Source: an uncultured virus (IMG/VR IMGVR_UViG_3300020451_000536) (lineage: Duplodnaviria > Heunggongvirae > Uroviricota > Caudoviricetes). From it: a stretch of 64,000 bases of DNA. Of the stretch, positions 1 through 64,000 are shown piece after piece (position 1 is the stretch's first letter; each line of letters starts with the position of its first letter). The notes below the pieces were generated by a model that saw nothing but the letters and a program-made list of their open reading frames with translations, was not told the origin of the DNA and ran no database searches. A program made the position numbers and the translations under genes. The DNA lies in IMG/VR virus record IMGVR_UViG_3300020451_000536; one strand, written 5' to 3'.

Positions 1-1
1 C

Positions 2-580
2 TGTCATATCATATATTGTTTTTGCAACTATTGGTTTAAATTGTGTTGCAATATAAGTACCTAATCTAAATGACATAATATAAATTCTACCATTTAGTTC
101 TTTAGTATCATTAACATTACGAAAGATAGGCCCAAATGCACCCCACAGATTATCACCATCATTCCACCTTTTTACTGGTGATTTATAACCATAAGAACCA
201 CACTCTAATCTTAAATCATTCATAAAGAAATCAGAACAATAATTGAATTTAGGTGGGGCACTAATTACACCTAATCCATATTTACTATATGGATATTTGT
301 AATCATCATATTTTTCATGAACTCTATCTTTTTGGTTTAGTGTTATATAATCGGTAAAGTCTGCACTTTGTAATTTACGAAAATTATCAACAACCTTTTT
401 CTTTTCAAATTTTGCAAGTGGAAATGGTGGTTTTACATTTGTAATATATTCTGCAAGAGTCTTACGAAAATCTTCTTTACCATAGTCATCTATGGTTTTA
501 AGAAATAATTCTGTTCTCATAACTGGTAAACCAGTTTCATCAGAACATTTTCTTAATAAATCATATAGTTCTTTATTCAC
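2..580 (-). CDS. Partial ORF (runs off window), probable SAM-dependent DNA methyltransferase N-terminal half
   Basis: GTG at 580 overlaps the gp43 stop (TAGTG). The frame is open to the window edge and ends ...FRLGTYIATQFKPIVAKTIYDMT, a segment I recall preceding the SAM-binding motif in marine phage MTases. Catalytic motifs lie outside the window. Confidence 0.55.
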   Translation of the reverse strand, partial: MNKELYDLLRKCSDETGLPVMRTELFLKTIDDYGKEDFRKTLAEYITNVKPPFPLAKFEKKKVVDNFRKLQSADFTDYITLNQKDRVHEKYDDYKYPYSKYGLGVISAPPKFNYCSDFFMNDLRLECGSYGYKSPVKRWNDGDNLWGAFGPIFRNVNDTKELNGRIYIMSFRLGTYIATQFKPIVAKTIYDMT

Positions 581-3066
581 TAAAAGAAATCCTCAAGTGT
601 ACCTTGTGTTCCATAGGTACGGTCTATATTCCATTTTATCGTATTTAAAATTAATGTCAAGGGGTCAATGAAAACTTTTTCAAACTGTATATCGTAATCA
701 ACAAAACTGTGTATATCAAACTCTTTAGGAAGTTTGGTAATGTATGTGATTACATTTGAAGTAAAAGGATTAGGTTGTTTTAAATAAACAAACTTAATCT
801 TATCTCCCTCTTGTATCAAAGGATATTTGTTTATAAGTTTATTTTGTTTTATCTTGTGATTGTATATCAACGCACCTTTTATGTGCATAGGTGTTGACTT
901 TTTAAATGTTGTTCCACTATCAAAGTATTTTGATAAACCTTTTACTGAACGAGGAAACGAAATCAGTTCTGGTTTTACTTTAAGAAACTCTTCTCTAAAA
1001 TTAATTACAAACTTGTTTAATTCTTTTTCATCACTTGTCATTATAAGTTCAAGTGCATCTTTAATCTTTTGTCTACACATTGCAGGCGTTGATGACTTGA
1101 CAGCTTCAATACCCATCATCTTCAACTTAGGTTCTTTGTATGATACACCTTCACTATCCCAAACATTTAGAATATATCTTTTCTTTGCAACCCAAATACC
1201 TTTGTCTGCAATCACTTCTCGTTTCATAAACATCTTGTTTGCAAATGCATTTGTGTATTGTTTAAGTTCATCATACGATTTTGTAATATATGGTTCAATA
1301 GATTCTGATGCAACCTTATCTAGAAAGTTTATTGTTTTAGATAATGCATTATCACTTTTAATTGTTTCAGTAACAAGTTTATCCATAGTCAAATAAACAG
1401 AATCAGTATCAGATGCAATCACATAATCTTCATCTGTTTTTAAAATATTGTTTAAGTATTTGTTAAGTTTGTTTTCAATCCAACGAATAGATAACTGACC
1501 ACTCTTTGTAATACCCTCTGCAATCGCTTTGTCGTAATAACGAAAGTATTGATTACCTATTGCACCATAAGCAGAGTTCAAAGAAATCTTACGAGCCATC
1601 TGAATATTGTTATAACGACTTATCAGTTTTTTATACTTGTTGTCTTTTGTGTTTTCAAATTCTTGTTGTGCAGATAACATTTTCTTTTTGTAAGTCACTC
1701 GTTCATTGTATAACTCTTCCATCATAGTTGGTAAGAAACCTTTTTTATCTGTTCTAAACAATGCACCATTTGGTGTCATAGTAGTTTTGTCTGGTATGTT
1801 TAGTTTGATACCTTTTAACATATCATCAACTGTAATATCTTGATGTTTACTTTTTAGTAATGTTTCTGGTGAAAGATTATACTGCATAATCAAATGTGGA
1901 TATAGTGAATTCAAATCAAATGACACAACCCACTTATGTAAACCAGTAATTGGTTCTTTTACATATGCACCTTCATATTGTTCGTTTTTACTGTGTGATG
2001 ATTTTTGTGGTATAACAATCTTTCTTTTTCTCAAGAAGTTGTAGATTAAAATATCCCAATATTTAACTTGACCAAATACATCTGAATAATTTACTTTACC
2101 CTCATAGGCCATAGTAAGTGCAAGGTCAATCAGACCCATTTTATCTTCTAGTTTATCAACGATTTCCACATCTTGAATATTGTAGTCAATGAAAGATTGA
2201 AAGTCATTTTCATACCACTCTCTAAATGTTTCATATGGATTTTCATCTTTCTTTTCACCAAGTTCAACACTTGCGATATAATCTAACTTGTATGATTCTT
2301 GTCTGGTATAAGTAAACTTCTGATAGAGTTGTAGGTAATCATATTGTGATACACCCATAATATCATACATCAAATGGTTTCTACCCATACTATAAATTTG
2401 TTTAGAACTAACATTTTTCCAAGGCGATAGTTCTCGCATTTTATCTTCACCACAAACTTGTTTGATTCTATTTGCAAGATAAGGAATATCAAAGAAGTCT
2501 GTATTCCAACCAGTAATGACATCTGGATAATTCTTTGTCCAGAAAGACATAAACTCCATAATCAAATCGTGTTCGTTAGGACAACGAATATAAGTAACAT
2601 CTTCTCTTGTATTCTTGTAAGGTTGAATACCCCACACTATAATCTTTTTAGATTGTTGATTTTTTACTGTAATAGAAAGTAAAGGTTCTATTGCAGATTC
2701 TGGATTAGGAAAACCATTCTCACATTGAACCTCAATATCAATCGTCATAATTAATAGTTTATCAATGTTCCAATTTACCTTTTGTGGAAATGTATCTGAA
2801 ATATATGTGTATGCGAATCTGTTTAGTCCGTGAACAAGATGAGGCTGACTTTCATATTTAAGAAGAAAGTCTTTTGCATCTTTTATACAATTAAATTGAT
2901 ATGGTGTTACAGACTTACCATCAAGAGTTTTCCAATCAGTTTGTTTCATTACTGGAACAAACAAAGTTGGTTTGTATTTTAATCTAAAATTAACTCTTTG
3001 ATTTTTATCAACACCACGAACTAAAAGAAAATTACCCCATTGTACAACATTAGTATAAAAATCCAT
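580..3066 (-). CDS. gp43: Family B DNA polymerase (T4 gp43)
   Basis: ExoI DIEV, YNIQDV, SFDLNSLYP, KISLNSAYG, SDTDS, KKRY motifs; 828 aa, no intein. Confidence 0.98.
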   Translation of the reverse strand: MDFYTNVVQWGNFLLVRGVDKNQRVNFRLKYKPTLFVPVMKQTDWKTLDGKSVTPYQFNCIKDAKDFLLKYESQPHLVHGLNRFAYTYISDTFPQKVNWNIDKLLIMTIDIEVQCENGFPNPESAIEPLLSITVKNQQSKKIIVWGIQPYKNTREDVTYIRCPNEHDLIMEFMSFWTKNYPDVITGWNTDFFDIPYLANRIKQVCGEDKMRELSPWKNVSSKQIYSMGRNHLMYDIMGVSQYDYLQLYQKFTYTRQESYKLDYIASVELGEKKDENPYETFREWYENDFQSFIDYNIQDVEIVDKLEDKMGLIDLALTMAYEGKVNYSDVFGQVKYWDILIYNFLRKRKIVIPQKSSHSKNEQYEGAYVKEPITGLHKWVVSFDLNSLYPHLIMQYNLSPETLLKSKHQDITVDDMLKGIKLNIPDKTTMTPNGALFRTDKKGFLPTMMEELYNERVTYKKKMLSAQQEFENTKDNKYKKLISRYNNIQMARKISLNSAYGAIGNQYFRYYDKAIAEGITKSGQLSIRWIENKLNKYLNNILKTDEDYVIASDTDSVYLTMDKLVTETIKSDNALSKTINFLDKVASESIEPYITKSYDELKQYTNAFANKMFMKREVIADKGIWVAKKRYILNVWDSEGVSYKEPKLKMMGIEAVKSSTPAMCRQKIKDALELIMTSDEKELNKFVINFREEFLKVKPELISFPRSVKGLSKYFDSGTTFKKSTPMHIKGALIYNHKIKQNKLINKYPLIQEGDKIKFVYLKQPNPFTSNVITYITKLPKEFDIHSFVDYDIQFEKVFIDPLTLILNTIKWNIDRTYGTQGTLEDFF

Positions 3067-3073
3067 AATGTAT

Positions 3074-3101
3074 ATTATATCACCTTTTTAAAAATAGTCA
3101 A
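3074..3101 (-). promoter_or_regulatory. sigma70-type promoter for gp43
   Basis: TTGACT-N16-TATAAT with extended -10 TG; ATG 7 nt after the -10 box. Confidence 0.65.
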
Positions 3102-3337
3102 CCCTCAAATAGTTCATCAATTTCTGGAAAATATTTTTTCATTGCATCAATTAAATCTTCATAATGTGCAACTTCTTTTAACTCTTTTTCTATTTCGTTA
3201 ATAATATCACCGTGTTCACCTATTCCAACTGGATTTGAGAGTAACACCTCAACATTTGCAAGATGTTTTTTAATATGTCCTTCTGAATGAGCTAGAAAGG
3301 CAGTTATAAGTCTATTTCTAATCGCTTTTTGGTTCAT
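3098..3337 (-). CDS. Conserved hypothetical protein of marine T4-like phages
   Basis: ORF with NPVGIGEHGDI motif; ATG at 3337 after AGGA preferred to the 3361 start. Confidence 0.7.
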   Translation of the reverse strand: MNQKAIRNRLITAFLAHSEGHIKKHLANVEVLLSNPVGIGEHGDIINEIEKELKEVAHYEDLIDAMKKYFPEIDELFEG

Positions 3338-3743
3338 CAGTTTCCTCTTTCTTTTTTCCAATGTTATATTTTGGTTCTAAAACCCATTCACCTTTTTCTT
3401 TGAAAGAGATAACTTTTATTTGTGATAATGGAGCTTTGGTTTCTGGTTCGTTCTCAAAACTAACTAGTCCCCAATCCTTCAAAAGACAGGCGATAGAATT
3501 TCTTCTTCCTATATCGTTCTCTGATATGTTGTGCTCTTTACCGTCAAGTGCAAATAGTTCTTTGAAGTGAACTATGTAATATTTGCCTTGTTTGTGTAGT
3601 ATGTGACAAGATTGAAAGAGTTTCTTTTCTTTCCGAGATGATACTCCGATTCTAGAAAGTGTTTCTCTAACCTTTAGAAAATCATCTGGTTCTTTTAAAG
3701 AAACTTCTAACATCTTATCTGTGTTCCATAAAGTTTCGTTCAT
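3318..3743 (-). CDS. regA: Translational repressor RegA
   Basis: DDFLKVRETLSRIG, QSCHILHKQGKYYIVHFKELFALDG; synteny gp62-regA-gp43. Confidence 0.97.
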   Translation of the reverse strand: MNETLWNTDKMLEVSLKEPDDFLKVRETLSRIGVSSRKEKKLFQSCHILHKQGKYYIVHFKELFALDGKEHNISENDIGRRNSIACLLKDWGLVSFENEPETKAPLSQIKVISFKEKGEWVLEPKYNIGKKKEETDEPKSD

Positions 3744-4141
3744 TTTTTCATTCCACCTTTATTCAGTTTACTTTTGATGAACTCTATTTGTTCACCGTTC
3801 AGTATGTCAAGAATTGATTTAGCTTTAGAGTTATTATATCCATAATATTCTTTCACATACTCAAGGTTTTTAGATTTACTTTCCTTTATCCAAGGTGCAT
3901 ATCTTTTCCTTGTTCTTATAGTATTTAGTAAAAAGTCATACTGCAACTTCTTGTCTTTGTCTAAAACTGAACCATAACGATTCATTTCATTCACTAATAA
4001 GATACAATCATTATGTGGTGCAAGACATTTATTAACGATAAAAGGACTATACTTTTTTTCATACATATCGTCATCACCGTCCATAAGATTATTCTTATTG
4101 AAGTTTATAGAATTGAGATACTCTTTTAATTCATATGCCAT
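3740..4141 (-). CDS. gp62: Clamp loader small subunit
   Basis: YSPFIVNKCL, LQYDFLLN..R.RKR, VKEYYGYN..KA; synteny. Confidence 0.92.
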   Translation of the reverse strand: MAYELKEYLNSINFNKNNLMDGDDDMYEKKYSPFIVNKCLAPHNDCILLVNEMNRYGSVLDKDKKLQYDFLLNTIRTRKRYAPWIKESKSKNLEYVKEYYGYNNSKAKSILDILNGEQIEFIKSKLNKGGMKK

Positions 4142-4905
4142 TACTTTGGGCTCTGTGCAAGTATCTTTTGGTCTGCAAGTAAAGGCATAGTTTTTAGTTC
4201 TATCTCAAAGTTTGCAGATAAAGTTCTTCTTTCCCCCTCACCATAAAACGGTGATACAGAATGTTTTAACCAATTAGGAAACATTAAGAGTTTACCAACT
4301 TCTGGTTTTACAAATGCTTCTTGAACTGGTTTTAATTGTTTAATATCACTAGTACAGTTCATACCCCAACTAAAAAATGTAAAACCATCAGTAGTACCAG
4401 ATGCATTATTTAAATCTAGTTTAAGTCCACCAGTCTCGTATTCTTTTGCACTACCAGATAGTTTTTTTATCTGTGGTGGTACTTTTAAATATAAAATGCA
4501 AGACATTCCAGTGGGTGTATTAACACCGTGGTCGTGTAGTGGATTATAATCACCTTCATAACTATGAACTGTCCACATAGATACACAATCACTTTTTGCA
4601 TCTGCACAACCTAAAAATGATAGATACGAGTGTGTAAAACCTTCAAGAAGTGCTTTCAAACCTTTTACTGGTTTATCTTCAAAGTCCATATCTAGTTGTG
4701 CAGACTTTTTATTTGATTTGATTTGTCCTACAAGTTCGTGTGAAAAACTTTTTGCACTTCCTCTTACACCGTCAATATATTCGTTAAATTCTTTTGTAAC
4801 ATACTCTGGTAAGAATACTTCCAACATATTTAATGCTGGTTTAGTAACCATTGACATTTTAATATCTTTTGCAAGACTATATGCTTCTTCTTTTGTATCA
4901 ACCAT
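4141..4905 (-). CDS. 2OG-Fe(II) oxygenase (TIGR02466-like)
   Basis: YNPLHDH (HxH), SCILYLKVP, LLMFPNWLKHSV, ERRTLSAN. Confidence 0.85.
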   Translation of the reverse strand: MVDTKEEAYSLAKDIKMSMVTKPALNMLEVFLPEYVTKEFNEYIDGVRGSAKSFSHELVGQIKSNKKSAQLDMDFEDKPVKGLKALLEGFTHSYLSFLGCADAKSDCVSMWTVHSYEGDYNPLHDHGVNTPTGMSCILYLKVPPQIKKLSGSAKEYETGGLKLDLNNASGTTDGFTFFSWGMNCTSDIKQLKPVQEAFVKPEVGKLLMFPNWLKHSVSPFYGEGERRTLSANFEIELKTMPLLADQKILAQSPK

Positions 4906-4913
4906 AATAACTC

Positions 4914-5852
4914 CTATTTAAATTTACACTCACCCATCATCTGTGTTAGACAAGCAAGTAAATTAATTTCTTGGTCGGCAACAAATGCAGCTTTGTATTG
5001 ATAGTCTGCAATCAATAAAACTGCTGTTGCGATTGAACGACCATCTTCAAAATACTCATAAAGATTGTCATACATTTTTCTAAATATTCTAGCAGGGTCA
5101 TTGTCTAGATTATTAACAACCCACTTTCTCATACTTGTAAAATCTTTTTCTCTCAAGAATGTGATTAAATCTCTCATATTCTTTTCAGATAGATTTACTA
5201 ATATTCCACTATCAATTTGTCCAGAGGTAGAATATCTTTGTAATTCATTAAGACATCTTCTCCAATCTGGAAAGAACTTCATAATTAATTCTGCAACAAC
5301 TCTTTCTTCAAACTTTACATTCTCTGTTGTGAGAACAGTTTTAATACTAGACATAAATTGTTTTGCAAGATTAGGTTTTTCAGTTTTAGGAATATTAAAT
5401 TCAACAACACTACAACGACTATGTAAAGGTTCTATGATTCTATTCTTAAAATTACAAGTAAGAATAAATCCACAGTTCTTGTGGAACTCTTCTATCATAC
5501 CACGAAGTGCTGGTTGTGTTGATTGTGCATTTAGATAATCTGCCTCATCAATAATGATAAACTTTCTACTACCTTCTAACGACATAGTAGATGCAAAGTT
5601 CTTCATCTTATTACGAAGTACATCAATACCAGATTCTTCAGAACCATTAATCATAATATAATCATAACCTATTTGTTCTAACATCGCCTTTGCAACTGTT
5701 GTTTTACCAACACCAGGCCCTCCAGTTAGTAATAGATTAGGAATACCATTCTTAACAAACTCAGAAAAAGTTTTCTTTAGATTTTCTGGTAATACACAAT
5801 CTTGTATAGTTTTAGGTCTATACTTCTCAACCCATAAAAAGGTGTTATTCAT
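4914..5852 (-). CDS. gp44: Clamp loader large subunit (AAA+)
   Basis: LWVEKYRP, Walker A GGPGVGKTT, IIDEAD, SRC motif. Confidence 0.97.
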   Translation of the reverse strand: MNNTFLWVEKYRPKTIQDCVLPENLKKTFSEFVKNGIPNLLLTGGPGVGKTTVAKAMLEQIGYDYIMINGSEESGIDVLRNKMKNFASTMSLEGSRKFIIIDEADYLNAQSTQPALRGMIEEFHKNCGFILTCNFKNRIIEPLHSRCSVVEFNIPKTEKPNLAKQFMSSIKTVLTTENVKFEERVVAELIMKFFPDWRRCLNELQRYSTSGQIDSGILVNLSEKNMRDLITFLREKDFTSMRKWVVNNLDNDPARIFRKMYDNLYEYFEDGRSIATAVLLIADYQYKAAFVADQEINLLACLTQMMGECKFK

Positions 5853-5861
5853 TTAACTCCC

Positions 5862-6536
5862 CTATGAATTGTATGTTGATTCTGGTTCTAATGCAATAAA
5901 ATAAGATACATCTAAATTCTTATGTTGGAAATAAGAAATACCTTTAGATGAAACTTGAACTTTATAATCACCAGGCAATAGTTTTAAATTCTCTACTTTA
6001 AAATAGAATTCAAAAAATGCAGATGCACCACTACCGATTGTGATTGCAAAGTCATTTGATGCTTTGTTCTTTTTATCTTTTACTTTAAGTTGTATTGTAC
6101 TATCTTTTTGACCAGTTAATACTAAATCAGTAACACCAAGTGTACCAGCGGCTGTGATAACTTTCTTTAGATTGTCTTCTGTAATATCTACCTCTACATC
6201 AATAGAAGGCATTTTAATTTCTTTATCAACTGTTACAATAACAGATGGGTCAGAATAATGATACTTACAACTTGAACTGTTGTCTTCTTCTGCAATAGTC
6301 ATATACTTGTCAGAGAAAGACAGAACTGGTTCTTTAAATAAAGACATAGCTGCAAGATACTCATTTAAATTATAGATAGGAATCTCTTGTGAAAACTCAT
6401 CTGGAACAGTTGCAGATGCAACAATGTTTTTCATTGCAGATACAGTTTTTAATTGATTACCTTGTTTTATTAAAATGTTTTGATTGATTTGAGAATAGTT
6501 TTTTAATATCTCTTTAGTCTGATTTGACAATTTCAT
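5862..6536 (-). CDS. gp45: Sliding clamp
   Basis: MKLS..T..ILKNYS.IN, IYNLNEYL, KVENLKLLPGDY, YFIALE; synteny. Confidence 0.95.
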   Translation of the reverse strand: MKLSNQTKEILKNYSQINQNILIKQGNQLKTVSAMKNIVASATVPDEFSQEIPIYNLNEYLAAMSLFKEPVLSFSDKYMTIAEEDNSSSCKYHYSDPSVIVTVDKEIKMPSIDVEVDITEDNLKKVITAAGTLGVTDLVLTGQKDSTIQLKVKDKKNKASNDFAITIGSGASAFFEFYFKVENLKLLPGDYKVQVSSKGISYFQHKNLDVSYFIALEPESTYNS

Positions 6537-6757
6537 TATTTAGTTTCCTTCACTTCAATAAGTTTATTTAAGTACCATTGTGCTTTCTTTAAGTCTTCAG
6601 TACCATTTTTATAATTATATCTCCAAATATATTTTAATATATTGCCTTGAAGATAGTTTTCAAAACCATCACCAGTTGCACATTGAATTGCATCTATACA
6701 TTCAATACTTTGTTGATTGTAATGTGGTGGGTGGTTAACATTATCTATTTTTTTCAT
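6536..6757 (-). CDS. DUF3310 family protein (T7 gp1.7-like nucleotide kinase domain)
   Basis: VNHPPHY, IECIDAI, GNILKYIWRY..KNG.EDLKKAQWYL. Confidence 0.88.
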   Translation of the reverse strand: MKKIDNVNHPPHYNQQSIECIDAIQCATGDGFENYLQGNILKYIWRYNYKNGTEDLKKAQWYLNKLIEVKETK

Positions 6758-6763
6758 AAAATC

Positions 6764-6792
6764 ATTATATATTAAAGGTGGGGTTTTGTCAA
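6764..6792 (-). promoter_or_regulatory. Consensus sigma70 promoter for the DUF3310-gp45-gp44 operon
   Basis: Perfect TTGACA-N17-TATAAT. Confidence 0.8.
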
Positions 6793-6799
6793 CCCCACC
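6777..6799 (-). terminator. Hairpin downstream of hsp20, possible intrinsic terminator
   Basis: GGTGGGGTT-gacaa-AACCCCACC 9-bp stem followed by only a short TTT tail. Confidence 0.55.
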
Positions 6800-6806
6800 G
6801 ATAAAT

Positions 6807-7238
6807 TTATTTCACTTGAATCGTTTGAGGTTTCTTGTGGTCAGGCACGATTCTTTCTAATGCAATGTATAACATTCCATTTTCCATTTTTGCACCTTTC
6901 ACTTTCATCTCATCTGATAAAGTAAAACTTCTTTTGAAACTTCTATGAGAAATACCTTTATGTATCATAGTTGTATTCTCATCTATTTCCTCTTCTAGTT
7001 TTTTAGAAGAAATAGTTAAGTTTCCCTCCTTTAGTTCAATATCAATGTCTTTTTTGGAATAACCAGCCAAGGCCATCTCAATTTGATAGTTGTAGTCATC
7101 ATTTCTGACTATGTTATATGGTGGGAATCCACCACTTGTTGTGTGAAAGTCAGTATCAAAAAGTCTATCAAATAGACTATCAAAACCAACTGTGTACGGT
7201 GTTAACCTATTACGGTCTAATGTTGCTAAAGTATTCAT
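6807..7238 (-). CDS. hsp20: Small heat shock protein (Hsp20/IbpA-like)
   Basis: GFD.LFD, FPPYNIV, IEMALAG, HKGIS.RSF.RSF.L, A.MENGML.I.L. Confidence 0.96.
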   Translation of the reverse strand: MNTLATLDRNRLTPYTVGFDSLFDRLFDTDFHTTSGGFPPYNIVRNDDYNYQIEMALAGYSKKDIDIELKEGNLTISSKKLEEEIDENTTMIHKGISHRSFKRSFTLSDEMKVKGAKMENGMLYIALERIVPDHKKPQTIQVK

Positions 7239-7242
7239 ATCT

Positions 7243-7405
7243 ATCTCCTTCTTTAAGCAAGATTAATATTTGAGTCCCAAAAAGGCAACTCATATGGTGG
7301 GGTTTTTTTGTTAGAGATAAACCCCATAACTCTATTTATTTATGACACTAGGGTAGGTATATTATATTGTGTCATTAAGGTGTCTTATGAACAGCACCTC
7401 ATCTA
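7243..7405 (-). ncRNA. Structured hsp20 leader, ROSE-like RNA thermometer
   Basis: AUCUUGCUU-AAAG-AAGGAGAU hairpin sequesters the SD with a bulged G (UUGCU motif); four more hairpins lie upstream. Confidence 0.7.
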
Positions 7406-7413
7406 TATTTATA
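7406..7413 (-). promoter_or_regulatory. T4-type late promoter upstream of hsp20
   Basis: TATAAATA exact match in intergenic DNA. Confidence 0.55.
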
Positions 7414-7453
7414 TAATTATACACTACCACAGAGTCAATAATTTGTCAAGTCC

Positions 7454-8407
7454 CTATACTGTTTCTGCCATTTTTAATGCAGTATCAAGTGCTTTCAACT
7501 TAACTCTTCTGTTTCTACCATACCAAGCAGAAGTAAGTCTTCCGTCAGTAGTAGAACCTTGTTGGTGGTCAGTATTAAAAGTAACAGCATTAAATGCCTG
7601 CCACCAAGTACCTTTTGCATACTGATTACCAGGCTGAGTTTCAATAACCTCAAACGCTTTCTTACCATTAACTGTTGTCGGAACAGACTTATCTTTAACA
7701 TCTTCATCTTTGATATTAGATGGATAAACTTTGTTAAGATACTCAACAAGTCTTTCAGTAGTATATCTTTTACTACCAAGAAACTCTGCCATAGTCTTAT
7801 AATTATCCATTTTTTCTCTTGCAATACCAAGTTGTTCTTTAACCATTTCTGGATTAAACTGTCTTCTGTGGTTTACTTTTACCATAGAATCACTATCGGT
7901 ACTCAAAGATAAAGTCAAAGTATTATTACAAACAACCCTAATAGGTGTCATTCTAATATCAATAGACTTACCAAACTGATGTGGATTTGAAAACAACATA
8001 TAGTTTTCTACCTCATCACCTTTGAATAATTCAAAACTTTGTTTAACTTTTGCAAGAGCCCATACCATTTTACCGTCCATTAAAGAACCAGCAGTATGCA
8101 TCTCTAAATCACCAGCTTCAACATACTCAGAAAAGAAATCAAATGCTTCTTTGTTTTGAACTGGATTCCAGTTTTGTCCTACACTTGGTGCAAGAACTTT
8201 GTTATCAGAACTTCTAACTAATGCAAACGAACCAGTCTTTTCTTGTCCAGACGGCGCATTTACATAAGTAGGTAGTTTTTCAACTGACCAATTAAGACCA
8301 GATTGTTTTAACATCTCGTCAGTTGATAAATCGTGTGGAACTTTTGTTCCTAATCCGTGCCAAGGCACTTCACCAGCATAAGCCATAGTTTCAACTAATG
8401 CACTCAT
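7454..8407 (-). CDS. DUF932/DUF945 family phage-plasmid protein (TIGR03299-like)
   Basis: VETMAYAGEVPWHGLG, PVQN.EAF.FF, TPIRVVCNNTL, GTWWQAFNAVT. Confidence 0.9.
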   Translation of the reverse strand: MSALVETMAYAGEVPWHGLGTKVPHDLSTDEMLKQSGLNWSVEKLPTYVNAPSGQEKTGSFALVRSSDNKVLAPSVGQNWNPVQNKEAFDFFSEYVEAGDLEMHTAGSLMDGKMVWALAKVKQSFELFKGDEVENYMLFSNPHQFGKSIDIRMTPIRVVCNNTLTLSLSTDSDSMVKVNHRRQFNPEMVKEQLGIAREKMDNYKTMAEFLGSKRYTTERLVEYLNKVYPSNIKDEDVKDKSVPTTVNGKKAFEVIETQPGNQYAKGTWWQAFNAVTFNTDHQQGSTTDGRLTSAWYGRNRRVKLKALDTALKMAETV

Positions 8408-8457
8408 AATATACTCCTTTTTTTAATTGTTATTATGTTATTTGTTATCATAACTAT

Positions 8458-8485
8458 ATTATACTTGTTTTTGGAACAATGTCAA
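8458..8485 (-). promoter_or_regulatory. Early (sigma70) promoter for the DUF932 gene
   Basis: TTGACA-N16-TATAAT with AT-rich upstream DNA; AAGGAG SD downstream. Confidence 0.75.
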
Positions 8486-8585
8486 CCCCTTTTTATATTT
8501 TTTTGATATTTTATTTATGAATATACTTTATATTTTTTATACAAAATACTATATAAAGATATAGACCAAGCCATAGGAGATTCAA

Positions 8586-8654
8586 ATGAATTTATTTACG
8601 ATTACAATGTCAGTATTCACAATATTAATGAGTATAGGAATGGGAATCAACTAA
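8586..8654 (+). CDS. Unannotated 22-aa hydrophobic peptide MNLFTITMSVFTILMSIGMGIN
   Basis: AGGAGA SD 5 nt upstream; ends just before the terminator; below the ORF-track cutoff. Confidence 0.5.
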   Translation: MNLFTITMSVFTILMSIGMGIN

Positions 8655-8684
8655 AAAAAAAAGGGAACACGAAGTTCCCTTTTC
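8653..8684. terminator. Bidirectional intrinsic terminator
   Basis: A-tract, GGGAAC-acgaa-GTTCCC stem, T-tract; a 10-U tail on the minus strand. Confidence 0.85.
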
Positions 8685-8685
8685 T

Positions 8686-8739
8686 CTATACTATGTAAGG
8701 TAAAAGTAAATACCCTACAATACCTATTGCAATCCACAT
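8686..8739 (-). CDS. Unannotated 17-aa hydrophobic peptide MWIAIGIVGYLLLPYIV
   Basis: GGAG SD 6 nt upstream; last ORF before the terminator; entirely apolar. Confidence 0.5.
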   Translation of the reverse strand: MWIAIGIVGYLLLPYIV

Positions 8740-8742
8740 ATT

Positions 8743-9063
8743 TTACTCCATATGTACAACTACCCATTGTCCAAACTCTCTGCAAGCCATACCTACACGA
8801 TTAGTTCCAGTAATAAACTTTTTACATCTTTTACTTTCTATATCGTGTATTTCTTCGGTTCTGTCAATATGTTGACCGACTTGACCACCAATGAATAGAC
8901 CTAGTAGTCCACTAGCTGCAAGTGTATATGGGTCAGTAACATTTAATTGTTTTGCACCAACTACACCTAAAAATGCACCAACACCTTCAAATAAACCTTT
9001 TTTGGGTTGACTCAAAGCACTTGTTGATGCAAACAGAAAAATTAAGACAATAAATAATCTCAT
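8743..9063 (-). CDS. Secreted glycine-zipper (2TM-like) protein
   Basis: Signal peptide MRLFIVLIFLFASTSALS; GAFLGVVGA...GLLGLFIGGQVGQHID; TAATG coupling at 9063. Confidence 0.7.
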   Translation of the reverse strand: MRLFIVLIFLFASTSALSQPKKGLFEGVGAFLGVVGAKQLNVTDPYTLAASGLLGLFIGGQVGQHIDRTEEIHDIESKRCKKFITGTNRVGMACREFGQWVVVHME

Positions 9064-9770
9064 TACTCTGTCATCCATTTATCAGGCCCAATAGAGGGAA
9101 CTGTTTTGATGTATCTATTACTATCACCCAAGTCATCTAGTTCTTTTTCTATATTAGATAAAGATTGAACTTCGTCTTGGTCTAAAGATTTGTCAACACT
9201 TCTTTCTAATTCTTTAAATGCGTTATTAGAACGAAGTTTTGCATATACAGCTCTATCTTTTCTCATTCTATTCATAAGTATTTTTATAGCTTCTTCATCA
9301 GAATACTCTAATAATACAAATGAACGATATTGAGTTCCAGCAGGATATACTTCCATATCTTTTATTTTATAACCAGCAACATCTACTGATGCAATTACAT
9401 TTTTAGATACTCTTTCTAATTCATTTAATACTTGAGAATCTAAATCAGTAGTACCAGTTTTTGCAATAAATTGTTTGGTCATACTATCAAGTTTACCATT
9501 TATTCTATCTGCAAGAACTGTTTTTGCGTTCATAGTTGCAATATCAACAGATAATTGTAAGTCTGGTGCGATTGCAGTTCCAGATGAGTAAATCATTTTT
9601 TCATCTTCTGGAAGTTCTTTGAACCAATCTGGTATTGCACTAGATGTACTTTCAACTTTTTCTATTTGTTGTTGAATCTCTGGTGTTTCAACCAAAGGGT
9701 CAACATCTATTTGAGTTGCACAAGAACCTAGTGCGATGAGAGGTAAGATACTAAATAGTTTCTTCTTCAT
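9063..9770 (-). CDS. Lipoprotein (LPP20-like)
   Basis: MKKK-hydrophobic-LGSC lipobox; IPDWF, YSSGTA..PDLQLSVD.A. Confidence 0.75.
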   Translation of the reverse strand: MKKKLFSILPLIALGSCATQIDVDPLVETPEIQQQIEKVESTSSAIPDWFKELPEDEKMIYSSGTAIAPDLQLSVDIATMNAKTVLADRINGKLDSMTKQFIAKTGTTDLDSQVLNELERVSKNVIASVDVAGYKIKDMEVYPAGTQYRSFVLLEYSDEEAIKILMNRMRKDRAVYAKLRSNNAFKELERSVDKSLDQDEVQSLSNIEKELDDLGDSNRYIKTVPSIGPDKWMTE

Positions 9771-9945
9771 AACTAATCACCTCCTCTTCATCAGAATTTT
9801 GTAGTTTATCTTTTGACCAATCAGATACATCTTTTATATCTTGACCGAATCCAGAAACAGTACCACAAGACTGTGTAAATATAAGTAGAGCAGCAACTCC
9901 ACATAAAATTAAAACATTAGTTATAATGCCTTTAGTTTTATTCAT
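9751..9945 (-). CDS. Entericidin EcnA/B-like small lipoprotein
   Basis: Hydrophobic leader then CGTVSGFGQDIK, resembling the entericidin CNTxxGxGxD pattern. Confidence 0.65.
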   Translation of the reverse strand: MNKTKGIITNVLILCGVAALLIFTQSCGTVSGFGQDIKDVSDWSKDKLQNSDEEEVISYEEETI

Positions 9946-9948
9946 ATA

Positions 9949-10401
9949 TCACCTATTACATTGTTTAAGTTTAACTTCTTGCAATCCCAAACCTGGCATT
10001 ACAACATTAAGTGTCTCTATTCTACACTCAATTCTTTGTTTTGTCAAGTCCCTAACTTGACAATTTAAATTTTTAGTTGATTCTAATGTTTCTGGAACAA
10101 ATTCTTGTAATAATCTTTCTTTTGCACGATTAACTGCATTTTGACAAGCCTCATTTTCTGACATATCTGGAGTAAATATATAATCTTGTGAAGTCATATA
10201 CCACTTACCTAATATTTTTGCTTTGATTAATACTTTACATTTCTTTGTTTCTCTAAAATATTCTGTTACTGTTTTATCTTTTACGATTACTGAATCTACT
10301 GTACCTTGCATAGTAGATGTGGTTTGATTATCATATTCACAAGGATTTGTTGCGAAAACAAATGATGGTAGTAAACACAATATACTAATCTTTTTAATCA
10401 T
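9949..10401 (-). CDS. Secreted Cys-containing hypothetical protein
   Basis: Signal peptide ending VFA; six Cys in the mature part. Confidence 0.7.
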   Translation of the reverse strand: MIKKISILCLLPSFVFATNPCEYDNQTTSTMQGTVDSVIVKDKTVTEYFRETKKCKVLIKAKILGKWYMTSQDYIFTPDMSENEACQNAVNRAKERLLQEFVPETLESTKNLNCQVRDLTKQRIECRIETLNVVMPGLGLQEVKLKQCNR

Positions 10402-11848
10402 AAAATCCTTCTAGTGTTGATTTAGTTTCTACTGATTCTATTCTTGCACTCGCAATATTAAAATATTCTTCCTCTTTTTCTATACCTACAAAATCAAAGT
10501 TTTCTTCTTTTGCAGCCATACCAGTTGAACCACTACCCATAAATGGGTCTAATACTGTACCACCTTTTGGTGTAATCAATCTACATAAATATTTCATTAA
10601 CTTAATAGGTTTTACTGTTGGGTGTACATTTTTACTTGGTGCTTTTTCACTACCAAATTTACCAGATGCAGAGTTTACATCATCTTCATACCATACATTA
10701 TTTGATGTTCCACCACCACCTTTTTTATTTTTAATTGGAAAATTATTTAATCCTTGATTTCTTTCTGCCTTTGATGTTTTTGCACAATAGAAATATCGTG
10801 ATGCATCTCCACTATCCTCATATTCTATTGTATATTGTAAAGATTTCATTCCAGAATTATTATTTGTCCAAACTTTATCATCTTTTCTAGGTTGTCGGTT
10901 TACTGTTTTTCTTTTTACATTTTCTGTTTGACCAAAACTTAATTTATCTATACCCATATTTTCTTTAGATTGACGGCCTTGGTCACGAAAATCTGGATTA
11001 GTATCTGGATATTTTGCTTTACCCTTTGTACCAGTTTTTGGGAATATGTCTTTCACAACATCACTACCATCGTGAATTACATTTGCTGGAAATCTACCAT
11101 CTTTAGTTCTCTCTTTTATTTCCTCTGGTGTGATTTTTCTTATTTTAAATGTGTCAGAATCTTGATAACCTTTTCCACCACCACCAGTTTTATGCCACCC
11201 ACTTCTGTCATTTTCATCTGCATATTCAACTCTACATTCATCTATATTGATACCACCAGTTCTATGTTTTAACACATTATCTACAACAGATTTTTCTGAT
11301 AAAGGTTTTCTTGCAAGAACTAAAGGTTCGTGTGCTGGTTTAAGTGCAGTACCCCAACCTTCCCATTCAGTTGTTCCTACTGTTACATCTTCATCTACCT
11401 CTTGACCAAATGCACCAGCACCTATCGCTGTTCTTTGTTCTGATTGTTTTATACCCTTATTAGAGTGTGTCTTCTTTTCTCCAGTTTTAATTCTTTCATT
11501 ACCTAGTTTCTTATCTAATGCTTTACCAACATTCATACTCTTTGGAAATCCAGAACCATATAACCACATTACTTGGTCACGAATCTCAAAACCAGCATCT
11601 TCTATTGCAACTGCCATTCTATGATATGTTCTACTTCCAGAAAATGCAAGTAGATGTCCACCAGGCTTCAATACTTTAAAACATAGTTCCCAAGTTTCTT
11701 TTTGAAATGCAATACCAGTAGAATCCCAACTTCTTCCCATAAAACCTAATTCATAGGGTGGGTCTGTAACGATAGAATCAACGAAGACCTCATCTTCTAT
11801 CATCATCTTTAGAACATTTAAACAATCGTAGTTATGTAATCTTATCAT
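10394..11848 (-). CDS. DNA methyltransferase, N6-A/N4-C beta class
   Basis: TDPPY (motif IV) N-terminal; HPTVKP; VLDPFMGSGSTG (motif I) C-terminal. Confidence 0.93.
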   Translation of the reverse strand: MIRLHNYDCLNVLKMMIEDEVFVDSIVTDPPYELGFMGRSWDSTGIAFQKETWELCFKVLKPGGHLLAFSGSRTYHRMAVAIEDAGFEIRDQVMWLYGSGFPKSMNVGKALDKKLGNERIKTGEKKTHSNKGIKQSEQRTAIGAGAFGQEVDEDVTVGTTEWEGWGTALKPAHEPLVLARKPLSEKSVVDNVLKHRTGGINIDECRVEYADENDRSGWHKTGGGGKGYQDSDTFKIRKITPEEIKERTKDGRFPANVIHDGSDVVKDIFPKTGTKGKAKYPDTNPDFRDQGRQSKENMGIDKLSFGQTENVKRKTVNRQPRKDDKVWTNNNSGMKSLQYTIEYEDSGDASRYFYCAKTSKAERNQGLNNFPIKNKKGGGGTSNNVWYEDDVNSASGKFGSEKAPSKNVHPTVKPIKLMKYLCRLITPKGGTVLDPFMGSGSTGMAAKEENFDFVGIEKEEEYFNIASARIESVETKSTLEGFYD

Positions 11849-13551
11849 AATAATTTACTAAAGTTTCTTTGTTTTTCAAACTTTATCACACTTCTAAACT
11901 TATCAAACATTGTATCTCCCTTATGACTTATGACAAATACATTTTGGTCAGCAAAAGTGTGCAATATTTTTAAGAAATCATCAGTACCAGTAGTATCTAA
12001 ACTACTATCAAAGATTTCATCTAGTATTAGTAAATTAGTGTTGGTTGAGTTTTTCATCTTTGCAACAGCTCTCCAAGTAAAGAGAAGTGCAAGGTCAATC
12101 CTCATTTTTTCACCTTCACTAAAAGACGAATAACTAAACTCATCTCTGTGTCTGGACTTAATAGTTTCATTAAAATTATTGTCCAGTGTAAAGTTAACAT
12201 AAAAATCCATACTTGTCAAGTACCCATTGATTAATTTATTCATAATCGGTAAATACTTGTTGATTATCTTTGTTTTGATACCAGTGTCCATTAATAGATT
12301 TCTTGCAACATCTACATAAAATTTATCTTCTCTTAACTTAGTAATCTGTTCTTCTTGTAGTTTACATCTTTCTGATAGTCTTGCAAGTTTAACTTTATCC
12401 TCTTCAGATACCTCACCTTTTTTCATAGCTTGTATCTGTATATTTGTTTGTCTAATTAATCTTTCCATATGTGTTATAGAAGTACATATCTTTGCAACCT
12501 CAACTTCTTTTTCTCTAATTTGTTTTGATAACATCTCTATACCTTTAAGAAGTTGTTCTTTATCATCTAGTTCTATTTTAAGTTTGTCTATACCATTATT
12601 AAGTTCTTGTATTCTTTTTGACTTCTCTTCTATCTTTTGATTCTTCAATTCTAGTTCTATATCTTGAGTACAAACTGGACAAGTTTCATTATTCTCAAAA
12701 AAGTCTTTTTGTCTTTTATTCTCATCTATTCTATTAGATAATTTAGCTTCCATTTTATGATATTCACGAATATTACTTTTAACACTTTCTTTTTGTGATA
12801 CCTCTGGTTGTAAATTTTTTATTTCTACATTTATTTTTTCTGCTTTCTCTTGTTCTGATAACACAACTCTTTCACTATCAAATACTAAATGTTCCTTTTC
12901 TTCTATTATTCGTTCTTTGTTTTTTCTTATGTCTTCAATATATTTGTTTTGTAAATCTATCTTTTCTTTTGATAGTCTGAATTCATATTCTATTGATTTT
13001 AATTCTTCAGAAACTTCTTTTACTTTATGTTTCAATAAAAAGTTCATCAAAGAAAATATCTTAATATCTAATATATCTTCTACTACTTCTCTTCTATCTT
13101 TACTTCTTAATTGCATAAAAGGAATAAATGTTGAAGAGCCTAGTATTACGACTTGAGTAAATGAACGATAATTTAATTTAAGGATTTGTTGTTCTAATAT
13201 CTTTTGAGTATCTAATGCATTTGCATCTTGATTCATCATACGACCATTACAATATATTTCAAATATATTTGGTTTCATACCACGAATAATTTTAAAATTA
13301 TTTTTCTGTATTACAAATTCTATCTCAACAATAGTTCCCCCTAAGTTAATAGAGTTAACAAGTTGTGATTTACTTATAGTTCTAAATGGTTTATTGAACA
13401 ATACAAAACATAGTGCATCAAGAACTGTTGATTTACCAGAACCATTTTCTCCGACTATGAGTGTTGTAGGACTTCTATCTAGTTGAACTTCTAAGAAATA
13501 ATTACCAGTAGATAGAAAATTCTTCCATCTAACTTTCTTGAATATTATCAA
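11845..13551 (-). CDS. gp46: Recombination endonuclease ATPase subunit (Rad50/SbcC-like)
   Basis: GENGSGKST, zinc hook CPVC, FSEGEKMRIDLA, ILDEIFD, ISHK. Confidence 0.97.
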   Translation of the reverse strand: MIIFKKVRWKNFLSTGNYFLEVQLDRSPTTLIVGENGSGKSTVLDALCFVLFNKPFRTISKSQLVNSINLGGTIVEIEFVIQKNNFKIIRGMKPNIFEIYCNGRMMNQDANALDTQKILEQQILKLNYRSFTQVVILGSSTFIPFMQLRSKDRREVVEDILDIKIFSLMNFLLKHKVKEVSEELKSIEYEFRLSKEKIDLQNKYIEDIRKNKERIIEEKEHLVFDSERVVLSEQEKAEKINVEIKNLQPEVSQKESVKSNIREYHKMEAKLSNRIDENKRQKDFFENNETCPVCTQDIELELKNQKIEEKSKRIQELNNGIDKLKIELDDKEQLLKGIEMLSKQIREKEVEVAKICTSITHMERLIRQTNIQIQAMKKGEVSEEDKVKLARLSERCKLQEEQITKLREDKFYVDVARNLLMDTGIKTKIINKYLPIMNKLINGYLTSMDFYVNFTLDNNFNETIKSRHRDEFSYSSFSEGEKMRIDLALLFTWRAVAKMKNSTNTNLLILDEIFDSSLDTTGTDDFLKILHTFADQNVFVISHKGDTMFDKFRSVIKFEKQRNFSKLL

Positions 13552-13771
13552 TCTTTATTTCACTTTCCGTTTCAATAACAACTCTTGCACCACAAGGTAG
13601 AATTGGTTTATCATTACCACCATAATACATTTTAGAAGGCCCTAGTATTTCTACACTGTGACAGTATGTATTTTTCTTACCTTCTTTGATTGTAATAACT
13701 GGTTCGTTAGTTCCGTGTTTTTTATTTGCACGAATCTTATGTTGATTTACATGAATATATTTTTTAGTCAT
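13529..13771 (-). CDS. Conserved phage hypothetical protein
   Basis: IHVNQH.IR.N.K.G..EPVIT.K...LPCGARV.IET; tightly packed with neighbours. Confidence 0.7.
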   Translation of the reverse strand: MTKKYIHVNQHKIRANKKHGTNEPVITIKEGKKNTYCHSVEILGPSKMYYGGNDKPILPCGARVVIETESEIKIDNIQES

Positions 13772-14276
13772 ATATGTAATCCATTGCAATTATTATTCTA
13801 TCTTCTTCTTCTAAAACTTCTTTAGGTAAATCTGGAGCTCTGTGTGGAATACTCGCATCAAAAACTACAAGTGAATTTTGCACACCCTCTTTCATATCTC
13901 CAATACCTATATAAGTTCCATACTTTGGATATTTATTCTGTGCATAGTATATAATACTTAAATCTGGACTACCATTAAAATCTGGTTTCTGATGTGTGTG
14001 ATACATATTAATCGTTTCTTTAGATTGTTTCATACCCCAACACATTGTAAAAGCACCAAATCCTATCTTGTTTAAGATAAACATATCATATATTGATTTG
14101 AAAAAATTATCCCAATGTTTATGTATTTTAACATATTTTCTGTGTATGTCAACCTTTGTTTGATATAAAGGTTTAATTTTATTTGGAGTAGGGTGATGTT
14201 TTAACTCATACTGTATGTCTTTTACTATAAGTAATCTATCTTCCTCTGATAAAATGTCATTTTTTGTTATTATCAT
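13764..14276 (-). CDS. 2OG-Fe(II) oxygenase-like protein
   Basis: YHTH, SIIYY, LVVFDASIPHRAP, RIIIA. Confidence 0.7.
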   Translation of the reverse strand: MIITKNDILSEEDRLLIVKDIQYELKHHPTPNKIKPLYQTKVDIHRKYVKIHKHWDNFFKSIYDMFILNKIGFGAFTMCWGMKQSKETINMYHTHQKPDFNGSPDLSIIYYAQNKYPKYGTYIGIGDMKEGVQNSLVVFDASIPHRAPDLPKEVLEEEDRIIIAMDYIYD

Positions 14277-14770
14277 TCATCGTCTTTACAAATGCCCATA
14301 ATCAAACCTAAAAACATTTTACCTGGCGGTGCAATGATTCTAATACCAGAGTTAGGAGGCATTACTATAAAACTTCCCTCTTTGAGTGGTAATTTAAATA
14401 TACCTTTTTCACCAGTTTGTATATCTAAATCAATACAGTCTGGTGTACAACAAGGTACATATAACATTCTATAATGTGATGGAACATCTGTTGCTTTATT
14501 GAAATCAGCTTGAACTACATAATATTTACCAAATCCAATATCTTCTAATAGTTTCATTAGTTTGTCAAATAGTGGTTGCATCCAATCGTGTTCAGTTACA
14601 TCTGCAAACCTTATATCTTCTGTAAAAACATCTTTTGCAACATCAAGGAAATTCTCGTGAAAGGATAACGCTTGACTATGCAAAAGAGTTTTATCATTCT
14701 TATTACGATTTTCACCTATCCAAATAGAACCCTCTGGATGTATATCTTTTATTTCACTAAATTTTATCAA
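14273..14770 (-). CDS. Hypothetical protein, possibly a degenerate DSBH/oxygenase paralog
   Basis: TTG start; shares W...F......IGFG with its neighbour; KEGSFIVMPP strand but no metal-binding His. Confidence 0.5.
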   Translation of the reverse strand: MIKFSEIKDIHPEGSIWIGENRNKNDKTLLHSQALSFHENFLDVAKDVFTEDIRFADVTEHDWMQPLFDKLMKLLEDIGFGKYYVVQADFNKATDVPSHYRMLYVPCCTPDCIDLDIQTGEKGIFKLPLKEGSFIVMPPNSGIRIIAPPGKMFLGLIMGICKDDE

Positions 14771-15814
14771 TTATTTTTTTACCAATACCTTTGGATTAAA
14801 AATATTTAGATTCTTACCATCTTCTGCATATTTTTTTCTTTCTTCAGATGGTAAAGGTATTAAACCTTTAGATATTAAATATCCACTATCACCTATTGCT
14901 TTAACAGATGTAAATTCTTTCACATATTCTTTAATGCCTGGAATTACAGCTGCGTGTGCATTTTTAACATAAAACCACAATGACCTAGAAATAGGATATG
15001 TACCATTACTAATTAATTGAAACTCTGGACTAACACCATTCATCGTTGCTGCTTTTACAGCATCTCTGTTTTGGTCTAAAAACGAATAACCGAATACACC
15101 CAATGCATCTGGATTTGTTTTTAATTTTTCTATAATTAAATTATCGTTTTCACCAGCTTCAACATATACACCATCTTCTCTTATACTTCTACATTGTGAT
15201 TTGTATAGTTTTTTATTTTTTTCTTTAAGTTTTTTTCTCTCTGGAAAAGTTTTACAACCTTTTTCAATACCAAGTTCGTTAAGTGCATCTCTAGTACCAG
15301 ATGTTGGTGGTGGGCCGTAAACAACAATAGGTAAGTCTGGATATGTTGGATTTATCTCATTCCATTTTTTATATGGATTAGGTTTGACAGTTTTACCAGT
15401 TACATCTGCTGGTACATCTTTTGCAAGTGCAAGATATAAATCTCTTAATGTCAAATTAAATTCAGCACCATCTTTTGAGTTTGCAATCGCAATACCATCA
15501 AATCCTACTTTAATTTCAGTAAAATCTTTAACACCATTTTTATGACAAAGTTTTACCTCTTTAGATTTAATTCTTCTTGATGCATTTGTTATGTCTGGGT
15601 GTTGTGTGCCTAGTCCAGAACAAAATAATTTTAATCCACCACCAGAACCAGTTGACTCAACTACTGGAGTTTTAAATCCACTAATTTTACCGAATCGTTC
15701 TGCAACAACCGTTGCAAATGGATAGACAGTAGAACTACCTACTATTTTAATTTGGTCTCTTGCAAACAAATTTGTTGCAAAAAATAATGTTAATACAAAA
15801 ATTAAGTTTCTCAT
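14771..15814 (-). CDS. pstS: Phosphate ABC transporter substrate-binding protein
   Basis: Signal peptide; GSSTVYP, STGSGGG, NASRRIK, GFDGI, TSGT, YPISRSL. Confidence 0.95.
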   Translation of the reverse strand: MRNLIFVLTLFFATNLFARDQIKIVGSSTVYPFATVVAERFGKISGFKTPVVESTGSGGGLKLFCSGLGTQHPDITNASRRIKSKEVKLCHKNGVKDFTEIKVGFDGIAIANSKDGAEFNLTLRDLYLALAKDVPADVTGKTVKPNPYKKWNEINPTYPDLPIVVYGPPPTSGTRDALNELGIEKGCKTFPERKKLKEKNKKLYKSQCRSIREDGVYVEAGENDNLIIEKLKTNPDALGVFGYSFLDQNRDAVKAATMNGVSPEFQLISNGTYPISRSLWFYVKNAHAAVIPGIKEYVKEFTSVKAIGDSGYLISKGLIPLPSEERKKYAEDGKNLNIFNPKVLVKK

Positions 15815-15823
15815 TTTTCTCTC

Positions 15824-16891
15824 CTATATTTCCATATTACTAGCCTCAACATACAATCCTTTTAACATTGTCTTGAGTCTATTTTTATCTAAGTTATTCA
15901 CATCTAATTCATCAACATATGAATCTAATAAAGTAACTGTGTCTTGTGCATTTTCAATTATTTCATTTTTCACATTCTCTGCTTTCAAATCAGAAAAGTC
16001 TTCTATAATTTTAACATCGTGTGCTTTAGACTCTGTTAAAACTTTGTCTACAAACTTGTCAAACATATATAAGTCTTTTTTATTAACAACTATTAGTTTG
16101 ACATATTTGTCTTTTAAATCTTTTATCTGATTGAAATTGTAGTCTTGACCATTAGAATCATCATAATAAACTTTTTTGAATATTGTATGTGGATTGATTA
16201 TTCTTTCTAATTCTCTTGTTTCTGTATCAAATATATGAAAACCTTTTGGACATTTATCATCATTCCAATATATTTGATAAGGTGTTCCTAAATAAAATAT
16301 ATGTCCGTCATCTGACTTTTTGTGAAAGTGTCCAGACATTACCATATCAAATCTATTAAACTCTGATTTGTCCATACCAGTTTCACTTGGAAAACCGTGA
16401 TGCATTTCAAACCCTTTTATTTCAAGGTGGCCCATTGCAACTGTAGCCTTTGTCTTTTGCATCTTCTCAAGTGTACTGTTGTAATTTGTTGAATTTATCC
16501 AAGGTAGAAAAAATATAGGTATATCAAACTCAACAGTTTCTGCTTCTCTATATATCTTTATGTTCTCATAACGACTACCAATCAACTCATCAAGTGAATT
16601 TACTTCATTAGTGTTCTTAAAGTATGTATCGTGATTACCCACTATCATATGCACATTTATGTCATTTGTCACAAAAGTTTCACAAAACTGTTCTCTGAAG
16701 TCTTTTGCAGTTTTATATGACACAAACTTTCTTCTATCCATTACATCACCTAAATGAATACAAGTGTTTATATTATGTTCTTTGAGATAAGGAAAGAATA
16801 TATCCTCATAGAATTTATAAAAATATGTGTTGAAGTGGTCGTGGTCATTTCTTGCACCGAAATGAGTGTCCGTAACTAAAGCTATCTTCAT
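15824..16891 (-). CDS. gp47: Recombination endonuclease nuclease subunit (Mre11/SbcD-like)
   Basis: DTHFG, HLGD..DRRK, GNHD, GHLE, SGHFH. Confidence 0.97.
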   Translation of the reverse strand: MKIALVTDTHFGARNDHDHFNTYFYKFYEDIFFPYLKEHNINTCIHLGDVMDRRKFVSYKTAKDFREQFCETFVTNDINVHMIVGNHDTYFKNTNEVNSLDELIGSRYENIKIYREAETVEFDIPIFFLPWINSTNYNSTLEKMQKTKATVAMGHLEIKGFEMHHGFPSETGMDKSEFNRFDMVMSGHFHKKSDDGHIFYLGTPYQIYWNDDKCPKGFHIFDTETRELERIINPHTIFKKVYYDDSNGQDYNFNQIKDLKDKYVKLIVVNKKDLYMFDKFVDKVLTESKAHDVKIIEDFSDLKAENVKNEIIENAQDTVTLLDSYVDELDVNNLDKNRLKTMLKGLYVEASNMEI

Positions 16892-16894
16892 TAT

Positions 16895-17326
16895 TTAACT
16901 AATTACACCTTGTGCTTTTAAATATGATATGTTCTTTAATTGTTGTTCTTTTATGAGTTCTTTTGATTGTCCCTCATATGCAACACCTACATTATGTTTT
17001 ATCATATATTCAACTATACCCATTGTTCTATCTTCTTGACCATCATATATATCAAAGTCTCCAAGTGTTCTTCCAAACTTACCAGTTTTGTCTTTGGTTG
17101 TTTTGAGAACTTGTGTAGAACCAACTGGTAAAAAACCCTCAACGACACCTTTTGCATATAGTCCAGCTTTCTTTTCTTCTGGGTCTCTTGTTCTAGATTC
17201 TGGTGTATCAATACCTTTGAGTCTTATTCTTTCCTTATGAATCCAAGTATCAAAACCTAAATCTATATTAACATCAACAGTATCACCATCAACGACTCTT
17301 ACTATTTCACATCTATACTCGTACAT
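16895..17326 (-). CDS. Thermonuclease (SNase-like)
   Basis: RVVDGDTVDV.IDLGF, RIRL.GIDTPE, GKFGRTLG. Confidence 0.9.
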   Translation of the reverse strand: MYEYRCEIVRVVDGDTVDVNIDLGFDTWIHKERIRLKGIDTPESRTRDPEEKKAGLYAKGVVEGFLPVGSTQVLKTTKDKTGKFGRTLGDFDIYDGQEDRTMGIVEYMIKHNVGVAYEGQSKELIKEQQLKNISYLKAQGVIS

Positions 17327-17328
17327 TA

Positions 17329-17511
17329 TTATTTCTTCTTTAAGTGTTCATAAAGTTCTTCAACAAGGTCACTTTTCGTAAACCTTCTATCTAACTCAAT
17401 ACCATATTTACGACCTAGTTTTTCTAGTTCTTTTTTAGTCATCATGGTTAAACCAGCTTTACTTGGTTTTTTAGGTTTTGGTTTAAATAAATTTGTTATA
17501 AAACTAAACAT
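17329..17511 (-). CDS. Small basic protein, HeH/Rho-N-like
   Basis: TKKELEKLGRKYGIELDRRFTKSDLVEEL. Confidence 0.6.
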   Translation of the reverse strand: MFSFITNLFKPKPKKPSKAGLTMMTKKELEKLGRKYGIELDRRFTKSDLVEELYEHLKKK

Positions 17512-17529
17512 TTTATCTCCTTTAACTTC

Positions 17530-17748
17530 TTATTTATTTAAGAATCTTACTAAATCATCATATCCACCTATCCAGTTATCATCTAACCAAATCTGTGGAA
17601 CTGTTTTAAATCCTTGTTCTACTATATAACTTTTTGCATCATCATCTTCATCAATATAAATTTTTTCAAAAGGTAAATCTTTTGTTTTCAATAAGTTTTC
17701 TGCTTTATCACAATATAAACATATTCTTGTACCATAAACTTTATACAT
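17530..17748 (-). CDS. nrdC: Glutaredoxin
   Basis: CLYC active site, TVPQIW, IGGYDDL. Confidence 0.9.
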   Translation of the reverse strand: MYKVYGTRICLYCDKAENLLKTKDLPFEKIYIDEDDDAKSYIVEQGFKTVPQIWLDDNWIGGYDDLVRFLNK

Positions 17749-18293
17749 TATTTTTCCTCATAAAAGTTTTCCAAACTCTTCTTAGTTTCTTTTTTCTTAG
17801 AACTGTTTGCTTTGTAAACTTCTTGACCGTCTTGTGGTAACATATTCTTTTGTAAATAATCCATATATTGATTACCGTAATTTGTATCGTCTAAAGGGTT
17901 TTGGTCAAAAGTAGCCATCATACTTTTTTCTATTATTTTATGTTTAGTGTGTGTTTGTTTTTTTTCTTTTTGTATTCTACGAATAAATGCATAATATATT
18001 ATTTGTGTAAAATATGAAAATGGATTCTTTGATTTTTCTGGGTCAAAATTATTTACATATTGTAGACAGTTTTCTATACCATCACCTATCATTTCTTCTT
18101 TATATGAATAATTGATAAAGTTAGGTCTAAATGATAAATGTTGTGCAATCTTTAAGAAACACTCACCAATATAATCTGTTACTGGTGGTCTATCTTCCCC
18201 TAAAGACTCTGCATCTTTTACCTTTTCTTTCCACTCTGTAATTGCTTCTAAAAATTGTTTATTATTAACATAATGTTGTTTCTTTGCAGCCAA
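17748..18293 (-). CDS. gp55: Late-transcription sigma factor
   Basis: HYVNNK.F, IGECFLKIA..LS.RPNF.NY, NPFSYFTQI.YYAF.RRI.KEKKQ; TTG start. Confidence 0.96.
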   Translation of the reverse strand: MAAKKQHYVNNKQFLEAITEWKEKVKDAESLGEDRPPVTDYIGECFLKIAQHLSFRPNFINYSYKEEMIGDGIENCLQYVNNFDPEKSKNPFSYFTQIIYYAFIRRIQKEKKQTHTKHKIIEKSMMATFDQNPLDDTNYGNQYMDYLQKNMLPQDGQEVYKANSSKKKETKKSLENFYEEK

Positions 18294-18314
18294 TATTATT
18301 TCCTTGTATTCATT

Positions 18315-18342
18315 ACTTTACCATATTTTATTTTATTGTCAA
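18315..18342 (-). promoter_or_regulatory. sigma70-type promoter for gp55
   Basis: TTGACA-N16-TAAAGT with extended TG. Confidence 0.6.
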
Positions 18343-18366
18343 CCACATAAAAAAATAAATTAGCTA

Positions 18367-18394
18367 TTGACAAAATATTTTTGGGTGTTATACT
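18367..18394 (+). promoter_or_regulatory. Divergent sigma70-type promoter firing antisense into upstream genes
   Basis: TTGACA-N16-TATACT with extended TG; no convincing + strand gene follows. Confidence 0.55.
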
Positions 18395-18414
18395 TGTTCT
18401 TGTATTGATTGAAA

Positions 18415-18858
18415 TTAATGTTTTGTATCATCATAATCATAAGGTACATTTTGATATTCATCAATTAATTCTTCCATATCTGATTCTTCTAGTGTAGTTT
18501 TTTGTTCTTTAACTTCAATACTGTCATCACTTACCTTTAATTCATCACCATCTTTATTTTTATATCGTTCAGCATCATTATATCTTTTTAATATATATTC
18601 GTAATATTTACATAGTCCAATATTCACTTCATAGTGTAGAACGACTTGATTCTTCTCTATTGCAAATACTTTATCTGTGGTAAATGTGGCCCACTTACGA
18701 AGTGCAAGGTTTTCTTCATATTTACCATCTTTTCCCATAGTATTTACCGTACACATCTTCATAGGATATCCTACTTTAAAATATCCATTTTCAGTATTGT
18801 GTAACTTACAAATGATTTCATCACCATTTGATAGTTTCATTATTCGGTAACTACTCAT
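18415..18858 (-). CDS. Conserved hypothetical protein between uvsW and gp55 (possible Sm-like fold)
   Basis: IMKLSNGDEIIC N-terminus; position. Confidence 0.7.
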   Translation of the reverse strand: MSSYRIMKLSNGDEIICKLHNTENGYFKVGYPMKMCTVNTMGKDGKYEENLALRKWATFTTDKVFAIEKNQVVLHYEVNIGLCKYYEYILKRYNDAERYKNKDGDELKVSDDSIEVKEQKTTLEESDMEELIDEYQNVPYDYDDTKH

Positions 18859-19102
18859 TCCACAACCTTAACTTTTTATCCTTTGGTTTCCACTCAACTG
18901 GGGGGTCATCTAAGTTAGTTCTATTCAAATTTACATTTGACCAGAAGTGTTCAAAAACTTCTTCTTTTGTTTCTATAATGTTAAATTCAAATTCTTCATA
19001 CATCTTATCTATTCTTTTTTTTATCTTTTCTTTATTATACTCAATCTTTCTTTTATAGTCATACATTTCTTTTAAATTTAAATAATCCTTTTCGTCTATC
19101 AT
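18851..19102 (-). CDS. Hypothetical protein
   Basis: 83-aa ORF overlapping both neighbours (ATGA coupling with uvsW). Confidence 0.65.
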   Translation of the reverse strand: MIDEKDYLNLKEMYDYKRKIEYNKEKIKKRIDKMYEEFEFNIIETKEEVFEHFWSNVNLNRTNLDDPPVEWKPKDKKLRLWNE

Positions 19103-20538
19103 AATTTTATCCTATGTATTGTATAATCAAATTGTTCTTCGTTGTATATATTTATTCGTTCCATAAAATGACGAAGTGTAAAATTCTGTCTGTTTTTATA
19201 TGAAAAGTCATCTGCAATGTCAAATAATTTGCACTCTGTTTTATTATCACCCAATCTCAAACCTCTACCAATAGATTGTAAAACTCTAATCTTACTTTTA
19301 GATGGTGATGAGAAAATTATATTATGTAAGTTTTTAATATTAATACCAGTAGAGAAAGTACCATACGATGCAACAATGATTGCATCTTTAGATTTTTCAG
19401 TTAGAGCTCTAATCTCTTCTCTAGTCAATGCATCAACACCACCACTTACAAAAAAAACTTTTCTGTCTTTATAAGTGTTTGTCATTAAATCATATAATGG
19501 TTTTCCGTGTTTCTCTACAAACTGATATAACACTAATGTATTACCTTTAAGTGGACTAACTAATTTATTTACAAAATTTAATCTTCTTTTATCATTGACA
19601 ATATAATCTATCTCATCTGCATATTTTAAATCTTTCACAATCTTACAATCATTTTCACTATATCCTAAAATTAGACTATCTATTTTAAGATTAGATAATG
19701 TTTTCTTTTCTATCAATTCTTTTGTAGATATAACTTTATTTGTAGTACCAAATAATCCTTCTAAAACTAATTTATGAGTTTGTAAATCATCTAATGTACC
19801 AGTAAGTCCAAAACGATACTTACATAAATGTAATTTTGTCATTATAGATGTAAGTGATTTTGCTTTAAATAGATGAGCCTCATCACCTATGACACAACCA
19901 AACTGTTCAAAATATTTTTTAGGAAACTTATGTAAAGATTGCCAAGTAGATATCACAACATCTTTTTCTATCTTTTTACTATGACCAGAATATACTTTTT
20001 GAATATATGATTCTAACCAACCATAATCTATAAAATCACTAGACATCTGTTCTACTAAACTTGTTGTGGGTACGAGTATCAATGTTTTAAGATTTTTTAA
20101 ATGACACCATCTAGTTAGACCATAAATGATTAACGATTTACCAGATGCAGTAGGACAAACGAAAAGACCACGACATTTTCTAACACCATAAAGAATACTA
20201 GAAATCTGATAATCACGAGCTTTGTATGGAACTTTAAGGTGTTTAATAAATGACTTAATAGTTGATTCATCAATGTCCTCTGGTCTTGTATTAAAATCTA
20301 ATTCGTATCTAATGTCATTTCGTTTACAGAACTCTCTGATGTATGGTAATAATCCCAGATAGATTTGTCCAGTAGCAACTGAGAATAGTCGTATTTTTCC
20401 ATCCCATACTTTGTTTCTATAACTGGGCATAAATCTTGCACCAGGCACTTCAAAGGTAAAATATTCTGAGAGTTCTCTTGCGATATGTGGTTCTGTTTCA
20501 ATTCGTATGTATACTTCATTTTTCTTCTCTATTTTCAT
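19099..20538 (-). CDS. uvsW: SF2 DNA helicase UvsW
   Basis: WDGKIRLF, RDYQ, PTASGKS, DEAH, GLTGT, QSIGRGLR. Confidence 0.97.
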   Translation of the reverse strand: MKIEKKNEVYIRIETEPHIARELSEYFTFEVPGARFMPSYRNKVWDGKIRLFSVATGQIYLGLLPYIREFCKRNDIRYELDFNTRPEDIDESTIKSFIKHLKVPYKARDYQISSILYGVRKCRGLFVCPTASGKSLIIYGLTRWCHLKNLKTLILVPTTSLVEQMSSDFIDYGWLESYIQKVYSGHSKKIEKDVVISTWQSLHKFPKKYFEQFGCVIGDEAHLFKAKSLTSIMTKLHLCKYRFGLTGTLDDLQTHKLVLEGLFGTTNKVISTKELIEKKTLSNLKIDSLILGYSENDCKIVKDLKYADEIDYIVNDKRRLNFVNKLVSPLKGNTLVLYQFVEKHGKPLYDLMTNTYKDRKVFFVSGGVDALTREEIRALTEKSKDAIIVASYGTFSTGINIKNLHNIIFSSPSKSKIRVLQSIGRGLRLGDNKTECKLFDIADDFSYKNRQNFTLRHFMERINIYNEEQFDYTIHRIKL

Positions 20539-21250
20539 AAGGTACTTCTTCTTTGTTCAATTTTGGAAAAGTATCTCGTTTATTATCTTGTTTTGCATCT
20601 GCTTCATTTGCAGCTTTAACCTTTTCCATATCTTTCGTTGTGTGTGGAAGACCAAGTGCTGGTCTAGAATCAAATTTGCAAAAATCACCGTATGGGCCGT
20701 TTTTGTCTACATAATGTAAAAATACTTGTGTTTGCCACGCACCCATAGGTGCGTTAAAAGCTTCTCTCCAATGTTCTACTTCACACCCACGATAGATTAC
20801 TCCATCTCCAGGCTCCATAGGAATCATCTTACCCTTTGTACCTCTTTCACCATCTTCTGGGCCAACAAACATACCCCAGTTATAATCTTCTTTACCTTTA
20901 TAATCATATCCTAAACAACAAGTAATAGATACTTCACAAGATGGTCTATCTTTATGTCTTTTTAATACATCACCTACTTTGTATAATCTATAATAAGAAT
21001 AAGTAGGCCACAATTCTAATCCAGTAGATTTTTCTATTGTATTTTTACCAAAATTTAAAAGTGTTTCCATAAGTGGGTCACCATAAACACTATGACTGCC
21101 TGGTATTTGTGCATTTTCAGTTTCTGGTTGAAACATTCTTGCTCTATCATAATGAGAATACTGAGTTGCTACTTTTGCAATATCTTTAGGTATCATCTCT
21201 TTTATGAGAACATACTTTTTTTCTTTAAAAAATTTTACAGTATCAATCAT
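20516..21250 (-). CDS. 2OG-Fe(II) oxygenase
   Basis: YSYYRLY..GDVL.RHKDRPSCE (HxD), IYRGCEVEHWR, QVFLHYVD. Confidence 0.85.
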   Translation of the reverse strand: MIDTVKFFKEKKYVLIKEMIPKDIAKVATQYSHYDRARMFQPETENAQIPGSHSVYGDPLMETLLNFGKNTIEKSTGLELWPTYSYYRLYKVGDVLKRHKDRPSCEVSITCCLGYDYKGKEDYNWGMFVGPEDGERGTKGKMIPMEPGDGVIYRGCEVEHWREAFNAPMGAWQTQVFLHYVDKNGPYGDFCKFDSRPALGLPHTTKDMEKVKAANEADAKQDNKRDTFPKLNKEEVPYENREEK

Positions 21251-22110
21251 TTGAACATCTTTCCTAAATTCCATACTACTAAAGAATATCTAGTACCCTC
21301 TGTAACTGGAGTTACCAAGTGGTGTATAAATGATGGAAATACTATAATAGAACCTCTTGGTCTTATCTCTGTACAAGTGTGATATCTTTTATTACCCATA
21401 TGAGGCCCTAAATCAAATTTAAGATTACCACCTTTGTAATTTTTTGGATTGGTTAAATTTACCGTTACGGATAATTTTCTAGTCTTCCAAAATTGATTTG
21501 GATTATCTACAAAACCAGGCGCTGGAATATATCTTGGTAAACCTTTAAATTTTCCGTCTCTATATGTTTTATCAAATTTTAATTCTTTACCAGTATCATC
21601 TTTTGCAATCATATAGTTACCATCACTATCTTTTCTTCTTTGTTCTTTTACTGTTGGGTCAAATGGTATATATGGTCTTGAACCACCATCTGTGTGCCAC
21701 GAATAAAACTGGCCTGGATTGTAAACTGTAAACTGACAAGTTTCAGAAAAATCCCATTGATAGTTCCAGTTCGCTTTTTGGTTTGCTTCTTGTATATATG
21801 GATGTATCAAATCATATATCCATTTATCTGCTAACCACCCAACTTTAGTATCTCTAACATAAACATCTTCTTCTTTAATACCTTTTTTTCTTCTACCTTG
21901 TGCAGTCAAATGATTTTGTGCGATATTACCAGCATTAGATGTTTCACCACCTTTTTGTCTAAAATCAAAAGTAGTAGCATCAGTTGCTTGTTTACCACTT
22001 TTTTGTTCTGTGAGAGTCATATCAGATAACCCTCTCTCTATAATTGCATTACATTGTTGGTCATTTAATGCACCTATGAAATAATAGTAACTATTTTCAC
22101 ATATACTCAT
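21247..22110 (-). CDS. 2OG-Fe(II) oxygenase (prolyl-4-hydroxylase/PKHD-like) with internal insertion
   Basis: QFTVY..GQFYSWHTD, RKLSVTVNL, YKGGNL, VFPSFIHHLVTPVTEGTRYSLVVW. Confidence 0.9.
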   Translation of the reverse strand: MSICENSYYYFIGALNDQQCNAIIERGLSDMTLTEQKSGKQATDATTFDFRQKGGETSNAGNIAQNHLTAQGRRKKGIKEEDVYVRDTKVGWLADKWIYDLIHPYIQEANQKANWNYQWDFSETCQFTVYNPGQFYSWHTDGGSRPYIPFDPTVKEQRRKDSDGNYMIAKDDTGKELKFDKTYRDGKFKGLPRYIPAPGFVDNPNQFWKTRKLSVTVNLTNPKNYKGGNLKFDLGPHMGNKRYHTCTEIRPRGSIIVFPSFIHHLVTPVTEGTRYSLVVWNLGKMFK

Positions 22111-22517
22111 AATGCACCCTCCGTATATTTAATCCAAGTTGTTATATTTCTTAATTGAAATCCTCTACTATGTAAGTTTTTTACTATGTGTTCCAAGTAA
22201 CTAGAAACAACTTTAAGATAATCTAGTTTAGATTGTAATCTAACCATATCTTCATCTGATTCTAAGTATGTTGGAATATCTTGTCTAAGAATTTTTAACT
22301 CAAATGGTTTTTCTGATTTACCAGAGTAGTATTCCCATTTTTGTTTTTTTAATATTTTCATATCAGTTTCAGCTTTACTTAACATAAGTCTAAAATTAGT
22401 ATAAAGTTTTAAATATTTATTAAGTAATGCTGGACTTCTAGTTTCCTCTAGATTGATGTTAGTTTCATCAATCTTAGAATCTTTATCAAACATTTCTTGT
22501 ATTTTTGTTAAATCCAT
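22107..22517 (-). CDS. uvsY: Recombination mediator UvsY
   Basis: KWEYYSGK, YLESDED, RGFQLRNI..W; synteny gp3-uvsY-uvsW. Confidence 0.9.
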   Translation of the reverse strand: MDLTKIQEMFDKDSKIDETNINLEETRSPALLNKYLKLYTNFRLMLSKAETDMKILKKQKWEYYSGKSEKPFELKILRQDIPTYLESDEDMVRLQSKLDYLKVVSSYLEHIVKNLHSRGFQLRNITTWIKYTEGAL

Positions 22518-22522
22518 ACGAT

Positions 22523-22551
22523 ATTATATACCATAATTAAAAAGTTGTCAA
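22523..22551 (-). promoter_or_regulatory. Consensus sigma70 promoter for uvsY
   Basis: Perfect TTGACA-N17-TATAAT; ATG 5 nt downstream. Confidence 0.8.
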
Positions 22552-22554
22552 GTC

Positions 22555-23145
22555 TTATAACGATTCAAATTTAAATAATTGATATTGAAAAGTTGCAGTT
22601 GCACTCATATATTGAGTATCTGATTGGTCATTTGCATATTGTAACGCAGAAAGTGATACTGGATATACATTTGAAAAGTTAACATTCAATACTGGATTGT
22701 TTTTATTAGATAGTATTGTCAATGTTGCATCTGAATACATTGCACCGTCTGGTGTTCTAGGTTTAGGTGTATCTGATGGTGCATTTGTTTTAGACTGAGA
22801 TGTAGGAAACTGACCTACATTTTCTTGTCTAAAACTTTTAAATTGAGCTCTATCTTCTGGGAATCCAATCGCCATAATCCAATTAAAAAGTTCTTGATAG
22901 TTTTGCAATTTTTCATCTACTAAAAAAGTTATTTCAAGATTTTCAAATGTTACTTTATCTGGTAAAACTGGAATATCTTTAAAAGGTGTAGGAAATATTG
23001 CATCACCCATATTGACGCCAGGTATATTACACGCAGTAGTAAAGAATTGTACTTTTGGTAATTGTATAATAGAGAACCTATACTGACTCGGTGCAGAATA
23101 GTCTATCTCTTCTGGTTGTCTCGTGAGTGCGTTTATATCTGTCAT
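22555..23145 (-). CDS. gp3: Tail completion / tube terminator protein
   Basis: YRFSI..LPKVQFF...CNIPGV, FLVDEKLQNY.E..NW, SDATL.IL; ATG 23145. Confidence 0.85.
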   Translation of the reverse strand: MTDINALTRQPEEIDYSAPSQYRFSIIQLPKVQFFTTACNIPGVNMGDAIFPTPFKDIPVLPDKVTFENLEITFLVDEKLQNYQELFNWIMAIGFPEDRAQFKSFRQENVGQFPTSQSKTNAPSDTPKPRTPDGAMYSDATLTILSNKNNPVLNVNFSNVYPVSLSALQYANDQSDTQYMSATATFQYQLFKFESL

Positions 23146-23150
23146 ACTAT

Positions 23151-23158
23151 TATTTATA
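23151..23158 (-). promoter_or_regulatory. Late promoter for gp3
   Basis: TATAAATA directly after the gp23 terminator. Confidence 0.75.
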
Positions 23159-23161
23159 AAC

Positions 23162-23191
23162 AAAAAAAAAGGGGAGCGAACTCCCCTTTTT
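23162..23191 (-). terminator. Intrinsic terminator after the major capsid gene
   Basis: GGGGAG-TTCG-CTCCCC followed by T9. Confidence 0.9.
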
Positions 23192-23214
23192 CGTGGTGTG
23201 GTAGATTGTAGTTA

Positions 23215-24555
23215 TTACATTAAGTTAGCGACTTTAACTCTTCTGTAATATTGGTTAGTTTCTTTAGTAAATGCAGTATTTGAAGAACCAGCATCGTTAT
23301 TATCTGCTAACGCACCAGCGTCTACAGCGAATGGGTTATCAATCATACCGTATCTAGTTTTGAAACCGATTTTTGGTTGGAAAGTTTGCTCACCAACTGC
23401 TCTCACCATTTGTAGTGGAACATATGGGCAATAGAAAGTACCAGCATCATAAGGTGAAGTACCTTTATATCCAACAACATAGTATTGACTTGCAGCTACA
23501 TTTGCAGCATATGGGTCAACATATACTCTGTAACGACCATTCAATACACCAGCAAAAGTGTTTTGAGTGTCATCTACTTGTAGGTTGTTGTTTAATGCAG
23601 ATTGGTAATCTAGGATTCCAGCCATTTGTAAAGCAGAAGCAACATCAGCACTTACTAGTAAGATGTTACCTTTCCCTCTACGAGTTTTTTGACCGATTGC
23701 ATTTGCATCTCTTTCAATCTGGAACATTAGTCCTTTGAATTTCTCAACAGACCATCTACCGTTAGAGTCTGTGTCTAAGTCAAAAGTACCAGCAGTAGTT
23801 GTATTTACAGCAGCACCTTCTACGGCAGTTCTGTAAATTCTTCTTACTACTTCCCTATTGATTTCTGCAAGAATTTCAGCAGAAAGGATGTTTGCAAGTT
23901 CTGTTTCTGCATCAAGACCGTGAATTGCTTTTAAGTCTTGTGCAAGTTCCATTGTGTATTCAGCTTTTAGTGCTCTAGACTTTGCAGTTACAGTTGATTT
24001 CTCAATAGAGAAAGCCATTTGTGCAAAGTGGTTTTGAGAACTATCACCTAATGCTTCAGCTTGTGCAGCAGTCATACCTTGTGAAAAAGTATAAGTACCT
24101 TCTGGTGAATCATTAAGTACACTTGGGTTAGTACCTTGTTGTGCAGTTGTTAGTGAAGATGATGCGTTATCAGCAGAATGTTCTGCATCTGCTTCATCTA
24201 CTAATGCTTCTGCACCAGACTGGTCATCAAATCTTGAACGCATTGCGAAGATTAAACCAGTTGGGCCAGTCATTGGTTGCACACCACAAATGTCATATGC
24301 AATCAAGTTAGGCATAGCTCTTCTGACTAGTGAGATTAAAATGGGATCCCAGTTTGCCATTGGATTAGCACCAGCAGCAGTTGCGTTAGTTGGAACTGCT
24401 TCTGACAAGAAAGAAGCATCTTCTCTGAGTGCCTTTTCTTGGTTCTCTAAAATAACAGTAGTGACGGCTCTTCTGTAAGCATCGTTGATTTTTGGTAAAT
24501 CTGGATGGTCTAGAACGGGCTGCCACTTCTCTTGTAAATGTGTTGTTTGAAACAT
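23215..24555 (-). CDS. gp23: Major capsid protein
   Basis: LISLVRRAMPNLIAYDICGVQPMTGPTGLIFAMR, SRALKAEY..ELAQDLKAIHGLDAE.EL, FQPKIGFKTRYG. Confidence 0.99.
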   Translation of the reverse strand: MFQTTHLQEKWQPVLDHPDLPKINDAYRRAVTTVILENQEKALREDASFLSEAVPTNATAAGANPMANWDPILISLVRRAMPNLIAYDICGVQPMTGPTGLIFAMRSRFDDQSGAEALVDEADAEHSADNASSSLTTAQQGTNPSVLNDSPEGTYTFSQGMTAAQAEALGDSSQNHFAQMAFSIEKSTVTAKSRALKAEYTMELAQDLKAIHGLDAETELANILSAEILAEINREVVRRIYRTAVEGAAVNTTTAGTFDLDTDSNGRWSVEKFKGLMFQIERDANAIGQKTRRGKGNILLVSADVASALQMAGILDYQSALNNNLQVDDTQNTFAGVLNGRYRVYVDPYAANVAASQYYVVGYKGTSPYDAGTFYCPYVPLQMVRAVGEQTFQPKIGFKTRYGMIDNPFAVDAGALADNNDAGSSNTAFTKETNQYYRRVKVANLM

Positions 24556-24591
24556 CTTAGTTTCTCCTTATATATTTACTTATATTTATCA

Positions 24592-25830
24592 TTACGATTT
24601 ATTTACTGCCCTTTTATGGGTTTTATTAATTGCAGCCGTATATGCCGCCATTGCATCTGAGTCTGCTTCAATAGTCTTAGGACTTTCGGCGTCTTCAGAT
24701 AACACTTCTTCAACTTTTTTCTCTGAAGGGAAGTATGATTCTTTCAAAGTAGATAGTTTTTCTTTGAAAGACTCTTCACCAGAAAATTCAACATCAGCAG
24801 TCAAAGAATGAAATTTTTCTTTTTCTGTTTCTGCTAAATCTTTTGATACTTCAGAAATTAATGATTCACGAACAAGTTCACCAACTCTATTCTTAGCTGA
24901 TTTATCTTGTTCCATTAAATCGTTTACCTTTGCTTTTAGTTCCTCAATTTCTTTAGTCTGTGCTTCAAGAATATCATATTTTTCGTTTGGAACATCAATA
25001 TAGTGGTCTTCAAATAAAGATTTAAGACCAGTAATAAAGTCTTCAGCGATTTCTCCCTTTAGACCTCTTTCAATAGCAAGTTGGTTTTCTTTCTTCCACT
25101 CTTCAGTTACATAAGTTAGATATGAGTCAATCTTATCAACCATATCTTCTTTTGCTTCTTCAATAGCTTGAGTTTTTTGTTCTTCTAAAGTTTCTTTAAC
25201 TTCAGAAATTCTAGATGATACTGCAGCTTCAAATATTGTTTCAGCTTTAGTTTTGAACTCATCAGAAAAGTCTTCACCTTCTAGAAGTGCATCAACATCT
25301 TTTTTGACATCAATACTTTCTTTATTATATGAAGCAATTTTCATCTTATCTTTTTTCTTTTTATCTGGGTGTTCCATTTCTGCAATACCTTTTGCAAGTG
25401 CAGATTTGGTCATACCTTTAGTATATTGATTAATGAGTTCAGTTTTAGAAAGTTTAGATAATTTTGATACAGTTTCTTCCATATCGTCATCATCGTCTTC
25501 TTCTTCATCATCTTTTTTCATATCTTTAGGTTCTTCATCGTCCTCGTGAGCGCCTTCTTTAATTTTATCGGCTTTTTCTGGAGGAACAGCACCTTTAGTC
25601 GGTGCAGAAGTATCTTTTTTAACTTTTTTTGCAGAATCTGGTTTTCCAACCATATTCGCATCTTTTTCAGGGGTTGGGCCGCCTACATCCTCTGGTTTCT
25701 CACCATCTTTCATTTTTGGCATAGGGTCTGCCTTACCACCAGTAGAATTCGGTTGCTTGCCGTTGGCTTCATCTAGTTCCGCTACGACTTCTTTTTCCAA
25801 CTCCTCAATAGTCTTATCTAGTTCTGACAT
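24592..25830 (-). CDS. gp22: Prohead core scaffold protein
   Basis: FK.KAETIFEAAV, KIDSYL.YV.EEW..EN.LAIERG, LF.DHYIDVP; ATG 25830 after AAGGAG. Confidence 0.92.
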   Translation of the reverse strand: MSELDKTIEELEKEVVAELDEANGKQPNSTGGKADPMPKMKDGEKPEDVGGPTPEKDANMVGKPDSAKKVKKDTSAPTKGAVPPEKADKIKEGAHEDDEEPKDMKKDDEEEDDDDDMEETVSKLSKLSKTELINQYTKGMTKSALAKGIAEMEHPDKKKKDKMKIASYNKESIDVKKDVDALLEGEDFSDEFKTKAETIFEAAVSSRISEVKETLEEQKTQAIEEAKEDMVDKIDSYLTYVTEEWKKENQLAIERGLKGEIAEDFITGLKSLFEDHYIDVPNEKYDILEAQTKEIEELKAKVNDLMEQDKSAKNRVGELVRESLISEVSKDLAETEKEKFHSLTADVEFSGEESFKEKLSTLKESYFPSEKKVEEVLSEDAESPKTIEADSDAMAAYTAAINKTHKRAVNKS

Positions 25831-25862
25831 TGAAGGTTCTCCTTGTTTTTTATTATCATTAT

Positions 25863-25870
25863 TATTTATA
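25863..25870 (-). promoter_or_regulatory. Late promoter for gp22-gp23
   Basis: TATAAATA in the gp21-gp22 gap. Confidence 0.75.
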
Positions 25871-25873
25871 GTT

Positions 25874-26521
25874 TTATAACTTTTTAAGAAATTTTGCAAA
25901 CGCAAGTGCTTCCACATTTGGAAGTTTTTTACGCACAGAACTCTCAATAGTTTCAACTATATCATTTATTTCAACTTCTTTTAGAAGTCCATTATTCCAA
26001 ACCCATTCTTTACCTTCCATAATTCCGTTTACGAAAGCTTTAGGTGCAGAAGGGTCTGCAACTATATCAGCAGCAGCTGCCAACATAAAATCGTTTTTTA
26101 CATAATTTGCACCGTTTCTCTGTTCAAGACTACCCATACCTCTAGAAGAAACACCAAGTGTTCCACCTTCATCCATAATATTTTTAACTATATTACCCAT
26201 AGGTGTACTCATAATTTTTGCTTCACCTATAAAGTTATCTCCATCTCTATCAAGAGATGTAACCATATGTGAGACTCTATCTAAATTTACAGTAGGGCCT
26301 TCTGGGTGTCCAAGTTCACCATATGCACGATTATTTTTTATAAATTTATCGTCATACCTTTTAATTTCTTTTTCTAATACTTCAGTTGGATAAACTCTAC
26401 CATTACGGTTCTTTATGTTACCTTGCATAAAGATACCTTTTATCTTATAGTTTTTCTTACCACTATCATCTTTTTCTGCAAGAAACTTTACATCTTCTAA
26501 TGTTTCAGATATTAATTTCAT
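25874..26521 (-). CDS. gp21: Prohead protease
   Basis: KNRNGRVYP, GELGHP, LDRVSH, GVSSRGMGS, DIVADPSAP.AFV. Confidence 0.97.
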   Translation of the reverse strand: MKLISETLEDVKFLAEKDDSGKKNYKIKGIFMQGNIKNRNGRVYPTEVLEKEIKRYDDKFIKNNRAYGELGHPEGPTVNLDRVSHMVTSLDRDGDNFIGEAKIMSTPMGNIVKNIMDEGGTLGVSSRGMGSLEQRNGANYVKNDFMLAAAADIVADPSAPKAFVNGIMEGKEWVWNNGLLKEVEINDIVETIESSVRKKLPNVEALAFAKFLKKL

Positions 26522-26531
26522 TCATCTTTCC

Positions 26532-26918
26532 TTATGATAGGTTATTATAACCAGAAACTTTTCTTAATTTCATAATAACGAAACCGACACAAGCTGCATC
26601 GTTTTCCATATCAATATCACCATCTACTCCAGTTCCACCATTATTTGTAAGTGGTGGTAGTTGTTGACTACCAATATTAAAATTACCATTACCATTTAAT
26701 GTAAGTGCAGTTACTGGTGTATCTGCGTGAAACTCTATTTCAGTAGTAGAACTTACACTCCAAGTGCAAGACACTATCGCAAGTCTGGGGTCAGTTGAGG
26801 CACCAGCAAGTGCAGATGCATCTACAACTCCAGTTGCAGTACCATTCGTCCCAGTAATTGTGACATGAACGACTGTTTCAAAGTCTGTATCTTTTAATAA
26901 TCTTGATACATATGCCAT
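26532..26918 (-). CDS. Hypothetical virion/head-region protein
   Basis: 128-aa ORF in the head gene cluster. Confidence 0.65.
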   Translation of the reverse strand: MAYVSRLLKDTDFETVVHVTITGTNGTATGVVDASALAGASTDPRLAIVSCTWSVSSTTEIEFHADTPVTALTLNGNGNFNIGSQQLPPLTNNGGTGVDGDIDMENDAACVGFVIMKLRKVSGYNNLS

Positions 26919-26919
26919 T

Positions 26920-27168
26920 TTACTTTCCTATTGTTAACATTTCTCTTTCAAAATAACTCATCAATTCTTTGTTAGTTACTTTGTGTTTCTTAGAAACTAA
27001 ATTAATATTGTTCTCAAAACTATTTATAAAATCTGAAGAGTTAGAGTCCATTTTATTGAATATTTCATCAACTGCCTTCTTCATTTTAGGAGTCAGTTTT
27101 TTATATTCTTTACTTCTTTTATGTTCGTCTTTTTCTACTATTCTTGAGTAAAAATTATCAAACTTCAT
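26920..27168 (-). CDS. Small head-region protein (gp68 position)
   Basis: Located between portal and protease; basic, helical. Confidence 0.55.
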   Translation of the reverse strand: MKFDNFYSRIVEKDEHKRSKEYKKLTPKMKKAVDEIFNKMDSNSSDFINSFENNINLVSKKHKVTNKELMSYFEREMLTIGK

Positions 27169-27343
27169 CGTCCCCTACCTCTGGTATATGTGATGTTACT
27201 ATATCTTTTGCAATAGTTTGTCTTTCTTTTTCTAAAGTTTCTCCAACTTTATCAGACATAACATTTTTAAAATCAGACTCTGACTCTAAATTATTACCGT
27301 TAACTATATTATCAACCATTGATTTTATTTTTTCCTGGCTCAT
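27158..27343 (-). CDS. Prohead core protein (gp67-like)
   Basis: Directly after the portal; F.NVMSDKV...LE.ERQ.IAK; ATG 27343 after AAGGAG. Confidence 0.6.
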   Translation of the reverse strand: MSQEKIKSMVDNIVNGNNLESESDFKNVMSDKVGETLEKERQTIAKDIVTSHIPEVGDDEV

Positions 27344-28832
27344 TACCATCTCCTTTTTGTTCAAAGTTATTATCGCCATCTTCTCCGTTGTCGTCACCCT
27401 CACCATCCATTTGTTTTTGCATTTCACCTATTTCATCATCTGTTAAGTGTAATACATTTTTCTTAACCCACTCTTTAGAGAAATATGTACCAACATAGTT
27501 TTCTACTTGTGATAACATTTCTAATCTCTCTTTAAGTAGTTCAGCATTTTTTAATTCAGTAAAGTTGTTATCTTGTAAAAAATCAAATTGTATATGTTCA
27601 GACATTGATTTCCATTCTTCTTCTGCAATAACACCAGTAAGAATTAATTGTGTTCTAAGTAAATCGTTAAAGATTACAGAGAATTTCTTTCTTAACTTAC
27701 CTACAAATTTAGTAAATTTTAATTCATCTCTTGTAATCTCTGTTGACCTACCTAATGAAAAGTTTTGTTCTGCTTCTAATCTTGAGATAGGAACATTTAA
27801 TGAACGATATAACTTTCTTTGGAAGTATGTTATATCATCTATCTCACCAAGATTTGCACCACCAGGCAGTGTAGTAATCTCTGTTCCTCTACCACCTTCT
27901 CTTCTTGGTAACCAAAAATCTTCTAACATAGACATATGATTTCTATCGTCACGAATCTCACCAGTAGATGCATCATATACCAGTTTGTTACGATAACGAT
28001 TCATAACATCTTTAAGATATTGTTCTGCTTTTATTTTAGGTAAATTACCTACATCAATATAAAATATTCTTCTTTCTGGAGCTCTTGATATTCTATAAAT
28101 TACAACAGAGTCTTCAATCATTCTTAATTGATTTACTGGTTTGATTGCTTTATTAAGATACGATAATACAGTACCTTTATGCATATCAATAAGACCAGAT
28201 GGACAATATGAAATTGAATCAAATGTTAATTTAACACCAGTAGAAGTATTATTAACTTGATGTCCGTGTTGATTATATATGTAAAACTCTTTGAATTTTT
28301 TTACAACATCAACACCACCCTTTTTATCAGTTTGTACTTCTCTAACTTTTTTAATTTTTCTAGGGTCAATATAACGAAGTTGTTGAATACCTTTTCTTGG
28401 ACTTTTAGTATCAATAACTTTATGATAGAATAATCTTCCATCAACATACCATCTTCTAAAAATATCGTGTGCTTTATTATTAAAATCTAATAATTGAAGT
28501 ATTCTTTCAAACTCTTCTTTTATTCTTTTTTTAATTGAAGTAGAAACTTGTAAATTATCTAATGCAATAGATACACACATATCTCTTTCATCAGATGCGA
28601 TTGCTTCACTCACGATATCTTCTATTGCACTATCACACTCTGGTTGTATTGCAATATCTCTATATCTTCGGATTAAATCATCTTCTGTGCGAGAACGACC
28701 ATCTGTGTCTAGAATTGTGGAATAGAAACCACCACCAGATATATCGTATGTACCATCATCAGTAGCTGGAGGCGTTACCGCCCCCAACTCTTTTTCTTTT
28801 CTTTTTATTTCAAAACCAAAAAACTCAGCCAT
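27312..28832 (-). CDS. gp20: Portal protein
   Basis: RRWYVDGR, YRISRAPERRIFYIDVGNLPK.KAEQY, EDFWLPRREGGRGTEITTLPG. Confidence 0.99.
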   Translation of the reverse strand: MAEFFGFEIKRKEKELGAVTPPATDDGTYDISGGGFYSTILDTDGRSRTEDDLIRRYRDIAIQPECDSAIEDIVSEAIASDERDMCVSIALDNLQVSTSIKKRIKEEFERILQLLDFNNKAHDIFRRWYVDGRLFYHKVIDTKSPRKGIQQLRYIDPRKIKKVREVQTDKKGGVDVVKKFKEFYIYNQHGHQVNNTSTGVKLTFDSISYCPSGLIDMHKGTVLSYLNKAIKPVNQLRMIEDSVVIYRISRAPERRIFYIDVGNLPKIKAEQYLKDVMNRYRNKLVYDASTGEIRDDRNHMSMLEDFWLPRREGGRGTEITTLPGGANLGEIDDITYFQRKLYRSLNVPISRLEAEQNFSLGRSTEITRDELKFTKFVGKLRKKFSVIFNDLLRTQLILTGVIAEEEWKSMSEHIQFDFLQDNNFTELKNAELLKERLEMLSQVENYVGTYFSKEWVKKNVLHLTDDEIGEMQKQMDGEGDDNGEDGDNNFEQKGDGNEPGKNKING

Positions 28833-28857
28833 TATCTACAACTCCTTTATATTGTTA

Positions 28858-28865
28858 TATTTATA
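28858..28865 (-). promoter_or_regulatory. Late promoter for gp20
   Basis: TATAAATA in the gp19-gp20 gap. Confidence 0.75.
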
Positions 28866-28868
28866 GAG

Positions 28869-29402
28869 TTATAAATTGATGCCTGTGACTCTGAATGTGT
28901 CATATCTCCAAATGATATCAAATTGTTCAATAGCATCATTAGTATCATATGCAAGTTCTATTGCACCTAATGATTGAGGATAACAACCTTCAAGAACATA
29001 TTGATGAAGAATTGTATCATCTCTATCTAGTTGTTGAACAATCATATCTACTCTGTAATCAGCTGGGTTTGTTGCACCAGTATTATTAACTAAGTCATTA
29101 ATACCGTTCATCCATCTTTCAACTTCTCTACGAACTCCAAAATCTGTATCGTTAAATACAGAAGTAGTCCAAGTTTCAAATGTTCTTTCACCAGCAACAT
29201 AAAGAGTTCTACCTCTGAATGGAATTGCAATTTCAGCAAGTGTTTGACCAGGCAAAGATGCTGACCTACACAGAAATGCAAACTGTTCAGTATTGATAGC
29301 TGCAGTTACTTGTCCGACTGGAGGAGGTAATATTACCCTAAACTGATTGGCACGAGCACCACCACCAGCGAGTCTTGATTTAAAATCGTTAATATTTGCC
29401 AT
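28869..29402 (-). CDS. gp19: Tail tube protein
   Basis: GGARANQF.V, LCRSASLPG, PFRGR.L.VAGERTF..W, QLDRD. Confidence 0.96.
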   Translation of the reverse strand: MANINDFKSRLAGGGARANQFRVILPPPVGQVTAAINTEQFAFLCRSASLPGQTLAEIAIPFRGRTLYVAGERTFETWTTSVFNDTDFGVRREVERWMNGINDLVNNTGATNPADYRVDMIVQQLDRDDTILHQYVLEGCYPQSLGAIELAYDTNDAIEQFDIIWRYDTFRVTGINL

Positions 29403-29406
29403 CTAA

Positions 29407-31419
29407 TTACCCTCCTATCTCTGTAAACGCAACACCAGTTCGTACAGCGACAAAGTTAAGAGTGATAAAGTTGATAGACCTTGTTGGTTTGACAAAAATG
29501 TCAGCAACAAATTCGTTTCTATCAATTACTTCACCAGTGTTATTAGATTCATCTGCAACTACTTTAAAGTCAGTAATACCTCTTCGTCCTTGAATCTCTC
29601 TCAAGAAAGGTTCTACTAAGTTTTTAAACTGAGCTCTTGTGAATTCATCATTGAACTCAAATAGTTGGAACTTAGCTGCAGTTGCGATTGCCTTTTCAAG
29701 AATAATGAATAATCTTCTAACATTAATTCTGTCAAATGCACTTGGTTTTGCAAGAGCAGTCTTATCACCAAATAACACAGTACCTTGGCCAGGAAATGAG
29801 TTAACTGGATTAATTCTTGCTTTATATAGTGTATCTCTTTGGTCTTTGTTAGGTTCGTATGCAAGTTTAACTGCACCTCTAATTTGACCTCTGGTAAAAC
29901 CAGCAGGAGAGAAAAACGCATCTGCAACAGATTCAGTAAATGCAGTTACACCAGCGATATCACCATTTAATGGTACATAACGATACACATCGTTAAATCT
30001 ATCATATTGGTACTTGTAACCACTATCAAAAACTGCAAATGATGTACTTGGAAGTAAATCAAAAAAGTTCTTGACATTTGTAGTTTGTGTGTTAGAATCT
30101 GCAACACCTACAACATCACTTCTTTCTGGAGAAATAAAGACTAATGCATCTTTTCTTTTTTCCACGATAGTTACTAAGTTTGTTGCAAGAGTTGAAGTTG
30201 CTTTTGCAGCCATAATTAGGTTTACATCAACTGCTTCACCGTCATCAAATCTTGCGTATGCAGTAAGTTGTTCACCGTCTGTAACAGCATAATCATCTGT
30301 TCCATTTGCAAGTGTAGACCTATCTACATTTTCTACACCAGTTGTAAGTTTATTAAAAGCACTTGAACCTTGTACTGATAAATCAGATGAAAGAGGTTGA
30401 CCCCAGTCACCAGATGCATCAATAGCTGCAGTTGGGTGGTCTCCCCAATAAACAAATTTAGAATCTCTGTAAATTACATCTGGATAAAAATTTGAATTAC
30501 CTTGAGGTGTACTTGCTTCTGGGTGTTTTGATACAAATGCAAATGTTTCTAGTATAGAGTTTAATCTCTCACCAGCAACATCGTTATCAAAACCAGTTTG
30601 TCTTCCAGATGAATCATATACAACAATGTGTATTTCATCATCAAGAACACCTCTTGCAGTTGCAAATTCAGATGTGCCTGGAGCAGTATCAAATAAATCT
30701 GAAAATCTCCAGTATCTTTTTACATAAGAGTCATCTGCTAGGTCTGCGATTAATCCACTACCAGCAGGGTCATCTAATTGTCTAAATGTAATTGTTTCAG
30801 CAGAAAAATCAACTGCTGTAATTTCGTATTTTTGTGCTTCGTGTCCAGTTGCAAAAACTGTACCACCAGCGTCTGAATAAAATTCTATAACTTCACCAAC
30901 TGCAAAATCACCAGTTGCAATCGCATCCATTGTAATTGTTGTTTCAGCTGCAGATGCAGAAGCATCATTAACTTGTTTATTTGACATTTCTGAAAAGTTA
31001 TTTTTATCACAAATGTCTATTTTAATTCCGTTTGCGTGTATACCAGCCGTTCTTGCTGACCAAGTACCGTGAGTACCTTGTCCGTCTGCAAAAGATTCTT
31101 GATAATGCAAAGTGTTTCTGATTAATATACCAGAACCACCAGAAGATGCATTTTTCAATGTACTTTCAGTTCTTACAACTCTTAGTGAATTTGAATACTG
31201 TAAAAAGTTTGCAGCTGTGAAAAAATACTCAAAATTGTTTGCATTTGGTTTACCAAATACTTCAACGAGTTGTTTTTCGGAACTGATACTTGTTATTTCA
31301 CTGACAGGCCCTTTTTCAAAGGGGCCACAAACAGCACCAATAGTTGTAGAAACAGCAGGGACGATATTCGTTAGGTCAACTTCTTTGACTTCTACGCCTG
31401 GAGAAACTTGAAAACCCAT
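29407..31419 (-). CDS. gp18: Tail sheath protein
   Basis: SPGVEVKEVDLT, YDRFND.YRYVPLNGDIAG, FSPAG..RGQI, SAFDRINVRRLF. Confidence 0.98.
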   Translation of the reverse strand: MGFQVSPGVEVKEVDLTNIVPAVSTTIGAVCGPFEKGPVSEITSISSEKQLVEVFGKPNANNFEYFFTAANFLQYSNSLRVVRTESTLKNASSGGSGILIRNTLHYQESFADGQGTHGTWSARTAGIHANGIKIDICDKNNFSEMSNKQVNDASASAAETTITMDAIATGDFAVGEVIEFYSDAGGTVFATGHEAQKYEITAVDFSAETITFRQLDDPAGSGLIADLADDSYVKRYWRFSDLFDTAPGTSEFATARGVLDDEIHIVVYDSSGRQTGFDNDVAGERLNSILETFAFVSKHPEASTPQGNSNFYPDVIYRDSKFVYWGDHPTAAIDASGDWGQPLSSDLSVQGSSAFNKLTTGVENVDRSTLANGTDDYAVTDGEQLTAYARFDDGEAVDVNLIMAAKATSTLATNLVTIVEKRKDALVFISPERSDVVGVADSNTQTTNVKNFFDLLPSTSFAVFDSGYKYQYDRFNDVYRYVPLNGDIAGVTAFTESVADAFFSPAGFTRGQIRGAVKLAYEPNKDQRDTLYKARINPVNSFPGQGTVLFGDKTALAKPSAFDRINVRRLFIILEKAIATAAKFQLFEFNDEFTRAQFKNLVEPFLREIQGRRGITDFKVVADESNNTGEVIDRNEFVADIFVKPTRSINFITLNFVAVRTGVAFTEIGG

Positions 31420-31460
31420 ATTTCTACTCCTTATATAGTTTAATTAATCTACTACAACTA

Positions 31461-31468
31461 TATTTATA
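31461..31468 (-). promoter_or_regulatory. Late promoter for gp18-gp19
   Basis: TATAAATA upstream of AAGGAG SD. Confidence 0.75.
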
Positions 31469-31517
31469 AAAAATCGTTTTTTGTATGTTTGTTTTTATAC
31501 CAAGTCTAAATATAAAT

Positions 31518-31844
31518 ATGAGTGAACATTATCAAAAATACCGTAACACAATACGAAAAGTTGCACGAAGACACCGTAGATTAAAAGACAAATGGATTAA
31601 CGAACAGTTAAGAGATAAATCTTGTAAATATTGTGGTGAATCTGAAATAGTTGTATTAAAATTTTATCCAGATGATAGAAAGATTCGTGCAGATTCTAAA
31701 AAGAAAAGTTTAAAAAAAGATACTAGAAAATTGTTATTAGAACAAATAGATAACAATGTAATAGTCTGTCATAACTGTTTTTTGAAAAAAGATAATGATT
31801 TAATTGATGAAGATTCATTTACCAATTTGTATCATACTTCCTAA
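31518..31844 (+). CDS. HNH-like zinc-finger protein, apparently degenerate endonuclease
   Basis: CKYCGE...LKFYPD...VIVCHNC; the only sizeable plausible + strand gene; preceded by CTAAATA. Confidence 0.65.
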   Translation: MSEHYQKYRNTIRKVARRHRRLKDKWINEQLRDKSCKYCGESEIVVLKFYPDDRKIRADSKKKSLKKDTRKLLLEQIDNNVIVCHNCFLKKDNDLIDEDSFTNLYHTS

Positions 31845-33459
31845 CAACTGGTGTCCACCTTTCACCATATTCATCTACTTGTGGTATAGGGTCATCAATA
31901 CCATTATCTAGGAAACCAAATGGTGCAAGGTCTTGTTCTAATTGATTTTGACTTTCTGCAAACAACTTAGCTCTAACATCACTGTCAGTAAGTTCTTTAA
32001 AATAAGTTTGTCCAGATAACCACGCAAATAGTACACAACACATCATTAAATCATCGTGGTGTCCTTCTTCTGCTTGATATGACTGTCCGTGAAGAACAAA
32101 TGAAGACATCTCTGCAACTATATCGTAATCTTCCAATATAATCTTATTAGACTCTACCATTGTTTTTAGATTAGAACAACCGATTTTTTTAACTGCTTTA
32201 GTTGTTCTCACACCAAGTTGTGATTTACCACCACTAAATCCACCACCAACTATTTGACCAGCACGACCTCTCATACTTGCCATAATTAGATTATCATATT
32301 CTAAATCAAATTGTAATGCATTTGCAACTTGGTCACCAATATCATTTACTTCTATTAATACAAATGCTTGATTGTATGCAAGTGCAACATCTTTAATAAT
32401 ATTAGGAAATAACATAGGTTTTATTTCATTATTTTTATATTTTGCAACCATACGATATGGTAATTGAGAAACATCAACAACTATAAATGCAGATGCATCA
32501 CCTTGAATACCTCTAGCTACATCTGCAACAATTACATATGTACCACCTTTTTTAGGTTTTTCATATACATCAAGACCAGCATTAGATGTTAAAGGTGTTC
32601 TTAAAGGTATTGTTTTTATTTTAGATGCATTTATTAATGTATTAGTAGAACCTAAGAACTCACACTCAAATTCTTTTTGAAACTGTGCTTCACTTGTATT
32701 TGCAATCGTTTCTTTTTTCCATTTCTCATCTCTGCCTGGTACTTCAGACCAATGAACCTCTATCGGTACATAAGTATTCTTTTTTGTTTCTGCATCTGTC
32801 CATAATTTATAATACATATTCATACCGTTTGGTGTTGACACAATAATCACCTTTGTAGATTGACCAGATGAAATAGTAGGATAAACTGAACTAAAAAACT
32901 CTTCTGCAATATTTGTAGGTACAAACGCAAACTCATCTAAAAATATCATATTGTATGAACCACCACGAACTGCACTTGATGATGTTGAAGCTGCAACTAT
33001 GCGTGAACCATTTTCTAATTCTAAACTACCTTTATTCCACGATAGTATTCCTTGTTGCAACCATTTAGGTAAATGTTCATATGCAAGTTGTAATCTAGAT
33101 AAAATATCTCTTGCAGTTGCAGCTTTGTTTGCAAGTATCGCTACATTCATATTTTGATTAAATAAAACATAATGTAATATATACGAAACCATTGTGGTTG
33201 TTTTACCAGATTGTCTAGGTAGTTTACAGATTGTAAAACGATTGTTGTGAAATGTACCAACCATTTCTTTTTGAAAAGGGTACATATCAAATGGTATTAA
33301 ACCTTTATCTAATGATACAATTTTTATATATTTTTCTATAAAATACTGTGGGTCATTCATACATTTTTGAAACTCAAGAATATTTTCTTTTGTAAACTCT
33401 TGACTTACAAATGCTTTCTTTAAATTAGGATTTCCTAGATATTGATTTTCTATGCCCAT
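31819..33459 (-). CDS. gp17: Terminase large subunit
   Basis: YLGNPNLK, PRQSGKTT, FLDEFAF, STPNG.N, DVARG, HDDLMM. Confidence 0.98.
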   Translation of the reverse strand: MGIENQYLGNPNLKKAFVSQEFTKENILEFQKCMNDPQYFIEKYIKIVSLDKGLIPFDMYPFQKEMVGTFHNNRFTICKLPRQSGKTTTMVSYILHYVLFNQNMNVAILANKAATARDILSRLQLAYEHLPKWLQQGILSWNKGSLELENGSRIVAASTSSSAVRGGSYNMIFLDEFAFVPTNIAEEFFSSVYPTISSGQSTKVIIVSTPNGMNMYYKLWTDAETKKNTYVPIEVHWSEVPGRDEKWKKETIANTSEAQFQKEFECEFLGSTNTLINASKIKTIPLRTPLTSNAGLDVYEKPKKGGTYVIVADVARGIQGDASAFIVVDVSQLPYRMVAKYKNNEIKPMLFPNIIKDVALAYNQAFVLIEVNDIGDQVANALQFDLEYDNLIMASMRGRAGQIVGGGFSGGKSQLGVRTTKAVKKIGCSNLKTMVESNKIILEDYDIVAEMSSFVLHGQSYQAEEGHHDDLMMCCVLFAWLSGQTYFKELTDSDVRAKLFAESQNQLEQDLAPFGFLDNGIDDPIPQVDEYGERWTPVVRKYDTNW

Positions 33460-35249
33460 TGAAGTGAAACACCGTGAATAGTATTAACATGAGATAATCC
33501 AGCACCTACTATTTTCCAGCGAACTTGTACTTGAGGACTTGCTGAACCAGTTAAAGGTGTACTACCAGTAAATATTTTAGTTCCAGAAGAACCAGATACA
33601 TACCCAGTATCTGTTAAAGTTATTGCATTAAAAGTTGTATTATCTCTAGTTGCAGATGCAGTTAGTTCTGAATTTAATGCACTATTAATTTCTGCGAATA
33701 CCACTATTCTTGCTTTAGTCGGAGTAGAACTTGCAGTAAATGTATCAGATATTAAGGTTGTTGATGTATCTGATATATTACCTTGTATTTCTTTAACAAT
33801 AACAACACCAGGCCCACCATCTCCTCCAACAGCACCACCAGCAGGAGTGGAAGGATTAATATTTCTTGCACCAGCTCCACCTCCACCACTATTTACAGCA
33901 CCAGGCAAGCCAGGAAACCAATTTGGTTGTACTAATGGGGTGGTGTTTGTATCTCCACCACCGAAAGGTACTGAAGTACCTTCTGGAAATTCGCCTGCAC
34001 CAGCACCAGCACCACCACCAGCATAACCTACTGATGTAGTACCATCTGCAATATTATAAAGTAAACCATTACCACCCTCTCCACCGATAGGGCCTTCTGC
34101 ATCTCCACCAACACCACCAGCGCCGCCACCACCAGCAGTTGCTAGTTCACCCCCAGCATCTGGTTGATTTACACCACCATCATTTCCAAAACTTCCAGGC
34201 GAATTTACTGGTAAAATTGAAGGACTTAATGGAATAGGATGATTTTCATCTTGTTTACCTTCCCCACCAGGCCCCATATATGGCCCAGGCCCAGCACCAC
34301 CACCACCACCAGAACCACCCTCGTGATAAGTTTCACCAGATACACCACCCATATATGGATGCGAACCAGAAGTTAGATAACCACCACCAGCACCTCCACC
34401 TTCACCTATAAGAGGCCCGAAAGATGAATCAGAACCAGTTTCGCCAGGTGAATAATATGTATGTGCCATTGGGTATGAATATTGTGGGTGTTCATAACCA
34501 CCGAATTCGCCAGTTCCTACACGGCCATCTGGTCTTGCAGTAGGAGTGTAAGGTGTTGAACCAGGCGCTGGAGGATTATATCCAGCACCTTCTCCACCAG
34601 CACCAACCACTACTGCAACTGTACCACCAGGCGTTACTGGATAATTTGGATAGTATATTAAACCACCAGCACCAGCACCACCACCTTTAACAGTATTATA
34701 ACCACCAGAGCCTCCACCTCCACCACCTCCAACAACTAAAACATTAACACTCGTAACTCCAGACTCAACAGTATATGTGTGGGGCCCAGTTGCTGTAAAT
34801 GAAAATATATTTTGAGTTGGTGGAGTAGAGGGCATAAAACCAGAACCACCAGAGTAAAAATCTGAAGAACTATCATATGTTACATTAGAATTTTCAGCAG
34901 TATCTATACCAGACTCATCATTAAACTCATCCACAACACCATCTTTTAAATTAAATATTGTGAGTCCCTCTGCGACTGCCATTTTAAAACCTAATACACC
35001 AATATTAAAAGTATTTGTATCTGATTGTGCTACATTTGCAACTTGAAATGCACCAGCACCATTTAATAATTCTGATGCACTACCAGGCAAATTTAATTTT
35101 GAAAATGCAATACTAGCTTGTGGTGATACATCTGTATTTGCGATAGTATTATCTAATATTATATCTGAATTAACACTACTATCTGCAAGTTTATCAGAAT
35201 CTAATGCACTATCACCAATAAGATTTTTATTTACTTTTGTTATTCCCAT
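33450..35249 (-). CDS. Gly/Pro-rich modular virion protein, paralog 7 of 7
   Basis: Family N-module FNIGVLGFKMAV.EGLTIFNL.DGVVDEF; Gly-rich core; C-module ending IHGVSLQWA. Confidence 0.85.
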   Translation of the reverse strand: MGITKVNKNLIGDSALDSDKLADSSVNSDIILDNTIANTDVSPQASIAFSKLNLPGSASELLNGAGAFQVANVAQSDTNTFNIGVLGFKMAVAEGLTIFNLKDGVVDEFNDESGIDTAENSNVTYDSSSDFYSGGSGFMPSTPPTQNIFSFTATGPHTYTVESGVTSVNVLVVGGGGGGGSGGYNTVKGGGAGAGGLIYYPNYPVTPGGTVAVVVGAGGEGAGYNPPAPGSTPYTPTARPDGRVGTGEFGGYEHPQYSYPMAHTYYSPGETGSDSSFGPLIGEGGGAGGGYLTSGSHPYMGGVSGETYHEGGSGGGGGAGPGPYMGPGGEGKQDENHPIPLSPSILPVNSPGSFGNDGGVNQPDAGGELATAGGGGAGGVGGDAEGPIGGEGGNGLLYNIADGTTSVGYAGGGAGAGAGEFPEGTSVPFGGGDTNTTPLVQPNWFPGLPGAVNSGGGGAGARNINPSTPAGGAVGGDGGPGVVIVKEIQGNISDTSTTLISDTFTASSTPTKARIVVFAEINSALNSELTASATRDNTTFNAITLTDTGYVSGSSGTKIFTGSTPLTGSASPQVQVRWKIVGAGLSHVNTIHGVSLQWA

Positions 35250-37039
35250 TGTAATGATACTCCGTGAATTTTATTTGCACCACTCAAAGATGAACCTACT
35301 ATTTTCCAACGAAGTTGAACTTGTGGACTCGCTGAACCAGTTAAAGGAGTTGAACCAGTAAATATTTTAATACCAGAACTTCCTGCTTCAAAACCCTCGT
35401 CTGTAAGAGTTATTGCATTGAATGTACTATTATCTCTTGTTGCACTTATAGTAAAATCAGAAAGACCGTCTGGTAATTCTGCAAATACTACAATTCTTGC
35501 TTTAGTTGGTGTTGAACTTGCAGTGAAAGTATCTGATACTAAAGTCATACTTGTATTAGAAACATTTCGTTTACTTTCTGCAACTATTATAATACCAGGC
35601 CCACCATCACCACCGTATGCACCACCAGCAGGAGAAGAAGGATTAACATTTCTTCCACCAGCACCACCACCTCCACTATTTACAGCACCAGGCAAGCCAG
35701 GAAACCAATTTGGTTGTTGATGATTAGTTTGATTTGTATCTCCACCACCAAAAGGTACTGAAGTACCATCTGGAAAACCAGGCGTATCAGAACCAGCACC
35801 ACCACCAGCATAACCCACTGATGTAGTACCATCAGCAATATTATAATTTAATCCTATACCACCAGCTCCACCAGCTTCTCCACTTCCTTCAACATCTCCA
35901 CCAACACCACCAGCGCCACCGCCGCCACCAGCTGCAGTGTCAGTAGGAACATCTGGTTGTAATGTACCACCATTATTACCAAAACTTCCAGGCGAGTTTA
36001 CTGGTAAAACTGATGGAGTCAATGGTATTGGATGATTTGCAGTTTGTTTACCCTCTCCACCAGCACCAACATAACTTTGTGGCCCAGAACCACCAGCACC
36101 ACCACTTCCACCTTCGTGATAAGTTTCACCAGATACACCACCCATATATGGATGTGAACCACTGGTTAACCAACCACCACCAGCACCTCCACCTTCACCT
36201 ATAAGAGGCCCAAATGCAGAATCAGTACCAGTTTGTCCAGGCGAGTAATATGTGTGTGACATTGGATAACTATATTGTGGATGTTCGTAACCACCAAATT
36301 CACCAGTTCCTACACGACTATCTGGTCTTGAAGTTGGTGTATAAGGTGCAGAACCAGGCGCTGGAGGATTGTACCCAGAACCCTCACCACCAGCACCTAC
36401 TGATACTGAAACTGAACCACCAGGCGTTACTGGATAATCTGGGTAATAAATTAAACCACCAGCACCAGCACCACCACCTTTAGTATAATTATAACCACCA
36501 GAACCACCACCTCCGCCGCCTCCAACGACTAATACATTAACTGTTGTAATGCCAGGTTCAACAGAATATGTTCCAGAACCAAGTGAAGTAATAGATGTTC
36601 TACCTACTTCTGGAGAAGGTATAGGAATATTTGTTCCTTGATTCGTATAAAAATCTGAACTAGAGTCGTAAGATGCAGTAACATTTTCAGCAGTATCTAC
36701 GCCAGATTCATCATTAAATTCATCTACAACACCATCTTTTAAATTAAATATTGTGAGTCCATCATTAACTGCCATCTTGAAACCTAAGACACCAATGTTA
36801 AATGCATTTTCATCAATACCAGTTGTATCAATAGCACCAAATGAACCATCACCACGAACAAATTGTGATGGTGGGCCAGGTAATGCAACCTTAGTTGCTG
36901 AAATGTTTGCACTAGGAGAAATATCTTCATTTGTAATTGTTGCACTTATTTTAGAAGTATCAACTGCACCAGTATCTATTTCTCCACTTCCAATAGAATC
37001 ATTACTTAAATTCTGATTTTCTAACTTAGTTATGCCCAT
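35240..37039 (-). CDS. Gly/Pro-rich modular virion protein, paralog 6 of 7
   Basis: Same N/C modules; core very similar to 33450..35249. Confidence 0.85.
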   Translation of the reverse strand: MGITKLENQNLSNDSIGSGEIDTGAVDTSKISATITNEDISPSANISATKVALPGPPSQFVRGDGSFGAIDTTGIDENAFNIGVLGFKMAVNDGLTIFNLKDGVVDEFNDESGVDTAENVTASYDSSSDFYTNQGTNIPIPSPEVGRTSITSLGSGTYSVEPGITTVNVLVVGGGGGGGSGGYNYTKGGGAGAGGLIYYPDYPVTPGGSVSVSVGAGGEGSGYNPPAPGSAPYTPTSRPDSRVGTGEFGGYEHPQYSYPMSHTYYSPGQTGTDSAFGPLIGEGGGAGGGWLTSGSHPYMGGVSGETYHEGGSGGAGGSGPQSYVGAGGEGKQTANHPIPLTPSVLPVNSPGSFGNNGGTLQPDVPTDTAAGGGGGAGGVGGDVEGSGEAGGAGGIGLNYNIADGTTSVGYAGGGAGSDTPGFPDGTSVPFGGGDTNQTNHQQPNWFPGLPGAVNSGGGGAGGRNVNPSSPAGGAYGGDGGPGIIIVAESKRNVSNTSMTLVSDTFTASSTPTKARIVVFAELPDGLSDFTISATRDNSTFNAITLTDEGFEAGSSGIKIFTGSTPLTGSASPQVQLRWKIVGSSLSGANKIHGVSLQWE

Positions 37040-38931
37040 TGTAGTGCAACTCCGTGAATTTTATTTGTACCAGTAAGTGATGAACCAACAACTTTCCACC
37101 TCATCTGAACTTGTGGACTAGCACTTCCAGTTAAAGGAGTTGAACCAGTATATATCTTAATACCACTTGAACCACTTACATATCCAGTATCAGTTAATGA
37201 TACTGAATTATATGTAGTATTATCTCTTGTGACTGATATTGCAACATCGGTATTTAAATCATCTGCTAGTTCTGCGAATAAAACAATTCGTGAAGTAGAT
37301 GGTGTTGAGTTTGCAGTAAAAGTATCTGATACTAAAGTCATACTTGTTGAACTTGAACCAGCATCAAAAACTAAAAGAATACCACCATCACCACCAATGT
37401 TTGTAGTACCACTAGCTGCACCTTCACCTTGAGCTCCAGCTACAAAAAGTGCTTGTCTTGGTGACGGTAATGCAGTATAATATGGTGCTTCATCAAACAC
37501 ACTTAATGGAGCAGGATGTGAATTTCTACTTCCAACTGCTGTTTCATATTCTAAAGATGGAGTGGGAACATATGTAGGATTAGAATATCCAGCACCACCA
37601 CCAGCACCTCCAGTATAACCGCCTGGGTCAGATGTACCACCACCTCCGTGATATCCAGAACCACCACCACCATAATGATAAGGTGGATAAGCAATACCAC
37701 CACCTTGAAAATGTATTGCATCTGGATGTGGAGATTCTTGTGTCCACTCTGCTGGGCCAAACCCAGAACCCTCACCAAAAGGGTATGACCCTAAATGTCC
37801 GTTTGCTTCTTGGTCTGCACCACCACCAGATGCATTAGTACCACCAGAACCAGCAGTAGGTACACTAAAACTACCAGAACCATTAGTACCAGCAGTAAAT
37901 CCACCACCACCAGCTTGTGCTTGTGGAGCACCATTTGAGTTCTCACCACAAGCACCAGAACCTACAATTAAAACTGATTCACTTGCATTAGTTGGGGAAA
38001 CTGTATCTGCAAAACCTGGCCCTTCATCTGGATAAGTGCCAGGCGAATCTGGTTGATGATGAAGTCCAATTTCATTATATGCACCACCTTCTATAATTGT
38101 AACTTCACCATCAAAAATTCCAGTAAAACCACCACCGCCACCAACAGCACTACCACCTCCACCACCATAACCACCATTACCACCTATTTGTGGAGCTGTG
38201 TATTGAGGGGTACTGTATTGTGGGCCAGTAGCACCTTCACCAACAACATAATCCCAAGTCGCACCAGCAATAGATGGACTTGTTATTGTACCTTGTACAC
38301 TACCACCAGAACCACCAGCACCATTACCATTATTAGCACCACCAGCACCAACCATAGTTGCTTCTATTGAAGTTGTTAATGTGGGAAATGTGATACTACC
38401 TTGAGTTCCAAATGCACCGAATGTTGCCTCTTGAGAAGTATATGTAATTAATGGTGCGTGTTCTGGGTTTTCAAATGTAACTGCATCTACACCGAGATGC
38501 ATTGCAACACCAGGCGTAGGTGATAAATTTTGATAAAAGTCTGATGCAGATTCATAAGCTGCGTTAGAGTTTTCACTAGTATCAATACCACCCTCACTAT
38601 TAAATTCGTCTACAATACCATCAACAAGATTAAAAATAGTCAGTCCTTCATTGACCGCCATTTTGAATCCTAACACACCAACATTAAATGCATTATTACC
38701 TACTGCACTTAAATCAACAGCACCAAAACTTCCATCACCTTTTAAAAAATCTGATGAACTTCCAGGCAAACTAAATTTATTTAATGCGATTGCAGCTGAT
38801 GGAGAGATATCAGTATCAACTATTGATGCGTTTGATATATCAGCAGATGAAACTGAATTAGGTTGAATCTGACTAGAACTAACTTTACCAGAGTCTTGAA
38901 TCATCTCACTGTTTACTTTAGTATCAGACAT
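37030..38931 (-). CDS. Gly/Pro-rich modular virion protein, paralog 5 of 7
   Basis: Same N/C modules; most divergent core. Confidence 0.85.
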   Translation of the reverse strand: MSDTKVNSEMIQDSGKVSSSQIQPNSVSSADISNASIVDTDISPSAAIALNKFSLPGSSSDFLKGDGSFGAVDLSAVGNNAFNVGVLGFKMAVNEGLTIFNLVDGIVDEFNSEGGIDTSENSNAAYESASDFYQNLSPTPGVAMHLGVDAVTFENPEHAPLITYTSQEATFGAFGTQGSITFPTLTTSIEATMVGAGGANNGNGAGGSGGSVQGTITSPSIAGATWDYVVGEGATGPQYSTPQYTAPQIGGNGGYGGGGGSAVGGGGGFTGIFDGEVTIIEGGAYNEIGLHHQPDSPGTYPDEGPGFADTVSPTNASESVLIVGSGACGENSNGAPQAQAGGGGFTAGTNGSGSFSVPTAGSGGTNASGGGADQEANGHLGSYPFGEGSGFGPAEWTQESPHPDAIHFQGGGIAYPPYHYGGGGSGYHGGGGTSDPGGYTGGAGGGAGYSNPTYVPTPSLEYETAVGSRNSHPAPLSVFDEAPYYTALPSPRQALFVAGAQGEGAASGTTNIGGDGGILLVFDAGSSSTSMTLVSDTFTANSTPSTSRIVLFAELADDLNTDVAISVTRDNTTYNSVSLTDTGYVSGSSGIKIYTGSTPLTGSASPQVQMRWKVVGSSLTGTNKIHGVALQWA

Positions 38932-38936
38932 TTTAC

Positions 38937-39326
38937 CTACTTATTATTTTTTAACATTTTTTGTAGTTCTGTTGTAGAACCAACAAACAATGCGTTAGTT
39001 ACATTCTTCGGCCCTTTGTCTGGTAATTCTTTCAACTTTTGCATCTTCAAATGTAAATCACCAAGTTTCTCTGTGACCTCTGCAACATTTTTTATTAGTT
39101 GTCCAGCAACTTCATATGTTCTTGGGTGTTCACTTTCCCTTGCAAGGTCTAATATACCTTCTATTGCATCTTGTCCTTTTTCAACTAATGAATAAAAATT
39201 TTGTCTTTGATATTCAAAATCATTACCTTCATTATTTGTTTTGACAACAGTTTTTGGTTTATCTTCAACCTTCATAATTTGTTCACCTATTAATGTTTCA
39301 TCTAGAATATTATTTACTTTAGACAT
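38937..39326 (-). CDS. gp16: Terminase small subunit
   Basis: DFEY.RQN.Y.LVEKGQ.AI.GIL..A.ES.HPR.YEVAGQLIK, NALFVGST.ELQK. Confidence 0.93.
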   Translation of the reverse strand: MSKVNNILDETLIGEQIMKVEDKPKTVVKTNNEGNDFEYQRQNFYSLVEKGQDAIEGILDLARESEHPRTYEVAGQLIKNVAEVTEKLGDLHLKMQKLKELPDKGPKNVTNALFVGSTTELQKMLKNNK

Positions 39327-40189
39327 TATTCATTTACACCATAAACAATAAATTTTCCCTCATCTATTGTACCACTTGATGGATAAAATCTTATCCAATT
39401 CATTGCAGATGCTAATGAACTTGAAAAGTAATTTATAACACCATAATGATTATTATTGTTATTATAATGAATCCAATCAACTATATATTTTTTGTAATCA
39501 TTAGTATCTGACCTACCAAAATTCACACAATCAATCTCAAAATAATTTCCTACATTTGCTTTAAAATTCCAACCCTCAAATTCATAATAATTTGATTTAC
39601 TACTAGAACCTAAAGCGTGAGATGAAGAACCTAACTGTGAATAGTGAGAACCATAATAACCAGTAAATGATACAGTTGAACCATTATCTGGTGAATCTGC
39701 CATTCTTAAATCTGCTGTTGTTGAAAATGTAAGATTATGAACTACGATTTTAAATCTAGTATAACCAGTCATTATTGTATTATCAAATATTACTTCAGAA
39801 ACACTGCCTGTAACATCTGTTTCTGTAATTTTAACATGAGTACCAGCAGAACCAAATGTAAAATCATTTCCAGCATCATTTACTTTAAGTGCAGTACCAG
39901 CAGAACCTAATGTGTTTATATTAAATAAATTTACTTTATCTAGAAAAGTTTCGTTAAATAATACTCTATCATCTGCATTTGTACTAGAATTATCCGTACC
40001 ATTTAGTGTTAAAAAATCACCTTTGTTTGCACCAGCACCATCTGTTCCATCTAATATAATTGAATCGTTTTGCAGACCTAATCGTGTGTCTGCATCTATT
40101 TTTGCTTTTGATATACTATTACTTGCAATATCAACAGCCTGTATTGATGCATCTGCAATAGCTCTACTTGGTAATGTTCTTATCGGCAC
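39326..40189 (-). CDS. Fibre-like virion protein, paralog of 59530..60546
   Basis: GTG start after AGGAG; shared block DSIIL..T.G....GDFL.L.GTD.SS.NA..R.LF.ETF.DK..LFNINTLGSAG.A.KVN. Confidence 0.7.
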   Translation of the reverse strand: MPIRTLPSRAIADASIQAVDIASNSISKAKIDADTRLGLQNDSIILDGTDGAGANKGDFLTLNGTDNSSTNADDRVLFNETFLDKVNLFNINTLGSAGTALKVNDAGNDFTFGSAGTHVKITETDVTGSVSEVIFDNTIMTGYTRFKIVVHNLTFSTTADLRMADSPDNGSTVSFTGYYGSHYSQLGSSSHALGSSSKSNYYEFEGWNFKANVGNYFEIDCVNFGRSDTNDYKKYIVDWIHYNNNNNHYGVINYFSSSLASAMNWIRFYPSSGTIDEGKFIVYGVNE

Positions 40190-40208
40190 TTTATTCTCCT
40201 ACTCTTAT

Positions 40209-41009
40209 TTATTCATCACTACCAGTTTCTGGATTAAAGTCTTTTGCATCTTGGAAGAAAGATGTTGTTTCATTGAATCCAAAGTTGTCATCAAACTCAG
40301 CAGATACTGGTTCTGGTGTGACACTATATCTTTGTTCTCTCTTAGGTGATTTGTCTGGTAAATCTGTAAACTGGTCAACTTGAACTGATTTGATAACAGA
40401 CTGTGAAGTAACAGGCCCATACAAATAAAATTTTGCAGTAAAAGATAATGTATAGATGATTGCTCGTCTTGTTGTGAAATCACCTTCATAATTATCTTCG
40501 TAATCTATACCAGTTAATACAATAGGTATATCTCTTTTTTGTTTCATATCTAAATTATCATTAACTGTAATTGTATATTCTGGTTGAAAGAAAGGTAATA
40601 TTTGTTCTATAATTTGTAGTGCATCATCACCACTTTTTGCCATAACAAATAATTGTAAATCAACATTATAAGGCACAGGCATATATTGTGTTTCTAATTT
40701 ACCAGAACCTTTTGCACTTGTCTTTCTAATCTTTGTAACACGATTTAGTTTTCTAGTTGTATCATAAGAAAGTGTTTGTATCTCAAATGCAATTCTTGGT
40801 AAAGTAATTGCAGTTGTTTTACTTATACTTGCATCTTCTCTAATTCGTGTAAGGAACTTTTGTTTAGGCCCATATGCAAGTGGAACTTTCATAGATTGTG
40901 TAATATTACCAGAACTATTTTTTCTGACAATCTGTACATTATTAAAAATAGTACCAAATGATACTATTATTTTTCTAATTGTTTCGTGATAAAATTGTTG
41001 TCCTAACAT
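40209..41009 (-). CDS. gp15: Tail sheath stabiliser/completion protein
   Basis: FYHETIRK.I..FGT.FN, VPLAYGPKQKFL, LPRIAFE, QIIEQILPFFQP. Confidence 0.96.
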   Translation of the reverse strand: MLGQQFYHETIRKIIVSFGTIFNNVQIVRKNSSGNITQSMKVPLAYGPKQKFLTRIREDASISKTTAITLPRIAFEIQTLSYDTTRKLNRVTKIRKTSAKGSGKLETQYMPVPYNVDLQLFVMAKSGDDALQIIEQILPFFQPEYTITVNDNLDMKQKRDIPIVLTGIDYEDNYEGDFTTRRAIIYTLSFTAKFYLYGPVTSQSVIKSVQVDQFTDLPDKSPKREQRYSVTPEPVSAEFDDNFGFNETTSFFQDAKDFNPETGSDE

Positions 41010-42178
41010 TATGATTCCTTCCCAGCGTCACCAAATGGATTTGATTCACTAAAGTCTAATATTGTATTATCTAAGTTTTCAAAATCTTCAATCTGAGATT
41101 TTTCATCAATGGTATCTACATTATATTCTTCATTGATTAGATAATGATTTTCTTCTTTTATTTCAGTTATCGTTGCAGTAAACCCATTGTTTCTACTAGT
41201 AATAACTTCATCTTTTGCAAATGTTCCAGTTATATATTCAAAATGCAATGTGTTACTATTTATTAACCTAATATAAGCTTGTCCACCGTTTGCACCAGTG
41301 ATAACTTCGTCTTCTTCAAATGCACCAGTTTCATCTTTGACTGTAATGTAGAAAGTGTCAGCAGTCTCAAGTAATATAGAACTTGCACCAAACTGTGTTT
41401 CAGAAATTAAATTATCACCAGCATCAGAACCACCACCATCTGTTCTATCTAATAATAATAAATCATTATCTTCTAATGAAATTTCTTCTGTGTATGTTCC
41501 AGTTTGTTCTAATGTGAACTGGTATGAAAGTGCATCTAAACTACTATCAGTTTCTATTTGGTCAATCGCACTTACACCAGTATCAAGACCCTCACTACCA
41601 TATTCAAATAATCTACATTTTAATTTATAAACTGGATTGTTATCTAATTGAAAGAAAGGTTCATCGTGGTCAACAAAACTAATTTCAAACATTTTATTAA
41701 TGATAGGATGAAAAACTAAATCACCCTCTAAAGGTCTATCTGCATCAGTAGATTCATCTTCATTTACAAGATATGCACTTTCACTTGTAGTTGTTTCATC
41801 TTCTAATAATACTGCACCAAAAGTTTCAGTAGTACCAGATTCTAAAACAACTTGTTTTGTTATGTCTTGAAATCTTTCTTTACTTACTACAAAGGTAACT
41901 TCGTCTTTGATATCTAATCCAAACTTTGATACTAATTCTTTCTCACCTTCAAGACCACCCTCTGCATTTTCTACATACATTTCTATAAGTTGTGATTCTG
42001 AAAAAGTTGATGATGTATCTTCACCAAATAAAGTATCTTCATTAACAAATGTTCTATTTACATAATAGACATCGTGTCCATGAATCTGGATAGCTTCCTT
42101 AACTAGATTTTTATATAGGTCTCTCTCGGCAGATATAGAAGTCTTATTACTGTCGTGAAAAAATTTATTGACTGCCAT
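41009..42178 (-). CDS. gp14: Neck protein with acidic insertions
   Basis: EAIQIHGHDVYY, SKFGL, RPLEGDL.F.P, FEISFV.HDEPFFQL, DFSESNPFG. Confidence 0.92.
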   Translation of the reverse strand: MAVNKFFHDSNKTSISAERDLYKNLVKEAIQIHGHDVYYVNRTFVNEDTLFGEDTSSTFSESQLIEMYVENAEGGLEGEKELVSKFGLDIKDEVTFVVSKERFQDITKQVVLESGTTETFGAVLLEDETTTSESAYLVNEDESTDADRPLEGDLVFHPIINKMFEISFVDHDEPFFQLDNNPVYKLKCRLFEYGSEGLDTGVSAIDQIETDSSLDALSYQFTLEQTGTYTEEISLEDNDLLLLDRTDGGGSDAGDNLISETQFGASSILLETADTFYITVKDETGAFEEDEVITGANGGQAYIRLINSNTLHFEYITGTFAKDEVITSRNNGFTATITEIKEENHYLINEEYNVDTIDEKSQIEDFENLDNTILDFSESNPFGDAGKES

Positions 42179-42181
42179 AAC

Positions 42182-43000
42182 TTATCCTACCATATAATTT
42201 ACTGGTAACTCAAATCCTAGTTTCATTTCTTCTTCTAATTTAGTGATTTCATCTAACGCTTGTTGATAGATTGTTTCACCGTTCATAGTAACTCCACCTA
42301 ACATTTGAACACCGTTAAATTTTGATAGGTTAGCACCCCATTGTTTTTTAATTAATGCAGTTGCATATCTTTTTAAATACATATCATCAAACACATCTGT
42401 GTAAACTGTTGGGTCTAATTTTCTATAACATTCAATTAAAAGAAAGTCACCATTGTTGAAATCCTTTTCCATATCTGCGTGAATGTATAATCTGTTTTGA
42501 TGTTCTTTAAAATCTATTGGATATTCACCAGTAAGAATGTGGTCTAGAAAATCTAGATGCCTCATTGTCATTTCATAGTGAATTATTGAAGTTGAACTGA
42601 AATCATATAAATCATTTAATCTTAATTGATAACGAACATCAAATAAATTTTGAGTTAATTTATCTGTTACTGGATAGACTTTTACAACTGATAATACACT
42701 ATCTGGAATAGGTATATAATTCTCTTGTTGTAAAAAGTCTGCTGTAATTGAACTGTCAACTTTATCGGTTGCTGTAACTGCACTTTCATTACTTCTCATT
42801 CTTGCAATTTCAGCTGTAGTAAGTTGATGTTTTAGATATGCTCTTTCAATACCATCATAATGGTATTTTGAGAAATATTGTAAAGCTTCATCTACTCTAT
42901 CATCTATTTGGTCATCAGATACATTGATATCAATGACACCTTTACCTAATGCTCTTAAACAATATTCTTTAAATGTTGACTTTGAAGTAGGTACTGCCAT
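42182..43000 (-). CDS. gp13: Neck protein
   Basis: YCLRALG..VIDINV.DDQ.DDR..EALQY, LKRYATALIK.QWG.NL.KF.GVQ..GGVT.NG. Confidence 0.96.
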   Translation of the reverse strand: MAVPTSKSTFKEYCLRALGKGVIDINVSDDQIDDRVDEALQYFSKYHYDGIERAYLKHQLTTAEIARMRSNESAVTATDKVDSSITADFLQQENYIPIPDSVLSVVKVYPVTDKLTQNLFDVRYQLRLNDLYDFSSTSIIHYEMTMRHLDFLDHILTGEYPIDFKEHQNRLYIHADMEKDFNNGDFLLIECYRKLDPTVYTDVFDDMYLKRYATALIKKQWGANLSKFNGVQMLGGVTMNGETIYQQALDEITKLEEEMKLGFELPVNYMVG

Positions 43001-43018
43001 AACTAATCCTTTTATTAT

Positions 43019-43026
43019 TATTTATA
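43019..43026 (-). promoter_or_regulatory. Late promoter for gp13
   Basis: TATAAATA upstream of AAGGA SD. Confidence 0.75.
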
Positions 43027-43037
43027 ATAAAAAGAGA

Positions 43038-43784
43038 TTATGTTCTTTTCTCTGCACCCTCCATAGTAAGAAAACCTTTTGCATCGTGTCCCTCTCTCTC
43101 TTCTTTATAAGTAGCATCTTTTTTATAACGAAAACTTAAATTACCAGAAACACTTACTCTTAACCCTTTTTTACCCTTTAATTCTGATAAATTAGGTTCT
43201 ACTTCGTGTACAGCCCAAGATGGAAACATAATTAATCTGCCTGGAACTGGAGCCCAATATACTTCATTAAGTGTTTCTCTTAATCTAGGTTTTTTTGGGT
43301 TGTATGGTAATTGAACTGCGATTGCTTGTGCTCTAGGGTCAGAAAACCATATTTGTCCACATTTTTCTGGAGATTGTAAATAGTAAACAAAACTAAAGTG
43401 TGAGCCTGGGTGAGTATGATTACGATTGTGAGCACCAAATTGAGAAACATTTGCCCACATATTATCAATGACTGGTTCTGTATCTGGATTTAAATCCATT
43501 ATTTCTTGTATTCTCAATCCTACTTTAAGTGCTTCTTTTCCCATGTCTTCATATTCTTCTCGTATATGCATATCTACTGCACTATGCCAACCTCTTGAGT
43601 TAGAACGAACTATTCCTTTGTTATCATCATCTCTCCATTTAAAAATATGTTTTAACCATTTCTTATTTCGTTCTTCATAGTTTAGAATATCTATAAAATG
43701 AAATAATGTAGGAAACCATATCTCAGATACGATTTTACCTCTTTTATCAAATGGAACTTGTTGTGCGATTTTATTAAATGTCAT
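43038..43784 (-). CDS. 2OG-Fe(II) oxygenase (TIGR02466-like)
   Basis: MWANV, HNRNHTHPGS.FS.VYY, F.DPR, LIMFPSWAVHEV.PN, RVSVSGN. Confidence 0.9.
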   Translation of the reverse strand: MTFNKIAQQVPFDKRGKIVSEIWFPTLFHFIDILNYEERNKKWLKHIFKWRDDDNKGIVRSNSRGWHSAVDMHIREEYEDMGKEALKVGLRIQEIMDLNPDTEPVIDNMWANVSQFGAHNRNHTHPGSHFSFVYYLQSPEKCGQIWFSDPRAQAIAVQLPYNPKKPRLRETLNEVYWAPVPGRLIMFPSWAVHEVEPNLSELKGKKGLRVSVSGNLSFRYKKDATYKEEREGHDAKGFLTMEGAEKRT

Positions 43785-44440
43785 ACATAACTTGGGCCGT
43801 GTAACCAACCCTCAATACAATTTCTTACACCCTTTGTGACTTTGGTAACACGCCAAGGAACAAAAGATGGGAATATAATTATTTGACCTTTTTCTCTAAA
43901 TAATTTATTATCCGTGTTCATATTCATTAATTCAATATGTCCACCATCGTAATCTTTGGTGTCAGATAATTGAATAATAAAAGTTAATTTTCTAAATGGT
44001 GCATTGTTTCCTATGTCTAAATGATAATTATACATATCTTTGTTCTTATAACAAACTATTTGTGGATTGTCTGCTTGATAGAAACCAGCAAGTTGCATTT
44101 TAAAATTTTTATCATTAGCTTGTTGTGCAAGTTCCAACACTTTAGTGTAAGGCCAACCTTTGTCATTCATAGGTAAAGATTGTTGTGTTGCTTTTCTTAC
44201 ACCCTTTAATGAACTATCAACCCATAATTCTTTAACCGTTTCTTTTACTATTGCATCACATTCTTTCTCTGCAAAAAACTGTGATGTTAATATAGAAACT
44301 ATGTTTTTATTACCGACCAGTTTGACAATATTTTTATCATCTGGTTCAACTATATTTTTTTCTTGGGGTTCTTCTTTTTTTTCTTCTTCCTTTTTAGGAA
44401 GTTCCAGAGTATCAATCTCTGAGTCTGTAAACGAATTCAT
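43781..44440 (-). CDS. 2OG-Fe(II) oxygenase-like protein lacking the distal His
   Basis: YHLD, RKLTFIIQLSD..DY.GG, IFPSFVPWRVTKVTKGVR (W where H is expected). Confidence 0.8.
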   Translation of the reverse strand: MNSFTDSEIDTLELPKKEEEKKEEPQEKNIVEPDDKNIVKLVGNKNIVSILTSQFFAEKECDAIVKETVKELWVDSSLKGVRKATQQSLPMNDKGWPYTKVLELAQQANDKNFKMQLAGFYQADNPQIVCYKNKDMYNYHLDIGNNAPFRKLTFIIQLSDTKDYDGGHIELMNMNTDNKLFREKGQIIIFPSFVPWRVTKVTKGVRNCIEGWLHGPSYV

Positions 44441-44442
44441 AT

Positions 44443-44664
44443 TCAATCCTTATAATATGACCATAACTTATCTAAGCAATAATACCATAGTCCGTTTATT
44501 GCTGGTTCAATTAACGCAACCAGACCAGCTTCAAATAAACTTGCGTTAGTAATTGTACTAACAACAATCATTGAAATAATTATGTGTCCTAAAGTATAAA
44601 CTAATGCACGACCAAAACTCGTGCTTAATATTACTTTAAATATTCCACTTGTAAATTCTGTCAT
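44443..44664 (-). CDS. Small membrane protein (DUF2061-like)
   Basis: Two hydrophobic segments; ALIEP.ING.WYY.LDKLW. Confidence 0.65.
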   Translation of the reverse strand: MTEFTSGIFKVILSTSFGRALVYTLGHIIISMIVVSTITNASLFEAGLVALIEPAINGLWYYCLDKLWSYYKD

Positions 44665-44679
44665 AACAATAATTATACA

Positions 44680-45192
44680 TCATTTTTTTTCAATGTCAAT
44701 AGGGTTTTTTATTTGTTCAACATCTGCATTAGTGGGTTTTATTAACCATTGTTTAGTTCTATGTTTTTGTCCATTAAAAACTTTTCCCTCTTTTGCATCT
44801 TGCAACCATTTATGTAATCGTGTAGATTTTACTGGTTTATATTCTTCTACCCAACCACCATCTAATCTTCTAGATAATTTACCACCAGTTTTAGGTTTAG
44901 GCATTTTATTCCAGTGAAAATGTTGTTTACTAGTATTATTATTCATATAATAATTTTTTTTGTGATATCTTCCCTCTTTAATTGCAATCCAAGTTTTAAT
45001 TTGTTCTTTTTGTCTTTCCTTTTTACGAATCATTCGTTCCCAACGAAACAGTCTTTGTGTTTCATCTTCTACTGTATAGAAACGACCTTGTTCATCAACC
45101 ATTGTACCACCGTATCTCTTATCGTGATAGGATATGATTGGGGGAAATTCTTCTTTAGTCGGAGTTTTATATTTTTGTTTAAATATTTTCAT
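44680..45192 (-). CDS. Basic hypothetical protein
   Basis: 170-aa Lys/Arg/Trp-rich ORF in operon orientation. Confidence 0.6.
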   Translation of the reverse strand: MKIFKQKYKTPTKEEFPPIISYHDKRYGGTMVDEQGRFYTVEDETQRLFRWERMIRKKERQKEQIKTWIAIKEGRYHKKNYYMNNNTSKQHFHWNKMPKPKTGGKLSRRLDGGWVEEYKPVKSTRLHKWLQDAKEGKVFNGQKHRTKQWLIKPTNADVEQIKNPIDIEKK

Positions 45193-45205
45193 AATAATAT
45201 ATATA

Positions 45206-46750
45206 CTATGCCCATTGAAGAGCTACACCATGTATTTTATTTGCACCAGTTAAAGATGAACCTACTATTTTCCATCTTAACTGAACTTGAGGACTCGCAC
45301 TACCAGTTAAAGGTGTACTACCAGAAAATATCTTAATACCAGAACTTCCTGCTTGAAATCCCTCATCAGTCAAAGTCATTGAGTTGAATGTGGTGTTATC
45401 TCTTGTTGCACTTACAGTGAAATCAGAAGTTCCGTCTGGTAATTCAGCAAATAAAACTATCCTTGCTTTACTTGGTGTTGCATTTGCAGTGAATGTGTCA
45501 GATATTAGTGTCATAGATGTATTACTATTTAAGAATTGTGATGTTGCAACAATAACTCTACCATCTGCACCATCACCAGCTTCGCCAGGGTGGCCACCAG
45601 CACCACCGCCACCAGTATTAGCAACAGCATCTCCTCCAGAACCATCGCCTCCAGAACGACCCCCTTCATCACCTTCACCACCTTCACCGCCAGGACTTTG
45701 AGGATGTGGCCCAGCGCCTGCTCCACCTCCCCCACCAAAACCAACAGCTGTTGAACCATCTAATATGTTATAATCTAAACCCTCACCACCCATACTTTTT
45801 ATTGATTGACCAGCACCATTAGGATGATTAAAGTTTGTACTTCCAGCACCACCACCACCAAAACCATAAACTTGTGGCCCAGCTGCAGAATTACCAAAAC
45901 TACCTACTTGTTCAGAACCTTCAGCAGAAAAACTTGGTGGAGAATTTACATATGCAGTTCCTTCAAAATCAGACAATCCAGTAACTGGATGATTAGATGA
46001 TTGAGTTCCCAGTCCACCACTATTTCCAACTGGAGGTTGATTTGACAAACCACCACCAGAACCGCCTGGTCTTTGAGTACCATTTGTATAACCAGAAGCA
46101 CCACCACCTTCACCTATGATATTTACACTTGGTGAATATACAAAAGTAGTATCACCTCCGTCTTCACCAGTGCCTGGGCCAGGATAACCAGTTCCTTCAC
46201 CACCTTCTCCTATTGTAACAGAATAAGTTCCACCACTCGTAACTGATAAATTATTTAAATAAATTAATCCACCAGCACCTCCACCACCACCAACATAAGA
46301 TGGGTGGCCGTCAGCACCACCTCCACCACCACCGACTACTAATAAATTAATTGCAGTTGTTGTTGCTGGTGCAGTATATGTGCCTGGACTTGTAAAATCA
46401 GAAACTATGTATGGACTGCCTGGATATGGGCCTGATTGTTGATTAGTATAAAAATCTGAAGTAGAATCGTAAATTGCATTTGAATTTTCTGAAGTATCTA
46501 CACCACCTTCACTATGAAACTCATCAACAATACCATCTACTAAATTAAATATTGTCAAACCTTTATTGACTGCGTATTTAAATCCTAATACACCAATATT
46601 AAAAGGATTATTTGTCTCAGTTAAATCAGTTGCAATTCCAGTTTTTGTAGATGTGATACTTGCACTAGGTGATATGTCTGCATCAACGATAGTTCCATCT
46701 GTGATGTCAGTTGATTTTATCTGAGTTAAACCAGTTAAAGGATTTGGCAT
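45206..46750 (-). CDS. Gly/Pro-rich modular virion protein, paralog 4 of 7
   Basis: Family N/C modules; VVGGGGGG core. Confidence 0.85.
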   Translation of the reverse strand: MPNPLTGLTQIKSTDITDGTIVDADISPSASITSTKTGIATDLTETNNPFNIGVLGFKYAVNKGLTIFNLVDGIVDEFHSEGGVDTSENSNAIYDSTSDFYTNQQSGPYPGSPYIVSDFTSPGTYTAPATTTAINLLVVGGGGGGADGHPSYVGGGGGAGGLIYLNNLSVTSGGTYSVTIGEGGEGTGYPGPGTGEDGGDTTFVYSPSVNIIGEGGGASGYTNGTQRPGGSGGGLSNQPPVGNSGGLGTQSSNHPVTGLSDFEGTAYVNSPPSFSAEGSEQVGSFGNSAAGPQVYGFGGGGAGSTNFNHPNGAGQSIKSMGGEGLDYNILDGSTAVGFGGGGGAGAGPHPQSPGGEGGEGDEGGRSGGDGSGGDAVANTGGGGAGGHPGEAGDGADGRVIVATSQFLNSNTSMTLISDTFTANATPSKARIVLFAELPDGTSDFTVSATRDNTTFNSMTLTDEGFQAGSSGIKIFSGSTPLTGSASPQVQLRWKIVGSSLTGANKIHGVALQWA

Positions 46751-46753
46751 AAT

Positions 46754-48334
46754 TTATTTCCACTGCAAAGCAACACCATGAATTTTGTTTGCACCAGTCA
46801 AAGATGAACCCACTATTTTCCATCTTAATTGTACTTGAGGTTGACCAGGCGCAGCTCCAGTCAAAGGTGTTGAACCAGTAAATATTTTAGTACCACTAGA
46901 ACCAGCTGCATATCCTTCATCAGTCAAAGTAATATTGTTAAAATTAGTATTATCTCTAGTTGCAGAAACTGTAAAGTCTGATGTTCCATCTGGTAATTCT
47001 GCGAACACAACTATTCTTGCACTTGAAGGAGTTGAGTTTGCAGTAAAGGTATCTGAAACTAAAGTCATTGTAGATGCTGTTGCTTGAGTGGTAGCTTGTC
47101 TTATTATAACTATTCCGTTTCCACCATCTCCACCAGAAGCAGGAGGAGAAGGGCCACCAGCACCACCTCCGCCACCACCAGTTCCGTCTACACCATCAAA
47201 TCCACTTTTTTGGCCTGGGTGAGGACTTATGCCTGGTCTTGCACCACCTTGTCCACCACCACCAACTGATGGGTGTGTTGCTACTGTTGAAAATCCAGTT
47301 CCTAAACTACCTCCACCACCACCACCGAATACACCAGTTGGGCCGATTGCAGTTGCAAGTGGGGAAGGTATCGTTGGTAAAGGTGAAAGAACTGGGCCAG
47401 GAAAATCTGTGAAAGGTTGTCCAGCACCAGCATCTCCTAATCCATTACCACCACCAGCTTCTCCAGCACCGCCAGCACCACCGCCGCCTCCACCGCCTCC
47501 AGAACCAGTGTTTCCTTGAGCTCCACCATTATTTCCAAATGCAGTAAAATCACTAGGAACTGGTTGGGTTACTTTTGGTATAGCAGTTCCAGAACTACCA
47601 GTACCTATGCCACCACCTCCACCACCACCAGAAGAACCACCTTGTGCTGTTGAATCTAATGGAGTCGGAGTACCATAGTTGTTTTGTAATCCTCCACCAC
47701 CACCTATTGCAGTAACTACAAGAGGTGTAGGAAATGTAAATGTTGAATTCCCACCTTTTGCTCCAGGCGAGTTATAACCATTTGGGTCAGTTCCATCACC
47801 ACCAGTACCACCAGAACCTACTGTTATAGGAAATGATGCACCTTGTGTCAATGTTACATTTTCACCAAATACAACACCACCAGCACCACCACCGCCACCT
47901 TGACCATCAGCACCGCCACCACCACCAGCAACAATTAATATGTCACTAGCAGTAGTTGTACTAGGATTATTATATGTGCCTGGAGATGTAAATACTGAAA
48001 ATGTAGATTGAGGAACTGGGTTTGGAGTAGCTGCACCTAAATTTTGATAAAAATCTGAAGTTGCATCATAAGTTGCATTTGAGTTTTCTCCAGTATCTAT
48101 ACCAGATTCATCATTGAATTCATCTACGACACCATCTACTAGATTGAAAATAGTAAGTCCATCATTAACTGCCATTTTGAAACCTAACACACCAATATTA
48201 AATGCATTTGCACTTATTTGTGCTGAATCTAATCCAGCAATTTTTGATTCAGTTATAGAAGCAGATGGACTAATATCTGCGTTTTTTATTTCCGAGTCTT
48301 TTATGTTTGAAGATTTTATTGTTGTTAAGGGCAT
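46754..48334 (-). CDS. Gly/Pro-rich modular virion protein, paralog 3 of 7
   Basis: Family N/C modules; IVAGGGGG core. Confidence 0.85.
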   Translation of the reverse strand: MPLTTIKSSNIKDSEIKNADISPSASITESKIAGLDSAQISANAFNIGVLGFKMAVNDGLTIFNLVDGVVDEFNDESGIDTGENSNATYDATSDFYQNLGAATPNPVPQSTFSVFTSPGTYNNPSTTTASDILIVAGGGGGADGQGGGGGAGGVVFGENVTLTQGASFPITVGSGGTGGDGTDPNGYNSPGAKGGNSTFTFPTPLVVTAIGGGGGLQNNYGTPTPLDSTAQGGSSGGGGGGGIGTGSSGTAIPKVTQPVPSDFTAFGNNGGAQGNTGSGGGGGGGGAGGAGEAGGGNGLGDAGAGQPFTDFPGPVLSPLPTIPSPLATAIGPTGVFGGGGGGSLGTGFSTVATHPSVGGGGQGGARPGISPHPGQKSGFDGVDGTGGGGGGAGGPSPPASGGDGGNGIVIIRQATTQATASTMTLVSDTFTANSTPSSARIVVFAELPDGTSDFTVSATRDNTNFNNITLTDEGYAAGSSGTKIFTGSTPLTGAAPGQPQVQLRWKIVGSSLTGANKIHGVALQWK

Positions 48335-48336
48335 TT

Positions 48337-49137
48337 CTATCTCTGATATCTTGCAACCACAACATCTCCATCAGATAAAGCAGATGCGAAAGTTACTGTA
48401 TTACCACTTATAGAATAAGCAGATGTTGGGATTTGACAAATACCATTGATAAAAATAAATACATCATTTGCAAGAACACTATGTGATAACGACATGGTAG
48501 TTGTTGAACCACCACTTACTGTAAGTGTATCTAATTGAAAACCAGTACCTCTTCTTACTGATGTTTTAATTCCTAAATCTCTAACTTCTATTTCAGCAGA
48601 TGCAGATGGAGCAGATGTAAATGTAACAGTTGCACCAGAAGTAGAATAGTTTGTTGATGGTTTTTGAACTAGACCGTCAATCGTTACGATAAGAGAATTT
48701 GCAGACGATATGGTTGATGATGTAACAAATGCAACCGTAGAACCATCACCAGTAAATGTATCTAGTGTAAATGTTTTTAAAGTGTCGTCTAAAAGAGATG
48801 CAGTAATAGAACCAACTGCGATTGCAGTTTTTTCTGTACCAGGCCCTAAACCTTTGTGTATAATATAAATTTCATCACTTCCAGCTAATGCTTCAGAAAA
48901 CTCTAAAATATTTGGAAGTCCGTTTGCATCATCTTTGATGAAGTATGCAACATCTGGTTCTTGTCTAATATTATTTACAAACACTTCTACATTTGATGCA
49001 TTTAAGCCAGGAATCTCTCTTGAAAGAACAAGTGAATTTGCAATACTATTATTTGTACCAGTATCAGAACCTACGAAATCTTCTTTTGCAAATGAATTGA
49101 CTGGAACATTTAAAAATGGTTTACCTATATATGCCAT
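48337..49137 (-). CDS. Virion structural protein with three beta-repeat domains
   Basis: MAYIG start; repeats VFVNNIRQEP..AY, VTIDGLVQKP..NY, IFINGICQIP..AY. Confidence 0.75.
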   Translation of the reverse strand: MAYIGKPFLNVPVNSFAKEDFVGSDTGTNNSIANSLVLSREIPGLNASNVEVFVNNIRQEPDVAYFIKDDANGLPNILEFSEALAGSDEIYIIHKGLGPGTEKTAIAVGSITASLLDDTLKTFTLDTFTGDGSTVAFVTSSTISSANSLIVTIDGLVQKPSTNYSTSGATVTFTSAPSASAEIEVRDLGIKTSVRRGTGFQLDTLTVSGGSTTTMSLSHSVLANDVFIFINGICQIPTSAYSISGNTVTFASALSDGDVVVARYQR

Positions 49138-49149
49138 TTACAAACTCCA

Positions 49150-49746
49150 TTAAGTTACATCTTCAAGTATTGATGCAACAACATCTAATGTAGCTGCACT
49201 TCCATATACTAATACTTTATCGTTACTATTTAAAACAACCTTTTGTCCAGACACAATTTTAAGAGTTGATTGTGGTGGAATAGGTGCATCTTTTACAATA
49301 TGAAACGCTTTGTAGATTACTATCGTACCAGCTGCACTTCCATCTGATGCACTTGAGTTTTGTGCATATGTGAATGTGTTTGCACCAGTTCTTGTAATCT
49401 TATATATTCCATTAACATAGTTTGTTGTAGAACCAGTTACATTTACATACATACCAGTTTGTAATCCGTGAGCACCAGCACAAGTTACTGTTGCAGTATC
49501 ACTTGATGATGCAATACTTGTTATTGTTCCTAATGTTGCACTAGTGTCTTGAAGATATGCAGTTGCTGTTATTGCAGAAGCACCAGTATTAGCTGCATCT
49601 AATTCAATAAGAATTGAATTTACTCCAGAACCATTGTTTGCAGTATAAACTGTTTGTGGGCCTGTTAAAGAGTCAGTTGCATTAGACTGATAATATTCTC
49701 CAGCAGAACTTACACTTACGAATGAATTTTTAAAATTATTTGCCAT
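49150..49746 (-). CDS. Virion structural protein
   Basis: MANNFKN...GQKVVL...DK...DVVASILE frame with an inserted ATVT...HGL..G..V.VTG...NG.Y.IT....TFTY module. Confidence 0.7.
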   Translation of the reverse strand: MANNFKNSFVSVSSAGEYYQSNATDSLTGPQTVYTANNGSGVNSILIELDAANTGASAITATAYLQDTSATLGTITSIASSSDTATVTCAGAHGLQTGMYVNVTGSTTNYVNGIYKITRTGANTFTYAQNSSASDGSAAGTIVIYKAFHIVKDAPIPPQSTLKIVSGQKVVLNSNDKVLVYGSAATLDVVASILEDVT

Positions 49747-49765
49747 TTGTGTTTCTCTCTATTAT

Positions 49766-50107
49766 TTATCCAAGTGCAACCGCTACTGCAATCGCAAAAC
49801 CTTGTGTTGTTGCAGCTGTTGACTGTGAAGTTCCGTCTGCAAAAGTTAATGCACCAGAACTTAATGTCACACCAGCAAAAGTGCTACTACCAGAAAATGT
49901 ATTATTACCACTAAAAGAAATATTTGCAGTTGCATCAAAAGCAACAGCATTTAGTGCCACTATCGCTTCTACTATATCTGTTGAAGATGCAATAGTACCA
50001 GTTGCAGCTAGTAAATCTGCAATATCACCAACATCACTCGCAGTTGAGTTAAATGTTGTTCTGAAAGTTTCAAACGAATTTGATGCTAGTACACTTCTAT
50101 CAGCCAT
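49766..50107 (-). CDS. Short fibre/collar-like structural protein
   Basis: SFETFR.TFN N-terminus; C-terminal GFAIAVAVALG motif. Confidence 0.6.
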   Translation of the reverse strand: MADRSVLASNSFETFRTTFNSTASDVGDIADLLAATGTIASSTDIVEAIVALNAVAFDATANISFSGNNTFSGSSTFAGVTLSSGALTFADGTSQSTAATTQGFAIAVAVALG

Positions 50108-50330
50108 TACTCTTCTCTAATATTTGTTTCATCATACTTTTCATTTCATGCATTTCCGACTTAATAGTATTTATCTCACGAACTGCATTTCTTAATTCAT
50201 CTCTTTGTCTTTGTGCTTCCATTCTAATTTTTCTACTTTTATTAAATGCACTTTCATCTGTATTTAATATTGCACCAGAGTAAGTATCTCTTACTAAATG
50301 GTCTTTATCTTTTACTTTTAATTCTGACAT
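50100..50330 (-). CDS. Conserved small coiled-coil protein
   Basis: LVRD..SGAILNTD, C-terminal heptads. Confidence 0.7.
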   Translation of the reverse strand: MSELKVKDKDHLVRDTYSGAILNTDESAFNKSRKIRMEAQRQRDELRNAVREINTIKSEMHEMKSMMKQILEKSNG

Positions 50331-50333
50331 AAT

Positions 50334-53300
50334 TTATCCAGTTGCAACAACCCTTAATCTTTTTAAGATTGGTGGGTTAGTAGAATCCGTTCCTCTCATT
50401 CTTATTTTTATTTGGAACGCATTAAAGTCTGCAAGGTCTTTCGCAGAGTATTCGTGTTCTATGAAGTCATCTCTTGTAGTAGATGAGTTAGTAGTAACAT
50501 CTGGTTGTCCGTTTGTATTAAAGAAAGTATAACCGACATCATTAAAGTCTGATGAGTCATCTGTTCTTAATGTTTTAAACATTACATCAATAGTTGATGT
50601 TGCTGGTCTAACTGCATCAAATTTAACATTTATCTGATTAGCTGCACTCTTCATCTGAACTTGTCGTGTTAGATATATTGCTTCTAAACTATCACCTTCT
50701 GGTTCAGTTGCTGGAACAAACAATGTAGTTGGATAGACATCTGATGAACTTTGAATATTATTCAGTCTATGAGTTACAGCTGCAATAGATGCTCTATCTA
50801 AATCAACGACTGGTGTTAAGTTATCAAACTCTGAAGTCATAGTCAAAGTTAAGAAGAAAGATTTAGATGAGTTTAATTCATTTGTTTCATTAATAGTAGA
50901 TGCAACCATTCTTGGTACATCGTAATAATAGTTTCTACCTAATACTATCGGTCTAGATGCACTGGTCGCTTGTAAATTAAATGATGTTTGTGTACCATCA
51001 ACAGATGTTGCAGTTGTCGTTCTGATGTTTGCAGTAATTTTTGTATTAGGATATTCAACATTACTTACAAGTGGTTTCATAACATCCATCATTGCGTTTT
51101 CAGTTGCAATAGTTGTACTACCACCAAATTTAATACCAGCGGTTGCAGTTGCAGCTGTTGTTGCAGTTGCAGTTTGAGTTGCAACTGAATTTGCAGTTGT
51201 AATTGTATACGAATCAATTCCTACATTTCCAACTGCTGTGTGAGTTCTATTAATCTGGTCTAATGGTATTCCATCTATTTCATATAGTTCAATAGCAGCA
51301 CCAGAAGTATGTGCAATCGCACCAGTGGGTCTTGTTATACTGGTTACAGAAGAACCAGAAATAGTACCACTAAAGATTTCATCTTCTCTTATTGCACCAG
51401 TAGTTGAATCTCTTGGAACTGTAATTTTTAATCTTACTGAACCACTGCCTGGAAACCCAGTATTACTAGTTAATGTAAGTGAAGTATCTGAAGCACCAAA
51501 AGCACCGTTAAGAGTTGTATTAACTCCAGAAGATACACCACTTATATTAACATTGTTTGTTGTTGCATACATATGGTGATTTCTATGTGTAATTTTTACA
51601 ACACCAGAACTTGCTAATGATTCTAATGGATTTTCTTTTAATGTTCTATTTTCTGTTGGTGCATTTGTTAATACTAGATTTGATGTTTTACTTGTATCAA
51701 ATTTTGCACGATAAATTGTAAACTTAACATCTTCATCTTGATATGCGTTCCAAGTTCTATTGTTTTGAGATTTAAATAACACACCAAGATATGGTTGGTC
51801 ATTCACAATCGTTCCACTATCAATATCTGCATCACCTAATTTAGAAATCCATAACTTATAATCTCTTGAGTCTGTTTTGATAACTAATGCATATTCACTA
51901 TGGTCTGCAACATAAATTGGTGATTCAAATTCAAATGTTGTAGCTACAGTTGCATCATCCGATAATAATATTTCAGAAGATTCTAATGTTTTAGATGCAA
52001 GTGGTAATAGTTTTTCAGTTGGATAACCATCTCTCATTTCTCTAATTTGAATGGTTACTGGAACTCTTTCATCTTTTTCTTGAAAATATAAATCTACTTT
52101 TGTGATGAATTCACCACCAACACTGTCAACAATAAATGATTGAGCAAGGGGATCCCACGGTTGTATCAAAGTTCTACCTCTGTGTTGGAATTGTCTTGCT
52201 TCAAAAACTTCTTCTTGGAATAATTGTCCGTTTCTTGTTCTTGTAACAGTTTCTTCAATAGTGTTTAAGAAACCTCTTGCAGTATAGATACCCTCTGCAT
52301 ATGTTTCAACACCCTCTAAATTAACATCATCTGCTTCATTTATTCTAGATGAAGTCAATCTGAATTGTCTTTCACCAGTTTTAAATGATGGATTGCCTGG
52401 AGCATTAGGGTCTGGTATACTAAAGACACCACTTATTGAACCAGTTGGGCCTGTGATAAATACAGAACCATCTTCGCCAGGTGGTAATAGTTTCTGAACA
52501 GTTCCACTTTCTGGAGTTTGTGTTCTTGTTCCAGTAAATAAGTTATATGTAATCTGAAGAACAGAATCTCTCATTTCTTCTGCAACACCAATATTACCAG
52601 GCGTTACTGCACCAACTGGAGGAACTATACCATCTATACTCGCACTTGGATTTGTTAAGTTTTGGAATTGTACAACAGAACAGAATTGTGTTAAATCAAT
52701 ATTAGTTGTTGCATCTGCATTAAAGAATTCTACACCATATAATCTGTGTCCAGCACAAGTATGAATAGGGTCTACTGCTCTTTCAATTTGGATTCTCCAA
52801 AACTTTTCACCTTGAATATTTGGGCCAACAACACCCTCAGCTGCAGTTGTAAAGTCATAACTATAAAACGCATTACTTCCTCTTGCAATATTAATTGTAG
52901 TGTGTAATGAAAATTGTCCTACTGTATTGAATCCGTACTCTGAATCAGAACTCATAATTTTTGCAACATAATCGTTTGCTTGGTCTGTGTTATCATAACC
53001 AAATCTAATTTTACCTACGGCAGTCCAGTTTGGAGTCTCTGGTAAAGTTATAGTTGTTAGTGTACCACCAGGCTTACCACCGTCTGGAGTACAGAAAGTT
53101 CCAATAAATTGTCTATCAAAGAAAGGATAAACTCTTGTTTTAGGTTTCATTTTAGATGCTCTAAATGTTACATTTCTAGAACGAATAAATGGAACTACAT
53201 CTTGTCTAATTAATTCATTACCGATAGGTTTATGGTCATTAACTTCAGTTACAAAAGTTCTTGTACCAGTTCTAACTTGGTCTGTTAAAACTAATTCCCA

Positions 53301-56300
53301 AAGACCACCTCGTCCCCAACCAGAACTAGTTGTTCCGATAACACCAGATGAAATAGTTTCCCAAGCATTCCAAATAGTACCTAATGCATCTTCACCACCA
53401 GCAGCTTGTAATATTTGGTCAAAGTTACCTTCTAAATTAATTACAATCTGTGGAAGTTTATTTACTTCAAACCACTCATCACCAGATGGGTCTAATTCTA
53501 ATACACCAACCCAAGTAAAGAAAAATGCAGCTTGGGCACTTTCTACTCTAGTTGCAAATTTATTTTCAACAGTTGAAACAGAAGTAAATGGTAACATACA
53601 CTGGTCACCAATTTTAGAATAACCGTCATTTGTTCTTGCAGTAGTATTTGTATTTTGTTCAATAAGTGCTACATTTTTCATAGAGTATTTTGGTCTTAAT
53701 GTTCTATTTTCATAATCTATTGAACAACTGTAATCTTGGTGAGATACATCACCAGTTTTATGTCCAGTAAAGTTATCAACAACAAAACCAGATTTAAATC
53801 TATCAAATCCATTTGCATCTAATACTTGGAAGTTTTCTGTTTCTGCTTCTAATAAGTTAAGAGTTGTGTAATCTTCTAGTCGTTCTATTCTATTTTCTAA
53901 ACGACCAATATCTCTCATTGTAAATCTATTATTTTTTTGTATTCTTAAAAATATATCTTGTTCTGGTTCTTTAACATAAGGTTGCATTAACACATCAACT
54001 ATTTTCATAGCTTCATTTTCTGCAAGAGGTTTAGGAGGTTCTGTTATTTCTGTTTCAACATCTAAACCTTCTTTGACTACAAATTCCATATCCTTTGTTA
54101 AGAATACACTATCTGTTCTACCTACATAAAAATCTAAATCATATTGAAAATTAGAATTATCTTGTGGAATATTTGAAACTATTGAACCAGATGCAGAAAA
54201 GTTTCTTTGTGCAAAGTTAAATGTAAAATCATTTACTCTTTCAGTAGATAAACTTTGTGATGATGTTGTTACAGTAGATATTGTATCATCATTTGCAACA
54301 GTAGGTCTAAAATCTATTGAGTCGTGTAATAAGAATCTACCTCTAGGTTGTCTTTGTTCTGTATCTACTCTTGTTGCAAGGTATGTTGGTATATCTTTGT
54401 AATCTATATTTGAATACGAATCTACATTGAAGAAATCACCAGTACCGTGAGTAAAGTGGTCACACACAATTAATAATTTACCAATAGGAACATCAACATT
54501 TGTTTTTCTAATTATTCTAGAAATATCATAGTATGAATCTCTCATACCATCATCTAGAACATAATTATTTGTAACAACTGCATCACCAGCAGTTACAGTG
54601 GTTGTTGTACCAGTTGCACCACTTGTTAAACCAGTAAATGTTTCACCATCAGAAAAGTTTGTAGTAGATAATAAAACATAAAAGAAAGTAGTTGGGCCTG
54701 TATTAATAAGAGAACCTATCGCACCACTAGTTGTACCTTTTATTCTTTCACCTTTAGTAAATGTTCCACTTGCAACTGTTCCAGTAAATTGAGGAACTAT
54801 TGGGTCAGTAGATGAGTTTGCAGATTCGTATATTGCTCTTATTTTATATACATCAGTTCTACCTAAAGAAATCTCTTTGTGATGTGCAGATGTACCATAT
54901 TGTACACCACCACCAACTCCGTTATTGTCTACAATAACTAAGTGAGCAGGATTGTTTGTTTTGTTTTTTTGTTGTGCAGAAGTTTTAGTAATTGTTGCAG
55001 TAACTTTAACTACACAATCTGAAGATGTTCCGAAAACAGTTGTATCTGTAAATGTTGCAGTTTTAGAATCACCAGCTAATACAGATGATGTCATATCATC
55101 AATATCAATGATATCACCATCATTACAACCACCAGAACCATCATCTAAAACAGTAATTGTGTAATTTGTATTAGATAATGCATTGAATGTTTCATTAGTT
55201 CCAGCAGTTATTACTATTTGTCCAGATGCATTTGATGTAATGATAAATTGTTTTTTAAATGTATATGAAGTTTGTGATACACCATCGTTGTCAACAGTTA
55301 ACATTGATTTTGCATATTTTTTTACTGTTTTTCTTAAAAGAATATTTTTATTTACATCATTAATTTTTGTTCTTGTTCTAACTGCACCAACACTTGACAC
55401 AGTTGAAGAGATTAAAATTACTTCTGCAACACCAGCACTAGCACCATCTGTGTTAGCAACACCAGAGTTAACTGGATATGTGCCTGTGTTATTACCAGTT
55501 CTTGTTAATGTCGCTTTACCATTATATCCGTTATCTGCGTGGTCTTTAAATACAACCGTTCTACTTCCAGAACCACTTAATATTGAACCAGTAGTTGCAG
55601 TGAACGCTCCAGTTGCAGTAAATGTTGCAGTACCAGTGCTTTCAGTTGTTGCAGAAGTTGTAACAACTGCACCACCTTGAATACAAAAGTAAGTTGCAGT
55701 AGTATTATCTGTTACACTTTCAATAACAATTTTTTCTGTTGCACTATTAGCACCAGTTGGAACTTCTAAAACATCACCAGCTCTCAATTCAGTATTAAAT
55801 AAAGTGTTTTGTCCAACTAAAGTATCTGTATTTCTTGTGAGTGATACTGTACCAGTTAAATTAAATCTACTTTGCATAACACAATCAGCACTAAAGTTTG
55901 CTTGATTTGAATCATCATCATTCATAAAGATTTGTCTTACTTGACTAATATTAAATGACTCTACTGCACTAATTGTTAAATCTGTTGTTGTACCATTTTC
56001 GTGTACTAATTCATCTGATTGAGTTGATGCACTTGATTTTGCTTTCTCACCACTTGAGAATATACCATTAACATTTGTAAGATAAACTGCATCAGAACTA
56101 ACAGAGTGAACAAATCCAGTTGCACCAGAATTCGCACCAGTTATTTTTGCACCAGCAACAAATTCAGATGTAGTTACAACTCCACTAAAATCTATCTCTG
56201 TAAACATTTTAATATCAAATAATCCAAGATTAAATTGTGAATCATTATCTGCACTATTTGATAAAAAGTCAGTTACTGTGGAATTGTTTGCAGCTGTATC

Positions 56301-57677
56301 AAAACTTCTTACTCTTGCAACACCAATTTTACCACCGTCTTCTGTTAAAATACTATCCGTTTCTATTCCTCTTGCAGGCCCACCAGTTGTACCAGTTGAT
56401 TTTGATATTGTGAAATTATCGTGAAGTGAAACTTCCATAAATGGTTCATCAATAGAACCAGGCGTTTCTGGAGTTAAATCTGGAGAACCAAATGCATTTT
56501 CAACTACGATTGTATTACCAACTTCAACTGGTGTGATTGCATTATCAACATTTTCAGTTGTTCTTGGTTTTCTTATATCAATGAATGTTGGGTGACTTTT
56601 TTCTATTTCATAACCAGCAACATATGCTTTACCTGGCGTTAGATGTAAAGTAAGTAAATCTTCTGAGGCTGCATTTCCACTATCAGTTGTAGTTCCAGAT
56701 GCAAACACACCATTGTTAAGACCATCATCTAAAGTTTCTCTAGCATCTGGTTTAAAATCTCTAACAATGTAGTGTCCAGATTCATCATAAGTTCTTCTTG
56801 CAAGTGTTTCACCTAATACTGCATATTCTGTATTTCTTGATGCAGATAAAACATTACCAAGATTAACTCTCATAATCTCAACAAAGTTTGTATCATTAGT
56901 ATCTGTTAAAGATAATTTTGCAAGTGTTAATGAAATTTTTAATCTATGAGCACCAGCAGCATTTTCATTTGATGTACCAGTTGCGTTATCATATAATGTA
57001 CTATCTTCTTCTGGGGTTACTAAATCTTCTGTAACTGTAAAACCAATTCTGTATGATGGTGTATTAGTATATTTGTCTAATACTAATGTTTGTTCTGAAA
57101 CATTTACAAAATGACCTCTAACAAAATATGTACCAGCTGCAACAGTTACTGCTGAACCAATCGCAGTTGCATCTGATGATTGAATAGTTAATGATTCTTG
57201 ACCAGCAATAAAAGAACCGATTGCACCGTCAGCAAATAAATTTTCTCCATCAGTAAATACAAATTGTTCACCAGTTAAATCTGGATTTAAGTATTTAACA
57301 AATAAAGTTATTGGGTCATCACCACTTGCAGCTGCAGTTCCTACAACTGTTCCAGCTACACCAGATGTTGCACCAGTGACGATTTTGTCTTTATAAGATG
57401 AAATGTTTGATGTAATGTCTGTGGTATTAAAAGTACCTTGAATTTTAACAGCATAATACTGTTTATCCATTCCAACTTCACCACCAGATATAATCGCACC
57501 TTCTTTGAAGATGTTTCTACCCATTTCTTCAACTTGATTTTGAAGTATAGATTGTTGTGAAGTTAATTCTCTAGCTTGTACTGCGAAGCCAGGTCTATAT
57601 AATACTTTATGAAAATTTTTACTTGTATCAAAATCATCATAATATGGTGATACATTTAGATTTGTTTTTTGTGCCAT
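50334..57677 (-). CDS. Large baseplate/fibre-associated structural protein (VrlC/DUF4815-like)
   Basis: TNLNVSPYYDDF, VQARELT..QSILQNQ, LARRTYDESG.Y, DRFKSGF.VDNF, DPLAQSF; 2447 aa. Confidence 0.9.
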   Translation of the reverse strand: MAQKTNLNVSPYYDDFDTSKNFHKVLYRPGFAVQARELTSQQSILQNQVEEMGRNIFKEGAIISGGEVGMDKQYYAVKIQGTFNTTDITSNISSYKDKIVTGATSGVAGTVVGTAAASGDDPITLFVKYLNPDLTGEQFVFTDGENLFADGAIGSFIAGQESLTIQSSDATAIGSAVTVAAGTYFVRGHFVNVSEQTLVLDKYTNTPSYRIGFTVTEDLVTPEEDSTLYDNATGTSNENAAGAHRLKISLTLAKLSLTDTNDTNFVEIMRVNLGNVLSASRNTEYAVLGETLARRTYDESGHYIVRDFKPDARETLDDGLNNGVFASGTTTDSGNAASEDLLTLHLTPGKAYVAGYEIEKSHPTFIDIRKPRTTENVDNAITPVEVGNTIVVENAFGSPDLTPETPGSIDEPFMEVSLHDNFTISKSTGTTGGPARGIETDSILTEDGGKIGVARVRSFDTAANNSTVTDFLSNSADNDSQFNLGLFDIKMFTEIDFSGVVTTSEFVAGAKITGANSGATGFVHSVSSDAVYLTNVNGIFSSGEKAKSSASTQSDELVHENGTTTDLTISAVESFNISQVRQIFMNDDDSNQANFSADCVMQSRFNLTGTVSLTRNTDTLVGQNTLFNTELRAGDVLEVPTGANSATEKIVIESVTDNTTATYFCIQGGAVVTTSATTESTGTATFTATGAFTATTGSILSGSGSRTVVFKDHADNGYNGKATLTRTGNNTGTYPVNSGVANTDGASAGVAEVILISSTVSSVGAVRTRTKINDVNKNILLRKTVKKYAKSMLTVDNDGVSQTSYTFKKQFIITSNASGQIVITAGTNETFNALSNTNYTITVLDDGSGGCNDGDIIDIDDMTSSVLAGDSKTATFTDTTVFGTSSDCVVKVTATITKTSAQQKNKTNNPAHLVIVDNNGVGGGVQYGTSAHHKEISLGRTDVYKIRAIYESANSSTDPIVPQFTGTVASGTFTKGERIKGTTSGAIGSLINTGPTTFFYVLLSTTNFSDGETFTGLTSGATGTTTTVTAGDAVVTNNYVLDDGMRDSYYDISRIIRKTNVDVPIGKLLIVCDHFTHGTGDFFNVDSYSNIDYKDIPTYLATRVDTEQRQPRGRFLLHDSIDFRPTVANDDTISTVTTSSQSLSTERVNDFTFNFAQRNFSASGSIVSNIPQDNSNFQYDLDFYVGRTDSVFLTKDMEFVVKEGLDVETEITEPPKPLAENEAMKIVDVLMQPYVKEPEQDIFLRIQKNNRFTMRDIGRLENRIERLEDYTTLNLLEAETENFQVLDANGFDRFKSGFVVDNFTGHKTGDVSHQDYSCSIDYENRTLRPKYSMKNVALIEQNTNTTARTNDGYSKIGDQCMLPFTSVSTVENKFATRVESAQAAFFFTWVGVLELDPSGDEWFEVNKLPQIVINLEGNFDQILQAAGGEDALGTIWNAWETISSGVIGTTSSGWGRGGLWELVLTDQVRTGTRTFVTEVNDHKPIGNELIRQDVVPFIRSRNVTFRASKMKPKTRVYPFFDRQFIGTFCTPDGGKPGGTLTTITLPETPNWTAVGKIRFGYDNTDQANDYVAKIMSSDSEYGFNTVGQFSLHTTINIARGSNAFYSYDFTTAAEGVVGPNIQGEKFWRIQIERAVDPIHTCAGHRLYGVEFFNADATTNIDLTQFCSVVQFQNLTNPSASIDGIVPPVGAVTPGNIGVAEEMRDSVLQITYNLFTGTRTQTPESGTVQKLLPPGEDGSVFITGPTGSISGVFSIPDPNAPGNPSFKTGERQFRLTSSRINEADDVNLEGVETYAEGIYTARGFLNTIEETVTRTRNGQLFQEEVFEARQFQHRGRTLIQPWDPLAQSFIVDSVGGEFITKVDLYFQEKDERVPVTIQIREMRDGYPTEKLLPLASKTLESSEILLSDDATVATTFEFESPIYVADHSEYALVIKTDSRDYKLWISKLGDADIDSGTIVNDQPYLGVLFKSQNNRTWNAYQDEDVKFTIYRAKFDTSKTSNLVLTNAPTENRTLKENPLESLASSGVVKITHRNHHMYATTNNVNISGVSSGVNTTLNGAFGASDTSLTLTSNTGFPGSGSVRLKITVPRDSTTGAIREDEIFSGTISGSSVTSITRPTGAIAHTSGAAIELYEIDGIPLDQINRTHTAVGNVGIDSYTITTANSVATQTATATTAATATAGIKFGGSTTIATENAMMDVMKPLVSNVEYPNTKITANIRTTTATSVDGTQTSFNLQATSASRPIVLGRNYYYDVPRMVASTINETNELNSSKSFFLTLTMTSEFDNLTPVVDLDRASIAAVTHRLNNIQSSSDVYPTTLFVPATEPEGDSLEAIYLTRQVQMKSAANQINVKFDAVRPATSTIDVMFKTLRTDDSSDFNDVGYTFFNTNGQPDVTTNSSTTRDDFIEHEYSAKDLADFNAFQIKIRMRGTDSTNPPILKRLRVVATG

Positions 57678-57679
57678 TC

Positions 57680-59197
57680 TTAAAACTCAACTATGATTTT
57701 AACATCCTCTGTTTGGTCAGATGCTCGTGAAATAGGTCTTCTATTTTCTATATAAATTATGTCTCCACTATCTGGGTGCATTTCTGGATTTGCATATCCA
57801 CTTGAAAATGCGATACTATCAACTGTTTCAGAACTAGTAGAAGACGGTGTTCCAGATGCACTAGAGTCTGCACCAGATATTGCATTTGCACCAGAAAATA
57901 AAACTGTATTACTTGCAGTATTGACACCATAGTTTGTAAATCTTTCTTGTTGATAATATAAAATTTTATTTGTTGCATCCCATTCAACAACTCTACCTAC
58001 TGCACCAGTAGTTGCTTGAGTTATTTTTTCATCTGCATCAAAATCTCCACTTGGTGAAGGAATATAAATTGCATATGTATTTCTTGCAGTTGAGGCAGAA
58101 AATAATGTTGAACTGTTAAACTGAGTTGGATTTTTCATAATACCAACTTGTCTGAAATCATTTGCAACTGTAATATCATTACCTTCTTCTTGTTCAAACT
58201 TTGTGTTTAAAATTACAAAGTGTCCACCTAATTCTTCTACTGCATCGTGTCCGTGTCCAACTTGAGGTGATATAATTGGAGTTATAGTTCCAGCAGTTGC
58301 AGAGTTCCAAGTTGATAGAGTAGAACCACTGATTAAAGATGTTGCACCAGTGTCTGTATAAACATTAGTTCCTGCTAAATCTACGGTTGCAAAAGTATAC
58401 TTTGAACCACTAGCTTGAACTGATGATACACCAGTTTCACCAAATCTTGTAATTACATTTGAACTCACAACAACTTTAAGTATTGCACCACTTCCATCAC
58501 CAGCAACCTTTACATAATAAGTTCCGTCTGGATAACCACTACCTTGACTTGTTACTAAGAAAGTATCAATCGGAGCACCATTAAAAGGTGCAGAGTCTGA
58601 ACTTGTTGTTACTGCACCAGACGATACAGTTGAGTCTGTTGCGACTGCCATAAAATCAGTTGTCAAAAACTTATCTACTTGAGTAGTTGTCAATGTGTAC
58701 ATATATTGTAAATAATATCCACCAACAAATTGTTTTACTGGGGAAGTAAAAGTAGGTTCAGTTGAAAGTGCAATTTTTACTCCAGAAGAATTTAGGTTAT
58801 ATAAAACTTTATAAACTCTAAAATCTGAAGTTATGAAAAAAAATGTAGAATCAAAAAGATTACTTGCACCAGTTTGATTTGAAGGATTAGCTGCACTGAT
58901 GTTATGTTCGTACATATCATAAGTAGTACCAGATGTATATGTTCTTCTAGGAACACCTCTTGATACATCAGAAGCTGCAATCGCATTTGCACCTAACATT
59001 GAGTCCCATCTATAATTTTCTGATGTGATATCATCTACTGGAGTTGGTGGAGAAGTATCACTTCCACCAGAAGTTCCACTAGTAAAAGGAGTTGATTTTC
59101 CTACAAACATATAATAGTTTTCGTTTGTTTCAGAAAATGATTCCTCAAACTGAGCGGCGTTTGTTTGTCTAAATTTTTCTGTAATAATCGCAGCCAT
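57680..59197 (-). CDS. gp8: Baseplate wedge subunit
   Basis: MAAIITEKFR, F.VYKVLYN, GHG.DA.EELG, NDFRQVG, SGDIIYIENR.PI.RA.DQTEDVKI.VEF. Confidence 0.92.
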   Translation of the reverse strand: MAAIITEKFRQTNAAQFEESFSETNENYYMFVGKSTPFTSGTSGGSDTSPPTPVDDITSENYRWDSMLGANAIAASDVSRGVPRRTYTSGTTYDMYEHNISAANPSNQTGASNLFDSTFFFITSDFRVYKVLYNLNSSGVKIALSTEPTFTSPVKQFVGGYYLQYMYTLTTTQVDKFLTTDFMAVATDSTVSSGAVTTSSDSAPFNGAPIDTFLVTSQGSGYPDGTYYVKVAGDGSGAILKVVVSSNVITRFGETGVSSVQASGSKYTFATVDLAGTNVYTDTGATSLISGSTLSTWNSATAGTITPIISPQVGHGHDAVEELGGHFVILNTKFEQEEGNDITVANDFRQVGIMKNPTQFNSSTLFSASTARNTYAIYIPSPSGDFDADEKITQATTGAVGRVVEWDATNKILYYQQERFTNYGVNTASNTVLFSGANAISGADSSASGTPSSTSSETVDSIAFSSGYANPEMHPDSGDIIYIENRRPISRASDQTEDVKIIVEF

Positions 59198-59213
59198 TGT
59201 TATTCCTTCTTAC

Positions 59214-59220
59214 TATTTAG
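59214..59220 (-). promoter_or_regulatory. Variant late promoter for gp8
   Basis: CTAAATA in the intergenic gap before AAGGA SD. Confidence 0.5.
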
Positions 59221-59226
59221 TCCATC

Positions 59227-59520
59227 TTATGATGGTTCTGTTGGCCAAGTAACTTTATTTACCTTGTCTTCAGTATCTAATCCATTGGTCAAGTCTCTTA
59301 AACTTTGTCTATAAGTTTTCCAATCAGAACTCATAGTTACATCAGAGTTTGCTCTCCAATCTGATTCACTTAATTTATTATTTCTATCTTTTCTTAAACC
59401 AGCAATAGCTCTATCGTAAGCTCCTTTTGCCCACTCTACATCTCTTGCTTCAAGTTCTTTTATTTCTGAATCGGTCAAAGGTATTTTTTCACCATTAACC
59501 ATTTTGTGCGTGTATGCCAT
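59227..59520 (-). CDS. Tail fibre assembly chaperone
   Basis: LR..RN..L.ESDW...SD......W..YRQ.LRDL....WP..P. Confidence 0.88.
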   Translation of the reverse strand: MAYTHKMVNGEKIPLTDSEIKELEARDVEWAKGAYDRAIAGLRKDRNNKLSESDWRANSDVTMSSDWKTYRQSLRDLTNGLDTEDKVNKVTWPTEPS

Positions 59521-59529
59521 TAGTATCTC

Positions 59530-60546
59530 CTAAATGATTCCGTATATTTTTACATTACCGAAAACATTATACCCAGTTGTGGTATAATCCATATTACCAC
59601 CACCGCCACCGCCACTAACTTTGATTTCAAAAGATACATCAGTAAAATTATTATTATTTTGTAATATATTATGACCTTTTTCAAAATAATCAGTATTGCT
59701 GCTTCCGTGCATTATTGTTTCAGAAATGGAGAAAGCTGGTATGTCAGTAGTTTGAAAATTATGAAACTCGCAAGTACCCATAGCTAACATATCTTCATTA
59801 TTAGAAAAGTTTTGACAAAATACTAATAAGTCATCACTATCACCATATACAACAGAATTAGTAGTTTGGTCTGCTCTAATATAATGTAGTGTATGTTTAA
59901 CAGTTGATGATGTTCCAGTTGATAATGTACCACCAGTACCTAATCTTACAATCAATCCACAGTTAGAATTATTTGCTTGACTTTCTGTTTCTTTAACTGT
60001 GTATATTGCTTTATATGTTCTATATGTGGAAGAAAAAATATTTTGAAAATGAAAAGGTTGTGCAGCTGCAGAACCAGATGCAACATCTTTTTCTTCTAAC
60101 AAAACTAATCCACCAGCTGCACCAAATTCCAATCCAGTTCCACCAGTATTAACTTTAACTGCTTGTCCAGCAGAACCTAAAGTATTAATATTAAACAATC
60201 CAATTTTATCTACAAAAGTTTCGTCAAATAATATTCTGTGATTTGCATTTGAACTAGAACCATCAGTACCATCTAAAACTAAAAAATCACCAGCATCTGC
60301 TGTTCCATTTGTAGAATTTAAAATAATAGAATCTGATGAAATATTATTTACTGCAGCTGATTGTAACTCATCACGAGTAACTGCATTAGCAGATATTTCT
60401 GTTGAACCAACTGCATCATTTGGAATTTTTGCAGAGGTGACATTATCATCTAAAATCTTTGCAGTGGTGACAGCATTATCTGCAATCTGTGTTGTTGCAA
60501 TCGTTCCAGATTGTATTGCACCTACTGGTATTTTACTTATTGGCAT
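59530..60546 (-). CDS. Tail fibre-like protein
   Basis: 10-aa repeats IADNAVTTAK/ILDDNVTSAK/IPNDAVGSTE; followed by a fibre chaperone gene. Confidence 0.78.
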   Translation of the reverse strand: MPISKIPVGAIQSGTIATTQIADNAVTTAKILDDNVTSAKIPNDAVGSTEISANAVTRDELQSAAVNNISSDSIILNSTNGTADAGDFLVLDGTDGSSSNANHRILFDETFVDKIGLFNINTLGSAGQAVKVNTGGTGLEFGAAGGLVLLEEKDVASGSAAAQPFHFQNIFSSTYRTYKAIYTVKETESQANNSNCGLIVRLGTGGTLSTGTSSTVKHTLHYIRADQTTNSVVYGDSDDLLVFCQNFSNNEDMLAMGTCEFHNFQTTDIPAFSISETIMHGSSNTDYFEKGHNILQNNNNFTDVSFEIKVSGGGGGGNMDYTTTGYNVFGNVKIYGII

Positions 60547-60714
60547 CTATGAAACCTTCTTTCCAAAATATCCAGTTGTTTCATCAATCTTTCTTGTTTC
60601 ACCTTCTTTGTTTGCATCAAAAGGTGTTTCTGGTAATTCTATGTAAGTAGAACCATCTGGTTTTTTTAATTTTGCACCACCAGTCGGTGATTGTTTTGTA
60701 ATTCTAGTTACCAT
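60547..60714 (-). CDS. Unannotated 55-aa hypothetical protein (MVTRITKQSPTGG...GKKVS)
   Basis: AAGGA SD; fills the gap exactly; TAG abuts the next ATG; GATAAATA upstream. Confidence 0.7.
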   Translation of the reverse strand: MVTRITKQSPTGGAKLKKPDGSTYIELPETPFDANKEGETRKIDETTGYFGKKVS

Positions 60715-60748
60715 CTTAATTCCTTTTATTTATTATATTTATCACAAT

Positions 60749-62314
60749 TTATTTCCATTGTAAAGACACTCCGTGTATTTTATTTGCACCTTCAAGAGAT
60801 GAACCAACAATTTTCCAACGAAGTCTAACTTGTGGTGATGCACTTCCAGTCAATGGAGTAGAACCACTGAAAATTTTAATTCCACTAGAACCAGCAGAAT
60901 ATCCTTCATCTGTTAATGTAACAGAATTAAATGTTGTATTATCTCTAGTTACACTTGCACTAATCTCTGAATTTATATCATCACCTAATTCTGCAAAAAT
61001 TACAATCCGTGCTGTACTTGGTGCTGTATTTGCAGTAAATGTGTCTGATATTAATGTCATACTTGAACTTGAAACTTGTTGTTGTGATGCAGATACGATA
61101 ACAATTCCAGAACCACCAGTACCACCAGTGCCTGGGGGCCCACCGCCTGTACCACCATTACCAGTATTTGCAGATGCATCTGCACCAGCACCACTAACAC
61201 CTTCTGGGCCACTATTACCACCAGTTGCATAAGTTACTGGACTAGAACCATCTGCAATAGTATATGCAAGACCAACACCGCCTGGATTTAATGAATTTTG
61301 TGGTTCAGTTGGTAAGTTATCATTACCTATTGCACCAGCTCCTCCACCGCCTCCACCGTCTCTGTGTCCATCTGGTGGAGTTTGTGGTGTTGCTTGTGAA
61401 CCAGCACCACCTCTGTTTCCAAAACCACCAGGCGAGTTTACTGGTAATACACTTGGTGATAACCCAGTTGGGTGATTTGAAACTTGTGTACTTGTTCCAA
61501 TGTAATGTGGGCCTTGAGGTGACGGAGTAGTTGGTAAACCAGTTGCTGGTAAGGGTAATGCATCTGAACCAAATTTTTCACCAACTGGTTGATATGCTGG
61601 AACAACACCCATATCTGGAACTTTACCACCAATACCACCACCAGAACCACCAGGCCTTCCTAAAAAATGACTTTGTGGAAAACCTTGTGAATCTCCACCT
61701 TTACCTCCACCTTCACCTACCAAGGGTAAAGGACTTGGGTGATTAAAACTTGAGTCTGCACCATTGTAACCAAATGTTGGGTGAGGGCCACCAGGCGCAG
61801 GCGTTTCTCCCATACCAGCACCAACAACATATGCATAACTATTACCACCAGTAACTGGATAATTTGGATAATAAATTAAACCACCAGCTCCACCTCCACC
61901 AGTTCCATCTGATGCACTTCCACCTCCAGCACCCCCACCACCTACAATGAGAACATTAACATTTGTAGTTGTTGGTTCTGCTGTATAGTTTCCACTACCA
62001 GAAGTATAAGAAGTTATTTCGGTTGTATTAGGAACAGGCCCTGCTGATTTATTTTCAAAGAAATCTGAAGTTGCATCATATATTGCGTTTGAATTTTCAG
62101 CAGTATCTACACCAGTATTGTCGTGAAATTCGTCTACTACACCATCTATTAAATTGAACACAGTCAAACCATCATTAACTGCGACTTTGAAACCTAATAC
62201 ACCAATGTTAAATGCATTACTATCTATTGTACCAGATGGATTTAAACTTGTTTGTAATTTTGCTTCAGTGATATCACCATCTTTGATATTAATACCATCA
62301 ACTCTTGTTGTCAT
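60749..62314 (-). CDS. Gly/Pro-rich modular virion protein, paralog 2 of 7
   Basis: Family N/C modules. Confidence 0.85.
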   Translation of the reverse strand: MTTRVDGINIKDGDITEAKLQTSLNPSGTIDSNAFNIGVLGFKVAVNDGLTVFNLIDGVVDEFHDNTGVDTAENSNAIYDATSDFFENKSAGPVPNTTEITSYTSGSGNYTAEPTTTNVNVLIVGGGGAGGGSASDGTGGGGAGGLIYYPNYPVTGGNSYAYVVGAGMGETPAPGGPHPTFGYNGADSSFNHPSPLPLVGEGGGKGGDSQGFPQSHFLGRPGGSGGGIGGKVPDMGVVPAYQPVGEKFGSDALPLPATGLPTTPSPQGPHYIGTSTQVSNHPTGLSPSVLPVNSPGGFGNRGGAGSQATPQTPPDGHRDGGGGGGAGAIGNDNLPTEPQNSLNPGGVGLAYTIADGSSPVTYATGGNSGPEGVSGAGADASANTGNGGTGGGPPGTGGTGGSGIVIVSASQQQVSSSSMTLISDTFTANTAPSTARIVIFAELGDDINSEISASVTRDNTTFNSVTLTDEGYSAGSSGIKIFSGSTPLTGSASPQVRLRWKIVGSSLEGANKIHGVSLQWK

Positions 62315-62317
62315 AAC

Positions 62318-63970
62318 TTATCCCCATTGTAATGCAACACCGTGTATTTTATTTTCAGCTGTTTGATTACTTCCAACTATTTTCCAACGAACTTGTACTT
62401 GAGGACTTGCAGTTCCAGTTAATGGAGTAGAACCAGTAAATACTTTTGTACCACTACTTCCACTTACATAACCAGTGTCTGTTAATGTGATTGCATTAAA
62501 GGTTGTGTTATCTCTCGTTGCAGAAACTGTTACATCTGTATTTAAATCATCACTTATCTCTGCAAATAAAACTATTCTTGCTTTTGTTGGTACTGAGTTT
62601 GCAGTAAATGTATCTGATATCAATGTGCTACTTGCAGATGTAGCTAAACTTTCCATTTCTAATACGACTATTTGTCCACTACCACCATCACCGCCTGGAA
62701 TATTATAATAAGAGGGGCCTGAACCACCTGGCCCACCACCGTGTGAACCACCTCCACTACCAGTGTTCACAGCACCAGCATATCCAGTATCAGCTGCTAA
62801 AGTATGTGTGTTCTGTGGATTGTGGTTTCCATCACCACCACCACCTTCACCACCTTCTGTTTCACCGCCTGGTGCATATCTACCACCAGAACCACCACCA
62901 GCAACCTTACCGTCTGGATGACCATAACCAGCAGGAAACCAATTTAATTGTGGGTTAGGAGGCCCTACTGCAATACCATCACCACCAACACCAGCATTTG
63001 CACCACTAGCAGCTGTTCCGACTGCACCAGCACCACCTCCACCTCCACCAGCATAACCTGGCCCAGAGGCATATAAAAGACCACCGTCAAATCCTTGTTG
63101 TGTGAAATCTCCAGCAGGGTGTCTATTTTCTCCAGTTTCACCTTCACCTACTGTACCATGTTCATATCCAGCACCCCCACCAGAACCACCAGGCAATCCG
63201 TCTACTAATTCTTGGCCAGGAAAATCTGGGTCAGATGCAGATGGGTCAAAAGTATATCCGTGTCCACCAGCACCACCACCTTCTGCTGTAATTGTTGGGC
63301 CGAAAGTTGAATCATTGCCTGGTCGTGAGTGTCTTCCGCCTGGATATTGAGGATTTGTTAATGAAAGAGGAAAGATAGTTGGAGCATCGCCAGGAAAATA
63401 TGGTTGTATTGCTGTTGGATAAGATGGGTGATAAGGATGAAATCTACCTTCACCACCAGCACCAACATTTACTGCAACACTAGCACCACCAGTTACTGGA
63501 ACATCAGCATCTAAAACGACACCACCAGCACCACCACCGCCGCCTCCACCAATACCCATTCCACCACCACCACCAGCACCACCACCAGCGATTGCAAAAA
63601 CTTTAACGACAGTTGTAGTTGGTTCATTTGAAAATGTACCAGGCCCAGTTGATGTTATTTGGGTTAAACCTGCTTGTGGAGATGGAATAGGATTAGGGCC
63701 ATCTAAATTTGAATAGAAATCAGAAGTTGCATCATATTGATTGGTTACATTTTCTGCTGTGTCTATACCACTTTCATTGTTAAATTCATCAACAATACCA
63801 TCAACTAAATTAAAGATTGTCAAACCTTCATTGACTGCAATCTTAAATCCTAATACACCAATATTAAAAGCATTACCATCTGTTGCACCACTTGACTTTG
63901 CAGCTGCATTTAAATCATCTGTTGTGACTGAACCATCGGTAATATTGTCACCAGTAATTTTTGTAGTCAT
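62318..63970 (-). CDS. Gly/Pro-rich modular virion protein, paralog 1 of 7
   Basis: Family N/C modules. Confidence 0.85.
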   Translation of the reverse strand: MTTKITGDNITDGSVTTDDLNAAAKSSGATDGNAFNIGVLGFKIAVNEGLTIFNLVDGIVDEFNNESGIDTAENVTNQYDATSDFYSNLDGPNPIPSPQAGLTQITSTGPGTFSNEPTTTVVKVFAIAGGGAGGGGGMGIGGGGGGGAGGVVLDADVPVTGGASVAVNVGAGGEGRFHPYHPSYPTAIQPYFPGDAPTIFPLSLTNPQYPGGRHSRPGNDSTFGPTITAEGGGAGGHGYTFDPSASDPDFPGQELVDGLPGGSGGGAGYEHGTVGEGETGENRHPAGDFTQQGFDGGLLYASGPGYAGGGGGGAGAVGTAASGANAGVGGDGIAVGPPNPQLNWFPAGYGHPDGKVAGGGSGGRYAPGGETEGGEGGGGDGNHNPQNTHTLAADTGYAGAVNTGSGGGSHGGGPGGSGPSYYNIPGGDGGSGQIVVLEMESLATSASSTLISDTFTANSVPTKARIVLFAEISDDLNTDVTVSATRDNTTFNAITLTDTGYVSGSSGTKVFTGSTPLTGTASPQVQVRWKIVGSNQTAENKIHGVALQWG

Positions 63971-64000
63971 TTAATTATCCTATACTACTAAATATCTGAC

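Follow-up and report, generated by a model that had tools for sequence, protein, structure and literature searches.

The stretch of DNA that we analyzed, hereafter the window, comprises 64,000 nt of a marine, T4-like phage and begins with two genes on the minus strand. Positions 2–580 hold the first 193 codons of a gene for a 420-aa N6_N4 methyltransferase of the SPPY type, and positions 580–3066 encode a gp43-like DNA polymerase (phrog_262, E value of 0). The stop codon of the polymerase gene is the start of a polymorphic modification island, since it is from here on that relatives cease to resemble each other, and the swap locus, which is bordered by the genes for DNA polymerase and UvsX, lies just past the left edge of the window. 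Hence, the window holds only residues 1–193 of the SPPY enzyme, upstream of its motifs, with the catalytic half situated beyond the left edge, and a Pfam search with this 193-residue piece alone gave no match. Over these 193 aa, the piece is 95.9% identical to an orthologue on another contig (L102:12487-13749), which carries the sequences FTSPPY and DTSMGWGD as motif IV and motif I, and which matches PF01555 marginally (E value of 8.3e-07; 29.6 bits at a cut-off of 26.7). A PDB sequence search with the SPPY enzyme found no relative, and a Foldseek fold search returned generic class-I SAM-methyltransferases only, at a TM score of ~0.3. Neighbor clusters in the Atlas are automatically named cytosine-N4-specific, and its Atlas and database neighbors are otherwise unnamed or carry automatic names; the family as a whole comprises at least 1,713 database proteins that are uncharacterized and abundant in marine phages. 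An Atlas search with the 403-aa open reading frame (ORF) adjoining the SPPY gene gave no result. Judged from its sequence, the 420-aa protein is probably an N4-cytosine-specific methyltransferase.

A second methyltransferase gene, at positions 10394–11848 on the minus strand, encodes a 484-aa N6_N4 enzyme of the DPPY type (PF01555, E value of 1.4e-35; DpnA/CcrM-type PDB matches; TDPPY motif), with a long insert between the catalytic and SAM-binding parts. From its motifs, this enzyme is probably adenine-specific. The window also contains five 2OG oxygenase-like genes as classified by PHROG, three of which match PF13640/PF13759 and two of which have no Pfam match, and neither tblastn nor Pfam searches of these genes found a Tet_JBP domain (PF12851) in the window. 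Similarly, no C5-methyltransferase (C5-MT) was found in the window by tblastn with the C5-MT of relatives or by a family scan of the ORFs. The initial annotation of this DNA had advised looking for such an enzyme elsewhere in the genome, and in the sibling contigs, a C5-MT gene immediately follows the polymerase gene.

Word usage and flanking bases in the window

Throughout the window (positions 1–64000), CCWGG occurs only as GCCWGG or CCWGGC, at Pro-Gly, GGNCC occurs only as GGSCC, and CCTG/CAGG is purged unless flanked by G. We counted 85 copies of CCWGG, all 85 of which are preceded by G or followed by C (40 with G only, 44 with C only, and 1 with both), and 60 copies of GGNCC, every one of them GGSCC. 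The words GGWCC, TCGA, ACGT, CCGG, and CGCG have zero copies, and GATC has two. As a null, we used 200 synonymous-codon shuffles in which the proteins and the codon usage were kept. The total number of CCWGG sites was close to the mean of the shuffles (85 versus 83.2) because the sites are forced, whereas the unflanked form HCCWGGD was absent, compared to an expectation of 73.2 and a lowest shuffle of 62, and the flanked forms GCCWGG/CCWGGC were counted 86 times versus 10.3 expected. The same null yielded strong deviations for GGWCC (0 versus 52.9), GGSCC (60 versus 7.4), GATC (2 versus 143), ACGT (0 versus 92), TCGA (0 versus 83), CCGG (0 versus 20.6), and CGCG (0 versus 6.0). CATG was purged as well (13 versus 91.5), as was CCCG/CGGG (2 versus 34.5, both of the form GCCCG), and several 6-mers were likewise purged from the window. 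Short, mostly palindromic words thus fall below the codon-shuffle expectation on both strands, which is the hallmark of restriction-site avoidance, and since the depletion is seen on both strands, the effect lies at the DNA level. A translational cause, in the form of internal Shine-Dalgarno-like CAGG, was ruled out by the depletion of both CCTG and CAGG on the coding strand.

These counts bear out most of what the initial annotation had gathered by eye, namely roughly 80 copies of CCWGG, all GCCWGG or CCWGGC, an absence of GGACC and GGTCC, no sightings of TCGA, ACGT, or CCGG, and the presence of TGCA, AGCT, GGCC, and GCGC, for which we obtained 631, 118, 72, and 10 copies, respectively. Taken alone, the occurrence of TGCA, AGCT, and GCGC is weak evidence for the context of a mark. 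The codon-shuffle null and the table of CCWGG flanks that had been suggested at the time revealed a rule stronger than the one claimed. The words that had been listed as purged were correct, with CATG, CCCG/CGGG, and the CCTG/CAGG core being overlooked. Among the example sites, there is no CCWGG near 46152, the nearest ones being at 46065 and 46173, and the one placed at 63319 is real with a start position of 63318.

All 85 CCWGG sites are in-frame Pro-Gly dipeptides, and as Pro-Gly is written CCN-GGN, CCNGG is unavoidable there. Codon choice at these sites is strongly skewed: Gly is encoded by GGC at 41 of the 85 sites, compared to 73 of 1790 Gly codons elsewhere, and all of the remaining 44 sites, where Gly is not GGC, follow a G-ending codon (baseline of 7.7%), precisely as had been proposed in describing Pro-Gly as CCA-GGC or as following a G-ending codon. 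For example, the coding strand at positions 5713–5717 reads GGG CCT GGT (Gly-Pro-Gly), with the rare upstream GGG codon as the shield, and many forced Pro-Gly sites are found in three tandem Gly/Pro-rich structural genes (positions 33450–38931, minus strand). The earlier reading of Gly-Pro as GGC-CC or GGG-CC also held, as each of the 55 Gly-Pro pairs uses the rare GGC or GGG codon. Both GATC sites (positions 24345–24348 and 52151–52154) are written TGG GAT CCC and fall, as stated before, on Trp-Asp-Pro, which occurs nowhere else in the window; they are in fact the only two [Met/Trp]-Asp-[Pro/His/Gln] tripeptides that it contains. Before a codon that starts with C, Asp is encoded 82 times by GAC and by GAT only at these two sites. 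Of the 13 CATG sites, 4 are at His-Val, where the alternative CAC GTN would create ACGT.

The purged core in the window is the 4-mer CCTG/CAGG, with HCCTGW being found once versus ~198 times expected, whereas the G-flanked form GCCTGH is fully tolerated (23 versus 22). ACCTGC, which places GCA on the other strand (GCAGGT), was found once versus 72 times expected, and GCATG/CATGC once versus 18.5 times, with a GC flank present at only 1 of the 13 CATG sites. These two counts ruled out any GpC as the shield in favor of GCC or GCY, and a GCC context fits the data better than any GC. That GCATG is not spared is expected under GCY, yet it also means that a G flank is no general shield. CCGG with a G flank is unused in the window (0 sites). 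An earlier proposal had been that a phage mark in a GC or GCC context shields the sites; our counts, together with the related phages described below, support it indirectly for GCC, and the counts disfavor it for any GC.

Modification enzymes and the rule in related phages

In relatives whose polymerase gene is 95–97% identical to that of the window, the next genes encode a C5-MT and a Tet_JBP dioxygenase (TET). Within the window clade, this variant of the island is present in eight contigs (L083, L088, L090, L099, L100, L111, L121, and L176), and the SPPY enzyme is found at the island in six contigs plus the window. The C5-MT of the relatives (PF00145) has all catalytic motifs, and the Tet_JBP protein of G003 (PF12851, E value of 1.7e-13) has HID and H in its sequence, in line with the HxD...H iron ligands of this family. 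In the isolate Melnitz, which encodes a 76% identical C5-MT plus a TET, HCCWGGD is absent versus 67 expected, all 68 CCWGG sites are flanked, with 66 of these being Pro-Gly, GGWCC is absent versus 60 expected, and HCCGGD is absent versus 52 expected, with 15 of 15 CCGG sites flanked. No purge of CCWGG or GGWCC was found in HTVC008M and Mosig, both of which have no C5-MT.

Upon pooling metagenomic loci, we counted 4 unflanked sites among 117 CCWGG at loci of the C5-MT clade (72 loci, 593 kb) and 1 among 101 at SPPY loci of at least 67% identity (60 loci, 475 kb; 4 GGWCC versus 183 GGSCC), as compared to 575 among 764 at other marine T4-like loci from a TerL set (69 loci, 681 kb; 430 GGWCC versus 89 GGSCC). 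SPPY loci of 52–64% identity had 32 of 78 CCWGG sites unflanked, and the rule is absent also from 17 polymerase-set loci of related phages. When the C5-MT loci were clustered at 90% identity, 19 of the 21 clusters had zero HCCWGGD, with a total of four, and the avoidance of GATC, ACGT, TCGA, and CATG differed among clusters. Most of the 38 SPPY clusters follow the rule. On a UvsX tree of 54 rows, different island types are intermixed, as are genomes with and without the rule: rows of types A and B comprised 22 with the rule, 1 without, and 11 unclear cases, and rows of other methylase clades comprised 1 with the rule and 11 without.

Given this association at the locus, from which its GCC target is predicted, the SPPY enzyme is a candidate writer of a GCC mark in the window genome. 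The 484-aa DPPY methylase is an unlikely writer, as its motif is of the adenine type, its motif-I region has a homologue in L095, a lineage without the rule, and no homologue of it was found in Melnitz. In the three contigs L085–087 of the window clade and in a distant lineage (L330–L337), the rule holds and a DruA-like gene replaces the methylase, and neither PF00145 nor PF01555 was found in these contigs, which are 22–51 kb long and 12–28% complete. The DruA-like gene is accompanied by the rule in the window clade and in lineages of 69–73% identity, and is present without it in lineages of 75%, 66%, and 57% identity and in HTVC008M. The association that would make it a third writer is therefore mixed.

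Proposed recoding and marking of forced sites

We consider it fairly likely that recoding and marking in a GCC context jointly let the phage escape restriction, with the writer being encoded at the polymerase-UvsX swap locus. First, synonymous recoding would strip the genome of avoidable GATC, ACGT, TCGA, CCGG, CGCG, GGWCC, and CCWGG/CCTG, of most CATG, and of several 6-mers. Second, the Pro-Gly (CCN-GGN) and Gly-Pro (GGN-CCN) dipeptides that cannot be recoded would be written as GCCWGG, CCWGGC, and GGCCC/GGGCC, thereby placing the outer cytosine of the forced sites in G-C-C, where a phage-encoded short-motif cytosine-modifying enzyme would mark the GCC cytosine and block cleavage. Recoding and marking would be effective only in combination. 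In the siblings and in Melnitz, the writer at the swap locus would be the C5-MT with its TET, i.e., the published 5mC-to-5hmC pathway at GpC[C/T], and in the window variant, the 420-aa SPPY methyltransferase is predicted to do the equivalent job, probably through N4-methylcytosine at GCC. The word statistics, the codon choices, the gene content of the relatives, and the association over loci are observations, and the GpC[C/T] and GC specificities come from publications; from these, we infer a mark on the window DNA, the SPPY enzyme as its writer, and host restriction enzymes as the selecting agent. More tentatively, we suggest that GpC-limited marks patch code-forced sites, and that non-homologous GCC writers (C5-MT with TET, SPPY, and perhaps the DruA-like gene) swap at one locus.

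The G flank rescues differing words in different phages (CCWGG in both the window and Melnitz, CCTGW and CCCG in the window, and CCGG in both Melnitz and the Synechococcus phage S-B43), and the rule accompanies two unrelated methylase families over 132 loci while being absent from the 69 TerL-set and 17 polymerase-set loci. Both observations argue against an explanation without a phage mark, in which host enzymes would simply spare G-preceded CCWGG (as well as CCGG and CCTG), with an effective site of HCCWGGD, and codon choice alone would produce the pattern. We know of no restriction enzyme with such an H...D outer specificity around CCWGG. We nevertheless grant this explanation a small chance, since a single flank on either strand is enough, as expected for a symmetric enzyme that has lost one of its two half-sites, since rule-keeping contigs without a visible methylase exist, and since CCGG in HTVC008M, which has no C5-MT, is partially biased toward a G flank (10 unflanked sites versus 36 expected, and 45 flanked sites versus 29).

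A slightly smaller chance goes to an inherited relic, in which the signature would have arisen under C5-MT/TET and the GCC flanks would not yet have decayed after an SPPY enzyme of unrelated specificity was swapped in. Types A, B, and C of the window clade are ~95–97% identical over the polymerase, too close for the signature to have eroded, and the SPPY target is a prediction, with an empty PDB search and generic fold matches. However, SPPY lineages that are 67–79% identical, and that differ in GC content and in other purged words, keep the rule with 1 of 101 sites unflanked; at such divergence, we infer, synonymous sites would have been randomized if selection were not ongoing. Moreover, no C5-MT of the G003 clade was found alongside SPPY in 88 SPPY loci.

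It is very unlikely that nucleases of the phage itself are the selecting agent, degrading host DNA at CCWGG/GGWCC/CCGG-type words from which the phage's own DNA would be purged and marked, in partial analogy to T4 hmC and the T4 host-DNA nucleases: the near-universal purge of CCWGG/GGWCC with two methylase families, next to other words that depend on the lineage, would suit an agent that moves with the phage and not with diverse hosts, but no conserved nuclease or other partner was found in the islands, with only TET beside the C5-MT (63 of 75 C5-MT loci) and nothing conserved beside SPPY, and host restriction alone would explain the coupling, as purging would pay only if forced sites can be shielded.

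If recoding and marking act jointly, the footprint suggests a role for patchy GpC-limited marks. In a preprint (10.1101/2023.12.21.572611) that follows up the work of Burke et al. discussed below, the group that discovered the C5-MT/TET/glycosyltransferase pathways of phages regards such marks as unlikely to provide broad genome protection, doubts that they protect against restriction, and leaves their function open. Breadth would not be required of the mark if recoding eliminates whatever sites can be avoided, as only the code-forced ones would then need cover. The footprint furthermore allows the target of the SPPY methylase family to be predicted from sequence alone, and likewise the restriction specificities that phages face in SAR11- and OM43-type bacteria, which are usually regarded as poor in defense systems. 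More broadly, flank bias at forced dipeptide sites offers a simple computational marker for short-motif DNA modification in uncultured viruses.

Avoidance of palindromes and restriction sites is a classical trait of phage genomes, and here, too, short palindromes are strongly depleted on both strands when compared to shuffles that preserve codon usage. Unlike in classical avoidance, the purge in the window is complete down to protein-forced sites, with the remainder channeled into one flank context, and in the sampled relatives, the purge of CCWGG/GGWCC goes mostly with a particular modifying enzyme, DruA-type lineages excepted. The rule also resembles Dcm- and Dam-overlap sensitivity, where an overlapping methylation site blocks laboratory restriction enzymes: protection is likewise set by bases outside the recognition site that form a second, overlapping methylation motif, but in this phage, selection appears to have produced the overlap at every unavoidable site of the genome, which would be an evolutionary use of an effect otherwise met as a laboratory nuisance.

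TET-linked phage C5-MTs methylate GpC[C/T], according to the available text of Burke et al. (PNAS 2021, PMC8256090), and this published target is the context that rescues sites here. As in the marine metavirome clusters with C5-MT and TET (5mYOX) of that work, the siblings and Melnitz have a C5-MT beside Tet_JBP, adjoining the polymerase, and, as in its contig maps, a cytidylyltransferase-like gene nearby, whereas in the window genome, this position appears to be taken by the SPPY enzyme, a methylase of the N6_N4 type. The available text of that paper deals with enzymology and does not describe a genome-wide purge-plus-shield signature, and literature searches and the available text of the Melnitz paper (PMC9004378) yielded no prior report of the rule. 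A further comparison is provided by the 5-carboxymethylcytosine system CmoX/CmoA of S-B43, in which CmoX acts at GC motifs, Arg350 of CmoX binds the carboxymethyl group, and the GC-motif modification was measured (available text of Yang et al., Nat Commun 2025, PMC12783734). Among solved structures, that of CmoX (8yf3, E value of 1.4e-70) is nearest to the C5-MT of the relatives, with an SPPC motif common to both. In the alignment to 8yf3, however, the relatives' enzyme has Leu at the position of Arg350, which indicates that it is a methylase, consistent with its pairing with TET rather than CmoA. In S-B43, CCGG is also kept only with a G flank (8 of 8 sites; HCCGGD 0 versus 160 expected), while its CCWGG and GGWCC are not purged.

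Word depletion, flank context and codon choice

Using a null of 200 shuffles, in which synonymous codons were swapped among same-amino-acid positions so that every protein and the codon usage were preserved, we recounted the words of the whole window and recovered the counts of the initial annotation in full: CCWGG occurs 85 times, GGNCC 60 times (every copy GGSCC, none GGWCC), and TCGA, ACGT and CCGG are absent. CGCG is missing as well. All 85 CCWGG copies carry a preceding G or a following C, as had been claimed (hereafter the flanking rule). Because the sites are forced, the CCWGG total matches the shuffle expectation (85 versus 83.2), with unflanked copies (HCCWGGD) at 0 versus 73.2 expected (lowest shuffle, 62) and the flanked words GCCWGG/CCWGGC at 86 versus 10.3; the GGNCC total is 60 versus 60.2, with GGWCC at 0 versus 52.9 and GGSCC at 60 versus 7.4. 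Further depletions concern GATC (2 versus 143), ACGT (0 versus 92), TCGA (0 versus 83) and CCGG (0 versus 20.6), and HCCWGGD, GGWCC and GATC all lie far under expectation in this comparison, which the annotation had proposed as its check. Overlooked at first were CATG (13 versus 91.5) and CCCG/CGGG (2 versus 34.5, both remaining copies being GCCCG), and the window holds no AGTACT (27 expected), CAATTG (31), CTATAG (20) or GTGCAC (8.8). Window-wide, TGCA (631 versus 441) and TTGCAA (85 versus 39) are in excess and GCTA/TAGC (96 versus 274) and AGCC/GGCT (44 versus 88) depleted, tendencies shared by the Methylophilales phage Melnitz.

The core word purged around CCWGG, also missed initially, is the 4-mer CCTG/CAGG. 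HCCTGW is found a single time (~198 expected) and GCCTGH 23 times (22 expected), the latter word being fully tolerated; ACCTGC occurs once against 72, and TCCTGC and CCCTGC combined 16 times against 31. CCTG and CAGG are each scarce on the coding strand, indicating a cause that acts on DNA and not on mRNA. The GCC form of the proposed GC/GCC shield stood, but GC before A gave no protection, as GCATG and GCAGGT show. Judged by the tolerated words, the protective context is G-C-C, and at the window sites bases beyond the flanking G had no visible effect on tolerance.

Codon choice reflects the same pattern. CCWGG encodes Pro-Gly in frame in 85/85 cases and never lies in the two avoidable frames; as expected from the annotation, 41 of these pairs use GGC and the other 44 (44/44) follow a G-ending codon. 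GGC thus serves 41/85 glycines after Pro versus 73/1790 elsewhere, and the G-ending upstream codons are otherwise rare (ACG 2.9% of Thr, TCG 2.1% of Ser, GGG 3.1% of Gly; third-position G 7.7% overall). Gly-Pro was likewise correctly described, with GGC or GGG in 55/55 pairs. Before C-starting codons, Asp is GAC 82 times, never behind a G-ending codon, and GAT twice; the only GATC sites, 24345 and 52151, are indeed the window's only two Trp-Asp-Pro, where GAC would create GGACC, and hence GGWCC outranks GATC. All four His-Val pairs read CAT GTN, producing CATG instead of ACGT. Both forced GATC sites (24345-24348 and 52151-52154) read TGG GAT CCC, giving the 8-bp palindrome GGGATCCC, with CCC at both despite being 27/836 Pro codons.

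Genome content and the island beside the polymerase gene

The window (33.6% GC) carries its large genes all on the minus strand, which together make up the core of replication and structural genes of a T4-like marine myophage: DNA polymerase (580-3066), major capsid protein (23215-24555) and large terminase (31819-33459), together with clamp, clamp loader, gp46/47-like nuclease, late sigma factor, UvsW and UvsY, as well as portal, sheath, baseplate wedge and a 2447-aa baseplate protein. By DNA its closest isolates, all of them Kyanoviridae, are the Pelagibacter phages HTVC008M and Mosig, the Methylophilales phage Melnitz, and cyanophages. Seven Gly/Pro-rich paralogues of 514-633 aa, probably fibre or structural proteins, lie in tandem groups of 3, 2 and 2 (33450-38931, 45206-48334 and 60749-63970, minus strand); six match phrog_2295, and ORF 37030-38931 matches no PHROG family. 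A DPPY methyltransferase (10394-11848, minus strand) has 484 aa, ~2x the length of its PDB relatives, with a ~290-residue Gly/Lys-rich insert separating its catalytic from its SAM-binding part; no second same-strand ORF of at least 60 aa was found inside it.

In contigs sharing 95-97% identity with the window across the polymerase gene, a swap island of three types sits immediately behind the polymerase, ahead of UvsX. Type A encodes a 399-aa C5-cytosine methyltransferase with complete catalytic motifs, then a 326-aa Tet_JBP dioxygenase (TET) and four more ORFs, one cytidylyltransferase-like. Type B encodes a 420-aa methyltransferase (the SPPY enzyme) with DTSMGWGD and FTSPPY motifs, a signature usual for N4-cytosine enzymes, and in two contigs an extra 208-aa SPPD methyltransferase; type C encodes a 374-aa DruA-like protein. 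The window reaches 580 bases into the island, where ORF 2-580 (minus strand) covers residues 1-193 of the type B enzyme at 95.9% identity; neither the C5 enzyme nor TET was found within the 64 kb. The best solved-structure match of the type A C5 enzyme is CmoX of Synechococcus phage S-B43 (8yf3, E 1.4e-70). The Arg diagnostic of carboxymethyl transfer is missing from the type A enzyme, which is therefore, by sequence, a methylase. Sequence and fold comparison of the SPPY enzyme gave no pointer to its DNA target.

Beside these types, in a lineage ~86% identical in nucleotides at the polymerase end (L122/L126; G002:C1:1322-3494), two C5-methyltransferases stand in tandem (38% identity to the type A enzyme); this lineage lacks TET and breaks the flanking rule. 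In L333 (9995-12678, plus strand), from a distant rule-keeping lineage, a DruA-like gene precedes radical-SAM/SPASM and short-chain-dehydrogenase-like genes, a set that may be another DNA-modification cluster.

Isolates and published enzymology

In Melnitz the C5 enzyme (76% identical) and TET immediately follow the polymerase gene. This phage lacks GGWCC altogether (60 expected) and leaves no CCWGG unflanked (67 expected); its 68 flanked copies encode Pro-Gly in 66, and CCGG is unflanked in none (52 expected) and flanked in 15/15. CCTG as such is unpurged in Melnitz, whereas it is purged in the window. S-B43 has no unflanked CCGG against 160 expected, its remaining copies being flanked (8/8), and leaves CCWGG unpurged. 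The C5 enzyme is absent from HTVC008M and Mosig, where CCWGG and GGWCC are both unpurged. As whole records these two mirror the window, with GGSCC purged (1 versus 17; 0 versus 19) and GGWCC as expected; HTVC008M is nearly devoid of TCGA (2 versus 205) and Mosig lacks ACGT (0 versus 240), even though SAR11 hosts are usually regarded as poor in restriction systems.

Burke et al. (PMC8256090) showed that phage C5-methyltransferases paired with TET methylate GpC[C/T] and that TET then makes 5hmC, which glycosyltransferases extend; the contig maps in that paper feature DNA polymerase and CTP-transferase genes. CmoX acts at GC motifs, and its authors report measuring GC-motif modification in S-B43 (PMC12783734). 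A later preprint from the same field considers genome-wide protection by GpC-limited marks unlikely and leaves their role open (10.1101/2023.12.21.572611).

The footprint across metagenomic loci and a proposed two-part escape

Outside the window clade, the 72 loci with the C5-enzyme clade (593 kb; with 3 window-clade loci, 21 clusters at 90% identity) leave CCWGG unflanked in 4/117 copies, with 29 GGWCC versus 236 GGSCC, while their clusters span GC 0.30-0.40 and vary in GATC, ACGT, TCGA and CATG status. The 60 loci (475 kb) with the SPPY enzyme at ≥67% identity leave 1/101 unflanked, with 4 GGWCC versus 183 GGSCC; among relatives at 52-64% identity the rule fades (32/78). None of the SPPY loci contains a C5 enzyme of the type A clade. 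Terminase-found marine T4-like loci (n = 69) leave 575/764 unflanked, with 430 GGWCC versus 89 GGSCC, none of the 69 being free of unflanked CCWGG, and 17 loci whose polymerase places them close to the window clade, with another C5 clade (38-40% identical) or none, leave 42/58. In a UvsX tree of 54 distinct sequences, island types and rule are interleaved, and well-supported branches require at least six changes of rule label; types A and B comprise 22 rows with the rule, 1 without and 11 too short for a call, other methylase clades 1 and 11, and type C 5 and 2.

The most economical account of this footprint is a two-part escape, in which recoding deletes every avoidable target word and a short-motif cytosine mark at GCC would shield the code-forced targets, with the SPPY enzyme as the predicted writer in the window's own genome. 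Such an escape would explain why CCWGG and GGWCC were seen purged mostly beside a candidate writer: purging would pay nothing while ~85 forced copies in every 64 kb can still be cut. GGWCC is removable by codon choice, yet purged almost only with a writer, an association that hints at N-centred cutters (GGNCC, CCNGG) as selecting agents, as the initial annotation proposed. Counting against the two-part reading are the rule-keeping contigs without a methylase in their sequenced part (window-clade type C and a distant lineage with 45% identical polymerase; 22-51 kb, 12-28% complete) and other DruA-like lineages that break the rule; the reading also leaves the purge of CCTG unexplained, along with the use of CCC at the two GATC sites. 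That the host restriction enzyme is itself flank-sensitive appears unlikely, that the signature in the window genome is a relic slightly more so, and a phage-borne selecting nuclease is the least probable. Avoidance of restriction sites is known, as are GpC-specific phage marks; our literature search returned no report coupling avoidance with GpC marks at code-forced sites, or tying the unrelated, uncharacterised SPPY methylase family to that footprint.

Across other marine T4-like lineages (L013-L080, L171-L173), the set of absent 4-mers is particular to each: CATG and CCGG are missing from loci with GC 0.41-0.45, L033, L035, L037, L041 and L042 have almost no TGCA, and L171-L173 have almost no AGCT or GGCC.
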